Positions 1-64,000 are shown, counted from the stretch's first letter. The stretch: DNA of 64,000 bases from Candidatus Poribacteria bacterium (GCA_963663765.2 CAXXUA010000003.1:480001-544000), one strand, 5' to 3'. A program made the numbers and translations. The notes: generated by a model from the sequence alone, not told the origin.

Positions 1-17
1 AAATAGGAGAAAATCAA

Positions 18-1430
18 ATGCAAAACCAACCAAATGTTATTTTTATTTTGACAGATGACCAGGGACCTTGGGCAGCAGGTTGTTGCGGTAACGATGAAGT
101 CCGCACACCTTTTATTGACCAACTTGCCTCAGAAGGGACACGTTTTCCCAATTTTTTCTGCACAACCCCCGTGTGTTCTCCAGCACGCGCGAGTCTGATG
201 ACGGGTCGTATCCCCTCAGCGCACGGTGTGCATGATTTTTGCCGTGACGGCAGCATGCCACCCAAAGCTGAACGTTACCTTGAAGGATTGACCTGCTATT
301 CTGATGTGCTTGCTGAAAACGATTACACCGTAGGTCTAAGCGGAAAGTGGCATCTCGGTGACAGTTTAACACCTCAACACGGATTTAGCCACTGGTTCGC
401 TTTACCATTAGGCGGAAGTAAATACAACAACGCCAACATGATTAGAGATGGAAAAGTAGAGAGGCAACCCGGCTATCTAACTGATGTAATCACCGATGAC
501 GCATTAAACTTCATTTCTGAAAATAAAGAGGGACCTTTTTATCTTAGCGTCAACTACAACGCGCCACATACACCGTTTAATGGACATCCGAAAGACATCG
601 TAGACTCCTACGATGATTGCCCATTCAAGACATGTCCACAAGAAGCATTACATCCTTGGGCAGGACGCGGAACAGCACAACACATGGGCAATCGTGCCTC
701 ATTAAAAGGATATTTCGCAGCGATTACGGCACTCGATCTTAACGTCGGACGCATTTTAGAACGGCTTGATGCGTTAAGTATCAGAGAAAATACCCTTGTA
801 GTCTTTAGTAGTGATAACGGTTATTCATGTGGACATCACGGATTTTGGCACAAAGGCAACGGCACATTCCCTCTGAATATGTACGAAAATTCGGTGAAAG
901 TTCCTTTTATCATTAGCCAACCCGGAAGAATTCCTGAGGGACGCACCAGTGAAGCAATGGTAAGTCAATACGATTTCATGCCCACACTGCTGGATTATCT
1001 CGATCTACCCGACCCAAATGACGATCTGTCACCGGGTAAAAGTTTTGTCCCTGCACTCAACAGGGAAACAAACGATGCACAAGATAGGGTTGTCGTCTTT
1101 GATGAATATGGTCCTGTCCGTATGATACGCACGCAAGAGTGGAAATATGTTCACCGCTATCCTTACGGTCCACATGAATTGTATGACTTGGCGAAAGACC
1201 CGGACGAACGGAAAAACCTGATTGATGATAGATCTCAAAGAGCACTGATTAGCGATATGCGGAAACAGATGGGAGCATGGTTTGAACGTTACGTCATCCC
1301 ACGTTTAGATGGTTCAAGATTTGGTGTTACGGGTGGAGGACAGGCTGCTAAAATAGGCAATGGAGTGTATGGTGAAGATGCCTTCAAAATCAGGAACCAA
1401 AACCGTATACAAGATGGACAGAATAGATAG
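18..1430 (+). CDS. Sulfatase (formylglycine-dependent, choline/arylsulfatase-like)
   Basis: N-terminal PNVIFILTDD, CSPAR (CxPxR) motif, GKWHLG, SDNG; AGGAG RBS upstream. Confidence 0.93.
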   Translation: MQNQPNVIFILTDDQGPWAAGCCGNDEVRTPFIDQLASEGTRFPNFFCTTPVCSPARASLMTGRIPSAHGVHDFCRDGSMPPKAERYLEGLTCYSDVLAENDYTVGLSGKWHLGDSLTPQHGFSHWFALPLGGSKYNNANMIRDGKVERQPGYLTDVITDDALNFISENKEGPFYLSVNYNAPHTPFNGHPKDIVDSYDDCPFKTCPQEALHPWAGRGTAQHMGNRASLKGYFAAITALDLNVGRILERLDALSIRENTLVVFSSDNGYSCGHHGFWHKGNGTFPLNMYENSVKVPFIISQPGRIPEGRTSEAMVSQYDFMPTLLDYLDLPDPNDDLSPGKSFVPALNRETNDAQDRVVVFDEYGPVRMIRTQEWKYVHRYPYGPHELYDLAKDPDERKNLIDDRSQRALISDMRKQMGAWFERYVIPRLDGSRFGVTGGGQAAKIGNGVYGEDAFKIRNQNRIQDGQNR

Positions 1431-1447
1431 CCAACAGATCTATCTGA

Positions 1448-1735
1448 CAGGTCTTACGTAGTTTTCATGATCCAATCAAGAATTAAGACGAAAACGATGT
1501 AATTTTCAGCATTTTTTAGGTTTCCGGCGCGCTTACAAAGCACTAAATCAAGAAATCAACGGTATGAATGCCTTTTGGCATTCCCCCAAATCAACGCCGA
1601 ATGCGCCTATGGCATTCGGCGGGTATGAATGCCTTTTGGCATTCCCCCAAATCAACGCCGAATGCGCCTATGGCATTCGGCGGGTATGAATGCCATAGGC
1701 GCATTCACCGCCTACCGTTGGGTGCGTAAGTCCTG
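1448..1735. mobile_element. MITE with IS701-type ends, carrying nested hairpin modules
   Basis: Ends CAGGTCTTACGTA / TGCGTAAGTCCTG match the TIRs of the IS at 15137-16227; 5-bp TSD TCTGA (1443-1447, 1736-1740). Confidence 0.9.
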
Positions 1736-1773
1736 TCTGATTCAGATGTAGTTTCAAATATATAAGGAGTGAT

Positions 1774-2619
1774 ATGGCGAGTGCGTTTGCCCCTGGCAAC
1801 ATTTCGTGTGTCTTTAAAATCATCCCGCACACAGACCCAGCACGTATGCATTCTCTCGGCATGGGTTTTACTATCAAAGAAGGCGTCCAAGTTTCCGTTT
1901 CTGAACATCATAAAACCAAGGTACTGTTCAACAACAAGGACATCACATTTCCGACTGTTCGCACTGTGGTTCATCAACTCATACAAGACACTGATACTCC
2001 AGGTGTAGTCGTAGACTTGGCTTCACCATTACCTTTGGGATGTGGTTTCGGTTTGAGTGGTGCGGCTGCCCTTGCCACAGCATACGCGTTAAACGCACTG
2101 ATTAAGTTGCGTAAAGACAATGAAGAATTAGCAATGGTTGCACATGTGGCTGAAGTTGAAAATCGAACCGGATTAGGTGACGTATGTTCACAATACCACG
2201 GGGGATGCCTGGTGAAGTTGACGGAAGGCGCACCCTTACACGCAGACAAGTTGCCGATACCCGAACAACCTATCTACTATCGGTATTTTGGACCGATACA
2301 AACAAGCGAAGTTCTCAGAGACACTGAACAAACAAAACGTATCAACAGAGCAGCGGATACAACGTTAGCTATTTTGAAAAAACTTAGACGTACCCAGTCA
2401 AATCCTGAATTGTTTACTGAATGTTTTGCAGTTGCAAAGCAATTTTCAGTAGATAGTGGGTTGTTAAGCGATACACGTGTGATAAATACAATCGCACAGA
2501 TAGAGGCTGCAGGTGGCGCCGCATCTATGATAATGTTGGGTAACGGGGTTTTCAGCACACATGCATTTAATGGTGCTACAGAAACGTATCTTGTTAATAA
2601 TCCTGCACGACTCATCTAA
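1774..2619 (+). CDS. GHMP-family kinase, archaeal pantoate kinase-like
   Basis: AFAPGNIS N-terminus, PLGCGFGLSGA GHMP motif, AHVAEVENRTGLGDV, ASMIMLGNGVF; AAGGAG RBS. Confidence 0.8.
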   Translation: MASAFAPGNISCVFKIIPHTDPARMHSLGMGFTIKEGVQVSVSEHHKTKVLFNNKDITFPTVRTVVHQLIQDTDTPGVVVDLASPLPLGCGFGLSGAAALATAYALNALIKLRKDNEELAMVAHVAEVENRTGLGDVCSQYHGGCLVKLTEGAPLHADKLPIPEQPIYYRYFGPIQTSEVLRDTEQTKRINRAADTTLAILKKLRRTQSNPELFTECFAVAKQFSVDSGLLSDTRVINTIAQIEAAGGAASMIMLGNGVFSTHAFNGATETYLVNNPARLI

Positions 2620-2678
2620 AACATAAGTTTTGCGTTTTATGCTAAAGTATCTCACGACTTGTGCCAGTTACCCAATTT

Positions 2679-2842
2679 ATTCCATTTTCATGTGATAATG
2701 TCTCATTAGCAGCGGAAATCTGGTAGGAGCGATCTCACGGTCGCGACCAGCAAATCAACGGTATGAATGCCTTTTGGCATTCCCCGGGTCGCTCCTACCA
2801 GATCTCTGCTGCAAATGAGACATAATACAATAGAAATGGTAT
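2679..2842. mobile_element. Palindromic copy of the ATACC...GGTAT MITE family, with REP pair and inserted hairpin module
   Basis: Left part nearly identical to the copies at 26976 and 52856; right part is an inverted copy of the left end. Confidence 0.75.
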
Positions 2843-2882
2843 TTTTTAGCAAAACTCGTTATCTCAACATGTTGGATTTGAT

Positions 2883-4850
2883 ATGAGAATAATAATCACA
2901 CTTTTCCTCGCGTTTTTTGCAACATCTTCAGCTTACTGTACGGTGACTATAGAAGACGTAACATTAGGATTCAACAAGGGATATAAGACAGGGAAATGGA
3001 CACCATTAAACGTTACCGTGCGTAGCCAAAATGAACCCAGCACATTTAGCGGAGAAGTCGTTGTTGAAGTTCGTAACATCATCTCAGATCAACCTATATA
3101 CCGTTATGCGACACCACTGCGTTTGAACAAAACTGACCAAAAACACAAGACTCTTTATATCTACTGTCCAAAAACCGTAATAAACGTTGCCATTCAAATT
3201 GTTGGAACAAAAAAATCTGATGAGGGAATTGAGGCATCGATTGCAGCCCTGCTTGCGACGCATGCAATTGTCCCGCCAACACCAATTGCAAACAAAGACT
3301 ACTTCGTCCTTGTTTTAGCTCCAAGCGGAGATAAACTCCAGAATTTCATTGACAATAATCCGTTAGATGATGAAAACACGCAAGCACACATCAAGTACCT
3401 CCCAAATGCAAACGCATTACCGATAAAATGGATAGGTTATGATGCCGTTGATATAATGGTTATTCGTGAAGTATCCTTATCCGATAGACGTATCTCAAAA
3501 TCACAACAAACTGCACTGTTAGCATGGGTGCAGCGTGGAGGTACACTCATCGTTTCTGGTGGTAGTAACTTTTCTTATCTGAAAGGTAGTTTTATTGAAC
3601 AGCATCTTCCAGTCAAATTGATACGTGAAATGACAATTGATAAAATGCCTTTAGTCTTACAACAACAATTCGGTTCCGATGTTAGTCCCACTGATAAGGG
3701 AGATTTAGAGGGTTCACCGTTTAAGGTCATTCAATTTGAACCTAAACCAGAATGTCACACTTTACTCGGTACAGATAAACAGATTTACATCGCGAAACGC
3801 GCTTTGGGAAGTGGACAAATCATTAGTCTTGCTTTTGACTACAATGCACCATCATTTTCAGACAAGAGAGTAGGTGAAACATTATGGCGATGGCTACTTA
3901 CCAAACACGGAAAATCACCCAAACTGTTATCTGAAAGGTATTCGCCATTTCGGCAGCACGAGGAGAAAATACAAAAACAATTTCTCTCTAAAATGCCCAC
4001 TCAAGTTCCCATTATCAAACTACTATCAGGAATATTACCGTTATACATACTCTGTCTTGGTGGGATGACCTTCTATTTTGGTAGACGCAACCACCCACTG
4101 CAAAAGAGATTTCGCAGTTATTGGATGAGTGGGTTAATATTCGTGTTAGTCTCCGTTAGCGCGATCGGTGTTGCGCGAACAATTTTACCTAAAAAAATAA
4201 TAACAGAACACTTTTCAATCTTATCAATTTTTCCTGAAATAAATAATGCTAATATCCAGAGTTATGTTTCGTTGAGGGTTGCTGCACGAACAAATACACA
4301 CATGCCACTTACACAAGATACCGTCATTCGACCTTTAGAATATAGGAATATATCGAATCCATCGCAATTCTTTCAAGGCATACCGTTTCAGCAACGAGAT
4401 GTCATCATAGAACCGTGGAATCCTTCCAATTATTTGAAAGAGACATTCTTCCCATTGGACATACAAAAAACTGATATAACATTAGAAAATACATGGCGAA
4501 TTACAAATGAAGCATCAACCTATTTAGGAACAGTTACTCTTGGAAAGAATAAACTATCGTCATCAGAGTCATCAAACGAAACGATACGAAAAATACCATC
4601 TTTGAAAGGTCTTGATGGAACACGAAAAGAGTTTGCTAAAATCTTACAACAGGAAGGTCTACTACAATATCTGTTGCACGAAAAAAGTGAACTTATTATT
4701 GACAATACACCGCAACGTAAGGTATTAATTGGTTGGACGTCACAGTTAGAACAAATTTTAGCAGGTAATCCTAAAATCTCAACAAGTGAAAACTTTTCCT
4801 CAAATGGTGAAACTTTAGTTATTATGTATCTTGATGAAACAGATTTATGA
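2883..4850 (+). CDS. Exported/membrane protein with class I glutamine amidotransferase-like domain
   Basis: Signal peptide; GYDAVDIMVI...LLAWVQRGGTLIVSGG and LGSGQII GATase-like fold motifs; two TM segments near aa 380-435. Confidence 0.65.
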   Translation: MRIIITLFLAFFATSSAYCTVTIEDVTLGFNKGYKTGKWTPLNVTVRSQNEPSTFSGEVVVEVRNIISDQPIYRYATPLRLNKTDQKHKTLYIYCPKTVINVAIQIVGTKKSDEGIEASIAALLATHAIVPPTPIANKDYFVLVLAPSGDKLQNFIDNNPLDDENTQAHIKYLPNANALPIKWIGYDAVDIMVIREVSLSDRRISKSQQTALLAWVQRGGTLIVSGGSNFSYLKGSFIEQHLPVKLIREMTIDKMPLVLQQQFGSDVSPTDKGDLEGSPFKVIQFEPKPECHTLLGTDKQIYIAKRALGSGQIISLAFDYNAPSFSDKRVGETLWRWLLTKHGKSPKLLSERYSPFRQHEEKIQKQFLSKMPTQVPIIKLLSGILPLYILCLGGMTFYFGRRNHPLQKRFRSYWMSGLIFVLVSVSAIGVARTILPKKIITEHFSILSIFPEINNANIQSYVSLRVAARTNTHMPLTQDTVIRPLEYRNISNPSQFFQGIPFQQRDVIIEPWNPSNYLKETFFPLDIQKTDITLENTWRITNEASTYLGTVTLGKNKLSSSESSNETIRKIPSLKGLDGTRKEFAKILQQEGLLQYLLHEKSELIIDNTPQRKVLIGWTSQLEQILAGNPKISTSENFSSNGETLVIMYLDETDL

Positions 4851-4910
4851 ATGCAACCTCAAATCTTAACTGACATTAAGCAAACAAGTACGGGAAATAT
4901 AGGAAAAATT

Positions 4911-6476
4911 ATGAATACTAACATGACTCAAATTGAAAATAAACTATGGAGTGCTGCTGATGAATTAAGAGCCAATTCAAGTCTCAAAGGATCCGAATAC
5001 TCTACTCCTGTTTTAGGACTAATCTTTTTAAAATACGCTGACTATAAATTCAAACAGGTACAACAAGAACTCAACGCAGAAACACCTTCGGGGACACGAA
5101 TACGAATTGATGAAAGAACACAATTCCAAGCAAGAGGTGCTTTTTATTTGCCAAAAGAAGCAAGATTCCAACATCTTCTGAATTTACCGGAAAGTGACAA
5201 CATTGGACAATCTATCACCAATGCAATGAAAGCTATTGAAGCTGAGAACAAACAGGTCGAAGGTGTTTTGCCCAAAAACTACAATCGCCTTGCAAAAAAT
5301 ACCCTCATAGAACTCCTACGTATTATGGAACAAATTTCAATGGATATTGAGGGAGATGCATTCGGTAAGGTCTATGAATACTTTCTCGGTAATTTTGCTA
5401 TGAGTGAGGGGCAAAAAGGTGGTGAGTTCTTCACTCCGACTTCATTGGTTAAACTCATCGTTGAAATACAGCAACCATTTCATGGACGTATTCTTGACCC
5501 CGCGTGTGGATCCGGTGGCATGTTCGTTCAAAGTGAGGAGTTCATTCGGAATCACACACAAAATGGTAATCAAGGACATATTAGCATTCATGGTGTTGAA
5601 CGGGTGAATGAGACTATAAGACTCTGCAAGATGAACCTTGCAGTGCATGGACATGAAGGGGACATAAGGCAAGCGAACAGTTATTATGAAGATCCGCATA
5701 AGTCCTTAGGTAAATTTGATTTTGTGATGGCGAATCCACCCTTTAATGTGGACAGAGTAGATATGGAACGTATAAAGGATGATCCACGATTTCCCTTCGG
5801 CATGCCACGCGTAGATAACGCTAATTATATTTGGATACAGTTGTTTATGAGCTCGTTGAACGATACCGGTAAAGCGGGTTTTGTGATGGCAAACTCCGCT
5901 GCAGACGCACGCTCCTCCGAATTAGAAATTCGCAAACAGATGATTGAATCTCGCGTTGTTGATGTGATGATAAGCATTGCCTCAAATTTCTTTTACACGG
6001 TAACGCTACCGTGTACTCTCTGGTTCTTTGATAAGTCTAAAAAGGATACCGACAGACACGATAAAGTGTTATTCATTGATGCACGCAGTCTCTATCATCA
6101 AGTCAGTCGCGCACATCGTGAGTTCACTCCCATGCAACTCGAATTCTTGGCAAACATAGCTCGCCTTTACCGAAACGAAAACCCTGAAAATAGTCACGAA
6201 AGCGAGGAACTCCTAAATACCAAATTCCCTGATGGAGTATACGTTGATGTCCCCGGTCTATGCAAAGTTGCTACCGTAGAAGAAATTGAAGCACAAGGAT
6301 GGAGCTTAAACCCCGGACGTTATGTCGGTGTCGCAACGCAGGAAACAGAGGATTATGACTTCACGCAACGGTTCATAGAACTCAATGAGGAATTAGAAAT
6401 CCTAAACGCAGAGGCACACCAACTTGAAGAGCGTATCGCAGAGAATGTTGCGAAGATTTTAGAGTATACGGTATAA
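4911..6476 (+). CDS. hsdM: Type I restriction-modification methyltransferase subunit M
   Basis: [10 protein letters not shown]-terminus, [15 protein letters not shown] (motif I), NPPF (motif IV); start 4911 preferred over 4851. Confidence 0.95.
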
Positions 6477-6477
6477 T
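6448..6477 (+). promoter_or_regulatory. Putative sigma70 promoter in the hsdM tail, upstream of the TA module
   Basis: TTGCGA-18 bp-TATAAT overlapping the hsdM stop; duplicated at about 9070-9099. Confidence 0.5.
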
Positions 6478-6493
6478 ATGGTGAGGTAGAATT

Positions 6494-6850
6494 TTGAGTG
6501 AATCAATGAAAAAGGTGAAGTGGGTTGGTGATTCCCGTGTGCAAGTTAGAAATTTTCCAAAAGCTGCGAGAACAATAATTGGTGAAGTATTACAGGCTGC
6601 TCAATCCGGACTTAAACACAAGAATGCCAAACCGTTGCGTGGAATAGGTTCAGGTGTATTTGAGATTACTGCTCGTTACGACACGAATACCTATCGAGCA
6701 GTTTATACTGTCAAGTTGGGTGAGAATATCTATGTGCTTCACACATTCCAGAAGAAATCCACGCTTGGTATCCGCACACCTAAAAGGGAAATTGATTTGA
6801 TTAAAGAACGTCTGAAAATGGCACAGGTTATGGAGGATAACAATGAATAA
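6494..6850 (+). CDS. RelE/HigB-superfamily toxin (Gp49-like), copy 1, intact
   Basis: AKPLRGIGSGVFEI, YRAVYTVKLGENIYVLHTFQKKS, TPKREIDLIKERL; toxin-first order overlapping an HTH gene. Confidence 0.88.
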   Translation: MSESMKKVKWVGDSRVQVRNFPKAARTIIGEVLQAAQSGLKHKNAKPLRGIGSGVFEITARYDTNTYRAVYTVKLGENIYVLHTFQKKSTLGIRTPKREIDLIKERLKMAQVMEDNNE

Positions 6851-7241
6851 AGAAATTAAAATTGAGGAAAGTTCAGGCAATGTGTTTTTAGACATCGGTT
6901 TTTCTAAAGAAGAAGCTGAGCGTGAACAGTTAAGGGTGAATCTCGTGATTAAAATCTATCGTCTACTTGAGGAACTAAAACTCACGCCAGCAAAAGCAGA
7001 GGATCGTTTTGGACTCAATCCATCTGATGTGGAACGTATACAGAACGGAGATTTCGATTTTAAAGTGGATAAACTTTTTACAATCTTGAATCAGTTGAAC
7101 CGCGACGTTGAAATTCATATTAAAACCTTCAGACGAAAAAGGCGGACACCAGCGAGTCGTTGCAACTTCATGATCTATCCTACCAAAATCAAATTCTATG
7201 CCAAAATCAAATTCTATGCCAAAATCAAATTCTATGATTGA
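6843..7241 (+). CDS. HigA-like XRE HTH antitoxin, copy 1, C-terminus frameshifted
   Basis: EESSGNVFLDIGF motif; an extra A near 7122-7125 relative to the paralogue at 9466-9798 shifts the last ~14 codons and reads through an 18-bp repeat. Confidence 0.8.
   Translation: MNKEIKIEESSGNVFLDIGFSKEEAEREQLRVNLVIKIYRLLEELKLTPAKAEDRFGLNPSDVERIQNGDFDFKVDKLFTILNQLNRDVEIHIKTFRRKRRTPASRCNFMIYPTKIKFYAKIKFYAKIKFYD
7183..7236 (+). repeat. 18-bp tandem repeat x3 (CCAAAATCAAATTCTATG)
   Basis: Three exact copies; a single related copy precedes the hsdS ATG at 9823. Confidence 0.95.
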
Positions 7242-7843
7242 GACGGAGAGAAAGTATATAACAGCATGAATACATAGCAGAACGTAACGCATAAATGACT
7301 TAGGACAGATAATCACAGGTTCTACTCCACCGACAAAAAAAACTAAGTATTACGGTAATAAATATCCCTTTATCACTCCAAAAGATATAGAAATAAATTC
7401 TCGCATTGTTCAAACCGATCGATTCCTATCACAGAATGGGTTTGAATACAATAAGAATCGCTTGTTCCTTGCAATGCAATATGTGTGACATGCATTGGTA
7501 GCAGTCTGGGTAAGATATGCATGACAACTGTTCCCAGTGTAACAAACCAGCAAATCAACAGCATTGTAGTGGATCAACATAAAACACAATCCGTACTTTG
7601 TTTATTATCTTTTCAGAACTATGTCAAAAGTCCTTCATAATTTCGCGGGGCGGTGTTGCAACTCCCATAGTCAATAAATCAACATTTGCAAATCTTGAGG
7701 CGTGTGTGCCGCCACTCCCAACGTAACAAAAAATCGCCTCCATCCTCAGCACCTACGACAACCTCATAGAAAACTACACCCGCCACATCAAAATCCTTGA
7801 AGACATGGCACAAACCCTCTACAGAGAATGGTTCGTCCACTAC
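7234..7843 (+). pseudogene. hsdS: hsdS fragment: alternative N-terminal TRD plus central conserved region, degraded and cut by ISAs1
   Basis: Manual translation across frameshifts gives LGQIITGSTPPTKKTKYYGNKYPFITPKDI and CIGSSLGKICMT..TNQQINSIV; 7730-7843 nearly identical to hsdS 10300-10413; in-frame TAG/TAA present. Confidence 0.88.
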
Positions 7844-8552
7844 CAGAGGCTTTCAATTGTCAATATTAGTTGGGCGTATGTCTGTATATATCAGATATAG
7901 CGTGACTTCTCACGTTATATCTGATATACTTTACCTCAAAATTCATATAAGCATTTATGCTTTGGAGGTAAAAATGACGAAAAAAGAATCTCGCCATCTA
8001 CTTGATATGTTAGCAGAAGTTCCTGATAAACGCAACCCAAGAGGAAAACGACATCCGCTACCCGCTATTTTAGGTCTTTCTGTGGTCGCCATGATGTGTG
8101 GATATCATAGTTATAGTGCCATCGCAGAATGGGGGAGCACTTATCCACCCGAACTCGCTGTAACCCTTGGGTTCACCCATCAGAAGACACCCTGTGCCTC
8201 AACACTCCATTATTGTTTCAAAAAGTTAGACATCAGTGCTTTAGAAAAAACACTCAGCGAGTGGGCAGCTGAGGTGTTCGCTACAATTGACATAGAAGAT
8301 AAGGACACAGTCGCCATAGATGGCAAAACCTTATGTGGAAGTCTCACTCAAGATGCTCAAATCACACACCTGTTATCTGTTGTAACGCATCAACTCGGCA
8401 TAACCCTCACACAGCGTCCCGTGTCTGACAAAACTAATGAAATCCCTATTACTTCACGCATCCTTGAAGCGTTTGATGTCGCAGGAAAGGTAGTAACAAC
8501 AAATGCACTTTTTACTCAACGTAAGTTTTGTCAAGATTTATGTGATGCGGAT
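7844..8552 (+). mobile_element. ISAs1-family element, 3'-truncated (transposase ATG at 7974)
   Basis: Left TIR CAGAGGCTTTCAATTGTC; PDKRNPRGKRHPL, AIDGKTLCGS, KTNEIP ISAs1 motifs; VVTTNAL where D is expected; cut by a MITE at 8553. Confidence 0.9.
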
Positions 8553-8911
8553 CAGGGTTATTTAGTTTTAAGAGTTTTCTGTTATTGAGATTTACTGAAA
8601 GTTAATACCCAGGTTCGATTTCCTAACTGCACTTTATACATCAGTTTTAGATTATTGAAACCTGAACATCGGTCTTTAGTCCCGTAGGGACGATATGTTT
8701 ATAGAAAACGAGTAACCTCCCCAGTTCTTTAGTCCCGTAGGGACGATATGTTTATTCCTCTACGCCGTTCCTACTGAACTCAAGAGAGGTAGATAACATT
8801 TTTCTATAAACATATCGTCCCTACGGGACTAAAGACATGGACAAGAAGGCAACACATAAATTAACGTCATAGCAAAAAATCATCAATAATACCTAAAACT
8901 AAATAACCCTG
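8553..8911. mobile_element. MITE with CAGGGTTATTYAGTTTT ends (ISAs1-like termini) containing CCCGTAGGGAC hairpins
   Basis: Perfect 17-bp TIRs; similar copy at 34737-35096; no TSD here, consistent with an adjacent deletion. Confidence 0.85.
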
Positions 8912-8920
8912 GCGTATTGC

Positions 8921-9051
8921 CAGAGGCATTCAATTGTCACTTAAGTTTCTTGTGGGAGGGGTTTGTAACCCCGATTGCTTGAGTAGAATCGGCTCCCGAA
9001 TCGCGAAAATCACCAAAAAATTAGGAAAAATTCGACAATTGAATGCCTCTG
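8921..9051. mobile_element. MITE sharing TIRs with the ISAs1 at 7844
   Basis: TIR CAGAGGCATTCAATTGTC / GACAATTGAATGCCTCTG; 10-bp TSD GGCGTATTGC (8911-8920, 9052-9061). Confidence 0.9.
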
Positions 9052-9052
9052 G

Positions 9053-9099
9053 GCGTATTGCAGAGAATGTTGCGAACATTTTAGAGTATACGGTATAAT
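9053..9099 (+). repeat. Duplicate of the hsdM 3' end (6431-6477)
   Basis: 47 bp with 2 mismatches, including the stop codon and TATAAT. Confidence 0.92.
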
Positions 9100-9116
9100 G
9101 TTAAAAGCGTCAAATT

Positions 9117-9473
9117 ATGAATGAAGCAATGAAAGATGTAATATGGGTTGGTGATTCCCGTGTGCAAGTTAGAAATTTTCCCAAAGCCGCGAGAACAAAG
9201 GTAGGTTGAGCATTAAGTATCGCTCAAATGGGGGGTAAAGACGAAAACGCAAAACCACTACGGGGAGTAGGTTCAGGTATATTTGAGATCACTGTTCGTT
9301 ACGATACGAATGCTTATCGCGCAGTTTATACTGTCAAGTTGGGTGAAAATATCTATGTGCTTCATGCATTCCAGAAGAAATCCACGCGTGGTATCCGCAC
9401 ACCTAAAAGGGAAATTGATTTGATTAAACAGCGACTGAAAATAGCACAGGAAATGGAGGCAAAAAATGAGTGA
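9117..9473 (+). pseudogene. RelE/HigB-like toxin copy 2 with nonsense codon
   Basis: MNEAMKDVIWVGDSRVQVRNFPKAARTKVG then in-frame TGA (9207-9209), continuing in frame into ORF 9228-9473; paralogue of 6494-6850. Confidence 0.88.
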
Positions 9474-9798
9474 AGAAATTAAAATTGAAGAAAGTTCAGG
9501 CAATGTGTTTTTAGACATCGGTTTCTCTGAAGAGGAAGCGGAACGTGAGTTGTTAAGGGTAAATCTCGCCTATGCAATCCACTGCCTACTTAAAGAACTG
9601 AAACTGACACCAGCAAAAGCGTCGACACGTTTCGGACTTGATCCGAATGATGTGAAACGTCTGAAGAAGGTGAATTTTGAGGATTTTACTGTAGAACGTC
9701 TGCTTACGATTCTGAAAAGACTAAACCGAGACGTTGAAATTCATATTAAGCCTTCCAACGAAAAAGGCAGACACCTGCGAGTCGTTACGACTTCATGA
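9466..9798 (+). CDS. HigA-like XRE HTH antitoxin, copy 2, intact
   Basis: EESSGNVFLDIGF, FTVERLLTILKRLNRDVEI; overlaps the toxin stop. Confidence 0.87.
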   Translation: MSEEIKIEESSGNVFLDIGFSEEEAERELLRVNLAYAIHCLLKELKLTPAKASTRFGLDPNDVKRLKKVNFEDFTVERLLTILKRLNRDVEIHIKPSNEKGRHLRVVTTS

Positions 9799-9822
9799 TC
9801 TATCCTCCCATAATCAAAATCT

Positions 9823-11112
9823 ATGATTCAGACACAAAAAATTAAACATCTACCAATAGATATTATTGACGGTGACCGATCTCACAGGTACCCTAAAAGA
9901 AGTGAATTTCAAAATGAAGGTATCCTTTTTCTCAACACCACGAATATTGTGCAAAATAGAATAGATATTACCGAAGCAAATTATGTTTCACAAGAGAAAT
10001 TCTATGAAATGAAAAAGGGACGACTTCAACAATTTGATATTGTTCTCACGACTCGAGGAAGCGTTGGGAAAGTTGCATTATTTAATTGTAATCCTCCTAT
10101 AGGTTTAATCAACGCTCAAATGTTGATTTTACGAACTGATGGGAATATAATTGATTCAAAATTTTTATTTTACCAGATGTGTAGTAATGATTTTCAGATA
10201 AAACTCAAAAACTTTGCTTCTGGTGCAGCACAACCTCAAATTCCAATTATTGATCTAAAAGAAATTGAAATTGGGGTGCCACCACGCCCAACCCAACGCA
10301 AAATCGCCGCCATTCTCAGCACCTACGACAACCTCATAGAAAACAACACCCGCCGCATCAAAATCCTTGAAGACATGGCACAAACCCTCTACCGAGAATG
10401 GTTCGTCCACTACCGATTTCCCGGACATGAAAACGTGCCAATGATAGAATCAGAGTTGGGACCGATACCGCTCGGGTGGGAGGTTAAGCAGCTTGGTGAG
10501 GTTGCCCAACTGCATAGAGGGAAATCTTATAGAAGTAAAAATCTCGTTAATGAAGGTGAAGGTTTACCATTTCTAAGTCTAAAAAATATTGCTCGAGATG
10601 GTGGATTTAGGAATGACAGTTTGAAGTGGTATGATGGCGAATTCAAAGACACACAAGTTGCTACCTCAAATGATATTGTCATGGCACTTACGGATATGAC
10701 ACAAGAACGGAAGGTTGTTGCACGTTCTGCTCGTGTCCCGGATTTTGGACATGAAAAGTATGTTTTTTCTATGGATTTGCTTAAAATTGTACCTTATAAA
10801 ACAATTCAAGCAGATTTTTTGTACGCTTTACTCAGATATTCAATTTTTCCCAAAATACTTAAGGAATATGCAAACGGTACAACTGTCTTACACTTGAGTC
10901 CTGATCATGTCCAATCATGTAAGTTAGTGTTGGCTCCCCATGAATTTAGACAAAAGTATGCTGAAATTGCAAAGTCAGTCCGTCAACAAAACGATTTTCT
11001 TCAAAAGAAAAACACCGCCCTCCGCCAAACCCGCGACCTCCTCCTCCCCAAACTCATCTCTGGCGAAATAGACGTATCCCAACTTGATATTGACACACCA
11101 CACCAAAACTAA
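9823..11112 (+). CDS. hsdS: Type I R-M specificity subunit S
   Basis: Two TRDs; central conserved [24 protein letters not shown]; distal RDLLLPKLISGEI. Confidence 0.95.
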   Translation: MIQTQKIKHLPIDIIDGDRSHRYPKRSEFQNEGILFLNTTNIVQNRIDITEANYVSQEKFYEMKKGRLQQFDIVLTTRGSVGKVALFNCNPPIGLINAQMLILRTDGNIIDSKFLFYQMCSNDFQIKLKNFASGAAQPQIPIIDLKEIEIGVPPRPTQRKIAAILSTYDNLIENNTRRIKILEDMAQTLYREWFVHYRFPGHENVPMIESELGPIPLGWEVKQLGEVAQLHRGKSYRSKNLVNEGEGLPFLSLKNIARDGGFRNDSLKWYDGEFKDTQVATSNDIVMALTDMTQERKVVARSARVPDFGHEKYVFSMDLLKIVPYKTIQADFLYALLRYSIFPKILKEYANGTTVLHLSPDHVQSCKLVLAPHEFRQKYAEIAKSVRQQNDFLQKKNTALRQTRDLLLPKLISGEIDVSQLDIDTPHQN

Positions 11113-11176
11113 AAGCAATTGACAAGTATAAACTTGAAGATGTATAATATCAACAAGTCGATTTAGGAGGAAACAA

Positions 11177-11380
11177 ATGCTCAAAATCAAACCGCAATAT
11201 CTTGTAAATAACAAAGGCGAAAAAACCGCCGCGCTCCTGCCAATCAAAGAATTCCAACTGCTCATGCAGCGGCTTGAAGACTTAGAAGATACTTTAGAGA
11301 TGGACGCTGCGGTCGAAACCGAAACAGAGTTCCGCGACTATCAAGACATTCGATCAGAGCTAATGCGTGAATCAACATGA
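11177..11380 (+). CDS. Small antitoxin-like protein, no adjacent toxin
   Basis: PQYLVNNKGEKTAALLPIKEF..LEDLED pattern typical of antitoxins preceding RelE genes; AGGAGG RBS; TTGACA at 11119. Confidence 0.6.
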   Translation: MLKIKPQYLVNNKGEKTAALLPIKEFQLLMQRLEDLEDTLEMDAAVETETEFRDYQDIRSELMREST

Positions 11381-11751
11381 GAACCGATGGGAGATATATT
11401 ATAGAAAAGGAGGATCCCCTGAAACTTGAAAATATGTTTGAATTCATCAACCCAACAGCGATTCGGATAAAAGGAACACGCGTTGGGATTGAAATTGTCA
11501 TTGAGCAATTTCTTGCAGGAGCAGACCCAAGGGAAATTCAGCGACTTTATCCGAATCTAACGTTAGAGCAGATTTATGTAACGATTACCTATTATCTGTT
11601 GAATAAAAAGAAAATTGATGTCTATATTGCAGAGGGGATCAAACAAGCAGAGGCTGCTTATGCGGAGCAGCTAAAAAACCCGTCTCCTGGAGTCGAACGT
11701 CTCATGAAAATTAAAGCGGAACTTAAAGCACAAGGATATTATTCTGTGTAA
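11377..11751 (+). CDS. DUF433-domain protein (antitoxin-like)
   Basis: IRIKGTRVGIEIVI..YPNLTLEQIYVTITYY DUF433 signature. Confidence 0.8.
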   Translation: MRTDGRYIIEKEDPLKLENMFEFINPTAIRIKGTRVGIEIVIEQFLAGADPREIQRLYPNLTLEQIYVTITYYLLNKKKIDVYIAEGIKQAEAAYAEQLKNPSPGVERLMKIKAELKAQGYYSV

Positions 11752-11759
11752 TAATGGAT

Positions 11760-11881
11760 CAGGACTTAGGCAGTTTTCATGATTTAATCAAGAATTGTGA
11801 TGAAAATGATGTAATTTTCAACATTATTTGTGCTTCCAGCGCGCTTACAAAGCACGCCTACCGTTGGGTGCGTAAGTCCTG
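11760..11881. mobile_element. IS701-type MITE (minimal form)
   Basis: CAGGACTTAGGCA / TGCGTAAGTCCTG; 5-bp TSD TGGAT. Confidence 0.9.
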
Positions 11882-11891
11882 TGGATAAACC

Positions 11892-14800
11892 ATGCAAAAC
11901 CCCTACAGTGAAAACCTACTCGTTGAACAACCTGCAATTGTGATCCTTGAAAATATGGGATGGCATACACAAAATTGTATTAATGAATTCGGATACGGAA
12001 ACCAAATTTCTACAGGTAGAGTAACGAAATCTGAAGTTGTACTAACTGAAAGACTACGTGCAGCATTAGAACGACTCAACCGGATTGCTCCTCATGATGC
12101 AATTGATGATGCAATTGAGAAATTAACTCAATCCCGTGCTCTCATGAACACAGTTGAAGCGAATCGGGAAATCTACTCCCTTTTAAAAGACGGTGTGCCT
12201 GTAACAATTTCCGATCCGAAGACACAAGAAGAATCTGCTTTACTCCTTCAAGTAATTGATTGGGAAAATCCGAAGAATAACGACTTCTTCGCGGCATCAC
12301 AATTCTGGATCACAGGTGAAATGTACACCAGACGACCAGACCTTGTAGGTTTTGTTAACGGTATTCCGTTAGTCCTTATGGAGTTTAAACGGATTGACGA
12401 AAATATCTTCTCCGCTTATGACGACAACCTCCGAGACAACAAAGACACTATTCCCCATCTTTTTTGGTATAACGTCTTGATTATCGTATCCAATGGTTCA
12501 GAGAGCCGCGTCGGGAGTATTACCTCCGAATGGGAACACTTTTCCGATTGGAAACGGATTGACAGTGAAGATGAGCAAAAGAGAGTATCCTTAGAAATAC
12601 TGCTGCGTGGTGTCTGCGAACCAGCAAGATTATTGGATATTGTTGAAAACTTTGCGCTATTTATGGAGACACAAGGCGGGACAATTAAACTAATAGCAAA
12701 GAATCACCAATACTTAGGCGTAAACAACACAATTAAGGCACTGCAGAAAAAGGAATCAAATGATGGCAAACTCGGTGTATTCTGGCATACACAAGGAAGT
12801 GGCAAAAGTGTCTCAATGATCTTTTTTGCGCAGAAAATCCTCAGACGAATCCCAGGGCATTGGACCTTCGTTATCGTAACAGACCGTAAAGAATTGGACA
12901 CCCAGATATACAAAACCTTCGCATGTGCAAGTGGTGTGCTTACACAACAAGAAGTGCATGCGGAAAACATAGCACATCTTCGTCAACTGCTCAGGCAAGA
13001 CCACCGCTATATTTTTACACTTATTCAAAAATTTCAGACACAAGATAACGAACCCCATCCTATTCTCTCTGAGCGGTCAGACATTATTGTCATTAATGAT
13101 GAAGCACACCGTAGTCAATACGACACATTGGCATTGAATATGCGTACCGCGCTCCCGAATGCTGCATATATTGCGTTTACAGGAACACCGCTAATGGCAG
13201 GCGAAGAAAGGACACGTGAAGTTTTTGGGGACTACGTGTCAGTATACGATTTTAGACAATCTATAGAGGATAGGGCAACCGTACCACTCTATTATGAAAA
13301 CCGCGTTCCCAAACTACAATTGACAAATGACCAATTAAACACCGACCTTGAACAGATTCTTGAACAAGTAGATTTGGATGAGGACCAACAAGAAAAAATT
13401 GAACGTGAATTTTCACGAGAATACCATCTCATCACTCGTGAAGAACGCTTAGAGGTTATCGCAGAAGATATTGTCTCACATTTCATCGGCAGAGGTTATC
13501 GGGGAAAAGCAATGGTCATTTCTATTGATAAACCTACTGCAGTTAAAATGTACGACAAAGTCAAGAAATACTGGCAACAAAAACTCACATCGCTAAAATC
13601 AGAACTAAATAGTGATATTCCAAGAGACAGAGAAAAACCACTTGCTGCGCTAATTCAGTATATGGAAGAAACCGATATGGCAGTTGTTGTCTCTACTTCA
13701 CAAAATGAAATTGATGATCTCAGAAATAGAGGCGTGGACATCAGACCCCATAGACAACGTATGACCACGGAAGACTTGGAAACAAAATTCAAGAACTCAG
13801 ATGACCCATTTCGTATTGTTTTCCTCTGTGCAATGTGGACAACAGGTTTTGATGTCCCTTCATGTTCTACAATTTATCTCGACAAACCGCAACGTAACCA
13901 TACATTGATGCAGACAATCGCAAGAGCCAATCGTGTGTTTAAAGATAAAGTCAACGGTTTAATTGTTGATTACATCGGCATTTTACGGAACCTTGAGAGG
14001 GCACTTGCTATTTATGCTACTGGTTCTAACGGAGAAGGTAAAAGTCCGATTGCCGATAAGTCAGAACTTATTGCGGTTCTCATAGAAGCAATTGCAAATA
14101 TTGTTGAATTTTGTAGGAATCTTGGAATTGACTTGCCAAGGATTCAAGAAGTTGAGAGTCTTCAAAAAATCCAATTAATTGACAAGACTGTCAACCTCAT
14201 TTTAGTAAACGACGAAACGAAAAAGGACTACCTTGAACAAGCAAGCACAGTCTATAAATTATTCAAAGCAATCTTACCAGATACAGCAGCGAACGAGTTC
14301 AGCGGAATGTGTTCACTTGTAAACATCATTGCAAGCAAGATAAAAAGTCTTCGTGGACCAGTTGACATCTCCGAAGTTGAAGATGCTGTAGAAGAACTAT
14401 TGGATCGCTCAATTGCACCTGAAGGATATATCATTAACTCAGGAGAAAACTACTTTGATTCAGAACTTATTGACTTAAACCAAATTGACTTTGAACAACT
14501 TGCAGAGAAATTCAACACTGAACACAAACGTACAGAAGCTGAAAAATTAAAAGGTGTAATAAATAGAAAAATCAAAGAGATGGTTCAACTTAACAGCACC
14601 CGCATTGATCTGCAAGAAAAATTTGAACAGATGATTGAGGAATACAACGCTGGTCATATAAGCGATGACCGACTTCTTGAAGAAATTCTTGATTTTCTGC
14701 AAGAACTTGGTGAAGAGGAACAACGTGCCGATTCCGAAGATCTATCTGAAGAAGAATTAGCGGTCTATGATATTCTCACTAAACCAGAACCCCGCTTGAC

Positions 14801-15065
14801 TGTACCGCAGCGAGAAGAAGTGAAATCTACTGTGAAAGACTTACTTAATTCTCTCAAACATGATAATCTGGTATTAGATTGGCGTAAACAAGAACAATTG
14901 AGAGCACAAACTAAAGAAGCAATTGGAACAAAACTTGATGATGGATTACCAGAATGTTACACACCCCAGTTGTTCAATCAGAAATCAGAGGCAGTTTTTC
15001 AACACATTTACGACGCTTACTATGGAGAAGGAAAGAGCATATATACCGAAACCTTAAATTCTTAG
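11892..15065 (+). CDS. hsdR: Type I R-M restriction subunit R
   Basis: PD..GIPLVLMEFK nuclease motif, HTQGSGKS Walker A, DEAH, FTGTP, TGFDVP, QTIARANR. Confidence 0.96.
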   Translation: MQNPYSENLLVEQPAIVILENMGWHTQNCINEFGYGNQISTGRVTKSEVVLTERLRAALERLNRIAPHDAIDDAIEKLTQSRALMNTVEANREIYSLLKDGVPVTISDPKTQEESALLLQVIDWENPKNNDFFAASQFWITGEMYTRRPDLVGFVNGIPLVLMEFKRIDENIFSAYDDNLRDNKDTIPHLFWYNVLIIVSNGSESRVGSITSEWEHFSDWKRIDSEDEQKRVSLEILLRGVCEPARLLDIVENFALFMETQGGTIKLIAKNHQYLGVNNTIKALQKKESNDGKLGVFWHTQGSGKSVSMIFFAQKILRRIPGHWTFVIVTDRKELDTQIYKTFACASGVLTQQEVHAENIAHLRQLLRQDHRYIFTLIQKFQTQDNEPHPILSERSDIIVINDEAHRSQYDTLALNMRTALPNAAYIAFTGTPLMAGEERTREVFGDYVSVYDFRQSIEDRATVPLYYENRVPKLQLTNDQLNTDLEQILEQVDLDEDQQEKIEREFSREYHLITREERLEVIAEDIVSHFIGRGYRGKAMVISIDKPTAVKMYDKVKKYWQQKLTSLKSELNSDIPRDREKPLAALIQYMEETDMAVVVSTSQNEIDDLRNRGVDIRPHRQRMTTEDLETKFKNSDDPFRIVFLCAMWTTGFDVPSCSTIYLDKPQRNHTLMQTIARANRVFKDKVNGLIVDYIGILRNLERALAIYATGSNGEGKSPIADKSELIAVLIEAIANIVEFCRNLGIDLPRIQEVESLQKIQLIDKTVNLILVNDETKKDYLEQASTVYKLFKAILPDTAANEFSGMCSLVNIIASKIKSLRGPVDISEVEDAVEELLDRSIAPEGYIINSGENYFDSELIDLNQIDFEQLAEKFNTEHKRTEAEKLKGVINRKIKEMVQLNSTRIDLQEKFEQMIEEYNAGHISDDRLLEEILDFLQELGEEEQRADSEDLSEEELAVYDILTKPEPRLTVPQREEVKSTVKDLLNSLKHDNLVLDWRKQEQLRAQTKEAIGTKLDDGLPECYTPQLFNQKSEAVFQHIYDAYYGEGKSIYTETLNS

Positions 15066-15136
15066 ATATAGAGTTAAGGTGAAAGACATTCTCACTCTAT
15101 AATATGACCTAAGTTGCTACCAATGTAGTACAATCT

Positions 15137-16227
15137 CAGGACTTACGCAGTCTCAAAGATTATCGATGGATTTGAGAGTTGATATCGCATATAATCATCC
15201 AATAAACTTTGTTTAAGTTCATAAATTGTTTTGCCAAGTTTACGCGCAACACGTTTCAAACAGACCCATATTTGAAAACAACAGGCAATATGATTTCTTT
15301 GGGCACGCAACTTGCGACATTGACATTTGCCAATACCCGTGACTTGTTTGATCTCACGATGGAGTTGTTCAATCTTCCAACGTATACGACATTCTTGGTG
15401 TGCCGCATCCGCATCCGATTGAGATAAATCGTTTGTCACAATATATTCCGTGCGCCCGGTAGAGGAGGCTATCCGGAACAACTTTACTTGATACCCTTTT
15501 GGAAACTTCTTGATGTGCACGCTTTTCCCTTGCCGGATTTCTGTCCGGGTCCAAGATAGGTCTTGGACTTGTTGGTGCGGTTGCTCGCCATCCGTATCGT
15601 TTACAAGACGATTTCGTTTCAGGGGCACGTAGTAAATCTTAGAAAGTTTTTCAATCGCTTTCATAACTTGCATGGAGGCATACCAAGTATCCATTAGCAC
15701 CGTCCGAAACGGTAACTGTTTTTTAGAGTACGCGTTGTGCAACATTTCCAGTAAATGGTCTATTTTGGTTTTACCATCATGATCTATGTCATAAATACGG
15801 TAATCAATAATCCAATACTCTTCTGTCTTTGGATTGACATAGATACACGTCACAATACCAATGCCTTTAACGACTTTTTTGTCGCTACCACTCCACTGAG
15901 AACGGAGGACCTCAATCTCTTTCGCATAGAGTTTAGGTAGCACAACATCGTCAAAAACAATGTAGCCATCATCATCAAACTCAATGTCGTTTTTGACCGA
16001 GTTCCAAAGTTCATTCGCGGGGATGTTTTCACCGCTCAGAAACCGATTGATTTGATCGTGGCTCCACTTATCAGTATGGTCTGCCATATAGGTTTGTGTA
16101 AAGTTTGTAAAACTTGATAACAAAAATTGACAATAATCTGAATATAAACTTTGTTTCTTTTCGGAAAGTGTAAATGTAATCATAATGGAATAGTATAGCA
16201 CAAATCTATTATAGTGCGTAAGTCCTG
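15137..16227 (-). mobile_element. Complete IS701-family insertion sequence
   Basis: 13-bp TIRs CAGGACTTACGCA / TGCGTAAGTCCTG; 5-bp TSD AATCT; intact transposase. Confidence 0.92.
15143..16183 (-). CDS. IS701-family DDE transposase
   Basis: FDDVV, LMDTWY, RWKIEQLHREIKQ motifs; stop codon lies in the TIR; start placed inside the element. Confidence 0.9.
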   Translation of the reverse strand: MITFTLSEKKQSLYSDYCQFLLSSFTNFTQTYMADHTDKWSHDQINRFLSGENIPANELWNSVKNDIEFDDDGYIVFDDVVLPKLYAKEIEVLRSQWSGSDKKVVKGIGIVTCIYVNPKTEEYWIIDYRIYDIDHDGKTKIDHLLEMLHNAYSKKQLPFRTVLMDTWYASMQVMKAIEKLSKIYYVPLKRNRLVNDTDGEQPHQQVQDLSWTRTEIRQGKSVHIKKFPKGYQVKLFRIASSTGRTEYIVTNDLSQSDADAAHQECRIRWKIEQLHREIKQVTGIGKCQCRKLRAQRNHIACCFQIWVCLKRVARKLGKTIYELKQSLLDDYMRYQLSNPSIIFETA

Positions 16228-16248
16228 AATCTGTTAGATTGTGCATCA

Positions 16249-16438
16249 GAGAACACAAACTGAAAGTTTGTGCTACAAATACTACCGAGAACACAAACTG
16301 AAAGTTTGTGCTACAAATACTACCGAGAACACAAACTGAAAGTTTGTGCTACAAATACTACTGAGAACACAAACTGAAAGTTTGTGCTACAAATACTACT
16401 GAGAACACAAACTGAAAGTTTGTGCTACAAATACTACC
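16249..16438. repeat. 38-bp tandem repeat x5 of a GTAG-type REP hairpin
   Basis: GAGAACACAAACTGAAAGTTTGTGCTACAAATACTACC; minus strand reads GTAG+CACAAACT-TTC-AGTTTGTG; single copy near 33701-33727. Confidence 0.93.
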
Positions 16439-16531
16439 GAAAAGAGGATTATACTCTATAAAAAAGGTGCTTATTTGTCTAAACCTTATAGGTAGCAACT
16501 TGCGTTAATATAAGCGAAGAAAGGTAAACAG

Positions 16532-17467
16532 ATGGACGTATTATCGCTGGGTATCTATGTCCTAGACGTACTCGGAAAACCGATCGACCATTTTCCCGAA
16601 AAAGGAAAATTAGCACTGTTCGATCAATTAGAAATCCATACAGGTGGTTGTGCAAACAACACCGCCATCGTGTTGTCACGACTTGGTGTTTCTGTGGGGG
16701 CAATGGGTAAAATCGGCAACGACCACTTTGGCGACTTAGTCCTGCAATCTCTTACCGAAAACCGGGTTGACACCATGGGTATACAACGGGATACAAAGGT
16801 CAACACATCCTTTACATTTGTTGCTATTGCGTCTGATGGAGAACGAAGTTTCTGCCATTACATTGGCGCAAACGGTGAACTTTGCGAAACTGATCTGAAT
16901 TGGGACATAATTAAAAACACTAAAATACTACACATTGCAGGTGCACTCGTCATGCCGAAATTTGATGGACAGCCGATGGCGAATGTTCTTAAAAAAGCAA
17001 AAACACTTGGTATAACAACATCACTTGACACTGCATGGGACGCAACAGGAAAATGGTTAGAAACACTGGAACCGTGTCTACCGTATGTTGACATTATTCT
17101 GCCGAATTTGTCTGAAGCAGAACATATTACATGCACAACCGAACTAACTGAAATCACCAAATTCTTTAAAGATTACGGTATCAAAACCGTTGGAATTAAG
17201 ATGGGTGAACATGGCAGCTACGTTTCAACTCATGAAGAGGAACTGTATATCCCCGCTTATCCTGTTAATGTTGTGGATGCTACAGGTGCTGGAGATGCGT
17301 ATGTAGCAGGTTTTCTTGCTGGATTGGTGAAAGGTCAGGATCTCAAAGCAACAGCAGAATTAGCTTCAGCCACTGGAGCCGCATGCGTAACTGCTATCGG
17401 AACTACCACAGGCATCAAAAACATTGAGGAAACTATGAAAATTTGTGAAAGTGGCACAACTTCATGA
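16532..17467 (+). CDS. PfkB-family carbohydrate kinase
   Basis: GGCANNTA..RLG, DATGAGDAYVAGF. Confidence 0.93.
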   Translation: MDVLSLGIYVLDVLGKPIDHFPEKGKLALFDQLEIHTGGCANNTAIVLSRLGVSVGAMGKIGNDHFGDLVLQSLTENRVDTMGIQRDTKVNTSFTFVAIASDGERSFCHYIGANGELCETDLNWDIIKNTKILHIAGALVMPKFDGQPMANVLKKAKTLGITTSLDTAWDATGKWLETLEPCLPYVDIILPNLSEAEHITCTTELTEITKFFKDYGIKTVGIKMGEHGSYVSTHEEELYIPAYPVNVVDATGAGDAYVAGFLAGLVKGQDLKATAELASATGAACVTAIGTTTGIKNIEETMKICESGTTS

Positions 17468-17489
17468 TGGTGGAAAAGGAACACACACT

Positions 17490-18419
17490 ATGAATGAATC
17501 TGCAATCGTTCAAACAGAAAACTTATCCAAATGGTACGGAGAAGTGATGGGAGTGAACGATGTTACCTTGAAGATTCGCCCTGGCATAACCGGTTTACTC
17601 GGTCCTAACGGTGCAGGTAAAACAACCTTACTCAAACTGATGACAGGTCAACTTAAACCCAATCAAGGCACCATTACCATCCTAAATGAACCGGTTTGGA
17701 ACAACTTTCTACTTACAAATAAGTTTGGTTACTGCCCGGATATTGAATTAGCCTACCAATTTATGAGCGGTTTTGAGTTCATCACTTTTTTTGCAACGTT
17801 GAGCGGATATGAAAAAACTGAAGGAGAAACACAGAGCCTGAAAGCACTTGAAACAGTGGATATGATTGCTGCTAAAGACAAACCGATTGCTTCCTACAGT
17901 AAAGGTATGCGACAGCGGATTAAACTCGCACAAGCCCTTGTGCATGAACCCGAACTCCTTTTCCTTGACGAACCCCTTACCGGACTAGACCCTATCGGCA
18001 GACGACATATCATGAATCTACTCTCAAAACTTTCGCAGCAAGGAATCAGCATGATTGTTTCAAGCCACATCCTATATGAAATTGAAGCGGTTACAGAAAC
18101 TATCCTACTTATCCATCAAGGTCGGATTCTTGCTGAAGGTACTATCTCCGACATCCGTGAACTGATTGACGAACACCCACATAAGGTCTTCCTAAATGCA
18201 GATGAACCGCGCCGTTTAGCACAAATATGTCTACCGTATGATGACATTCTCAGCGTCACCTTCGGTGATGAAGCAGGTGATGTTATCATTGAAACGGCGA
18301 AACCGGACGCTTTTTATGCGCGACTTCCGCAAATTCTCATTGAAAACAAATTGAACCTCTCCCAACTCTACTCACCTGACGACAATCTATCTGCAGTGTT
18401 TAAGTATTTAGTTGGGTAG
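17490..18419 (+). CDS. ABC transporter ATP-binding protein
   Basis: GPNGAGKTT, YSKGMRQR, LDEP, SSH; no adjacent permease. Confidence 0.93.
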   Translation: MNESAIVQTENLSKWYGEVMGVNDVTLKIRPGITGLLGPNGAGKTTLLKLMTGQLKPNQGTITILNEPVWNNFLLTNKFGYCPDIELAYQFMSGFEFITFFATLSGYEKTEGETQSLKALETVDMIAAKDKPIASYSKGMRQRIKLAQALVHEPELLFLDEPLTGLDPIGRRHIMNLLSKLSQQGISMIVSSHILYEIEAVTETILLIHQGRILAEGTISDIRELIDEHPHKVFLNADEPRRLAQICLPYDDILSVTFGDEAGDVIIETAKPDAFYARLPQILIENKLNLSQLYSPDDNLSAVFKYLVG

Positions 18420-18558
18420 TATAGTGAAATATACAATGAAGTTTACACTATCAGGTGTAAGGAGCGATCTCCGAATCGCGACTGAACGCCTTGATAGTCG
18501 GGAATCGGAGTTCCCTCCTACACCTGAAAGTGTAAAAATAATTCTAAAATCAACTATA
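18420..18558. mobile_element. TA-bounded MITE family (TATAGTG...ACTATA) with REP pair
   Basis: Near-identical copies at 42518-42654 (reverse) and 60537-60706. Confidence 0.82.
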
Positions 18559-18635
18559 TTATTCCATCTCCAGAGTATTTACAGATTTCTTCAGAATTCG
18601 GTAACCATTTCACCTATAACCCGCGTCATTATATA

Positions 18636-18862
18636 TAGGACTTACGCAGTTTTCATGAATTAATCAAGAATTGCGATGAAAATGATGTAATTTTCAGCGT
18701 TTTTTTCAGTTTCCAGCGCCAAATCAAGAAATCAACGGTATGAATGCCTTTTGGCATTCCCCCAAATCAACGCCGAATGCGCCTATGGCATTCGTTGGGT
18801 ATGAATACCTTTTGGCATTCCCCGCCTACAAAGCGCGCCTACCGTTGGATGCGTAAGTCCTG
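18636..18862. mobile_element. IS701-type MITE with nested hairpin modules
   Basis: AGGACTTACGCA / TGCGTAAGTCCTG; TATAT on both flanks. Confidence 0.88.
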
Positions 18863-18909
18863 TATATTGAAACAACTTGAACTAATTTGTCACTTTCTTG
18901 AGGTGTCCG

Positions 18910-23059
<4,150 letters not shown>

Positions 23060-23081
23060 TCAAGAGTAAAGACCAATACAT

Positions 23082-23413
23082 CAGGGTTATTCAGTTTTCA
23101 ATTTATTAAGTAAATTCTATCACAGTCGTTAATCCTTGAGTTAGTTTTTTGGTGGAGTTAACTCATTCTTTGTCTGAACCAGGATTTTCAGGATTACCAG
23201 ATTTTCAGGATTTACCTCGTCAAGGGTTTTTGATAAGTGTTTATGCCCTCTTTTGGAATAGGATCTGATGAGAAAATCTTGATAATCTACTAATCCTGAA
23301 AATCCTGGTTCAGACAGTAAACAAAAATACCATGAAAAATCAATATATATTTCACTAATCTTAACCCAAAGTTAACTGGCATAACGATAGATTCTTAAAA
23401 CTGAATAACCCTG
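23082..23413. mobile_element. MITE with CAGGGTTATTCAGTTTT ends and an internal TGTCTGAACCAGGATT palindrome pair
   Basis: Perfect TIRs; similar copy at 47111-47499. Confidence 0.85.
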
Positions 23414-23433
23414 CAAATTAAAGAACACAAAGC

Positions 23434-24030
23434 ATCTGACAAGTACAAAACATAATAAAATTACTATAGTTTGGACAATTTCCAGACATGAGTTGAAAAG
23501 AAATTTATTCACTGCTTATGTTACCAAATCAATACACAACAAACAAAACGCAAACCCTCTTTGCTCCATTGGAGCAATATGTTTATAGTCATATTGTCAA
23601 CCGACATCTTCACTCCAGCGGAGCGGTATGTGATTTCCAACACACAGCACTCCGCTGGAGTGCTGTGTGTTCTCCAGTTTCATAATATACGAAACTCGTA
23701 GCAAAATAGACGTTCTATTGAATACTCAACCTCTACAAACTGAGAATTGTCCAAACAATAGTAAAATTATACTAGAAAAAACGATAAAAAACCCATTTAG
23801 TTGTTTTTTCAACGCAATAAGTAGTTTTGGACATATAAAAAACTCTTAGAAAATGCTATAAACATAGATATAGACTACATTTATAGCATATTTTATCTTG
23901 AAATAAATGTCTAATTTTTTAGTATAATATTAGAAGTGAAATTGGCAGGCGGTCACCTCCCAAAAAATCAAAAAAGCAATCGGAGTTGCGATGTCTGAAT
24001 TGTGATCTTTAGGTATGATACAAAACTTAT
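23434..24030. repeat. Non-coding blocks A (23434-23812) and B (23816-24030), repeated in swapped order at 24946-25541
   Basis: Long high-identity direct repeats visible by eye; block A contains CTCCAGCGGAG hairpins. Confidence 0.88.
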
Positions 24031-24072
24031 CAGAAAAATGCAACTCCTTTGATATATACAAAGGAGTTTTTC

Positions 24073-24147
24073 ATGAATCTTATTGAAGTCATGGAACAGT
24101 TTCCAGATCAAGAATCATGTATTACACAAGCGACTTCGTTGGCATGA
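24073..24147 (+). pseudogene. Probable IS1595-family transposase N-terminal stub
   Basis: AAGGAG RBS then MNLIEVMEQFPDQESCI, resembling IS1595 transposase starts; stops after 24 codons. Confidence 0.5.
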
Positions 24148-24371
24148 TAGGCTTTGTAAGGTTTGTTACTGAGATATTATATGCAATGCGTATTGTTTCG
24201 GGCAGTGCGGTTGTGGTGTCATCATCATTTTTGTATAAGGTAAAACTGATGAGAATGACAGCGGTGATCCCGCATGTCATGATGACGACATTTCGGATTT
24301 GTCTAAGACTCATGTGTTGGTTCATATAGCGTCTATGGGTGAATGCGTTAGTTTGCGATGCCAACGATTGT

Positions 24372-24869
24372 TTATAGCAGGGAAGGGACGGCAAATAAGC
24401 ATGATGTTCCCTTAAGTGCGGATTTTATGCGCTGGGATCGCATTGTTTTTTGATATGTTTCTGTGTAGAGTTTGATATATTCAGGTGATTTTCCGATCAA
24501 TCGTTCTGGTGGTGGTGTGTTGTTTTGGTTGTATATCAATAAGTATGTGCTGCAGAGGACGAGTCCTGCGCCGCCGAGGAATCCGTATATGTTTGGGCTG
24601 CCGAAACCGTATCCGCCGGGTGTTTGATTAGTGTCGCTTGTTGTACTTCCGAAGGTGTATGCGGCGAGGATGCCGGTAGTGGCACTGATGATGGGAACGC
24701 ATGCGCCGACAACCATCCATGTGGTTGTATTTATATCGTTTTTTGCGTCGAATTCGGCTTGAGTTATTGCTTTGTGCTTTTGTTGTTGTGCGAACGTTGT
24801 GAGTGGCGTACTACAGAGCAACGCTATCATACATGTAAGGACAATGGACGACAATTGTTGTAATCTCAT
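24372..24869 (-). CDS. Hypothetical exported/membrane protein
   Basis: GAGG RBS, signal peptide, two hydrophobic segments, PPERLIGKSPEY motif. Confidence 0.7.
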   Translation of the reverse strand: MRLQQLSSIVLTCMIALLCSTPLTTFAQQQKHKAITQAEFDAKNDINTTTWMVVGACVPIISATTGILAAYTFGSTTSDTNQTPGGYGFGSPNIYGFLGGAGLVLCSTYLLIYNQNNTPPPERLIGKSPEYIKLYTETYQKTMRSQRIKSALKGTSCLFAVPSLL

Positions 24870-24945
24870 ATATTACCTCTGAGATGTGTCGGATATGATT
24901 TAATGATAGCACAACGCATATTTTGTGGCAAGCATTTAATTTCGG

Positions 24946-25541
24946 AATAAGTAGTTTTGGATATATAAAAAACTTTTTGAAAATGCTATAAACATAGATA
25001 TAGACTGTATTTATAGCATATTTTATCATGACAAAAATGTCTAATTTGTAGTATAATATTAGAAGTGAAATTGGGAGGCGGTCACCTCCCAATAAATCAG
25101 AAAAGCAATCGGAGTTGCGATGTCTGAATTGTGATCTTTAGGTATGATACAAAAGTTATCTGACAAGTTCAAAACATGATTAAATTACTATAGTTTGGGT
25201 AATTTCCAATCATGAGTTGATAAGAAATTTATTCACTGCTTATGTTACCAAATCAATACACAACGAACAAAACGCAAACCCTCTTTGCTCCATCGGAGCA
25301 ATATGTTTATAGCTACATTGTCAACCGACATCTCCGCTCCAGCGGAGCGGTATGTGATTTCCAACACATAGCACTCCGCTGGAGTGCTATGTGTTCTCCA
25401 GTTTCATAATAATATACGAAACTCGTAGCAAAATAGACGTTCAATTGAATACTCAACTTCTACAAACTGAGAATTGTTCAAACAATAGTAAAATTACACA
25501 ACAAAAAAACGAGAAAAAACCCATTTAGTTGTTTTTTTCAA
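24946..25541. repeat. Blocks B' (24946-25160) and A' (25158-25541)
   Basis: Direct repeats of 23816-24030 and 23434-23812. Confidence 0.88.
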
Positions 25542-25803
25542 TATTCCGCAAAAATAGAATATTGACATAAACCCATACCACAACAGGATCGAGAATACTT
25601 TTGAAAAAAGGACAATAAACACAAAAAAACAACTAAAAAATTCGTAGATTAGGATAAGGTTCACAACCAGAAACATTCAATTGTTGAAGTTCTTGATGTA
25701 GATTTGGGAAATAATATCTGATAAGAAGCAATCCTGGTCATCTGATAATCCTGAAAACCATGGTTATAACAATTGCAGAAAACTCTACAATTTACAAAAT
25801 AAC

Positions 25804-25832
25804 TTGCATTCTTCTCAAAGATTAGACATAAT
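25804..25832 (+). promoter_or_regulatory. Putative sigma70 promoter
   Basis: TTGCAT-17 bp-CATAAT upstream of 25865. Confidence 0.45.
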
Positions 25833-25864
25833 AATACTGAACCGATTACTAAGGAAGAATTTAT

Positions 25865-26869
25865 ATGATACGTGTCACTTTCCAAACATTGCATGATGAG
25901 TTTTATCGTGTTCTCGCTTCCGTTGGTTTCACCGAAGAACGCGCAAGATTATGTGCAAAGTTGTTTGCCGAAAATCAACGTGATGGCGTATACTCACACG
26001 GACTCAACCGTTTCCCAGGCTTTGTTTCAGGCTTGCAACATAAACAGATAAATATTCAAGCAGTACCAGAAAAAGTAGAAAGTTTTGGTGTGATAGAACG
26101 TTGGGATGGCAAGATGGGTGTGGGACTTGTCAATGCACATCATTCTATGCAACGCGCGATGGAACTTGCCGATTCACACAGCATCGGTTGTGTAGGATTG
26201 TCAAACACAAACCATTGGATGCGCGGCGGTGCTTATGCACTTCAAGCTGCAGAAGCAGGAGATATCGGTATCTGTTGGACAAACACAACCAAACTCATGC
26301 CTCCTTGGGGTTCCGCAGAGAAAAAGATTGGAAACAATCCTTTGGCAATTGCTATACCCTGTGAGAATGGACATATTCTACTGGACATGGCAATGAGCCA
26401 ATATTCAAACGGAAAATTAGAAGTCTTGACACAGCAATCCAAACAACTCCCCCTACCTGGGGGTTATGATACCAAAGGAAATCTTACAGTTGAACCTGCC
26501 GAGATATTGGATTCAAAAAGAGCACTACCAATCGGCTATTGGAAAGGTTCTGGTTTAGCACTCGTACTTGATACAATGGCTGCTGTTATTTCCGGCGGAC
26601 AAGCAACACATCAGATTGCAGAGCAACAATCAGAACATGCTGTATCACAAGTCTATATTGCCATCAACGTTACTGGCATGATGGGTAAAGCAGTATTGAA
26701 TGAAACCGTTGAAGCTATTCTCAATGACTTACATACTGCTACACCATTAGATGAAAACCAGAAGGTGCGATATCCAGGTGAAGGCATGTTGCAGACACGG
26801 ATGGAAAGTGTAGAAAAAGGTGTCCTTGTGGACGAAGCACAGTGGCAGGTGTTGTTGGAAATGAGATGA
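25865..26869 (+). CDS. yiaK: 3-dehydro-L-gulonate 2-dehydrogenase (Ldh_2 family)
   Basis: DGVYSHGLNRF, NTNHWMRGG, ICWTN, GNNPL, LPIGYWKGSGL, RYPG. Confidence 0.85.
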   Translation: MIRVTFQTLHDEFYRVLASVGFTEERARLCAKLFAENQRDGVYSHGLNRFPGFVSGLQHKQINIQAVPEKVESFGVIERWDGKMGVGLVNAHHSMQRAMELADSHSIGCVGLSNTNHWMRGGAYALQAAEAGDIGICWTNTTKLMPPWGSAEKKIGNNPLAIAIPCENGHILLDMAMSQYSNGKLEVLTQQSKQLPLPGGYDTKGNLTVEPAEILDSKRALPIGYWKGSGLALVLDTMAAVISGGQATHQIAEQQSEHAVSQVYIAINVTGMMGKAVLNETVEAILNDLHTATPLDENQKVRYPGEGMLQTRMESVEKGVLVDEAQWQVLLEMR

Positions 26870-26975
26870 GAATAAACAGACTAACCACGGTTCTGCAATC
26901 TGCTAATCCTTTAGTAAACAACAAATTGCTGCAAATGTCCTATGACTGTAAATCAAAAAGATCCCAACGTTTATA

Positions 26976-27130
26976 ACACCATTTTCATGTGATAATGTCT
27001 CATTAGCACCGGAAATCGGGTAGGAGCGACAACACGGTCGCGACCGGGAGGTCCCTCCTACCGAAGAGAGTAACCCCTGGCAGTAAACAGTATAATTCCT
27101 AAATGAGACAAGATTTATTTGAATTGGTAT
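26976..27130. mobile_element. ATACC...GGTAT MITE family copy
   Basis: Matches 53301-53456 over its length. Confidence 0.85.
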
Positions 27131-27156
27131 AACTTAACACAGGAGTAACATACTGA

Positions 27157-28005
27157 ATGAAACTTGCATTCTTTGATGATTATAAACTCGGAGTAATAAC
27201 AGAAAACGACATTGTTGACATTAGTGATGCATTAAGTGGTATTTCGTTTCATACACCCCAAGAACTGATTCAGATGGTGATTGAGGATTTTGACAATCTG
27301 CGACCAACAATTATGGATGTAGTTGAAAATAGCAAACCTATTACATTAGACAATGTTACTCTAAAACCGCCACTACCCCGTCCCGGAAAACTCGTGTGTC
27401 TTGCAGGTAATTACATTGAACCGGACAGTCCCTCTCGTGGAGAATTTAATGCTTTCCTAAAATCACCCACCAGTGTCATCTCCACAAAGGAAACAGTTCA
27501 ACTTCCAGAAGCAGATGTCACAGTATTTCATTTTGAACCTGAGTTAGCAATTGTCATCGGAAAAACTGCAAAACATCTCACACAAGAAAATGCACTGGAT
27601 TGTGTTTTTGGTTACACACAATTTATTGATGTTTCTGCACGCGGTTTACCGGGAGGTTTCTTTCTGGGTAAGAGTTGGCACACCTTTGCTCCGATGGGAC
27701 CTGTGTTGATCACCGCAGATGAAATTTCTGACCCTAATGCACTTGATGTACAACTTTGGATAAATGACAGACTTCAGCATGATTTTTCTACTAACTCAAT
27801 GGCACGCTTTGTCCCAGAATTACTTGTGGAAGTGACAAATGTGCTAACATTGGAACCCGGGGATGTCGTCTCTACAGGCACACATCACGAAGCACTCACT
27901 GCTATTGGAGATGGAGATACAGTGCGATTGACAATTGAAGGTTTTGGACCAGAATTAATCGTTGAAGTCCATGATCCGTTAAAACGGACAACTTGGCGCG
28001 GTTAA
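27157..28005 (+). CDS. Fumarylacetoacetate hydrolase family protein
   Basis: LAGNY, FEPELAIVIG, DVSAR, GKSW.TFAPMGP, LEPGDVVSTGT. Confidence 0.92.
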   Translation: MKLAFFDDYKLGVITENDIVDISDALSGISFHTPQELIQMVIEDFDNLRPTIMDVVENSKPITLDNVTLKPPLPRPGKLVCLAGNYIEPDSPSRGEFNAFLKSPTSVISTKETVQLPEADVTVFHFEPELAIVIGKTAKHLTQENALDCVFGYTQFIDVSARGLPGGFFLGKSWHTFAPMGPVLITADEISDPNALDVQLWINDRLQHDFSTNSMARFVPELLVEVTNVLTLEPGDVVSTGTHHEALTAIGDGDTVRLTIEGFGPELIVEVHDPLKRTTWRG

Positions 28006-28014
28006 GAAAAAAGA

Positions 28015-28044
28015 TTGACAACCACATCGTTTTGCATGTATAAT
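28015..28044 (+). promoter_or_regulatory. Consensus sigma70 promoter
   Basis: TTGACA-18 bp-TATAAT upstream of 28179. Confidence 0.65.
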
Positions 28045-28178
28045 TTAGATTAATTGGGGATTTAGGACGAAGTTTGCATGCCTTCATTTCAACTTGGAAT
28101 GCGATGTCCAATACTAAAAGAAACAATCTTATACTAAGACAAAACCAACACGTTCTTGATGATAAGGAGAAGCGATTG

Positions 28179-29123
28179 ATGAATAGACACAGAAATATAG
28201 CCATGTATGCTATCTTTGCATTTATCTGTGTATGGATGGTAGGATGCGGCGGCTGTAATCCGGAACCGGAACCTATAAATATGGATCCTACGGAGGGATC
28301 AGAAGATGGTGGCACCACTGTCAGAATCACAGGTGATAAATTTGATATGAAAAACGGAGTAACCGTAACGTTTGGTGGACAACAAGGTGAAAACCCTGTC
28401 GTAACAAGCAAGACGGAAGTGACAGTCGTAACACCTTCTGGGAATGCAGGGGAATCTGTGGAAGTTGTTATTACCAATAATGGAAAACCTGATGTTTCTG
28501 TTCCCCTAACGCAGAAGTTTACCTACACCGATACGACACCCCCCACAGTAACTGCCACAGATCCTGTAGATGCAACAGAATTCTCTGAATACGAAGATTC
28601 TTTGAATGTCAAAGATAGTTTATCGGTTACCTTCAGTGAAGAAATAAATCCAGATAGTGTTATGATTGAAGTTGCAATTGCAAAAACAGAGGACTCTCTC
28701 AGTGAACCCACAGAAACGATGTTAGCTGGCAATGTAAGTGGTAGCGGTGATACTTTCATATTTACTACCGCTGAGGATGGGATGCCTATGCGTGCTGGAC
28801 GTATGTATACGGTTACTGTATCTGGTGCCAAGGATATGGCAGGAAATCCTCTGGCGAACGCACACAGTTTCAGTTTTACGATTACAAGTCCAGAACTGGT
28901 TGACAAATACTATTTCGTGACAGAGGAAGATATACAGGAAGTAAACGGCGAAGAAGCCCTGAAGAATATCGCCTCTCGACCTGAAGTATATGACAATGCT
29001 GAGTTGTGGAAACGAATCGTTGAAGCAAATCAGTATCAAGAAGATTATATCTTTGACCGAACGAAACTTAGTACTGGACAACGTTTATTTATAGCACGTG
29101 GTCCTGCTTGGGGTGATAAATAA
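28179..29123 (+). CDS. Lipoprotein with IPT/TIG domain, bacterial Ig-like domain and C-terminal LysM-like domain
   Basis: AAGGAG RBS; MVGC lipobox; PTEGSEDGGTTVRITG (TIG); DTTPPTV..VTFSE..DMAGN (Big_5); LKNIA..VY..WKRIVEAN (LysM-like). Confidence 0.78.
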   Translation: MNRHRNIAMYAIFAFICVWMVGCGGCNPEPEPINMDPTEGSEDGGTTVRITGDKFDMKNGVTVTFGGQQGENPVVTSKTEVTVVTPSGNAGESVEVVITNNGKPDVSVPLTQKFTYTDTTPPTVTATDPVDATEFSEYEDSLNVKDSLSVTFSEEINPDSVMIEVAIAKTEDSLSEPTETMLAGNVSGSGDTFIFTTAEDGMPMRAGRMYTVTVSGAKDMAGNPLANAHSFSFTITSPELVDKYYFVTEEDIQEVNGEEALKNIASRPEVYDNAELWKRIVEANQYQEDYIFDRTKLSTGQRLFIARGPAWGDK

Positions 29124-29327
29124 CCTACATCTAAAAAATCCTTACTCATTAAGGAATTCAACTGTGATTGCTTGTTGGAGTTTCTTTATTCAGTAGGTTG
29201 GGCTTCAGTAGGTTGGGGAATGCCTAAATGACACAATCATACCGTTGATTTGACCTCCTTGTAGCGAACCAGAAGGTCGCTTCTACTTGTTTCTCCACAT
29301 CTATGGTGAAACCTATATCTTATCAAA

Positions 29328-29379
29328 ATCAACATACAAAAAAGCCGTGTTACACAACACGGCTTTTTTGTATGTTGAT
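29328..29379. terminator. Bidirectional terminator-like perfect hairpin
   Basis: 24-bp perfect stem with 4-nt loop and A6/T6 tracts, between convergent genes. Confidence 0.7.
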
Positions 29380-29709
29380 GGTTTTGAAACCAAAGGTCAC
29401 CCTGTTTCCTTACCATCTTTATTAAGTGAGATGATATACCATCTCTAATTTGTAGTAAAACATTTAATTAATGGGGCACTCTTGTAGCGTAAACTTTTAG
29501 TTTGCGTTCTTATGACACAATAATTAAATGTTTGTGCTACAACTCCCGTGGTCGTCACCAAGAATTCACTCTTACAGAAGAATGAGATCGCAATAAACAT
29601 GTGGATTGACAAACCAATGGTTGTTAACAATCCGCATTTAAATATTGTACTTGATTATTGACTGTTGGTGTATGCATCACCACCGTTTGCCAAGCCATCC
29701 TCGGAAGGG

Positions 29710-30177
29710 TTACTCGGAAGGGTTGAGAGATACGAAAACACGATTGCCAGTTGGTGCTTTTTCATGGCAACCATCACAACCTGCTGCAGTGTTTGCATCA
29801 ACTTCGTTACCATCTACCCCATAGATCCATCCGCCATGCTCAGCATACATCTGGTCGTCGGTTTTTGTCATTGATACAGCCACCATAACAGCCGTATTGT
29901 CATCATTCATGACTTCCTTGACTATCTTTGAGCCAGCGAGATACGCTGTGCCATCGTTGTTCGCCATTGCAGCAGATTCATTGAAATATACGGTTCGAGG
30001 ATTTTCACCGTGTCCAGGACCTTCGGCTTCTTCAAGCACCCTATGTGCCCATGAAGTGTGTTCATCCATTTCTGGATCCGGCATTACCATATTTAGATCT
30101 CCCTGCATACGTTCACAAGCTGTGAATGCAATACAACTGATTAGTATGGCAATCATGATTATCTGAATTTTTAGCAT
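29710..30177 (-). CDS. Cytochrome P460-family-like monoheme c lipoprotein
   Basis: FTAC lipobox; YLAGSKIVKE, MTK, GGWIYG, C-terminal CDGCH, RVF. Confidence 0.72.
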   Translation of the reverse strand: MLKIQIIMIAILISCIAFTACERMQGDLNMVMPDPEMDEHTSWAHRVLEEAEGPGHGENPRTVYFNESAAMANNDGTAYLAGSKIVKEVMNDDNTAVMVAVSMTKTDDQMYAEHGGWIYGVDGNEVDANTAAGCDGCHEKAPTGNRVFVSLNPSE

Positions 30178-30552
30178 TATAATGCTCCTTATCTAAAGAG
30201 TTCTTAAGAAAATTGAAGAAGAGCAGCAAATAAATTTTGTAAGGCTTTAATTGAATAAAGTCTATTGAACTTAACTGACTATTCTTCAGAATTATGTACT
30301 ACATTATCTATTCTTAATGTTATCACAAATACAATCTTTTTACAAGTAATTTAATTCTTGAAATGATTTTACTTCCGAATATTTTGAATTGATGCTATAT
30401 ACATTTCCTATTAATTTGCTTCCTGAACGTAATGTTTTAGAGATTAATACCACCCGTCTCATGTCTGGTATTAGTGGTTTCTAACCCCAATTTACCAAAC
30501 ATGTGAACCAGTGAATTTTGACAATATCGCATTTATGAGATATGCTGTTTTA

Positions 30553-32160
30553 TTACTTAGAAGTCTTTAAGATTTCTGAATGAACCTTTTGAATATAAGC
30601 ATGTTTCGGTGCTTGTGAAATTGCTTTTTTTATTTCACGCCGTGCGTCATCAAAGTATTTCTGTCTAAAGTACACAAGTGCAAGCGTTGCAATATGTACG
30701 GGACGATTATCGCTTGCTACAGCAGATTTTGCAAGAGTAAGTGCCTCGTCAAGTAATCTGTTTTCCGTTGCAAGTAGTGATGCTAAAGCATCTTTTGGAT
30801 AAGGAACATTGGGAGCAAGTTTAATAGCGTGTCGGAAATCGGTTTCAGCTTTGCGTGACTCACCCCTTTTTTGATATACTAACCCGCGCCACCAATAGCC
30901 TGGTGCCCATGCAGGTTGACGATGTATCCCCATCGTATAAGCTTTTTCGGCACCATTGAGATCTCCTAACATCTGTCGTAGATTTGCAAGTTGAGAATAT
31001 GTATCCATAAAATCTGGTTCATTTCTAATGAGTTTCATGTAGTTTGACTCTGCTTCAGCATTGTTTCCAAGTTTTGCTGCGATTATACCCAAACGTAACA
31101 GGGCTTGTCGTGATTTTGGAGCTAACTGAAGTACACGTTTATATGTCTTTTTTGCGGATGCCAATTCTCCCATTTGCATCTGTACAAATGCGTAATCCTC
31201 TATTGCTGGAACATAATTTGCATCAGTTTGCATAGCTTTTTGTAGTAGTTGAAGTGCTTGTGGTCCTTGCTGTTTCTGAATAAATTGTTGTGCCTGCTGA
31301 TGATAAGTTTGTGCTAATGTCTTTCTGTATTGGGTGAGTACTTTTTCTTTATTCTCTTTTTCTCCGAGGTGTTGAAGTACATCTGCAAGAGATTTGTAAA
31401 ATATTGGTTCGTACGATTTTAATTGAATTGCTTGTTCATAGAATTGTCGTGCAGTCGTGTATTGAACTCGTCTTTCCGCTACTTTACCTCTTCCATAGGC
31501 AGCACTCGCAAGGGTTTTATCTAATGTGAGTGCATGACGGAAGACTGCATCTGCTTCGTCAGCACGGTTGAGTTTTAGTAAGACATGCCCAAGGTTGTTA
31601 TACGCGGTTATAGTGTCAGGATAAGATTTTACAGCATCAATATAGTATCGGCGTGCTTTTTCCAAATTATTGCGTTTGGTTGCAATCTGTCCTAATTCAA
31701 TATACCATGCAACAGGTATATTTTCTTGCGTTCTGTTAATAGCTTTCTGAAACCACTCGTTAGCTGCATCCAATTGTTTGTTACGATGGTAAGCAGTTGC
31801 GATTTTGGCTTGTACAGTTGGTTCAATGACAACGCGGTTTGCATGTGGTATATCGGACACAAGCTGCAGTGCATGTTTATATGCATTAATTGCATTTGTA
31901 AAATCTTCTAACTTTGCAAGAGAATCCCCCTGTCCAATATGTCCGATAAGAAGTCTTGGTTCGTTTTTAGCAATAATCTGATACTGACGAAGGGCATCAG
32001 CATATCTCTTTTCTTTAAATGTTCTTAGTGCTTCAGTGACTTGTTCTTGAATCTTTTCAGGAAATGTAGATACATCCCAAGAGGAGACTTCCCCAAAGAC
32101 TGGGACAGTGGTAATTAATAGCAAAACAAAAAGCACTTTTCGCAGTTGTGTCAAAACCAT
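30553..32160 (-). CDS. Exported TPR-repeat protein
   Basis: Signal peptide; repeated AYNNLG/LGxxA..A..P TPR patterns. Confidence 0.88.
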   Translation of the reverse strand: MVLTQLRKVLFVLLLITTVPVFGEVSSWDVSTFPEKIQEQVTEALRTFKEKRYADALRQYQIIAKNEPRLLIGHIGQGDSLAKLEDFTNAINAYKHALQLVSDIPHANRVVIEPTVQAKIATAYHRNKQLDAANEWFQKAINRTQENIPVAWYIELGQIATKRNNLEKARRYYIDAVKSYPDTITAYNNLGHVLLKLNRADEADAVFRHALTLDKTLASAAYGRGKVAERRVQYTTARQFYEQAIQLKSYEPIFYKSLADVLQHLGEKENKEKVLTQYRKTLAQTYHQQAQQFIQKQQGPQALQLLQKAMQTDANYVPAIEDYAFVQMQMGELASAKKTYKRVLQLAPKSRQALLRLGIIAAKLGNNAEAESNYMKLIRNEPDFMDTYSQLANLRQMLGDLNGAEKAYTMGIHRQPAWAPGYWWRGLVYQKRGESRKAETDFRHAIKLAPNVPYPKDALASLLATENRLLDEALTLAKSAVASDNRPVHIATLALVYFRQKYFDDARREIKKAISQAPKHAYIQKVHSEILKTSK

Positions 32161-32164
32161 GAGA

Positions 32165-33172
32165 TTATTTTTTCAGTTCAATTGTGATCTGTGAGACTCG
32201 TTTCAAGGCATCGTCAAGTATATACCATGGTTCCTCCGACTTTTTTTGGGTTAACCATTCCTTAAACGCTGTTTCTGCCTTGTTTTGACGAATCATATTT
32301 GCGATTTCGTTTTTTACTTCCGAATACTGTTTTTGACGTTCCGGCGTTTTTTTGATAAGTTCGACTATCAGAAAACCCTCTGGAACAGGAATAGGTCCCT
32401 TATGCTCAGAAGGTTTTAGTTGTTCAACAATTGCACCTAACGGAGAATCTATCTCCAGTGTCTGTGAATTAAACTTGATATAATCTTGAGATTTTGAACT
32501 TTGTTGAACTTCCTCTATAGTTTCGCCTTGTTGTAAACCCGAATTGATTTGTTCTGCAAGTTGTTTAGCATTTTGTTTTTCATGTTCTGAACTGTCCTCT
32601 TTAATGGTTATCAATATGGATTTAAATGTAACCGTAGCAGGTGCGATAAACTGTGGTTTATTTTGCTCAAAGTATTTTGGTGCTAAATCATCAATTTCTT
32701 TACTACTAACTTTATTGACAAACTGCCGTCTATAATATTCATCATAAATCAAGCCTTCATATACCCATTTCTGTAAAGTTTCTATTTCTAAGTCCAGTTT
32801 TATAAAAGAGTTTCGGAATGCTTCGTCAGAAGGATATGTTGCACGTAAAGCTGCAATCCGTTCTGTGACCTGTTTTCTTAGGTTAACAGCTGTAATTCCT
32901 ATATTTTCAGCCGCATGTAATACAAAATTGCGATTGATAATTCGCTCTAAATACTCTCGTTTTTCTTTCTCAGTCGGTTCACTGGAAAGTAGTTTATCTG
33001 TAATAGTTTTGATACGAAATTCGTCTGTCAATTCGCTTTGCGTAATTGCTTTTCCATTGACAACAGCAATCACTGAGTCTATAAGGGTTTGAGCGAATAC
33101 ATTCCCTACAAAAAGGAGAAGTAAAATGACAAAGTGCTGACTAAAGTATGGAAGTTGTTTTTGTATCCTCAT
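32165..33172 (-). CDS. SurA-like/parvulin periplasmic chaperone
   Basis: DSVIAVVNGKAITQSEL SurA N-terminus; degenerate rotamase domain (GPIPVPEGFLIV). Confidence 0.8.
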   Translation of the reverse strand: MRIQKQLPYFSQHFVILLLLFVGNVFAQTLIDSVIAVVNGKAITQSELTDEFRIKTITDKLLSSEPTEKEKREYLERIINRNFVLHAAENIGITAVNLRKQVTERIAALRATYPSDEAFRNSFIKLDLEIETLQKWVYEGLIYDEYYRRQFVNKVSSKEIDDLAPKYFEQNKPQFIAPATVTFKSILITIKEDSSEHEKQNAKQLAEQINSGLQQGETIEEVQQSSKSQDYIKFNSQTLEIDSPLGAIVEQLKPSEHKGPIPVPEGFLIVELIKKTPERQKQYSEVKNEIANMIRQNKAETAFKEWLTQKKSEEPWYILDDALKRVSQITIELKK

Positions 33173-33369
33173 GATTTGATAATAGCGTATTTTAGCGTTT
33201 AATTCAAGGTGTTTTTTATAGATGTAGGTGTGTACAGTAGGAGGATAAAGTTATTCAAAGACAGACTCGTGGATTATGTAGATTTCGCCAGATTAAGAAA
33301 TCAGATAACACCATACCAATACTTTACACACACATTTTCAGAGGGATTCAATTACCGATATTTTCCCAC

Positions 33370-33610
33370 GGTAGACGTGCTTTGTATGCGCGCCACCGAT
33401 GGTAGGCGGGCTTTGTAAGCGCGCCACCGATGGTAGGCGGACTTTGTAAGCGCGCCACCGATGGTAGGCGGGCTTTGTAAGCGCGCCACCGATGGTAGGC
33501 GGGCTTTGTAAGCGCGCCACCGATGGTAGGCGGGCTTTGTAAGCGCGCCACCGATGGTAGGCGGGCTTTGTAAGCGCGCCACCGATGGTAGGCGGGCTTT
33601 GTAAGCGCGC
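33370..33610. repeat. 31-bp tandem repeat x8 of a GTAG REP
   Basis: GGTAGGCGGGCTTTGTAAGCGCGCCACCGAT at 31-bp period; same REP occurs in the IS701 MITEs and at 47264-47333. Confidence 0.93.
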
Positions 33611-33858
33611 ATTCTTCTTTAGGCATTCCCCGCCTACCAGGGTGGGTTAGAAGGAATTACCAAATTTATTTATTAATCTTCATTTAGCTTGTGCAGATAT
33701 GGACACAAACTGAAAGTTTGTGCTACAAGATATAAGCTATTTATCAACATTTTTCTGATTATAGATGGTGTTTCTGGGTGTAAGTTTTTTAAGTAGCAAC
33801 TTGGACTATTATAGAATGTGCACTTAACCGACAATAGAATGCCTCTGGTTATCAGCAT

Positions 33859-34729
33859 GGTTGTGTAAAGTTTTTTCACAAACATCCCACTCTCCATTGT
33901 AGACGGTCGCGACCAGGAGGTCGCTCCTACCACCAAGATGTAGGGAACTCAAACAACGGAAAACAGAAAATCCGTGAAAGGTATCAACTATCCCGGGTGT
34001 GTAAAGTTTTTGCATAAACATCCCACTCTCCATTGTAGACGGTCGCGACCAGGAGGTTGCTCCTACCACTGTAGACGGTCGCGACCGGGAGGTTGCTCCT
34101 ACCATTGTAGACGGTCGCGACCAGGAGGTCGCTCCTACCATTGTAAACGGTCGCGACCAGGAGGTCGCTCCTACCACTGTAGACGGTCGCGACCAGGAGG
34201 TCGCTCCTACCACCAAGATGTAGGGTACTCATACAACGGAAAACAGAAAATCCGTGAAAGGTATCAAATATCCCTTGGGTGTGTAAAGTTTTTGCATAAA
34301 CATCCCACTCTCCATTGTAGACGGTCGCGACCAGGAGGTCGCTCCTACCACTGTAGACGGTCGCGACCATGAGGTCGCTCCTACCACTGTAGACGGTCGC
34401 GACCAAGAGGTCGCTCCTACCACTGTAGACGGTCGCGAGCAGGAGGTCGCTCCTACCACCAAGATGTAGGGTACTCATACAACGGAAAACAGAAAATCCG
34501 TGAAAGGTATCAAATATCCCTTGGGTGTGTAAAGTTTTTGCATAAACATCCCACTCTCCATTGTAGAAGGTCGCGACCAGGAGGTCGCTCCTACCACTGT
34601 AGACGGTCGCGAGCAGGAGGTCGCTCCTACCACTGTAGACGGTCGCGAGCAGGAGGTTGCTCCTACCACCAAGATGTAGGGTACTCATACAACGGAAAAC
34701 AGAAAATCCGTGAAAGGTATCAAATATCC
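33859..34729. repeat. Hierarchical tandem array: four GGGTGTGTAAAG-headed units holding 1, 5, 4 and 3 copies of a 36-bp REP
   Basis: 36-bp unit TGTAGACGGTCGCGACCAGGAGGTCGCTCCTACCAC; unit heads near 33859, 33995, 34277, 34523. Confidence 0.9.
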
Positions 34730-34736
34730 ATAAGCA

Positions 34737-35096
34737 CAGTGTTATTTAGTTTTAGGAGTTTTCTGTTATTGAGATATACTGAAAGTTAATACCCAAATGA
34801 GGTTTCCTAACTGCACCTTATACATCAATTTTAGATTATTGAAACATGAACATCGCTCTTTAGTCCCGTAGGGACGATATGTTTATAGAAAACGAATACC
34901 CTCCCCAGCTCTTTAGTCCCGTAGGGACGATATGTTTATTCTTCTATGCCGTTCCTATGGAACTCAAGAGAGTTAGATAACATTTTTCTATAAACATATC
35001 GTCCCTACGGGACTAAAAACACGGACAAGATGGCAACACATAAATTTAACGTCATAGCAAAAATTCATCAAAAATACCTAAAACTGAATAACCCTG
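34737..35096. mobile_element. CAGGGTTATT-family MITE
   Basis: Homologous to 8553-8911; 9-bp TSD CCATAAGCA/CCATCAGCA. Confidence 0.87.
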
Positions 35097-35209
35097 CCAT
35101 CAGCATCATTTTGATTGACATTTCCACTCTGTTGATGTAATATAGGAATTAAAAATCTTTCACATATCTAAATATCGTCATGAACAGCAGCATTAAATAG
35201 AGGACAACA

Positions 35210-36562
35210 ATGCCAACAATTTTGGAACGGTATCAGAAAACCTTCGCAAAAGATAGAGAATTGGCACAAGCAGCAAACCAACTTTTCCCAGACGGTGTAA
35301 CCCACGATAGCCGTTATATGTCCCCGTTTCCGATTTATGTTACACGTGCTGATGGCTCGAGAAAATGGGGATTGGAAGATAAGACTTTCATTGACTATTG
35401 GGCAGGACACGGTGCATTGTTGCTTGGACATAATCCACCTGAGATCGTAGAAGCAGTGACAGCACAGATGCATCGCGGTACACATTACGGTGCATGTCAT
35501 CCGCTTGAATTGGAATGGGGTAATCTCATAAAACAACTTATTCCATCAGCGGTGCGCGTCAGATTTGTTAGTTCTGGTACTGAAGCAACGTTGATGGCGA
35601 TTCGTTTAGCACGTACATACACAGGCAAGAATAAGGTGTTAAAGTTTGCAGGCCATTTTCACGGTTGGCACGATAGCCTTATCTTTGGCGCATATCCACC
35701 TTTTGATATGTCTGTACCTGGTATACCACAAGAGGTACGCGATACAACTATCCTCTGTCCACCGAACGACATTGACTCTGTTGAAAAATATTTGAAAACG
35801 GACAAGGACATAGCTTGCGTAATACTTGAACCAACAGGTGCGTCTTTCGGTATTGTTCCCACAAATGGTATGTTTTTACAGCAACTTCGTGAACTCACAC
35901 AAAGGCACGGTGTTCTCCTCATATACGACGAAGTAATTACTGGATTTAGAGTTGCACCTGGCGGTGCACAAGCACATTATAATGTAACGCCTGATTTGAC
36001 AACACTTGCAAAAATCGTAGCAGGTGGACTTCCGGGAGGGGCGCTTGTTGGGAAAAAAGAAATCCTTGAGTTAATTTCAATGGATGCAGAAGAAGAAGGA
36101 CTGAAAATGCATCACCCGGGCACATTTAATGCAAATCCATTAACTGCATCCGCAGGTATCGCGATGCTTAACATTGTTAAAACAGGTAAACCACACAAAC
36201 AAGCAAATCGAATTGCACAAAAACTACGAATTGAACTGAATAACGTCATTGATTCCTACAGATTAGATTGGGTAATTTACGGTGAATTTTCAGGTATAAG
36301 ACTTCTTATCGGACACGGTGAGAAAGGTATGCGAGCTGTCGATTTTGACCCATACTCTTGGGATTACAGAAAACTCAAAGGTGGTAACGATGAAGTATTG
36401 TTGAGACATCTCCGATGTGGTTTGTTACTCAACGGTGTTGATCTCGCTACTAATGGTGGTATGACAACTGCGGCACACACAGAAGCGGATATATCAGAGA
36501 CTGTGCATGCGTTTGAGCAGACGATAGAATGGATGAAAGCAGATGGGTTAATTCTGAAATAA
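35210..36562 (+). CDS. Class III PLP aminotransferase (glutamate-1-semialdehyde aminomutase-like)
   Basis: SSGTEAT, YDEVITGFR, PDLTTLAKIVAGGLP, GTFNANP. Confidence 0.9.
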   Translation: MPTILERYQKTFAKDRELAQAANQLFPDGVTHDSRYMSPFPIYVTRADGSRKWGLEDKTFIDYWAGHGALLLGHNPPEIVEAVTAQMHRGTHYGACHPLELEWGNLIKQLIPSAVRVRFVSSGTEATLMAIRLARTYTGKNKVLKFAGHFHGWHDSLIFGAYPPFDMSVPGIPQEVRDTTILCPPNDIDSVEKYLKTDKDIACVILEPTGASFGIVPTNGMFLQQLRELTQRHGVLLIYDEVITGFRVAPGGAQAHYNVTPDLTTLAKIVAGGLPGGALVGKKEILELISMDAEEEGLKMHHPGTFNANPLTASAGIAMLNIVKTGKPHKQANRIAQKLRIELNNVIDSYRLDWVIYGEFSGIRLLIGHGEKGMRAVDFDPYSWDYRKLKGGNDEVLLRHLRCGLLLNGVDLATNGGMTTAAHTEADISETVHAFEQTIEWMKADGLILK

Positions 36563-36583
36563 AAATAGGTTGACTAATAGTGT

Positions 36584-37825
36584 ATGGATTACTACATCAG
36601 TCCATTCGGAAACGATTCAGACTCGGGTGTAGACCAAAAGCATCCGTGGTGTAGTATTGACAAACTGAATGCTACACTATTATCAGCAGGTGACTCAGTA
36701 TGGTTTCAAGCCAATCAGACTTACATAGGAAACCTGACTCTAACTGAAACAGAGAACTACACTTCGGACGAACAGATTACATTCGGGTCGTATGGTGATG
36801 GTAAGGCAACAATTGTAGCAAATACTGGACCAGGTTTTTTTGTTAAAAACAGAAGTGGTATCCGGATAGTTGACCTTAGCTTCTTAGGTGCAGGAACAGA
36901 GCAGAACAACAGTTCTGGTATCTGGTTTCTAAATACATTACCAGAAAATAAAAAACTATCTCATATTGATATAGATAACGTTGAGGTTAGCGGGTTTAGA
37001 CATGCAGGGATTTGTATTGCCGCGCAACCAATTGATCATGGTTGGTGTGGGTTCAGTGATGTGAAAATCACGAACACCAAGTCGTATGACAATGGTGATG
37101 CAGGAATAAGCTGTTTCGGATCATGGAATCCAAAAGTAATAGGATATTCACATGCAAACATCCATGTCAGTAATTGTCGCGTATACAATAACTACGGTAT
37201 TGTGGGTAAAGGAAGTCATTCTGGGAACGGTATAGTTCTTTCACAAGTTGACGGTGCAACGATTGAATATTGCGAAGCTTATGAAAACGGAAAGTTAAAT
37301 AATTACGAGGGTGGTGGTCCCGTGGGTATATGGACGTGGGACTCAAACCGTGTCCTTATTCAATTCAATGAATCGCATCACAACCGTACAGGTAGTAGCA
37401 AAGATGGTGGAGGATTTGATCTGGATGGAGGTGCGCGGAATTCTATTGTGCAGTATAACCACTCACACGACAATGAAGGTGCGGGTTACCTGTTAGCACA
37501 ATTTGAAGATGCAAAAGAGTTTCATAATAATGTATTACGTTATAATCTCAGTGAAAATGATGGACGAAAGAACAGTTACGGTGGTGTTCATCTCTGGTCT
37601 ACGGGTGCAAACGGTGGTATCAGGAACACAACTATCTATTGTAACACAATCTTAACATCTAAGTCTACCACTGGAGATCCTGCTGCAGTTGACTGTATAA
37701 GCAATGGAATCCACAATATACGTTTTTACAATAATACCTTTCGAACTGACGGTATTGAAGTTGTGATCCGTGGAGAAGATAATCCAGAAGTAACCTTTGT
37801 AAGCAACATTCACTTAACTGAGTAA
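36584..37825 (+). CDS. Right-handed parallel beta-helix protein
   Basis: YYISPFGNDSDSG..PW N-terminus; Asn ladders; DGGGFDLDGG..NSIVQYN. Confidence 0.82.
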   Translation: MDYYISPFGNDSDSGVDQKHPWCSIDKLNATLLSAGDSVWFQANQTYIGNLTLTETENYTSDEQITFGSYGDGKATIVANTGPGFFVKNRSGIRIVDLSFLGAGTEQNNSSGIWFLNTLPENKKLSHIDIDNVEVSGFRHAGICIAAQPIDHGWCGFSDVKITNTKSYDNGDAGISCFGSWNPKVIGYSHANIHVSNCRVYNNYGIVGKGSHSGNGIVLSQVDGATIEYCEAYENGKLNNYEGGGPVGIWTWDSNRVLIQFNESHHNRTGSSKDGGGFDLDGGARNSIVQYNHSHDNEGAGYLLAQFEDAKEFHNNVLRYNLSENDGRKNSYGGVHLWSTGANGGIRNTTIYCNTILTSKSTTGDPAAVDCISNGIHNIRFYNNTFRTDGIEVVIRGEDNPEVTFVSNIHLTE

Positions 37826-37879
37826 TTTGAACATTTTTTTCACTTTGAAAAAGAAGGATTCTTGATAGAAGGAGCAAAA

Positions 37880-39484
37880 ATGAGGCGTTTTGGAACTCAA
37901 GGACGCGTGTATCCAGACCGACACTATGTTGTCCCACGCACCGAAGAAATTGCTGATTTCAACATCCGTGTAAAAGAGGGACGGTATATCGTTCTCTTTG
38001 CACCACGCCAGACAGGAAAAACAACCTTTTTCCGAATGGCAATTGATAGCCTTATCACAGAAGATCCGACCTATTTCCCTATTCAGTTAGATTTCCAAGC
38101 GATGGTCAATGGTTCATCTCCTGTTTTTTATGACAGACTCTCTCAAATAATTCTCAGGAATATTGAGTTTGTCTTGCAAAAATTTGAAATGAATCCAAGC
38201 GAAGACTTGATACAATTCTTGGAAAATACACACTTAAGCGATCATTTCTCAATGTTAGCATTCTTTGAAAAGTTAGAAATACTACTTGACAGTAGGAAGG
38301 TCGTGTTACTTATTGATGAATTTGATGGCATTCCCCAAGATGTTGTGAGTGGTTTTTTGTATACCCTCCGCCAAATTTATCTTTCCGATGAACTTCAATG
38401 TCCACACAGTGTTGGGATTGTCGGTGTTAAAAGTATCAGTCAACTCAACTATGACCGATCTGTTTCACCGTTCAATATTCAAGACGAGTTCCAATTACCA
38501 AACTTTACTTTACAACAAGTGCAAGACCTATTACAGCAATATACAGAGGAGGTCGGTCAAGAATTCGCACCAGATGTCATCCAGACTCTCCACACACAAA
38601 CAGGCGGTCAACCATTCTTGGTTAATCGCATTGCACAAATTCTCACTGAAGAGTTTAACATATCTAAGACTGAGACAGTCAAAATGTCACATTTTGCTGT
38701 AGCACACGCATTATTACTTGATGAACGCAATACTAATATTGAACATCTACTTACTAATATCCGTAGAAATCGGCGATTTGAAACAATCCTCATGCAAATT
38801 GCATCTTATGAAAAGGGTTTACCTTTCAATCTTAATGATGATATTATCAACGAGTTAGCGATGTATGGTGTCATTGCCAGAAGTTCTGATGGCATGTGCG
38901 AAATAGTAAATCCGATATATCAGCATCACATTCTACGTGCATTCAAACCTTTGTTAAATGGATTGGAATCGCAATATCTCCCTGAAGATACCGGTGAAGA
39001 CTTTATTGATTATCTTACATCTATCGGATTAATTGATATGGTGACTTTACTTGATAATTTCCGTGATTTTATTAGTCGTGTAGGATTCCGTATCTTACAA
39101 GTTCCTGATACGCCACAGGAATTTGTTGGACAACATCTGCTTTATGCTTACCTTGATCAGTTCATTCGTAGCATTGGAGGTAGTATGTACCTTGAGGTGC
39201 AAACAGGACGCGGTAGAATGGATCTTCTCCTCATTCACAATCAGCGAAAATACATCGTTGAAACTAAAATTTGGGAAGGAAACAGCCGTTTTGCAAATGG
39301 TAAAAAACAACTTGCTGCTTATGCGAAATTGGAAGGTACAAAACAAGCTTATTATGTAGTATTTGATCATCGCCAGAAGTCAGAACCGTTGATAGAAACT
39401 GATAATTTAGACGGTGTGACGATAAGAAGTTATGTCATTCCTGTTATGCAAACACGACCTACATCAGAACAGATTGAGAACTAA
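37880..39484 (+). CDS. AAA-like ATPase with C-terminal PD-(D/E)XK nuclease
   Basis: APRQTGKTT Walker A, LLIDEFD Walker B, TGGQP, GRMDL..IVETK nuclease motif. Confidence 0.85.
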   Translation: MRRFGTQGRVYPDRHYVVPRTEEIADFNIRVKEGRYIVLFAPRQTGKTTFFRMAIDSLITEDPTYFPIQLDFQAMVNGSSPVFYDRLSQIILRNIEFVLQKFEMNPSEDLIQFLENTHLSDHFSMLAFFEKLEILLDSRKVVLLIDEFDGIPQDVVSGFLYTLRQIYLSDELQCPHSVGIVGVKSISQLNYDRSVSPFNIQDEFQLPNFTLQQVQDLLQQYTEEVGQEFAPDVIQTLHTQTGGQPFLVNRIAQILTEEFNISKTETVKMSHFAVAHALLLDERNTNIEHLLTNIRRNRRFETILMQIASYEKGLPFNLNDDIINELAMYGVIARSSDGMCEIVNPIYQHHILRAFKPLLNGLESQYLPEDTGEDFIDYLTSIGLIDMVTLLDNFRDFISRVGFRILQVPDTPQEFVGQHLLYAYLDQFIRSIGGSMYLEVQTGRGRMDLLLIHNQRKYIVETKIWEGNSRFANGKKQLAAYAKLEGTKQAYYVVFDHRQKSEPLIETDNLDGVTIRSYVIPVMQTRPTSEQIEN

Positions 39485-39544
39485 GATAGAATGTACCTAC
39501 AATCTTGAAACTATGATAACGAATTCTGAAAGGATCAGATTTAA

Positions 39545-40528
39545 ATGAAAACAATTACATATCGTGATGCGCTCAAAGAGGCACTGATAGAGGAGATGGA
39601 GCGTGACGAGACCGTATTTCTTATGGGAGAAGATATAGCAGAATACGGCGGTGCGTACAAGGTCACGGATGGACTTTATAAGCAGTTTGGAAAAGAACGT
39701 ATCCGCAACACCCCGATTTCTGAAGCGGCCATCATCGGCACAGCACTCGGTGCTGCAGTCACAGGAATGCGTCCAGTTGCAGAACTGATGTATATTGATT
39801 TTACGGCAGTCGGTATGGACCAAATTGTTAACCAAGTCGCAAAAATACGATATATGGTAGGTGGACAGTTAGATGTACCACTTGTCATACGTACACAAGG
39901 TGGTGCAGGACGTTCATCCGCTGCACAGCACGCACAAAGCCTTGAAGCTTGGTTTGTGCATATTCCAGGACTACTCGTTGTGATGCCAGCTACTCCTTAT
40001 GATGCCAAAGGATTGCTAAAAACAGCTATCCGAAACGACAACCCAATAATGTTTATTGAACATAAATTGCTTTATACCGAAGAAGGTGAGATTCCTGATG
40101 AGGAGTACACGATCCCATTGGGTGAAGCAGATATTAAACGTGAAGGTCAAGACATAACAATTTTAGCCACATCCCGCATGGTTTTGAAAGCAATTGCTGC
40201 TGCAGATGAACTCGCTGAAGAAGGTATTTCAGCAGAGATCATTGATCCAAGAACTTTGATGCCACTTGACAAAGAGACCATTATTGACTCTGTCAAGAAA
40301 ACAAATCGCTTGTTAGTCGCACATGAAGCTGTGGGTAGAGCAGGATTCGGTGCTGAGATTGCAGCGCTTGTAGTACGCGAAGCATTTGATTATCTTGATG
40401 CACCCATTGAACGTGTTACCGCTGCACCTGTCCCTGTTCCTTTTGCACCTGTGATGGAAAACTTTGTAATACCAGATACTCCACAAATTGTTGAAGCCGC
40501 CAGAAAGTTAGTCAGATACGAAATATAA
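39545..40528 (+). CDS. 2-oxoacid/acetoin dehydrogenase E1 beta subunit
   Basis: GEDIAEYGG, TPISEAAIIG, GMRPVAE, QHAQSLE, FIEHKLLY. Confidence 0.94.
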   Translation: MKTITYRDALKEALIEEMERDETVFLMGEDIAEYGGAYKVTDGLYKQFGKERIRNTPISEAAIIGTALGAAVTGMRPVAELMYIDFTAVGMDQIVNQVAKIRYMVGGQLDVPLVIRTQGGAGRSSAAQHAQSLEAWFVHIPGLLVVMPATPYDAKGLLKTAIRNDNPIMFIEHKLLYTEEGEIPDEEYTIPLGEADIKREGQDITILATSRMVLKAIAAADELAEEGISAEIIDPRTLMPLDKETIIDSVKKTNRLLVAHEAVGRAGFGAEIAALVVREAFDYLDAPIERVTAAPVPVPFAPVMENFVIPDTPQIVEAARKLVRYEI

Positions 40529-40561
40529 TAAACGCAATGAAAACAAAAAGGAGAAAATGAT

Positions 40562-41509
40562 ATGGAACTTAACCCATACATCCACCTTGTTACACCTAAA
40601 CGAATTTTACTGATTTTACTTGGTATCGCAGTCTTAGTAAGCTTAGCAACAAGTTTTTATACTGTTGAAGCTGACGAAATCGCTGTTGTCCTCATGTTCG
40701 GTAAAATTGTACGACAAACCGAACCCGGACTGCATTTCAAGTTACCTTATGGAATAGAAAACGCTATTAGTGTACCAGTCCAAAAAGTATTCAAAGAAGA
40801 ATTTGGATTTAGAACACTCAAAGCTGCAGTACGCACACAATATGATACACGAGATTATTCAGAAGAATCCTTGCTATTGTCAGGTGATCTCAGCATCGCT
40901 GACGTTGAATGGGTCATACAATACAAAATAAAGGAACCCCAAAAGTATCTGTTTTCCGTAAGAAACCCAGAACGTACTTTGCGTGACATATCAGAATCTG
41001 TCATGAGTTGGGTCATCGGTGACCACACTGTTACAGAAGTATTGACCATTGGACGTATAGAAATTGCAGGAAAGGTTGAACAACATCTACAGACACTACT
41101 GGATTTATATGAAACAGGTTTGGATGTAACTACAGTGACCTTACAGGATGTGAATCCACCTGAAAAGGTGAAATCTGCATTTAACGCAGTTAACGAAGCA
41201 AAGCAGGAAAAAGAACGTCTTATTAACGAAGCCTGGAGAGATTACAACCAATCTGTCCCAAAATCCAAAGGTTTAGCACAACAACAAATTTCAGAAGCCG
41301 AAGGTTATGCACTGAAGCGAGTGAACCAAGCTCAAGGTGATGCTGATAAATTCAATGCGATCCGCTCAGAATACCAAAAGGCAAAAGAAGTAACACGACA
41401 ACGACTCTATCTGGAAGCAATGCAGGAAGTCTTACCAAAGCTTAAGGAAATCTATATCATCGATGAAAAAGCCAATACACCAATACCAATCTTGCAGCTT
41501 AAAGAATAA
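40562..41509 (+). CDS. hflK: FtsH protease modulator HflK
   Basis: SPFH domain; PGLHFKLPY, VTRQRLYLEAM; followed by hflC. Confidence 0.92.
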   Translation: MELNPYIHLVTPKRILLILLGIAVLVSLATSFYTVEADEIAVVLMFGKIVRQTEPGLHFKLPYGIENAISVPVQKVFKEEFGFRTLKAAVRTQYDTRDYSEESLLLSGDLSIADVEWVIQYKIKEPQKYLFSVRNPERTLRDISESVMSWVIGDHTVTEVLTIGRIEIAGKVEQHLQTLLDLYETGLDVTTVTLQDVNPPEKVKSAFNAVNEAKQEKERLINEAWRDYNQSVPKSKGLAQQQISEAEGYALKRVNQAQGDADKFNAIRSEYQKAKEVTRQRLYLEAMQEVLPKLKEIYIIDEKANTPIPILQLKE

Positions 41510-41538
41510 ATAACAACAACTACAAAAGGAGTTACATT

Positions 41539-42492
41539 ATGAAATTCAAGATACTGATACCATTGATTATCGTAGCTATTATAGTGATTATATTTGCTTC
41601 AGGTGCATTCTATATTGTAATAGAAGGTGAACAAGTTGTCATTACTGAATTTGGACGTCCCGTAGGCGAACCCATTGTAGATGCAGGTTTAAAGATTAAG
41701 ACTCCATTTATTCAACAAGTACATCGCTTTGAGAAACGTATCATGGAGTGGGATGGTTCCCCAAATCAGATACCAACCAAAGATAAGAGATTCATCTGGC
41801 TTGATACGACTGCACGATGGCGGATAAAAGATACTCTCGTTTTCTATCAAGCAATCGGAACAGAAGTACTAGCACAATCACGACTTGATGATATTATTGA
41901 TTCCGCTGCGCGGGATTTAATTACTGCACATAAGTTAATTGAAGTTGTGCGAAATTCAAACAGAGTGTTAGAACTTGATGCAGAAATGCTTGGTGAAGAG
42001 GAAGGTCAAACCAAAGAACAGTTAGAAGAAATACAGATTGGTAGAGAAGAAATTACACAGAAGATCCTTGAAAAAGCACGAGTAGCCGTACCGCGATTCG
42101 GCATTGAACTTGTTGATGTACGCATTAAACGAATCAACTATGTAGACGAAGTACGACAGAAAGTTTTTGACCAAATGATTTCCGAACGTCAACGAATCTC
42201 TGAGAAATACAAGTCGGAAGGAGAGGGTGAAGCCGCAAACATCAGCGGACAAAAACAGAAAGAACTGGAACGTATACAATCTGAAGCATATAAGAAAGCG
42301 GAACAGATTAAAGGGGATGCTGATGCACAAGCCATCCAGATATATGCAGACGCACACGGAAAGGACCCTGAATTTTTCGCTTTCATTCAAACTTTAGAAA
42401 CTTATCGCAAATCAACAAACGAAAGTACGAAACTGATTTTGACAACGGACAGTGAAATCTATAAGTATCTTAAAAATAGTCAAGAAAAATAG
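41539..42492 (+). CDS. hflC: FtsH protease modulator HflC
   Basis: EFGRPV, IPTKDKR, FGIELVDVRIKRI, DPEFFAFIQTLETY. Confidence 0.93.
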   Translation: MKFKILIPLIIVAIIVIIFASGAFYIVIEGEQVVITEFGRPVGEPIVDAGLKIKTPFIQQVHRFEKRIMEWDGSPNQIPTKDKRFIWLDTTARWRIKDTLVFYQAIGTEVLAQSRLDDIIDSAARDLITAHKLIEVVRNSNRVLELDAEMLGEEEGQTKEQLEEIQIGREEITQKILEKARVAVPRFGIELVDVRIKRINYVDEVRQKVFDQMISERQRISEKYKSEGEGEAANISGQKQKELERIQSEAYKKAEQIKGDADAQAIQIYADAHGKDPEFFAFIQTLETYRKSTNESTKLILTTDSEIYKYLKNSQEK

Positions 42493-42517
42493 CGTTAATT
42501 GCCGTTGGATAGGATTT

Positions 42518-42654
42518 TATAGTGGATTTTAGAATTATTCTTACACTTTCAGGTGTAGGAGGGAACTCCGATTCCCGACTATCAAGGCGTTCAGTTGTGA
42601 TTCGGAGATCGCTTCTACAGAAAACGTGTAAACTTAATTGTATATTTCACTATA
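42518..42654. mobile_element. TA-bounded MITE (reverse copy of 18420-18558)
   Basis: Sequence similarity and TATAG/CTATA ends. Confidence 0.82.
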
Positions 42655-42811
42655 ATTGAGGGTGTTCGTTAATAACGTAGATTAAAATCAGAACTTAACT
42701 TGTGATTATTTTGGCTTAAGATTTAGTCATTTTTGTGGTATAGTAATATGTGAGTGGAAATACTAAGATTCACCGTTTGGTTGCCACCTTAAAAAGTGAA
42801 TATCTGAATAA

Positions 42812-43393
42812 ATGGCAAAAGAAGAGAGTGGAAACGCGAGAGAAATCATAAAGAAGTGGATGCCTATAGGAATATGGATTGTAGCAGTAATGATTGTTCC
42901 ATATTGGCTATGGATAGACGAAAAGAAATCTTTACAATCCACACTGATAAATATTAGTGCTTTAGTTCCGCTCTTCCTACTATTATCAACACTTTTCATA
43001 GAATTGGGAGGATTTGTAATGTCTGGGATTATGATGGCGGAAAGGCTCTGGCAAGAAAGAAAAGAAAGAATCCAGAAAGAGAAAATAGCTGCAGCTATGT
43101 CACCAATTGCATGGCGAGTCGCAACGCGCTTTATGGATGAGTATGAAACTGAGCTTGGAGACAAATCAGATTCCGATTTGTTAGAAATGGTAAAGGCGTT
43201 TGGTGCTGACAAAGCTCTTGATATTGCAGCTGAAGAAGCTCGCAAAGATATTTTGGAATTTGTCAACAGTATTAATCATGATAGACGCGCTAACCGAATA
43301 GCCGTTAAAATTTCTGATCTGATGGTAAATGATGATTTCGCAAATTATGTTATTTCTTTGGTAAAAGAAAACCAAGATATGCATATTGAGTGA
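42812..43393 (+). CDS. Hypothetical membrane protein (2 TM plus charged helical tail)
   Basis: 193-aa ORF with two hydrophobic segments; no family recognised. Confidence 0.65.
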   Translation: MAKEESGNAREIIKKWMPIGIWIVAVMIVPYWLWIDEKKSLQSTLINISALVPLFLLLSTLFIELGGFVMSGIMMAERLWQERKERIQKEKIAAAMSPIAWRVATRFMDEYETELGDKSDSDLLEMVKAFGADKALDIAAEEARKDILEFVNSINHDRRANRIAVKISDLMVNDDFANYVISLVKENQDMHIE

Positions 43394-43463
43394 AAACGCT
43401 GGATATGTATTCCTTCGCGGTGAAATCAATCCTGTTTACTAAAACTGGAAGAGGTAAATTACA

Positions 43464-44942
43464 ATGAAATGCAGCATGATAAAATACCTACTTCTTATAT
43501 TCGCTGGCATTCTCGCGCTAATGCCAAACACATACGCAGCAGATACGCCAACTGTCCCCGCATTTCCCGGCGCAGAAGGATATGGCGCAATCACTATCGG
43601 CGGTAGAGGTGGAAAAGTGATCCTTGTGACAAATCTGACCGACTCCGGTCCAGGCAGCTTGCGAGAAGCTGTAGAAACTGAAGGACCACGGATAGTCGTA
43701 TTCACAGTTTCAGGTACTATCACCCTTGAAAGCACATTGAGAATCTCAAATCCCTATATTACCATCGCCGGACAGACAGCCCCGGGAGATGGTATCTGCC
43801 TTAGGAGATATCCCCTCTCAATAAATGCCAGCGATGTAATTATCAGGTATATACGTGTCAGATTGGGAGATGAAACAGGTAATGATTCAGATGCCATATC
43901 AAGCAGGTATCACAAAAACATTATCCTTGACCATGTATCGGCAAGCTGGAGTATTGATGAGACAGTATCTATCTACTATTGCGAAAATGTAACCATTCAA
44001 TGGTGTCTCATCTCCGAAAGTCTGTACAATGCTGGACACGCAAAAGGAGCACATGGGTATGGCGGAATATGGGGTTCAAACCATAGCACATACCATCATA
44101 ACTTGTTAGCACACCATAGCAGTCGTAATCCACGTTTTGCTTCAGGTTGTGGCAATAACGATTTTAGAAATAATGTGATATACAACTGGGGTTACAACAG
44201 TGTCTACGGTGGCGAAAAACAACACACAGACGATGAGAAATATAACTTTACCGTTGTCAACATGGTAGCAAACTATTTTAAGCCGGGTCCCGCAACCCGT
44301 CCGGGTGAGGTGACACACCGAATTGTAAACCCATCAACAAGCGGCTCGGACAGCGGGTTTGGTAAGTGGTATGTGGAAAAAAACTTTGTATATGGTAACC
44401 ACAGAGTTACTGTCAAAAACTGGTTCGCTGGGGTGCATCCAGCGGGTAGTAGTCCTTATGGTCCACATGCACTAAGAATTCATAGCCCCTTTGACGCTAT
44501 ACCTATTAACCAACAAACTGCTGAAGAAGCATACCATGCTGTTCTTGAACGTGTCGGTGCTTCATTACCTAAACGGGATTCAATTGACTCACGAATTGTT
44601 GACGAAACCCGTAACGGTTATGCAACCTATGAAGGAAAAACATACAAAGAAAAAGCACGCATACCCGATAAATCTAAAAAATGTGGTATAATTGACTCAC
44701 AGGAAGATGTTGGTGGTTGGCCCGAACTCAAGAGTCTACCTGCTCCTTCGGATGGTGATAACGATGGAATGCCAGATGAATGGGAAATCCGATATGGGTT
44801 AGATTCTAGTGATGCTTCTGATACTGCTAAGGATAAAGACAACGACGGATACACCAACATAGAAGAATACCTAAACGGCACTGATCCAACAGATTTTGTG
44901 GACTATACCAAACCTGAGAATAACGTAAACACGTTAAAGTAA
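43464..44942 (+). CDS. Pectate lyase (PL1-like) with C-terminal DxDxDG Ca-binding repeats
   Basis: AFPGAEGYG..GGRGG, GPGSLREA, TIAGQTAPG, LDHVSASWSIDE, DGDNDGMPDEWE, DNDGYTNIEEYLN. Confidence 0.92.
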   Translation: MKCSMIKYLLLIFAGILALMPNTYAADTPTVPAFPGAEGYGAITIGGRGGKVILVTNLTDSGPGSLREAVETEGPRIVVFTVSGTITLESTLRISNPYITIAGQTAPGDGICLRRYPLSINASDVIIRYIRVRLGDETGNDSDAISSRYHKNIILDHVSASWSIDETVSIYYCENVTIQWCLISESLYNAGHAKGAHGYGGIWGSNHSTYHHNLLAHHSSRNPRFASGCGNNDFRNNVIYNWGYNSVYGGEKQHTDDEKYNFTVVNMVANYFKPGPATRPGEVTHRIVNPSTSGSDSGFGKWYVEKNFVYGNHRVTVKNWFAGVHPAGSSPYGPHALRIHSPFDAIPINQQTAEEAYHAVLERVGASLPKRDSIDSRIVDETRNGYATYEGKTYKEKARIPDKSKKCGIIDSQEDVGGWPELKSLPAPSDGDNDGMPDEWEIRYGLDSSDASDTAKDKDNDGYTNIEEYLNGTDPTDFVDYTKPENNVNTLK

Positions 44943-44948
44943 TCTTTT

Positions 44949-45572
44949 CTAAAACTTCCACTGCAACAACGTCACTCGATTATGCCAAACAAGCACTCCC
45001 ATCGTAGTACCGATTGCTGCACCTGCTAATACATCAGAAGTATAATGCCGACCCAGATAGATACGAGAAAAACCTACTAATCCTGCACCAAGATACAATG
45101 GAATCCGCCACTTCGGATACCGATAACCTAAAATAGTAGCCGCACTAAACGCAATAGTCGCGTGTCCTGATGGCAGAGACGGATTCCCAAGTGTTTCATC
45201 AAGTGGTCGCTTCCTGCGTATCAACTGCTTTAGACCATACGTCATTGCTCCAGCCCCAATATATGCCGAAGACAGCAACCGTCCTGTCTCCTGATGATCC
45301 TCATCCCCGTACGCCATAAGCAAAATAGACAATCCCATAATTGAACGATAATGTCCAGCTTCAGAGATACCATCCATTATCGTCCACATAGGTTCGTTAG
45401 ACGGAGGTGTATCGTAGAAACGGTCAAAGAGTTGCTGATCCCATTGCGCTAAGACATTCTCAGCATTTGCATCTAATCCAAATACAAACCCATAGAATAA
45501 CAGTAAAAATAACTGAAAATGCTTCAATTCTGATTTTCCTTTATGTTGGTTTGCTTGATTCAGTTCTACCAA
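44949..45572 (-). CDS. PAP2-family phosphatase
   Basis: KxxxxRxRP, PSGH, SRIYLGRHYTSD. Confidence 0.9.
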   Translation of the reverse strand: MVELNQANQHKGKSELKHFQLFLLLFYGFVFGLDANAENVLAQWDQQLFDRFYDTPPSNEPMWTIMDGISEAGHYRSIMGLSILLMAYGDEDHQETGRLLSSAYIGAGAMTYGLKQLIRRKRPLDETLGNPSLPSGHATIAFSAATILGYRYPKWRIPLYLGAGLVGFSRIYLGRHYTSDVLAGAAIGTTMGVLVWHNRVTLLQWKF

Positions 45573-47014
45573 GGTGCTTGACGTTCAGGTAGTGGATCCA
45601 CTGTCCATGCCATCCGATGGATAAGCCTTTCCTGCATTTCCAGTTTCACATCTTTGTAATCCGAGTGATCCCAAAGGTTGTGTGTCTCTTTCGGATCTTC
45701 TGTTAAATCGTAAAGTTCACCACCACCAGTACCATGTGCTACAACTAACTTATACCTTTCATTTCTAACCATTGTCGCATTCGCTGCGGGTTCATGGTGC
45801 CATAGCATCGCATTGTAATATTCACAATATACATCTTCACGATGCGAATCCAAACTCTTTTCACCTGTTAGCAGTGGCAGAAGACTCTGCCCCTGCATAC
45901 CAGGACAACGATCTACACCGCATGCTTCCAATAGTGTGGGTGCCAAATCCACGAGTTCTACGAGAGCATCTGAACGCGCGCCAGTGTTCAACATTCCCGG
46001 TGTTGAGATAATCAACGGAACGCGTATAGCAGGTTCATAAAAATAAGGTCCCTTCAGATAAATGCCGTGATCACCAAGCATCTCTCCGTGGTCTGATGTA
46101 AAGATAACAATTGTGTTTTCACGTTGTCCTGTTTCCTCCAAAAAGTTGAGTAATCTTCCAATCTGTGTGTCAATAACATCAATCATTGCCCAATATGCTG
46201 CTGTCACCCAACGGTGGTCTGATTCGTTCATCTCTTGGAAACGGAATCCAGACCCACCACCATACGCACCATTGTGATCAATCTGTTGCCAAATCGGTTT
46301 GTTTGCAAGTTCTCCATCAACAAAATTCGGTAACGGAATATCGTCTAACTTCTCGCGGTATCGTTCTAACGCATCCATTGGTGGATCAAACGCATGGTGT
46401 GGGTCAAACATATTCATCGAAAAAAGCCACGGTTGCTTAAATCGTGACGCATTGTCAATAAACGACATCGCGCGTTCAACACTCCACGTCGTTTGGCTAT
46501 GTTCCTCCGATGGTATCACTCGCACATGTTTTGAATCACCGAAAGGTCTACTATCTCGACGTAACCATTTATCCGAAAGCCATTGAATATAATCGTGTGT
46601 AGGCCAAGCATCAGCGGGATCGTGTGACCAGAAAAACTGATCATAACCATCGTCAATTCGTTGCTCAGTACCTTTACATACGCGTGGATTGCACGGTGCA
46701 AGGTGCAGTTTCCCTGCTAATCCACATACATAACCAGCATCTTGCAGGAGTTTCGTAACAAGCACTTCGTCCGATGGAATCATCTGACCATTTTGCCGAC
46801 AACGTGTCGTACGCGGGTAACGTCCAGTGAGGAAACTTGCTCGACTCGGTGTACAAACAGGACTTTGCGAGTAAACATGTTCAAATAGAACACCTTCCTG
46901 AGCAAGATTGTCTAAATTTGGGGTTTGAACAAAAGGGTTTCCGTAGCATCCAAGGGTGTCATATCTTTGTTGGTCGCTACATATCCAAAGTATATTGGGA
47001 GGTTTTTCAGGCAT
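45566..47014 (-). CDS. Sulfatase
   Basis: PNILWICSDQQR, CTPSR, GKLH, SDHGE. Confidence 0.93.
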   Translation of the reverse strand: MPEKPPNILWICSDQQRYDTLGCYGNPFVQTPNLDNLAQEGVLFEHVYSQSPVCTPSRASFLTGRYPRTTRCRQNGQMIPSDEVLVTKLLQDAGYVCGLAGKLHLAPCNPRVCKGTEQRIDDGYDQFFWSHDPADAWPTHDYIQWLSDKWLRRDSRPFGDSKHVRVIPSEEHSQTTWSVERAMSFIDNASRFKQPWLFSMNMFDPHHAFDPPMDALERYREKLDDIPLPNFVDGELANKPIWQQIDHNGAYGGGSGFRFQEMNESDHRWVTAAYWAMIDVIDTQIGRLLNFLEETGQRENTIVIFTSDHGEMLGDHGIYLKGPYFYEPAIRVPLIISTPGMLNTGARSDALVELVDLAPTLLEACGVDRCPGMQGQSLLPLLTGEKSLDSHREDVYCEYYNAMLWHHEPAANATMVRNERYKLVVAHGTGGGELYDLTEDPKETHNLWDHSDYKDVKLEMQERLIHRMAWTVDPLPERQAPW

Positions 47015-47110
47015 AGTTCTCTGTACTCTTGTTCTGATTTTTCTGCATTATAGATGTATCTGCATTATAGACGTATGTTAAAAAGAAGTCAACCAATGAT
47101 ATTTGATTGC

Positions 47111-47499
47111 TAGGGTTATTCAGTTTTCAATTTATTGAGTAAATTCTATCACAGTCGTTAATCCCTGAGTTAGCTTATACTTGTGGAGTTAACTCATTCT
47201 TTGTCTGAACCAGGATTTAATGAAGATTAAAAAAATAATTAGGTAATTTTATCTAACCTACCCTGGTAGTCGTGCTTTGTAAGCGCGCTGGTACATCAAG
47301 TCCCAAGAGCGCGCTTACAAAGCACGACTACCGTATGAGAAATATTTATTACCCAATTAATAAATTAATAAATTAATCTTCATCAAATCCTTGTTCAGAC
47401 AATAAATATGAATACCACAAAAATACCTATACATATTTCACTAATCTTAACCCAAAGTTAACTGGTATAACGATAGATTCTTAAAACTGAATAACCCTG
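47111..47499. mobile_element. CAGGGTTATT-family MITE with a nested REP-pair element
   Basis: TIRs; 9-bp TSD TTTGATTGC/TTTGATGGC; homologous to 23082-23413 with a different interior. Confidence 0.85.
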
Positions 47500-47774
47500 T
47501 TTGATGGCAGTGGTTAATTATGGATTATTATGGTATTAATTACACACTTGCACAGGAAGAAGTGACCACTTGGTCGCAACCGTCCCCTGAGTGGTAGGAG
47601 CGACCCGGGCAAAGCCAAAAGGCATTCATTCCGTTGAGTTCTTGAGTTCTTGATTTGGTGCTTTGTAAACGCGCTGGTATGTCAAAACCCAAAGGGTATC
47701 TATTGATTATCTATTGGAAATTCCAATAAACAGACATTCAAAAAACTACAAAAACTACAAGAATTCATATATAA

Positions 47775-47894
47775 TAGGACTTACGCAATTTTCATAAATA
47801 ATCAAGAAATATGGCAAGAATGATGTAATTTTAGTATTTTTTCGGTTTCCAGCGCGCTTACAAAGCACGCCTACCATTTAATGCGTAAGTCCTG
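47775..47894. mobile_element. IS701-type MITE
   Basis: TAGGACTTACGCA / TGCGTAAGTCCTG; 5-bp TSD TATAA. Confidence 0.88.
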
Positions 47895-48053
47895 TATAAT
47901 ATATACAAAAGAAAAGCACAAAAAAATACTTTGCAAAACCAACAACATCGGTAGGTTCGGTTACCTAACCAACCATCGGAGTTGTAGCAACTTGAGTTAT
48001 ACAGTACATCCGTTATCATAAAAATAGTACACCCGTTATCATAAAAAGGTAAT

Positions 48054-49262
48054 ATGATCATGAATGTTCAGAACTATACTTTCACTGTTTTCCTAAGTCT
48101 GGTTGTATCAGTAGTTTGTCTCGTCGGTTGTGAAAATATTCCAACTGAAGTTATCACCACTTCACCCTCCCATAAAGTTGCTGTTGCAGCTATCACGGCA
48201 ATTGATGAGAGTAATCTGACAGGAACTGCCACATTCACCGAAACTGTAAATGGCATTCACACCGTAATTGAGATTCAGAATGCTGTACCCGGTCTGCATG
48301 CAACACACCTACATATCGGAAGCTGTACTGACATAGGACCGCACTGGCACCCTATGAATGTTCCCGCAGGTACCGTCGGGACACCGGTCGCCGAAGCAAC
48401 GTCTGATACTCCACCTATCGGCATCGGAGAAATCGGAAACATACCTGTTGACGATGATGGAACAGGAGTTTTAGAATTTACAACACAACTATGGTCAATC
48501 GGTACCGATACCAACACTGATATACTCGGAAAATTGATACTCATACACGAAACAGGTGATACCTTCCGTACTAACCCTCACATACATCATACTACGATAC
48601 CAAACATTGATGTAAACACAGCTGCACATTCCCACATGGGACAAATACAGACAGGTTCGGAGAAATCACAACCCACCAATGCTTGTACATTGGCAGTACT
48701 TGGACAGCAAATTGATTTAGAGGTAGACCACCATCTTCGCGGTGAAGAGACGAGTGCACACAGTCATGATCTGTTGGAACTGCTGCTACAATGTTTTTTA
48801 AGTCCCACACAACTGTTAGATCCTGCAATTTTTTCTGTGATTCCAATTACAGGTTCGCAAGAACATCAAGACTTTCTAAACATTGAACCCAAAAGTTTGG
48901 CTGCATATCACGAATTCCTTATCTCTATAGGAATACCTGTTGATCCAAATTTCTTTACAAATCAATATACAAAATCCTTCCCTACTGACAAGCCTGAGGC
49001 GTATGAAAAACAGATGCAAGATAGATTAACGCATCTCTACATTACATCACAGATAAACTTTGACGGTAATGTAGACGCAGCGGGTTATAACCTACTCCTT
49101 ACCATGTTTTTGGATGATCGCACTACGGCTTGGGTATTAGGTCATTTTCAAGGAGATGATACAGCATTTGGTGAGTGGATTGTTAATGTGCTTGAGAACA
49201 CGCAGGTGAGACCCGGCGGTGGTTCTCGTATTGGTTGTGGTGAGATTAGTCTATTAGAATAA
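48054..49262 (+). CDS. Cu/Zn superoxide dismutase-like lipoprotein with large internal insertion
   Basis: LVGC lipobox; GLHATHLH, SC..GPHW, GEIGNI, ILGKLILIHE; terminal GGGSRIGCGEI about 215 aa later. Confidence 0.78.
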   Translation: MIMNVQNYTFTVFLSLVVSVVCLVGCENIPTEVITTSPSHKVAVAAITAIDESNLTGTATFTETVNGIHTVIEIQNAVPGLHATHLHIGSCTDIGPHWHPMNVPAGTVGTPVAEATSDTPPIGIGEIGNIPVDDDGTGVLEFTTQLWSIGTDTNTDILGKLILIHETGDTFRTNPHIHHTTIPNIDVNTAAHSHMGQIQTGSEKSQPTNACTLAVLGQQIDLEVDHHLRGEETSAHSHDLLELLLQCFLSPTQLLDPAIFSVIPITGSQEHQDFLNIEPKSLAAYHEFLISIGIPVDPNFFTNQYTKSFPTDKPEAYEKQMQDRLTHLYITSQINFDGNVDAAGYNLLLTMFLDDRTTAWVLGHFQGDDTAFGEWIVNVLENTQVRPGGGSRIGCGEISLLE

Positions 49263-49519
49263 ACCCGTTATGTGATGTCTTTACAACAACTGATAGACAC
49301 CGATATATCTCTCAGCAACATCCAGGATATCTGGAAGTTGCCGAGAGTTTTACATGCGCGTTCAAAGTTTTGTAGTGTCTCATATATAATTCTCTCATTT
49401 AGATATTCCACTTTTATTGCTTTTGAAGGTCTCTCTTCGGTAGGAGCGACCTACCGGTAATGATTTTCTCAGGTAACAACAAAAATATCTGAAACTAATT
49501 TAACCTTGTCTAATTCAAT

Positions 49520-50269
49520 GGGTGTGTAAAGTTTTTGCACAATCATTCCACTCTCCATTGTAGACGGTCGCGACCAGGAGGTCGCTCCTACCACCAAGAT
49601 GTATGGGAACTCAAACTATGCCGTTCCTACGGAACTAAAGAGAGGGGATGTGATATCGTCTTTCTATAAACATTGCGTCCCTACGGGACTAAAGACACGG
49701 ACAAGATGGCAACACATAAAATTAACGTCATAGCAAAAAATCATCAAGAATACCTAAAACAAATTAACCTTGTCTAATTGGGTGTGTAAAGTTTTTGCAC
49801 AAACATCCCACTCTCCATTGTAGACGGTCGCGACCAGGAGGTCGCTCCTACCACCAAGATGTATGGGAACTCAAACTATGTCGTTCCTACGGAAATAAAG
49901 AGAGGGGATGTGATAACGTCTTTCTATAAACATTGCGTCCCTACGGGACTAAAGATACGGACAAGATGGCAACACATAAAATTAACGTCATAGCAAAAAA
50001 TCATCAAGAATAATTAAAACAAATTAACCTTGACTAATTGGGTGTGTAAAGTTTTTGCACAAACATCCCACTCTCCATTGTAGACGGTCGCGACCAGGAG
50101 GTCGCTCCTACCACCAAGTTTTTGCACAAACATCCCACTCTCCATTGTAGACGGTCGCGACCAGGAGGTCGCTCCTACCACCAAGATGTATGGGAACTCA
50201 AACTATGCCGTTCCTACGGGACTAAAGAGAACAAAAGTTAGAACCTCTGTGCAAAAACTTTACACACCC
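49520..50269. mobile_element. GGGTGTGTAAAGTTTTTGCAC-ended MITE with internally amplified ~260-bp units
   Basis: TIR closes at 50269; CTAATTCAA on both flanks; left end repeated at 49779 and 50040. Confidence 0.82.
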
Positions 50270-50285
50270 CTAATTCAAAATATGC

Positions 50286-50315
50286 TTGCACGAAATTAGC
50301 ACTACCGTGTATAAT
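50286..50315 (+). promoter_or_regulatory. Putative sigma70 promoter
   Basis: TTGCAC-18 bp-TATAAT upstream of 50377. Confidence 0.5.
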
Positions 50316-50376
50316 AATAATAAAACCATAAACAACAATGCATTATTTCATAAACTTACAAGGGTAACATCTCATT

Positions 50377-52701
50377 ATGTTTGAAAAACTCATGAAGTAC
50401 CCGATTGATGTGTTTCGGGAAGGAGACTTCTCGTTCGGATTACCAATCCCGGGACTTCTCGTATTTGTCCTCATGGTCTCCCTCGTCGCAGCAACCATTT
50501 GGGCTTACAAAACAACAAAAGGAAGATCAGGACGAGTATTACGTGGATTTCTCATCGTACTTCGCACAATTGTCCTCTGTGTCCTCGCCTTCTGTTTACT
50601 CAAACCGTTCCTCACAATATACCAAAACAACCCCGATGATTCTTACCTATTAGTGATGGTAGATAAATCCAAGAGTATGCAGATTACAGACTCTGAAGAT
50701 GGAGAATCCAGACTGAATCGAACAAATAAACTGCTTTTCGGTGAAAACAGCGAGGATGGCGATGCTCTCCTGAACAAATTGGATGCTAACAAATTCAAGG
50801 TCAGACTATTTGAGTTTGACTCCGAAGCAAAACGCATACCTAATGAGACTATACCAAACGCTGATGGAGAAAACACAAATATCCCTAAAGTTGTGAATGA
50901 CGCATTGGATGACTTGCAGGGTATACCTCTCTCCGGTATAGTACTTCTCACTGATGGTGTGGACCGCAGCGGCACAGACATACAAAAACTTGTCATGCAA
51001 GCCAGAGAAAGAAAAGCACCTATACATACTGTCGGCATCGGTGCAGAAACAGGTGTACCAGACATAGAATTGGTTAAGGTAGATGTTCCACGAACCGCAG
51101 AAGAAGATTTTCCAGTTGAAATTACAGCAACTGTCAGACGCACTGGAGACGCAGAAAAGTATGCTACTCTACAACTCATCTCGGATGGTCGCATCATTGA
51201 AACCATACCCGTTACATTTGATAATGACACTGTAAGAGTCCCGCTCAAATTTATACCACGTCAACCCGGTACTAAAAAATATGAAGTACAAGTTCTACCC
51301 GAAGCAGCTGAAGCAATTCCACAAAACAACAACAAAACCTTCATCCTGAAAGTTAACCCCACCCAGCGCGTAAAAGTGCTTTTTGTAAGCAGACCCAGTG
51401 CAGAATTCAAACATATCAAACGCGCATTGATAGATGATCCAAACATCATCCTTACCGATAGATATAAAACAAGCGAACAAAGTTTTGGTGGTACACAAAC
51501 TGCCGCAACACAGGAATTCAGTTTTTATCCAGATACCAAGGATATTCTCTTTGATTTCGACGCTATCATTATTGGAAACATACCCGCATCCGAATTCACA
51601 CACACACAACTTGAAAACACAGTGGAATTCGTCAGGACACGCGGTGGGGGATTCTTGATGTTAGGTGGAACATATTCTATAGGAAATTCAAATACAGCAG
51701 GTTCATATCTAAACACACCGATCGCCGATTTACTTCCAGTCGAATTGGAAATAGGTGAACCAACCAAACCGGTCTCAAGATACCTAACACCTTCCCAGAT
51801 TCCTCCTCCAAATTCGTTCAAACTAACACTAACAACTGAAGGAAAATCTGAACCTTTAATGAAACTCGCTGATAGTCCTACCGAAAACCAAAGACGTTGG
51901 GATGAAATGCCGGAAGTTTTCAGCTACAGCAAAGTAAAACGCGCAAAAGCAGGTGCAACCGTCCTCGCAGAACACCCCACTGATACCAATGAATTTGGTA
52001 AACGCATCCTCATCGCTACACACAATTTTAACGCGGGACGAGTTATGGCATTCACCCCACACAATTCCTCCCGATGGAAAACAAGCCTAAATAGCGACAT
52101 CGACTCACACTATCGGTTCTGGCGACAGACTGCAAAATGGTTGACTACTGCACCGAAATCCGCTATAAGACTTGACATCGCTAAAACAGAATATACTTTG
52201 AAGGAACCCGTTACAATTGAGGTAACCGCAACTGACGAAAACTTTGAACCAACAAATGACGCAAAGTTGAGAGCAATCGTCGTAGATGAAAAAGGTACAC
52301 GCAAGGAACTCCTACTTGAACAGGTGTTAGGGAAAGATGGAAATTACACAGCTCGACTTGTCCCAGGACAATTTGGTGAATATACCGTCACTGCAACCGG
52401 AACACTCAACGGTAAAGACCTCGGTAAACAACAAGCAATCTTTGAGGTTAAGTCCTCTAATGCAGAGTTCAGCGATGCATCCCTTAACGTCACTCTACTA
52501 ACAAACCTCGCGAATATGAGCGGTGGTAAATACTACCCCATCGAACAAGCTAACCAGTTGGTGAACCAAATCGCGCTCGTTGAAAGTGCAACATCAGAAA
52601 TTACCGATGTTGACATCTGGGACCTACCTCTGATTTTTGCACTAATCATGATGTTCCTCTGTCTTGAATGGTTCATCAGAAAACGTGCAGGACTGGTGTA
52701 A
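50377..52701 (+). CDS. Membrane protein with vWA (MIDAS) and GATase-like domains
   Basis: N-terminal TMs, DKSKSM MIDAS, LLTDG, EFVRTRGGGFLMLGG, C-terminal LCLEWFIRKRAGL. Confidence 0.85.
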   Translation: MFEKLMKYPIDVFREGDFSFGLPIPGLLVFVLMVSLVAATIWAYKTTKGRSGRVLRGFLIVLRTIVLCVLAFCLLKPFLTIYQNNPDDSYLLVMVDKSKSMQITDSEDGESRLNRTNKLLFGENSEDGDALLNKLDANKFKVRLFEFDSEAKRIPNETIPNADGENTNIPKVVNDALDDLQGIPLSGIVLLTDGVDRSGTDIQKLVMQARERKAPIHTVGIGAETGVPDIELVKVDVPRTAEEDFPVEITATVRRTGDAEKYATLQLISDGRIIETIPVTFDNDTVRVPLKFIPRQPGTKKYEVQVLPEAAEAIPQNNNKTFILKVNPTQRVKVLFVSRPSAEFKHIKRALIDDPNIILTDRYKTSEQSFGGTQTAATQEFSFYPDTKDILFDFDAIIIGNIPASEFTHTQLENTVEFVRTRGGGFLMLGGTYSIGNSNTAGSYLNTPIADLLPVELEIGEPTKPVSRYLTPSQIPPPNSFKLTLTTEGKSEPLMKLADSPTENQRRWDEMPEVFSYSKVKRAKAGATVLAEHPTDTNEFGKRILIATHNFNAGRVMAFTPHNSSRWKTSLNSDIDSHYRFWRQTAKWLTTAPKSAIRLDIAKTEYTLKEPVTIEVTATDENFEPTNDAKLRAIVVDEKGTRKELLLEQVLGKDGNYTARLVPGQFGEYTVTATGTLNGKDLGKQQAIFEVKSSNAEFSDASLNVTLLTNLANMSGGKYYPIEQANQLVNQIALVESATSEITDVDIWDLPLIFALIMMFLCLEWFIRKRAGLV

Positions 52702-52855
52702 TCATCATACATGCGGAGGATGATTATGTTTGGGTATTGAGAAAGAAAATGCCCAAAATTATTGAAAAGGTAACACTGAAGCTGTGGGGTTTGTAGAAAA
52801 CACCAACCGTTTTTTTATTAGATTTTGCTACTGGTATGGCAACTTAGACTAAGTT

Positions 52856-53613
52856 ATACCATTTTCATGTGATAATGTCTCATTAGCAGCGGAAATCTGG
52901 TAGGAGTGACCTCACGGTCGCGACCGGCAAATCAACGGTATGAATGCCTTTTGGCATTCCCCGGTTCGCTCCTACCGAAGAGAGTAACCCCCTGCCAGTA
53001 AACAGTAGAATTCCTTAATCAATACCTTCGCCATTTTTGAGTGCTTCAGTTGAATGAGTATAATGTGTTGATCTACCATTGCTCTGTGATATTGTTAGGA
53101 TTACATAAATAAAAATAACTTCAGGTTTTCGTTGAAGTATTTTTATTTATCATAGCGTCTAATTTGACGATAGAATCTGACAGAATAATTTATATGCACA
53201 ATCTGGAAGAATGTGCTACAACTACACGCACAATCTGACAGAATGTCTATTATTGGCGAAGGTATTGCTTAATGAGACAAGATTTATTTGAGTTGGTATA
53301 ATACCATTTTCATATGATAATGTCTCATTAGCAGCGGAAATCTGGTAGGAGCGACCTCACGGTCGCGACCGGGAGGTCGCTCCTACCGAAGAGAGTAACC
53401 CCCTGCCAGTAAACAGTAGAATTCCTTAATGAGACAAGATTTATTTGAGTTGGTATTATAACATTTTCATGTGATAATGTCTCATTAGCAGCGGAAATCT
53501 GGTAGGAGTGACCTCACGGTCGCGACCGGGAGGTCGCTCCTACCAAAGAGAGTAACCCCCTGCCAGTAAACAGTAGAATTCCTTAATGAGACAAGATTTA
53601 TTTGAATTGGTAT
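52856..53613. mobile_element. Three tandem copies of the ATACC...GGTAT MITE
   Basis: Copies at 52856-53299 (with inserts), 53301-53456 and 53458-53613. Confidence 0.9.
53020..53267. mobile_element. Nested MITE with IS4-like CAATA ends
   Basis: Perfect 14-bp TIR CAATACCTTCGCCA / TGGCGAAGGTATTG; 6-bp TSD CTTAAT; empty site visible in the neighbouring copies. Confidence 0.88.
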
Positions 53614-53623
53614 TAGGAGAATT

Positions 53624-54982
53624 ATGCAAAATTCATATAAGAACGTCATGTTTGTCATTGCAGATGACTGGAGTCGTCTTGCAAGATGCTACGGAAATGA
53701 AGTCATCAGGACACCCCGAATAGATGAATTCGCTGAACGCGGAGTCGTTTTTGATTACGGTTTCTGCACAAGTCCATCCTGTGCAGTCAGCCGTGCATGT
53801 ATCCTCACCGGACAACATAGCCACACCCACGGACAATACGGACACTGCCACGGCATACACGGATTCCGCACACACGAACACATGCAATCAGTTCCAAAGA
53901 TACTAAAAACACATGGATTCACCACCGCGTGTATCGGTAAAAAACACGTTGAACCCTTTAACGTATACCCATTTGAATACGAACCCCAAGTTAACCCACG
54001 TAGTCCTGTAGCAGTCGCAGAAAAAATTGACGAATTCCTATCACAAAACACCGACAAACCTTTCTATCTACACATCGGCTGCACCTATCCACACAGAGCA
54101 GGAAAAGGTTTTGGGAATGAAAGAGAGCATGATGGAATCCAACCAGGTTCCTACACACCTGAAGAAATAATTGTCCCAAATTTCCTACCCGATGTCCCAG
54201 CAGTACGTGAAGACCTTGCGGACTATTACGAAAGTGTCTCAAGATGGGATGCTGTAGTCGGTGCAGCTTTAGATGCACTTGAGGCTTCTGGACGTGCAGA
54301 AAATACACTCGTCTTTGTCACAACCGACCATGCAATGCCTTTCCCCGGAGCAAAAGCATCCAGTTTTGACAGCGGACACCACTGTCCACTGCTCATTGCA
54401 AGTCCAACACAACAACGGCACGGACTGCGGAATCAGGCACTCGTCAATTGGGTTGATTTTGCTCCAACGATGTTAGACTGGTGCGGTGTTTCTCATCCTG
54501 ATGGACAAGATGCATTCCCCGGTAGATCATTACTCCCCATATTGGAAGACGATAGCCCTCACCCAGACAACAGACAATGGGAGGAAACATACTTCTCACA
54601 CTGCTTCCATGAAGTTACAAACTACTACCCATATCGTGTCCTACGTGGACGCAAATACAAATATGTTCGCAATTTGGCATATCAGTTGGAAACCCCGCTA
54701 CCAAGCGACCTATTCCGTTCCATTTCATGGACTGCTGTTCGCAACGACAACATACAGATGTTAGGAGATAGACCACGCGAAGATTTTGTACATCAAAGCC
54801 GAGAAGCACTCTTTGACATGCAAAACGACCCAGCAGAATCAAAAAACCTAATTCATGCACCAGAATTACAGGACATTGCAAACGAAATGCGACGAAAAGT
54901 CATGGAATTCAGACGTGAAACAAAAGACCCTTGGCTTGAGCAATCTTTTCAGGAAGGCGAAACACAACCTTTTTTCTCATAA
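53624..54982 (+). CDS. Sulfatase (N-sulfoglucosamine sulfohydrolase-like)
   Basis: VMFVIADD, TSPSCAVSRACILTG, GKKHV, DLADYY, TTDHAMPFPGAK. Confidence 0.9.
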   Translation: MQNSYKNVMFVIADDWSRLARCYGNEVIRTPRIDEFAERGVVFDYGFCTSPSCAVSRACILTGQHSHTHGQYGHCHGIHGFRTHEHMQSVPKILKTHGFTTACIGKKHVEPFNVYPFEYEPQVNPRSPVAVAEKIDEFLSQNTDKPFYLHIGCTYPHRAGKGFGNEREHDGIQPGSYTPEEIIVPNFLPDVPAVREDLADYYESVSRWDAVVGAALDALEASGRAENTLVFVTTDHAMPFPGAKASSFDSGHHCPLLIASPTQQRHGLRNQALVNWVDFAPTMLDWCGVSHPDGQDAFPGRSLLPILEDDSPHPDNRQWEETYFSHCFHEVTNYYPYRVLRGRKYKYVRNLAYQLETPLPSDLFRSISWTAVRNDNIQMLGDRPREDFVHQSREALFDMQNDPAESKNLIHAPELQDIANEMRRKVMEFRRETKDPWLEQSFQEGETQPFFS

Positions 54983-55061
54983 GCACCACCCCCATCTTAA
55001 CTGAAAGAGAAAAGTTGAACTGTGTTGAAAATGAAATTCCACCACAAATGGAGATTATACA

Positions 55062-57278
55062 ATGTTAAAACTCCTTTATTCTATACGAAAAACTATAGGT
55101 GTGCTGATAGGTGTAATTCTCATTGTTATCGGTGGAACATATTATCTCAATCACCTTGAAAACGAAAAAACGCTTGAAGAAGAACGTAACATACGTCTTG
55201 ACTATAAGCAGTGGCATTTACCTGAAGGTGCAAAAGCACGTATTGGCTCGGGAACTATCAGTTCATTGAAGTATTCTCCAGATGGCAATTTGTTAGCCGT
55301 TGTGAGTGATATCGGTGTCTGGATTCTTGATGCGCGTACAGCAGAACCACAGCATCTGCTTGCAGCTCATACCGGTGTTATCAATAGTATCTCATTTAGT
55401 GTTGATGGTAACACCCTCGCCGTAGGAACTGAAAATGGGGAAGCGCAGATCTGGGACATTTCTACCGGTGCACACCAGAAAACCTTTACAAAATGGGAAT
55501 ATTATACTGGTGTTGAAAATGCATTTTTGATGCCCGATGGCCGCACATTGGCAGTCATTTATTTATCTATGTTTGACTTGTGGGATATAGCAACTGGGCA
55601 GCGCAAGAATACACTATCTCCTATTGAAAATGGAAAGACTGACGAAAACAGTATACCAAAAATGTATATGAGTTTAGGGGGATACAACAACGCATTCAGC
55701 GCAGATGGTAAAATAGTCGCAAGTTTCAGCAGCGGTGACAGCTTTAGTTTCTGGGATATTGCGACACGAAAAGAGGTCAAAACATTTAAGGCTGAAACTA
55801 CACGGCGGCATGAGTTGGTATCCTATAGTTCAGATTTGCGAACACTGGCAATTGCAAGTGAGAGTACTAGCTTTAAAGGGCAAAGGCAAACACGAATTTG
55901 GAGTATCAATCTTTGGGATGTCAATTCTGGAACGCAGAAGAAAACAATTAAAACAGACAATCTTTTTCCTATTCCGTTTATAGTTTTCAGTTCAGATGGA
56001 AACTATATTGCCAGTTACGATGATGGTGACATTCGTATATGGGATGTCAACACAGGCAAAGCAAAGAAAAAACTTAAAGGAGATAATATTGCTGTTAAAA
56101 CAGTTGCTTTTAGTCCAGATAACCAAACACTCGTCACTGCCAGTTGGGACGATACGTTACGTTTTTGGGATGTTATCACCGGCAAAGAAAGGAAATCAGT
56201 AACAGGATATGGGGGTTACTTTCCGAAAGTGTCGCTAAGTGCTGATGCACAGACACTTATGGGTTTGGCTGTTGGCAGCAGCACTATTCGTATATGGGAT
56301 GCAAACACAGGTCAGCACGAAAAGAACTTCATAGGAAATAAGATAAGTGCTTTGTACACTGTTTTAAGCCCAAATGGAAAAAGGCTTGCGAGTCATTCAA
56401 TTTTCCAAGAGACTATCCATTTTTGGGATGTTATCACCGGTAAACCCATTAAAATTAAGGGACCAAGGCGACACCTCTCTGGTATAGCATTTAGTCGCGA
56501 TAGTCAGACGTTCGCGAGTTGGGGATCGGCGAGCAAACGAAAAAATGTTATTCATCTTCATGACGTTGATACGGGAGACATACAGCGAACCTTGAAGTTA
56601 ACTTACGAAGATAGGTTTCGTATTCCAGCAGAGTTATATTTTGACAAGAAAATGTTGGCTGGTATTGGAAGATTCGATCCGGATCTTTTCGTATGGAATA
56701 CGGTTTCAGGAGATTACAAAATCACAAACGTAGGAGACACAGATGTTCATGTGGCACGGTTTAGTCCGGATGGACGCGTGCTTGCAATTGTATCTGGTAG
56801 ATTCAATGAACAGTCAAAGAGTATCGTGCTTCGGGATGTAGAGACAGGAGAGCATATCCGCACCCTCGTTGGACATACGGATAAGATTGACAGCCTTGCT
56901 TTCAGTCCTGACAGTCGGACGCTCGCAAGTGGAAGTGGAAGTAGAATGAGAGAGAAAACAATCCTTTTATGGGATATAGAAACAGGCAACAGCAAAGACT
57001 TTACGGATCCAAGTTGGTTCGAAAACTTCCGAATATATACTGGAGTTGTCTCAAGCTTCGCTTTCAGTCCTGACGGTAAGACTCTCGCGAGTGGAATGAA
57101 GTTGGGTGAAATTTACCTATGGGAAACTGCCACTGGTGCAAAAAAGAAAACCCTCCGTGGACATAGTCTAAGGGTATCACACATTTTCTTTAGTGCGGAT
57201 GGTCAAACGCTCATCAGCGCAAGCGATGATGGAACCATACTAATATGGGACCTTACACCCACAAAACTGATAAAGTAA
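55062..57278 (+). CDS. Membrane-anchored WD40-repeat protein
   Basis: N-terminal TM; repeated FSPDGxTLAS..WD units. Confidence 0.92.
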   Translation: MLKLLYSIRKTIGVLIGVILIVIGGTYYLNHLENEKTLEEERNIRLDYKQWHLPEGAKARIGSGTISSLKYSPDGNLLAVVSDIGVWILDARTAEPQHLLAAHTGVINSISFSVDGNTLAVGTENGEAQIWDISTGAHQKTFTKWEYYTGVENAFLMPDGRTLAVIYLSMFDLWDIATGQRKNTLSPIENGKTDENSIPKMYMSLGGYNNAFSADGKIVASFSSGDSFSFWDIATRKEVKTFKAETTRRHELVSYSSDLRTLAIASESTSFKGQRQTRIWSINLWDVNSGTQKKTIKTDNLFPIPFIVFSSDGNYIASYDDGDIRIWDVNTGKAKKKLKGDNIAVKTVAFSPDNQTLVTASWDDTLRFWDVITGKERKSVTGYGGYFPKVSLSADAQTLMGLAVGSSTIRIWDANTGQHEKNFIGNKISALYTVLSPNGKRLASHSIFQETIHFWDVITGKPIKIKGPRRHLSGIAFSRDSQTFASWGSASKRKNVIHLHDVDTGDIQRTLKLTYEDRFRIPAELYFDKKMLAGIGRFDPDLFVWNTVSGDYKITNVGDTDVHVARFSPDGRVLAIVSGRFNEQSKSIVLRDVETGEHIRTLVGHTDKIDSLAFSPDSRTLASGSGSRMREKTILLWDIETGNSKDFTDPSWFENFRIYTGVVSSFAFSPDGKTLASGMKLGEIYLWETATGAKKKTLRGHSLRVSHIFFSADGQTLISASDDGTILIWDLTPTKLIK

Positions 57279-57344
57279 GAAATACGTGTAGTAATGACAA
57301 TAAGTTCTGAATGCTGATTGCAAACCACTGATAAGAATTAGAAT

Positions 57345-58337
57345 ATGCAAAACTACGATATAGAGGCAATGAATGCCCGAATCCAAGACGAAAGCACTCT
57401 TATACAGGACATTCTCAACGAAGCATCAAAAATCATCGTTGGACAACGTACACTCCTTGAACGTTTAGTCATCGGATTGCTCTGTAACGGACATATCCTA
57501 TTAGAAGGTGTCCCGGGACTCGCAAAGACTACCGCTATCGCTGCACTCGCAACAACAATTCATGCCGCTTTTCAACGTCTCCAATTCACTCCCGACCTGC
57601 TCCCAGCAGACCTACTCGGAACGCTAATTTATGACCAAAAGAAGGGTGATTTCTATACAAGAAAGGGACCTATTTTTGCAAATGTTATCCTCGCAGACGA
57701 AATAAACCGTGCACCGGCGAAAGTACAGAGTGCTTTGTTAGAAGCAATGCAGGAACGGCAAGTCACGATAGGCGACACAACATACCCGCTTGATGACCCT
57801 TTCATCGTTTTAGCAACACAAAACCCTATTGAACATGAAGGCACATACCCACTCCCCGAAGCACAAGTAGACAGATTCATGCTAAAGGTCAAGGTCAACT
57901 ATCCTTCACATTCAGAAGAATTGCAGATACTACGTAGAATGACGACTGAAAAAATACAGAACATTCAACAAGTGATTACATGTGAAGATATAATCCGTTT
58001 CCGTGAACTCACCCGCAACATCTATATGGCTGAAGAATTGGAAACATACATCGTAGATCTCATCTGTGCAACGCGCTCGCCAGAAGCATACCAATTAGAC
58101 GAGTTAACCCCGCTAATTGAATACGGCGCATCACCCCGCGCAACGATCTTCCTCGCACTCGCTGCAAGAGCACAAGCATTCTTATCAAAACGCGGATATG
58201 TTACACCAGAAGATATATATGAGGTGGGAATGGATGTGTTAAGACATCGGGTTATCATCAGTTACGAAGCTGAAGCTGAGGGACTTGATTCAGAAAACAT
58301 CATCACTCAAATCTTCTCAAAAATTGAAGTGCCATAG
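57345..58337 (+). CDS. MoxR-family AAA+ ATPase
   Basis: LEGVPGLAKT, QFTPDLLPAD, DEINRAPAKVQSALLEAM, ATQNPIE, GASPR. Confidence 0.95.
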   Translation: MQNYDIEAMNARIQDESTLIQDILNEASKIIVGQRTLLERLVIGLLCNGHILLEGVPGLAKTTAIAALATTIHAAFQRLQFTPDLLPADLLGTLIYDQKKGDFYTRKGPIFANVILADEINRAPAKVQSALLEAMQERQVTIGDTTYPLDDPFIVLATQNPIEHEGTYPLPEAQVDRFMLKVKVNYPSHSEELQILRRMTTEKIQNIQQVITCEDIIRFRELTRNIYMAEELETYIVDLICATRSPEAYQLDELTPLIEYGASPRATIFLALAARAQAFLSKRGYVTPEDIYEVGMDVLRHRVIISYEAEAEGLDSENIITQIFSKIEVP

Positions 58338-58371
58338 TTGGGATATAAAGTAAAACAAGAAAACTCTGCAT

Positions 58372-58661
58372 TTAGAGTATATCAAATTCCTCCACGGTTA
58401 GTCCAGCATGTCTCAAAATTGACCTCAGTGTTCCAACTTTGATTTCACGATTTTTCGGAACCATTACAGCTCTAATTCCAAATCAAATAAATCTTGTCTC
58501 ATTAAGGAATTCTACTGTTTACTGGCAGGGGGTTACTCTCTTCGGTAGGAGCGACCCCCCGGTCGCGACCGGGAGGTCGCTCCTACCAGATTTCCGCTGC
58601 TAATGAGACATTATCACATGAAAATGGTATTAGATACCTCAAATGTGCGAAGTTTTGGCAT
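58372..58661 (-). pseudogene. hicA: hicA toxin remnant split by a MITE
   Basis: Minus strand: MPKLRTF.. from 58661, and VMVPKNREIKVGTLRSILRHAGLTVEEFDIL* ending at 58372; central part absent. Confidence 0.75.
58475..58630. mobile_element. ATACC...GGTAT MITE, reverse copy
   Basis: Reverse complement of 53301-53456; TA on both flanks. Confidence 0.88.
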
Positions 58662-58692
58662 GACAGTTGGAAGAGGAGTTCATTAGAAGGCG

Positions 58693-60180
58693 TCACTCCA
58701 TCTGCGGTTTTTCAAAACTTATTTTCAGCCCTTGATCGCGGAGCGTCTTTTGGATTACTGCTGCGGTTTTCTCAATTGAATCCATCTGAGCCACCGTGGT
58801 GTGAAACTGTTTGACGAAATCTGCCTGTTGGGGGGGCGTGAGTGCGTTGAGACGTTCGACCGTAGGTTTGACGAAAGTTTTCTTGTTCAGGGTAAGTCTG
58901 TTGTCGTTTTCAAGTTCAAAGAGGAGACGAACAAGCCCGGTGTGGTCTTTTATTTCACATTTGTGTTCTGTGCATTCGCGATATTTTTTCGGTAGCGTAC
59001 ACAATGGGTTATCACAGGTGAGTATTGTGCTGTGCCGGGGCTCACATGGGAAGAATGGTTTATAGCATCCCCCCATGTCCATCCCATTGCCACAGAATAC
59101 GTTTTTGCCCGCGCATGTGGGGTCTCCACATTTTGGGCAGGTATCAATCTCCGCAAGAGAACTTTTCAGTTTGAAGTCTTTTATAAAAAATGTTGTTGAT
59201 GTATCTGCAAGGGTGTCCCCCCATTCCGCTGCGGTGATGTCTCTCATAGCGGATACCATCTGTTTAGGATTTTGATTGATGCCTAAACCCAAATTTGGAT
59301 TTTTCTCTATTTTTAGGTATGTGAGAATTGCTGGAATAATCGGATACTGTTGGAGGAACGTCTCGGGATAACGCGTGTGAAAATCTACGAGTGTCGGAAA
59401 TGAAGAACATATTTCTTTTAGTATCTTTCGGGTTTCTATTTTGAGGCTTTGTAACAGACGGCGGGTCTCTACTGAAACGACGTCACAGAATTCTTGAAGA
59501 TTAGACCGTTTTCGGGGATAGACGGTGCATGTTTTTTCGCCGGGGGTCCGGACGTGTTCCAAACATAAAGCATGTTTCTCTCCACAAACTTTACAGGTGT
59601 TTTCCCCGCTATAATGATTGATGTATCCCTTATCACAGTGAGAGATAACCTGATGGCACCTTGAACATATCACTTGAAATTTTGGCGTGCATTTTTTATC
59701 TCCGCATTTGGGGCAGGCTTCAATATCGCTTTCTGTAAAATGGAGTCCGAGTTGGTCTATTAAAGCCGAGGCCAAGGCTTGTTGTGAAACACTTGTCCCA
59801 TTTTGTAACGCACCGGATCGGGGAATGATGTTATTTCCGTTAACGCGTTGCGGAATAAAATCGAATGCGATCTCTGTGATATACCGGAGTAGGTCCTTCT
59901 GTTCGTTTTCTGGCAGGTTTGCAATCGGTTTTAGAAGTTTGAGAAACGGTGTAACATCATCCAATCGTGCAATTTTCCTGACGGTCAAGATAATGGGTAT
60001 ACTTGGATAATGATCAAGCAGTTCTAAAGGGGTTTTTACTCCAAAATCGGCGAGGGTCGGATAGGGGTCTGTCCCTTTCTCAAGCTTTTCCTTGTATTGA
60101 TTTTCAAGGGTTCTGATAGGGTCAATCTGTATCTGCATCTCAAGGTTCATTTTAGGAATCCTCCTTTTGTTATTTGACAA
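58693..60180 (-). CDS. Hypothetical protein with two-fold internal repeat and Cys/His-rich putative Zn-binding modules
   Basis: 495-aa ORF; PTLxDF..YPxIPxILT and CPKCGDxxC each occur twice; true start may be an internal Met. Confidence 0.75.
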   Translation of the reverse strand: MSNNKRRIPKMNLEMQIQIDPIRTLENQYKEKLEKGTDPYPTLADFGVKTPLELLDHYPSIPIILTVRKIARLDDVTPFLKLLKPIANLPENEQKDLLRYITEIAFDFIPQRVNGNNIIPRSGALQNGTSVSQQALASALIDQLGLHFTESDIEACPKCGDKKCTPKFQVICSRCHQVISHCDKGYINHYSGENTCKVCGEKHALCLEHVRTPGEKTCTVYPRKRSNLQEFCDVVSVETRRLLQSLKIETRKILKEICSSFPTLVDFHTRYPETFLQQYPIIPAILTYLKIEKNPNLGLGINQNPKQMVSAMRDITAAEWGDTLADTSTTFFIKDFKLKSSLAEIDTCPKCGDPTCAGKNVFCGNGMDMGGCYKPFFPCEPRHSTILTCDNPLCTLPKKYRECTEHKCEIKDHTGLVRLLFELENDNRLTLNKKTFVKPTVERLNALTPPQQADFVKQFHTTVAQMDSIEKTAAVIQKTLRDQGLKISFEKPQME

Positions 60181-60184
60181 GGGC

Positions 60185-60430
60185 TCAGAGGTTGAGTTTA
60201 TCCAAAAGTTCTGCGGTCAGCTCGTTGGCAGCTTCATCTCCTTGGTTTTTAGAAATATGTTCGTCTATCTCTACGATGTATGTCAGTTGCAGCTCTATCG
60301 GGAGTTCTGAAAGCAGTTGGATAGCTCGTTCTTTAAACTCGCCCCGCATCTGGTCAAGCCGTTCATTGAGTGCGTCAAGTGCAGCTTGGGTTGGGTAGCG
60401 ATTGTGAAGTTCTTCATGGGAAATAGACAT
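60185..60430 (-). CDS. Small acidic helical hypothetical protein
   Basis: 81-aa ORF ending 4 bp before the next ORF on the same strand. Confidence 0.6.
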   Translation of the reverse strand: MSISHEELHNRYPTQAALDALNERLDQMRGEFKERAIQLLSELPIELQLTYIVEIDEHISKNQGDEAANELTAELLDKLNL

Positions 60431-60536
60431 AACTTCTTGAACTTCCGGATACTTTTCAAAATAGAGTTCTATTGCCTCTTTCAGGTTTTCTACCGCCTCG
60501 TCTTCACTCTTACCCTGACTAGCAACATCTATCTCT

Positions 60537-60706
60537 TATAGTGAAATATACAAGTAAGTTTACACTTGTTCTGTAGGCGGGGAATGCCAATAGGCATTCA
60601 TACCGTTGATTTCGATCTCCGAATCGCGACTGAACGCCTTGATAGTCGGGAATCGGAGTTCCCTCCTACACCTGAAAGTGTAAAAATAATTCTAAAATCT
60701 ACTATA
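60537..60706. mobile_element. TA-bounded MITE with inserted hairpin module
   Basis: Homologous to 18420-18558, plus a ~34-bp insert near 60579-60612. Confidence 0.83.
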
Positions 60707-60838
60707 ACATTGAGCAACAAACATATCTCCTTCTTGCGAAATATTTGCAGTAAAAGTCTGTGATTTCATTATTCGTCTCCTTCAATATAACGTGGTATGA
60801 TATATCTAAATTGTAGCATCAAATGAGGAATGTTTCAA

Positions 60839-62077
60839 CTACTCATCAGTCTGTCCAGCAAGAGCAGCCGCACGCGCACCCACACCAAGTACACCCAGAA
60901 AACCCTCCGAATCCGAATGGTCAAAATCACCAATATCCTCCATTGATGACGTCTCTTCAGAGTAAAGGGAATGCGGAACACCCGTCGCAGCATGAAATGC
61001 AACATTACCTTTATATAGCGCAACCGTAATCGTCCCACTTGCCAAACGTGTGAACTGCTCAACCGATGCCAACATTGATTGCGTAGCAGAATCAAACCAG
61101 TAACCTTGATAGATCTGTTCAGCGACAGCAGACGCAATACCATCATAGAGTTTACGCGCCCGTCTATCCAAAATCAGTTGAAGGAGATACTCATAGCATT
61201 TACCCAACAACTCCATCCCAGGAGATTCATAGACACCCCGGCTCTTTATTCCAACAAATCGGTTTTCAACAGTATGTATGCCGATACCAACAGCGTTCCG
61301 TCCACCAATTCGGTTTGCTTCCATCAAACCCATCAGAGGTGTGCAAGGACTACCGTTTACTTCCACAGGCACTCCGCGCGCGAATGTCACAGTGAAGTGC
61401 TCTATATCATCAGGTGCATCTTTCGGATGCACTCCCATCCCCGGCGTAATGAATCCCGCAGGTGTTTTCAGTGATTCCAATCTACCTGCTTCATGCGTTA
61501 ATCCCAGCAAATTCGCATCCGTAGAATAAGGTTTTTCATGCGTCGCAGTAACTGGCAGACCGTGTTCTTGGCAGAAATCAATCATCTCCTTTCTACCACC
61601 GAACTGCTTGAGAAATGCCTCATCCCGCCAAGGCGCGTAAACTGAGAAATTTGGATTTAGCATATTGGTCGCAAGTTGAAACCGCACCTGATCATTTCCA
61701 CGACCCGTTGCACCGTGCGTCAAAATAGAGATGCCGCGACTTTCCATTTCAGGAAGTAACGCTTTCACCGTAACAAACCGAGCAATCCCTGTCGTGTTCC
61801 AATATCCGCCTTCATACATCGCCTTACACTGGATAACGCGAAGCCCCTCTTCAGCAAGTGCTTCCTTTGCATCAATGATGACCGCTTCCTGAGCACCACA
61901 TGCCAACATCCGTTCACGAATCTCGTCCACATCTCTCTCGTCAGGTTGTCCAAGATCCGCAGTAAAACATACGACATCAACACCTTTATCCACTAACCAT
62001 TTGGTAATTGTGCAGCTATCAAGTCCACCAGAGACCGCAGCTCCAACAGTTTTTCCAATTAATTTTTCTATTTTCAT
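60839..62077 (-). CDS. argG: Argininosuccinate synthase
   Basis: SGGLDS, HGATGRGNDQVRF, YSTDANLLG, VENRFVGIKSRGVYESPG. Confidence 0.95.
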   Translation of the reverse strand: MKIEKLIGKTVGAAVSGGLDSCTITKWLVDKGVDVVCFTADLGQPDERDVDEIRERMLACGAQEAVIIDAKEALAEEGLRVIQCKAMYEGGYWNTTGIARFVTVKALLPEMESRGISILTHGATGRGNDQVRFQLATNMLNPNFSVYAPWRDEAFLKQFGGRKEMIDFCQEHGLPVTATHEKPYSTDANLLGLTHEAGRLESLKTPAGFITPGMGVHPKDAPDDIEHFTVTFARGVPVEVNGSPCTPLMGLMEANRIGGRNAVGIGIHTVENRFVGIKSRGVYESPGMELLGKCYEYLLQLILDRRARKLYDGIASAVAEQIYQGYWFDSATQSMLASVEQFTRLASGTITVALYKGNVAFHAATGVPHSLYSEETSSMEDIGDFDHSDSEGFLGVLGVGARAAALAGQTDE

Positions 62078-62130
62078 AATCCAAATTATACCACTATTCC
62101 AACCAAAACGCAATTGCTAACAATTGTGTG

Positions 62131-62810
62131 GGGTGTGTAAACTTTTTTTCACAAGCATCCCACTCTCGATTGTAGGGCGAAATCAAGAAATCATGAAATC
62201 AACGGTATGAATGCCTTTTGGCATTCCCCGGGTATGAATGCCATTTAGGCATTCCCCGGGTCTCTATACCCCGCCGCAACTGATTAAATGAGAGATTGCG
62301 GACACAGAAGTCCTAATGAGTTTTGACGTTCAAGTTGTGTATTCGTAGGGGCGTGGTTTCCACACATGATCTACGCAAACTCAAAAACCAACCGGGTTGG
62401 GGAACCCAACCCCTACGAATTCAACTACCGATTTTGATTGCCAAACTTCATTAGGTGTCAATATAAAGAAATATTGTTAATATTAACCATATTCTTCAGT
62501 CGCGTAGGGACGATATGTTTATCCTTTTATGTCGTTCCTACGGAACTAAAGAGAGGGGATGTGATAACGTTTTTGCTATAAACATTGCGTCCCTACGGGA
62601 CTAAAGAGAACAAAAGTTTGTACCTCTGTGCAAAAACTTTACACACCATAGGCGTCAATTTAAGAAAAAGGTGTTGGCATTTTCTCTTGTGGGAGGGGTT
62701 TTCAACCCCGATTTTATGTTCATTTTCTCTCAAATCGGGGTTGAAAACCTCTCCTACAAGTGGTCAAAACCCTTAAATTGACGCCTATGGTGCAAAAACT
62801 TTACACACCC
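62131..62810. mobile_element. GGGTGTGTAA-ended MITE with several nested elements
   Basis: Same ends as 49520-50269; nested hairpin modules (62180-62258), a REP-pair element (62312-62455) and a MITE (62647-62789). Confidence 0.8.
62647..62789. mobile_element. MITE with 18-bp TIR and 19-bp target duplication
   Basis: CATAGGCGTCAATTTAAG / CTTAAATTGACGCCTATG; GTGCAAAAACTTTACACAC at 62628-62646 and 62790-62808. Confidence 0.88.
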
Positions 62811-62826
62811 ATCCGAAACAAAATAT

Positions 62827-62855
62827 TTGACACATACAGAAATATATGATAAACT
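62827..62855 (+). promoter_or_regulatory. Putative sigma70 promoter with extended -10
   Basis: TTGACA-17 bp-TAAACT preceded by TGn. Confidence 0.55.
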
Positions 62856-62897
62856 TTTGAAGATATTGACACTATTGTAAAGCGCGGAGAAGCATAC

Positions 62898-63350
62898 GTG
62901 ACACTACAACATCCTAAACAAGACGGATTAACACTCATACAGATACTGATCGGTATTGCCATTCTGGGTGTGATCGGTGCTGTCCTTTTAGCACCTCGTC
63001 TACTTGGACAAGCAGGTAGAACACTACAAACACGAGCAAACGAGGATATTGAAACACTCGGTATCGCACTGGATAGATATGCAAATGACTGCGGAGATTA
63101 TCCCTCAACCGAACAAGGACTAAAGGCTCTTTGGGAGAAACCGCAAACACCACCAATTCCTATAGAATGGTTAGGCCCCTATATTCAAATTCCAATCACA
63201 ACTGATCCATGGGGAAACCCTTATGTCTATATACGTCCCGGCATCCATGACCGATACGGATACGACCTGCTCTCTTTCGGTAGTGACGGCTTAGAAGGGG
63301 GAACAGGGGACGGTGAAGACATCGCAAGTTGGATACGTCGTGATGAATAA
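62898..63350 (+). CDS. gspG: Type II secretion major pseudopilin GspG-like
   Basis: Prepilin-like GLTLIQIL plus hydrophobic helix; YPSTEQGLKAL, WLGPY, DPWGNPYVY, YDLLSFGSDG. Confidence 0.88.
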   Translation: MTLQHPKQDGLTLIQILIGIAILGVIGAVLLAPRLLGQAGRTLQTRANEDIETLGIALDRYANDCGDYPSTEQGLKALWEKPQTPPIPIEWLGPYIQIPITTDPWGNPYVYIRPGIHDRYGYDLLSFGSDGLEGGTGDGEDIASWIRRDE

Positions 63351-63427
63351 CAATCCATAATTAACAACAATCATATACCAATAGATGATAAAAAAAGATA
63401 CATACTAAAATATTAGGTATCAAAATT

Positions 63428-64000
63428 ATGAAAATTACCCAAATTGAAGTCATCAAGGTAAAAGTTCCCTACCATGAAGGTATTTATGAGTTAATGTCGC
63501 GTTGAAATCTATACCAAATTGACCACGTATATAAGGTGCATACAGATACAGGAATAATCGGTATCGGTGACGGTTCATTTCAATCAGACGAAACAATAAA
63601 ACGATACATCGGAAGGAATCCATTTGAATATATGAGCGGTTGGGCACCAACGCCTTTACAACAAGCATTTTATGACATTATGGGGAAAACTCTCGGTGTA
63701 CCTGTCCATCAACTCTTAGGGGAAAAGATTCATGATAAAACATCTTTCGGATATTGGTCTATTGACATGACACCAGACGAATGGGCTGCTGAAGCAAAAC
63801 ACGCTTATGCTCTCGGTTATCGTCTACACAAAATAAAAGCACGACCATGGTTTGAAGTTGCCGAACAGGTAGAAGCAATCACCGAAGTTGTACCCGACGA
63901 TTACCAACTACGTGTGGATGCAAACGACTCTTTTGAAACCGCAGCACGCACTATTGAAGTCGCACGACAACTACGCGACTATAATATAGAGTCGTTTGAA
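63428..64000 (+). pseudogene. Mandelate racemase/muconate lactonizing enzyme family gene with in-frame TGA; runs off the window
   Basis: MKITQIEV..; TGA at 63503-63505; same frame continues VHTDTGIIGIGD, YDIMGKTLGVPVHQLLG, KIK, LRVDAN. Confidence 0.8.

Follow-up and report, generated by a model that had tools for sequence, protein, structure and literature searches.

The window, by which we mean the whole 64-kb stretch of DNA that was analysed, belongs to the genome of a Candidatus Poribacteria bacterium, a sponge symbiont in which a short hairpin module is present in hundreds of copies. The features of the window are given below, with ^ for an insertion point, o for a leader octamer of the module, H for its first hairpin and K for the second.

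1448-1735, plus strand: copy of MITE_A, a 122-bp TIR MITE (TIR CAGGACTTACG...CGTAAGTCCTG) with a REP-A core, filled at site A1 (AAAGCAC^GCCTACC)
1545-1709, plus strand: module array ooHoKHoKH, that is two leader octamers and H, then twice leader, K and H
2722-2799, plus strand: REP-D, a 44-bp REPIN-like palindrome (GGTAGGAGCGACC...GGTCGCTCCTACC), with one module oH inside it at 2752-2785
11760-11881, plus strand: empty MITE_A copy of 122 bp, with both empty sites, CCAGCGC^GCTTAC and AAAGCAC^GCCTACC
18636-18862, plus strand: MITE_A copy filled at site A2 (CCAGCGC^) by array ooHoKH at 18721-18823; right flank GCCTAC, against GCTTAC in empty copies
29215-29251, minus strand: degenerate single module, leader and hairpin with a 3-nt insertion; flanks diverged, single-copy by the criterion used
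33611-33631, plus strand: 3' half of a hairpin unit (..TTTAGGCATTCCCC) followed by GCCTACC, ending the tandem REP-A array 33377-33610
47594-47685, minus strand: chimera of a REP-A left flank (TTTACAAAGCACC), a module and a REP-D right flank (GGGTCGCTCCTACC), with three degenerate leaders (47633-47656) and a decayed hairpin (47607-47632)
52899-52976, plus strand: REP-D palindrome with one module oH at 52929-52962
53344-53387, plus strand: REP-D palindrome, empty, 44 bp
60579-60627, minus strand: single module (60579-60612) in a REP-F unit, at GCGATTCGGAGATCG^; right flank GCCTACAG, against CTCCTACAG in empty copies
62168-62275, plus strand: host E (..ATTGTAGGGCG^GGGTCTCT..) with array oooHH at 62180-62257, whose second tandem hairpin (62231-62257) has a 5-nt loop

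The module is an asymmetric unit of about 35 nt, in which a leader octamer, (C)AAATCAA[G/C], is followed by the 26-27-nt hairpin H, composed of a GGTAT foot, a 7-bp stem (GAATGCC/GGCATTC), a loop of 4-5 nt and a CCCC foot. Its general formula is (C)AAATCAA[G/C] repeated 1-6 times, then GGTAT-GAATGCC-loop-GGCATTC-CCCC repeated 1-9 times. The unit has no coding capacity, inverted ends (TIR) or target duplication. A search of both strands of the window with the core GGTATGAATGCCNNNNGGCATTCCCC, allowing up to 3 mismatches, returned 9 matches, at 1561, 1622, 2760, 18737, 18798, 52937 and 62204 on the plus strand and at 47607 and 60579 on the minus strand, and none in 100 dinucleotide-preserving shuffles. 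The hairpin module that a preliminary description of the window had placed at these sites is thus real, and the tandem hairpin, the degenerate reversed copy and the half-hairpin that it listed at 62231, 29215 and 33611 are present as well. The hairpins at 1622 and 18798 also exist, but they are preceded by hairpin K and not by a leader.

The same description had compared filled and empty sites inside the window, and these pairs could be recovered: the empty MITE_A copy at 11760-11881 matches those filled at A1 (1448-1735) and A2 (18636-18862), and the empty REP-D palindrome at 53344-53387 matches the filled ones at 2722-2799 and 52899-52976. The REP-D pair is genuine but not clean, CGG^GAG^GTCGC becoming CGGC-module-GGGTCGC. 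More empty REP-D copies lie at 27019, 53501 and 58544. The chimera proposed at 47594-47685 does join a REP-A-type left flank to a palindrome-type right flank, and many more chimeras are found elsewhere in the genome.

Genome-wide, hairpin units number 143 by a strict search, 298 with up to 3 mismatches and about 680 by a loose regular expression. They are assembled in 628 arrays, whose most frequent architectures are oH (232), H (86), oK (70), ooH (62) and ooHH (61). These arrays are direct tandems (HH, HHH, oHoH and so on) in which leaders and hairpins expand, and none of the 628 has the inverted-pair architecture of REPINs. Extra leader octamers range from 0 to 5 per array, beyond the 0-2 first suggested; among leader-less arrays, most keep a diverged leader and no 5'-truncation series is seen. 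Hairpin K (GCCGAATGCGC-C/G-TATGGCATTCGGC) can substitute for H after the leader. It had been described as nested in the AAC^G of the module itself, an assumption which is not needed because leader and K occur alone, without H, in 70 arrays and fill 151/877 copies of another host (P); it makes better sense to see K as another hairpin that the same leader can carry.

Most arrays are intergenic (561/628 on a crude ORF map) in a genome that is about 80% coding, the module being, as REPs are, extragenic and of high copy number, and their orientation relative to neighbouring genes is random (180 same, 178 opposite). The hairpin stem is under selection, with compensated changes at 3/7 pairs and a paired fraction among distinct hairpin units of 0.877 against 0.857 in shuffled ones, a value that 0/500 shuffles reach. 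No match to the module was found in Rfam. Logan short-read contigs were also seen to end at modules.

The junction nearly always reads C^AAATCAA...CCCC^G, in a fixed orientation at C^G steps. Among the 490 leader-bearing arrays of the genome, a C stands before the array in 430 and a G after it in 462, and when each context pair is counted through a single representative these become 59/80 and 65/80. The near-constant right junction reported earlier is therefore general, and so is the lack of a long TSD, none being seen at junctions genome-wide; the combination of TIR and TSD expected of DDE-type MITEs is absent, with no duplication at clean filled/empty pairs. Nearly all copies of the module stand within other repeats. 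The hosts are GTAG-type REPs, the REPIN-like palindrome and the 122-bp TIR MITE, in or beside the stems of which the module lies, and in other Poribacteria it sits in other, different hosts. The unit was proposed to be a very small one, and it does occur in many unrelated repeat families, its flanks forming 91 left and 88 right clusters in the genome. Host copies are mostly empty, 2-31% being filled: A1 219/1715, A2 55/554, P as above, K-loop 65/208, D 29/1364, C 60/444, E 23/120 and F 20/182. The module has several flanking contexts, its junctions are non-random and empty sites exist, where the preliminary description had named a single shared context, random junctions and missing empty sites as the outcomes that would speak against it.

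At its 5' end the module has a fixed limit, and the 5' flanks vary by host (GCAC, GCGC, CTAC, CCGG, TTTT, ATCG) with only the final C in common; the 3' limit varies (CCCC, CCCCG or CCCCGCCTAC). The right junctions have 2-5 nt in common with junctions internal to arrays or with the REP-A context's CCTAC (GGT in hosts D and E, GG in C, CCTAC in F). Filled hosts A2 and F, as well as the REP-F-type hosts of another genome (G048), read ..CCCC GCCTAC against GCTTAC, CTCCTAC or CCTCCTAC in the empty state, a form which fits an exchange at the CTAC of the REP. GYCTAC is found at +1 in 166/419 hairpin-ended arrays and CTAC within 16 nt in 38 more, with none in 175. The top strand of the module lies on the G-rich strand in a ratio of 203:131, and the same bias is present in empty hosts (52-73%) and in genes (61%). 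Within the phylum, the module was detected in 56/121 genomes but only 2/19 genera, at 0-143 copies per genome; its 34-mer is near-perfect across these two genera, the intergenic regions of which are not conserved.

Of 233 copies of MITE_A, the TIRs of which are 13 bp long, 131 are empty; A1 alone is filled in 59, A2 alone in 30 and the two sites together in 13. The relation between filled state and host history was followed in these copies on a tree built from the host sequence only, the changes of state being compared with those obtained for shuffled labels. The A1 state is scattered over this tree, with 61 changes against 60.1 for shuffled labels, and for 30/72 A1-filled copies an empty copy lies within 2 differences, the median pairwise distance being 16. 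The A2 state is clustered and clade-like, with 12 changes against 39.6. A1 being scattered and A2 clustered, the module is gained or lost independently of the history of at least one host, and it also hitch-hikes with a filled host that amplifies. The REP-A core around site A1 is nearly invariant among MITE_A copies, and short-tract gene conversion between them could be a source of the A1 scatter.

The module might have no transposition of its own, a few rare illegitimate insertions being followed by passive amplification of the hosts, shuffling of the filled state by homologous recombination or gene conversion between host copies, and slippage that makes the arrays. The clustering of A2-filled copies speaks for such a course, as does the fact that both flanks are present in at least 5 copies for 403/490 arrays, only 17 having single-copy flanks. 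Moreover, within each of four hosts (D, C, F and A2) one junction peculiarity of 1-3 nt is common to every filled copy, as from a single founder, the invariant core at A1 would permit short conversion tracts, and no enzyme tracks the module. Even so, this course still has to call on numerous precise insertions across families, all with the same sharp ends, to produce all the flank clusters of this genome and the different hosts of other species, and the homology available for conversion in the flanks is only about 12-25 nt. A1 filling has no lineage signal at all, though the same tree resolves A2, and the 34-mer has stayed near-perfect in two genera that lack intergenic conservation. We consider passive spread unlikely.

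Instead, we tentatively favour the view that the module is a REP-class mini-element which parasitises the REP system and may be moved in trans by a REP-associated Y1 (HUH) transposase (RAYT). The leading candidate is a RAYT-type Y1 enzyme acting in trans, given that the repeats which hold the module are genuine RAYT-associated REPs. On NF047646 (cut-off 80), the RAYT gene at C4:621634-622047 reaches 122.5 bits; the best PDB match of its product is TnpArep (4er8, E 3.4e-7), and arrays of the host REP-F flank the gene. A second, frameshifted RAYT has REP-A arrays on its flanks, and the RAYT of genome G047 is flanked by another REP, with one leader and K unit upstream. Read on the bottom strand together with the common right flank, the module itself would appear to have REP grammar, that is GTAGGC, a hairpin and a tail. 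Movement would start with the module being cut out or copied as single-stranded DNA, which the RAYT would join in trans into the cleavage sites of other REPs; slippage would account for the tandem arrays, and the chimeras would stem from strand transfer or recombination among copies.

Evidence against this view is that Y1 genes flanked by module arrays were found neither at the 6 Y1 loci of this genome nor at 22 loci in five other genomes, only isolated single matches being present; it is the host REPs that flank RAYTs. Around 92 module loci from other Poribacteria, 710 kb of sequence gave no Y1-like ORF. PF01797 and NF047646 have no match in three module-bearing genomes: G048, a single contig with 58 near-perfect copies, G010 with 25 copies and G001 with 5. 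Y1 genes are carried by 5/5 module-free genomes tested, close RAYT orthologues are found in G056 and G007, which have no module, and we found no Y1 gene that tracks module presence. The argument drawn from Y1 absence is weakened because REP-F, the REP flanking the RAYT here, also persists in the Y1-less G048, G010 and G001 (56, 71 and 12 copies). The varying 5' flank of the insertions, where IS200/IS605 targets have a constant tetranucleotide, and a strand bias no greater than in hosts or genes would also count against a RAYT, as would gene conversion as a source of the A1 scatter. A resemblance of GAAT at the hairpin foot and of TCAA to IS608 right-end motifs had been suggested earlier; an IS608-like reading is not borne out, since the ends of the resident IS605-type element (1753 bp, 4 copies) are quite different and 0/28 Y1 loci in 6 genomes are flanked by module arrays. 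Derivation of the module from this resident element is not supported, the ends being unrelated.

Three module-bearing genomes without a detectable Y1 or RAYT gene bring up a mover of another kind, either an unrecognised nuclease or recombinase, or hairpin breakage with repair copying a filled donor and microhomology joining (template switching), without a dedicated transposase. The nucleotides shared at right junctions, the variable 3' limit opposite the fixed 5' limit and the almost exclusive targeting of hairpin-forming repeats would agree with it. However, unrelated hosts that lack homology at this point have an identical 5' boundary, AAATCAA, and the repeated use of the exact same MITE_A site is easier to conceive with a sequence-specific enzyme. 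Neither the surroundings of the largest arrays nor the intervals between array pairs, which hold only WD40 paralogues, yielded a candidate gene. Such a mover seems to us rather improbable. Spread through an RNA intermediate and a reverse transcriptase is very improbable: the covariation of the hairpin would also suit an RNA structure, but PF00078 has no match in the module-rich G000, G048, G046 and G083, the richest genome having no reverse transcriptase, and the random orientation to genes, the lack of an Rfam match and of a 5'-truncation series and the diverged leaders kept in most leader-less arrays all stand against it. IS110-family elements target REPs, and an IS110-type (DEDD) recombinase had been put forward, but we give it practically no credence because PF01548 has no match in this genome or in any of 20 genomes (10 module-rich, the richest included), the same search being positive in 6/14 control genomes.

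The trans-acting RAYT that we favour can be set against known systems. Members of the IS200/IS605 family, derivatives without genes included, move as single strands through the action of TnpA(Y1). The module is like them in being asymmetric, hairpin-dependent and of fixed orientation, without inverted ends or target duplication, but it has one hairpin instead of separate left-end and right-end hairpins, a 5' target that seems to lack a constant 4-5-nt sequence, and no distinct lagging-strand bias to be seen. BOX elements of Streptococcus pneumoniae have the modular structure boxA-boxB(n)-boxC, and we know of no report of BOX modules as nested inserts in other repeat families; the modular build and the variable count of an internal subunit are common to both, whereas the Poribacteria module differs in size and taxon and is nested in other repeats. 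IS1397 and ISKpn1 are full-length, transposase-encoding elements that make target duplications. The module shares with them an insertion directed into REP stems or loops, at 35 nt and with neither a transposase gene nor a target duplication; the reference list of PMC3116915 includes work on such insertions into palindromic units and on REPs as IS targets (refs 41-42, the latter subject being that of ref. 42). With REPs, BIMEs and REPINs, as far as a passage of PMC3116915 portrays them, the module has in common that it is extragenic, high-copy, hairpin-forming, about 25-35 nt long and arranged in mosaic arrays of short motifs. The likeness to REPs extends to the genuine RAYT flanked by host repeats, and it would extend to the GTAG/CTAC that adjoins the module hairpin if the common GCCTAC flank, which may be part of the module or of the host, is included. 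Unlike REPs and REPINs, the module forms direct tandems and not inverted pairs and is nested in REPs of other families; it flanks no RAYT gene, and its iterated octamer leader is absent from REPs.

The small dispersed repeats of Nostocaceae, SDR1-8 (Elhai et al. 2008, Genome Res 18:1484), are reportedly units of 21-27 nt, nested in MITE-like repeats and forming tandem arrays. Passages citing the SDR work (PMC3116915, PMC5861425, PMC4390886) put SDR5 after base 3 and before base 4 of HIP1 and give SDRs as reported only in Nostocaceae. To the extent of these passages, SDRs and the module are alike in their length of tens of nt, their lack of coding capacity and their precise insertion into palindromic or repeated hosts, a likeness of described anatomy, between Nostocaceae on one side and two genera of Poribacteria on the other. 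Unlike SDRs, the module has a two-part build, with iterated octamer leader and hairpin, its hosts are GTAG-type REPs and there is a RAYT in the genome.

The module would seem to rank among the smallest known units of mobile DNA. It might be a hyperparasite, 35 nt long, that lives on the REP system: a mini-REP, built with an iterated leader, which would insert repeatedly and site-specifically into the stems of REPs, REPINs and MITEs of other families. It would travel as single-stranded DNA, carried either by RAYTs whose genes it does not adjoin or by a class of enzyme not yet linked to DNA mobility. To our knowledge, the spread of repeats of tens of bases has been an open question since the cyanobacterial SDRs, to which we know of no enzyme assigned. 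The Poribacteria module is a second, independent small-repeat case, in another phylum, and it lends itself to testing: one genome holds hundreds of filled and empty sites, with one site independent of host history, the relatives span 0-143 copies, and a bona fide RAYT is flanked by host REPs. In practice, short-read assemblies of sponge symbionts break at the modules, which also serve as markers of intergenic regions prone to recombination. If RAYT does not move the module, another, unknown mechanism is operating. If the hyperparasite reading is true, the module would stand beside the cyanobacterial SDRs as one of the smallest units of mobile DNA, would add a second phylum and would come with an enzyme candidate open to testing. 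If RAYT does move it, the enzyme would be shown to drive traffic from one REP family to another, and this would offer a route to the mosaic (BIME-like) repeats of many bacteria.

The window lies at C3:480001-544000 of a 6.35-Mb assembly in 15 contigs (source genome G000, about 41% G+C). It contains nine matches to the core of the module hairpin, GGTATGAATGCC-N4-GGCATTCCCC, at three mismatches or fewer, while none of 100 dinucleotide-preserving shuffles gave any match. Inspection and parsing of the individual sites bore out all the positions of the preliminary description, whose account of the module proved right; a degenerate reversed copy, a half unit and a chimera were found likewise. No Rfam family matched the module sites in the window. 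The copies and repeats located in the window include:

1448-1735, 11760-11881, 18636-18862 and 47775-47894: MITE_A, a 122-bp MITE with 13-bp terminal inverted repeats (CAGGACTTACGCA...TGCGTAAGTCCTG) and the REP-A core inside
29215-29251, reversed: degenerate module copy
33377-33610, minus strand: tandem array of REP-A-type units (GCGCGCTTACAAAGCCC, period mostly 31), with a half hairpin unit at its end
33611-33631: half module unit
47594-47685: chimera, an example of a module whose left flank comes from one host repeat and right flank from another; such chimeras are frequent

Over the whole of G000, 298 hairpins were counted at three mismatches or fewer; a looser pattern, which lets in some chance matches as well, gave 680. 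The hairpins group into 628 arrays, which are tandem runs of three tokens:

o: leader octamer, AAATCAAG/C
H: main hairpin, 26-27 nt
K: alternative, related hairpin, GCCGAATGCGCCTATGGCATTCGGC

The most frequent array types among the 628 are oH (232), H (86, with a leader that has mostly diverged), oK (70), ooH (62) and ooHH (61), and the largest arrays hold 10 or more units. These architectures thus define the basic unit as a leader plus a hairpin, about 35 nt in all, each part being iterated in tandem. The module is taken to run from (C)AAATCAA to ..CATTCCCC(G), with a right end at ..CCCC or ..CCCCGCCTAC. The hairpin stem is maintained, as three of its seven pairs show double changes that compensate each other: G-C is replaced by A-T in 16 units, C-G by T-A in 28, and T-A by C-G in 4 units of other species. 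Moreover, the paired fraction among distinct units is 0.877 versus 0.857 for shuffled arms, and 0 of 500 shuffles were as high. H and K have the stem core GAATGC..GCATTC in common, and a hybrid hairpin with the feet of H and the loop of K was seen 39 times.

When one genome per prokaryote species was searched, the exact pattern occurred at at least 92 loci and every match listed belonged to Candidatus Poribacteria, which are sponge symbionts; on this ground, identity of the module with the Elhai SDR of cyanobacteria (Nostocaceae) was dropped. The described repeats that come closest to the module are SDRs of cyanobacteria, compared through passages that cite them, and REP/BIME mosaics. Viral contigs gave no exact match, and the literature searched yielded no published account of such repeats in Poribacteria. 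Within the phylum, the 34-mer (one mismatch at most) is present in 56 of 121 sampled genomes, the reversed pattern used as a control giving 0 matches. The 56 genomes come from two genera of a single family (24 of 31 genomes in one, 31 of 45 in the other); none of the 17 other genera sampled yielded the module. Copies per genome range from 0 to 143 across the 121 genomes, G000 being the richest.

Although coding sequence makes up about 80% of the genome, 561 of the 628 arrays are intergenic on a crude ORF map. Their share among tandem, divergent and convergent spacers tracks spacer length, and they run with the flanking genes 180 times and against them 178 times. A transcription-linked role is therefore unlikely, and the lack of orientation bias argues against a role as terminator. 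The module does show a replication-strand bias (203:131), but one no greater than that of its hosts and of genes. Nearly all module copies are nested in other repeats: both 40-nt flanks are present at least five times in the genome for 403 of the 490 leader-bearing arrays, and only 17 of the 490 have single-copy flanks, most of these being decayed hosts. The main hosts in G000 are:

REP-A: core GCGCGCTTACAAAGCAC-GCCTAC, also part of the 122-bp MITE with 13-bp inverted ends
REP-D: 44-bp REPIN-like palindrome
REP-F: GCGATTCGGAGATCGCTCCTAC
P: ..CGTCCCTAC^GGGACT.. (^ marks the junction here and below)
C and E: two further repeats
K loop: the loop of hairpin K, itself a main host

In other Poribacteria the module sits in different, species-specific hosts. 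Locus L011 of genome G007, orthologous to 1388-1773 of the window, has an additional gene and, repeated in tandem, another REP of the GTAG type (GAAGTAGTAGGCACACTCCGAGTGCCGTCTCTTA), which shows that REP families are replaced fast from one species to the next. The densest array region of G000 is C6:300-350 kb, with 30 arrays in 50 kb, and clusters of WD40-repeat lipoprotein paralogues (C6:34-51 kb, C6:362-374 kb and C4:1160-1165 kb) carry module arrays in almost all of their spacers. Genome G048, closed in one contig, holds 58 module copies, of which 42 are exact. At C1:4323603-4465118 and 4467905-4468369, about 25 of these copies crowd into some 150 kb, and this dense stretch ends next to the only PF00589 (tyrosine recombinase) match of that genome. 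The same genome has a tandem array of 7 units at 1044373-1044616.

Comparison of host copies with and without the module shows that empty copies predominate in every host family. Filled copies number 219 of 1715 for site A1 (AAAGCAC^GCCTACC) and 55 of 554 for site A2 (CCAGCGC^GCTTAC), both of which occur in MITE_A; the other counts are 151 of 877 for P, 65 of 208 for the K loop, 29 of 1364 for D, 60 of 444 for C, 23 of 120 for E and 20 of 182 for F. When sites are anchored on both sides, A1 and the K loop show C plus the module cleanly inserted between C and G. The right junction at A2, D, C and F is 1-3 bases off the empty form and always ends ..CCCC^G. Furthermore, A2, F and the REP-F-type hosts of G048 read GCCTAC when filled, versus GCTTAC, CTCCTAC or CCTCCTAC when empty. 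These junctions could all follow one rule, by which the stretch that moves may take GCCTAC along and is attached to the target REP at its CTAC. On the opposite strand this stretch would consist of GTAGGC, the hairpin and a tail, which would be the grammar of a REP. Of 419 arrays that end in a hairpin, 166 have GYCTAC directly after the unit. The array is preceded by C in 430 of 490 cases and followed by G in 462 of 490; with one representative junction per context pair, these figures become 59 and 65 of 80. Neither target-base duplication nor inverted ends were found at module insertions.

MITE_A, in which nested inserts of the module and of other elements are concentrated, offers a test of whether the module moves apart from its host. 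It has 233 full copies: 131 empty ones, 59 with only A1 filled, 30 with only A2 filled and 13 with both sites filled. A tree was built from 222 copies and 122 host-only columns; 11 copies of the empty class that exceed 140 bp were left out, as other elements are inserted in them. The A1 state changes 61 times on this tree, against a mean of 60.1 and a minimum of 49 for shuffled labels, and the A2 state 12 times, against 39.6 and 34. MITE_A copies have diverged well from one another (median of 16 differences), yet 30 of the 72 A1-filled copies have an empty copy at most two differences away. Nearest neighbours agree at 0.625 in the A1 state, where shuffled labels give 0.561 with a maximum of 0.666, and at 0.933 in the A2 state. 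Since A1 changes at the shuffled level, its filling is gained or lost repeatedly, independently of MITE_A history. The few changes and the neighbour agreement of A2 make its filling look like one or a few events followed by spread with the MITE. Short-tract gene conversion could mimic the scatter at A1, the nearly invariant REP-A core offering a path for short conversion tracts.

Logan contigs from four of the six runs with the region, for window 44001-64000, end at repeats and leave filled sites unbridged except for a 395-nt record over the chimera. Metagenome contigs queried with a neighbouring gene gave no relative closer than 80% amino-acid identity. Orthologous intergenic regions in eight same-genus genomes are unrelated, and only absence of the whole MITE is visible there. 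The proposal of a tiny non-autonomous insertion unit is supported by several independent lines: the module has many host families, most host copies are empty, A1 is filled irrespective of lineage, and the distribution over species is patchy.

As to the enzyme, an IS110-type recombinase, one of the initial candidates, is contradicted by the lack of any match in the 20 genomes searched. Reverse transcriptases are missing in four module-rich genomes, G000 included; G040, a module-free genome of the same genus, has 17 reverse-transcriptase matches with ORFs up to about 1400 aa. The search for Y2_Tnp was uninformative, since control genomes were as silent as those of interest, and tyrosine recombinases are equally uninformative because they are ubiquitous, the single G048 match being the one that adjoins the module-dense region. 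An autonomous parent was also sought: where two arrays lie close together, the ORFs that separate them encode paralogous WD40 lipoproteins, and those beside the largest arrays encode ordinary enzymes, HEAT-repeat proteins or products without a Pfam match.

G000 has six PF01797 matches. Four belong to an IS605-type element of 1753 bp with tnpA and tnpB (C5:687426-689182, C5:549662-551411, C3:286513-288266 and C5:352867-355941); a 1316-bp element, itself in about a dozen copies, interrupts one of them. The ends of the IS605-type element are unrelated to the module, and the suggested analogy with IS608 finds no support. The other two matches are RAYT-like. The first (L109, C4:621634-622047) scores 122.5 bits on the NCBIfam model NF047646, REP-associated tyrosine transposase (cut-off 80), and among solved structures E. 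coli TnpArep (4er8, E 3.4e-7) is its best relative, the alignment covering the HUH and Tyr-x3-NPV stretches. This gene is intact and flanked by long tandem arrays of REP-F and of a related REP, whose period is about 118 on the upstream side and 60-70 on the downstream side. The second (L110, C10:24997-25277) is frameshifted, at a contig end, and flanked by REP-A arrays. The hosts of the module are therefore genuine RAYT-type REPs. A short RAYT remnant lies at C5:1704530-1704673.

A TnpA(Y1) or RAYT gene flanked by the module, which the preliminary description proposed to look for, was not among the 6 + 22 Y1 loci of six genomes, none of which is flanked by module arrays; one RAYT of G047 has a single leader plus K unit upstream. 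No Y1 ORF was found in 710 kb around 92 module loci. Module presence is not tracked by a RAYT1-like gene, which occurs in 62 of the 80 genomes of the family. PF01797 and NF047646 have no match in the module-bearing G048, G010 (25 copies) and G001 (5 copies), and Y1 genes are present in five of five module-free genomes tested. REP-F itself persists in these Y1-less genomes, with 56, 71 and 12 copies, so that lacking a RAYT today does not set the module apart from REPs that are beyond doubt. In G009, another module-free genome of the same genus, 21 Y1_Tnp matches, many split by TAG, suggest an expansion of IS200/IS605 elements.

The anatomy of the module and its REP context fit the mechanism favoured here, a mini-element of the REP class that RAYT-type enzymes would move in trans as a single strand, a reading that we put forward tentatively and rate slightly below an even chance. 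Arrays would then be expanded by slippage, and the module would also be carried passively by its hosts. The finding is of interest because a long-standing question could now be put to a defined biochemical test.
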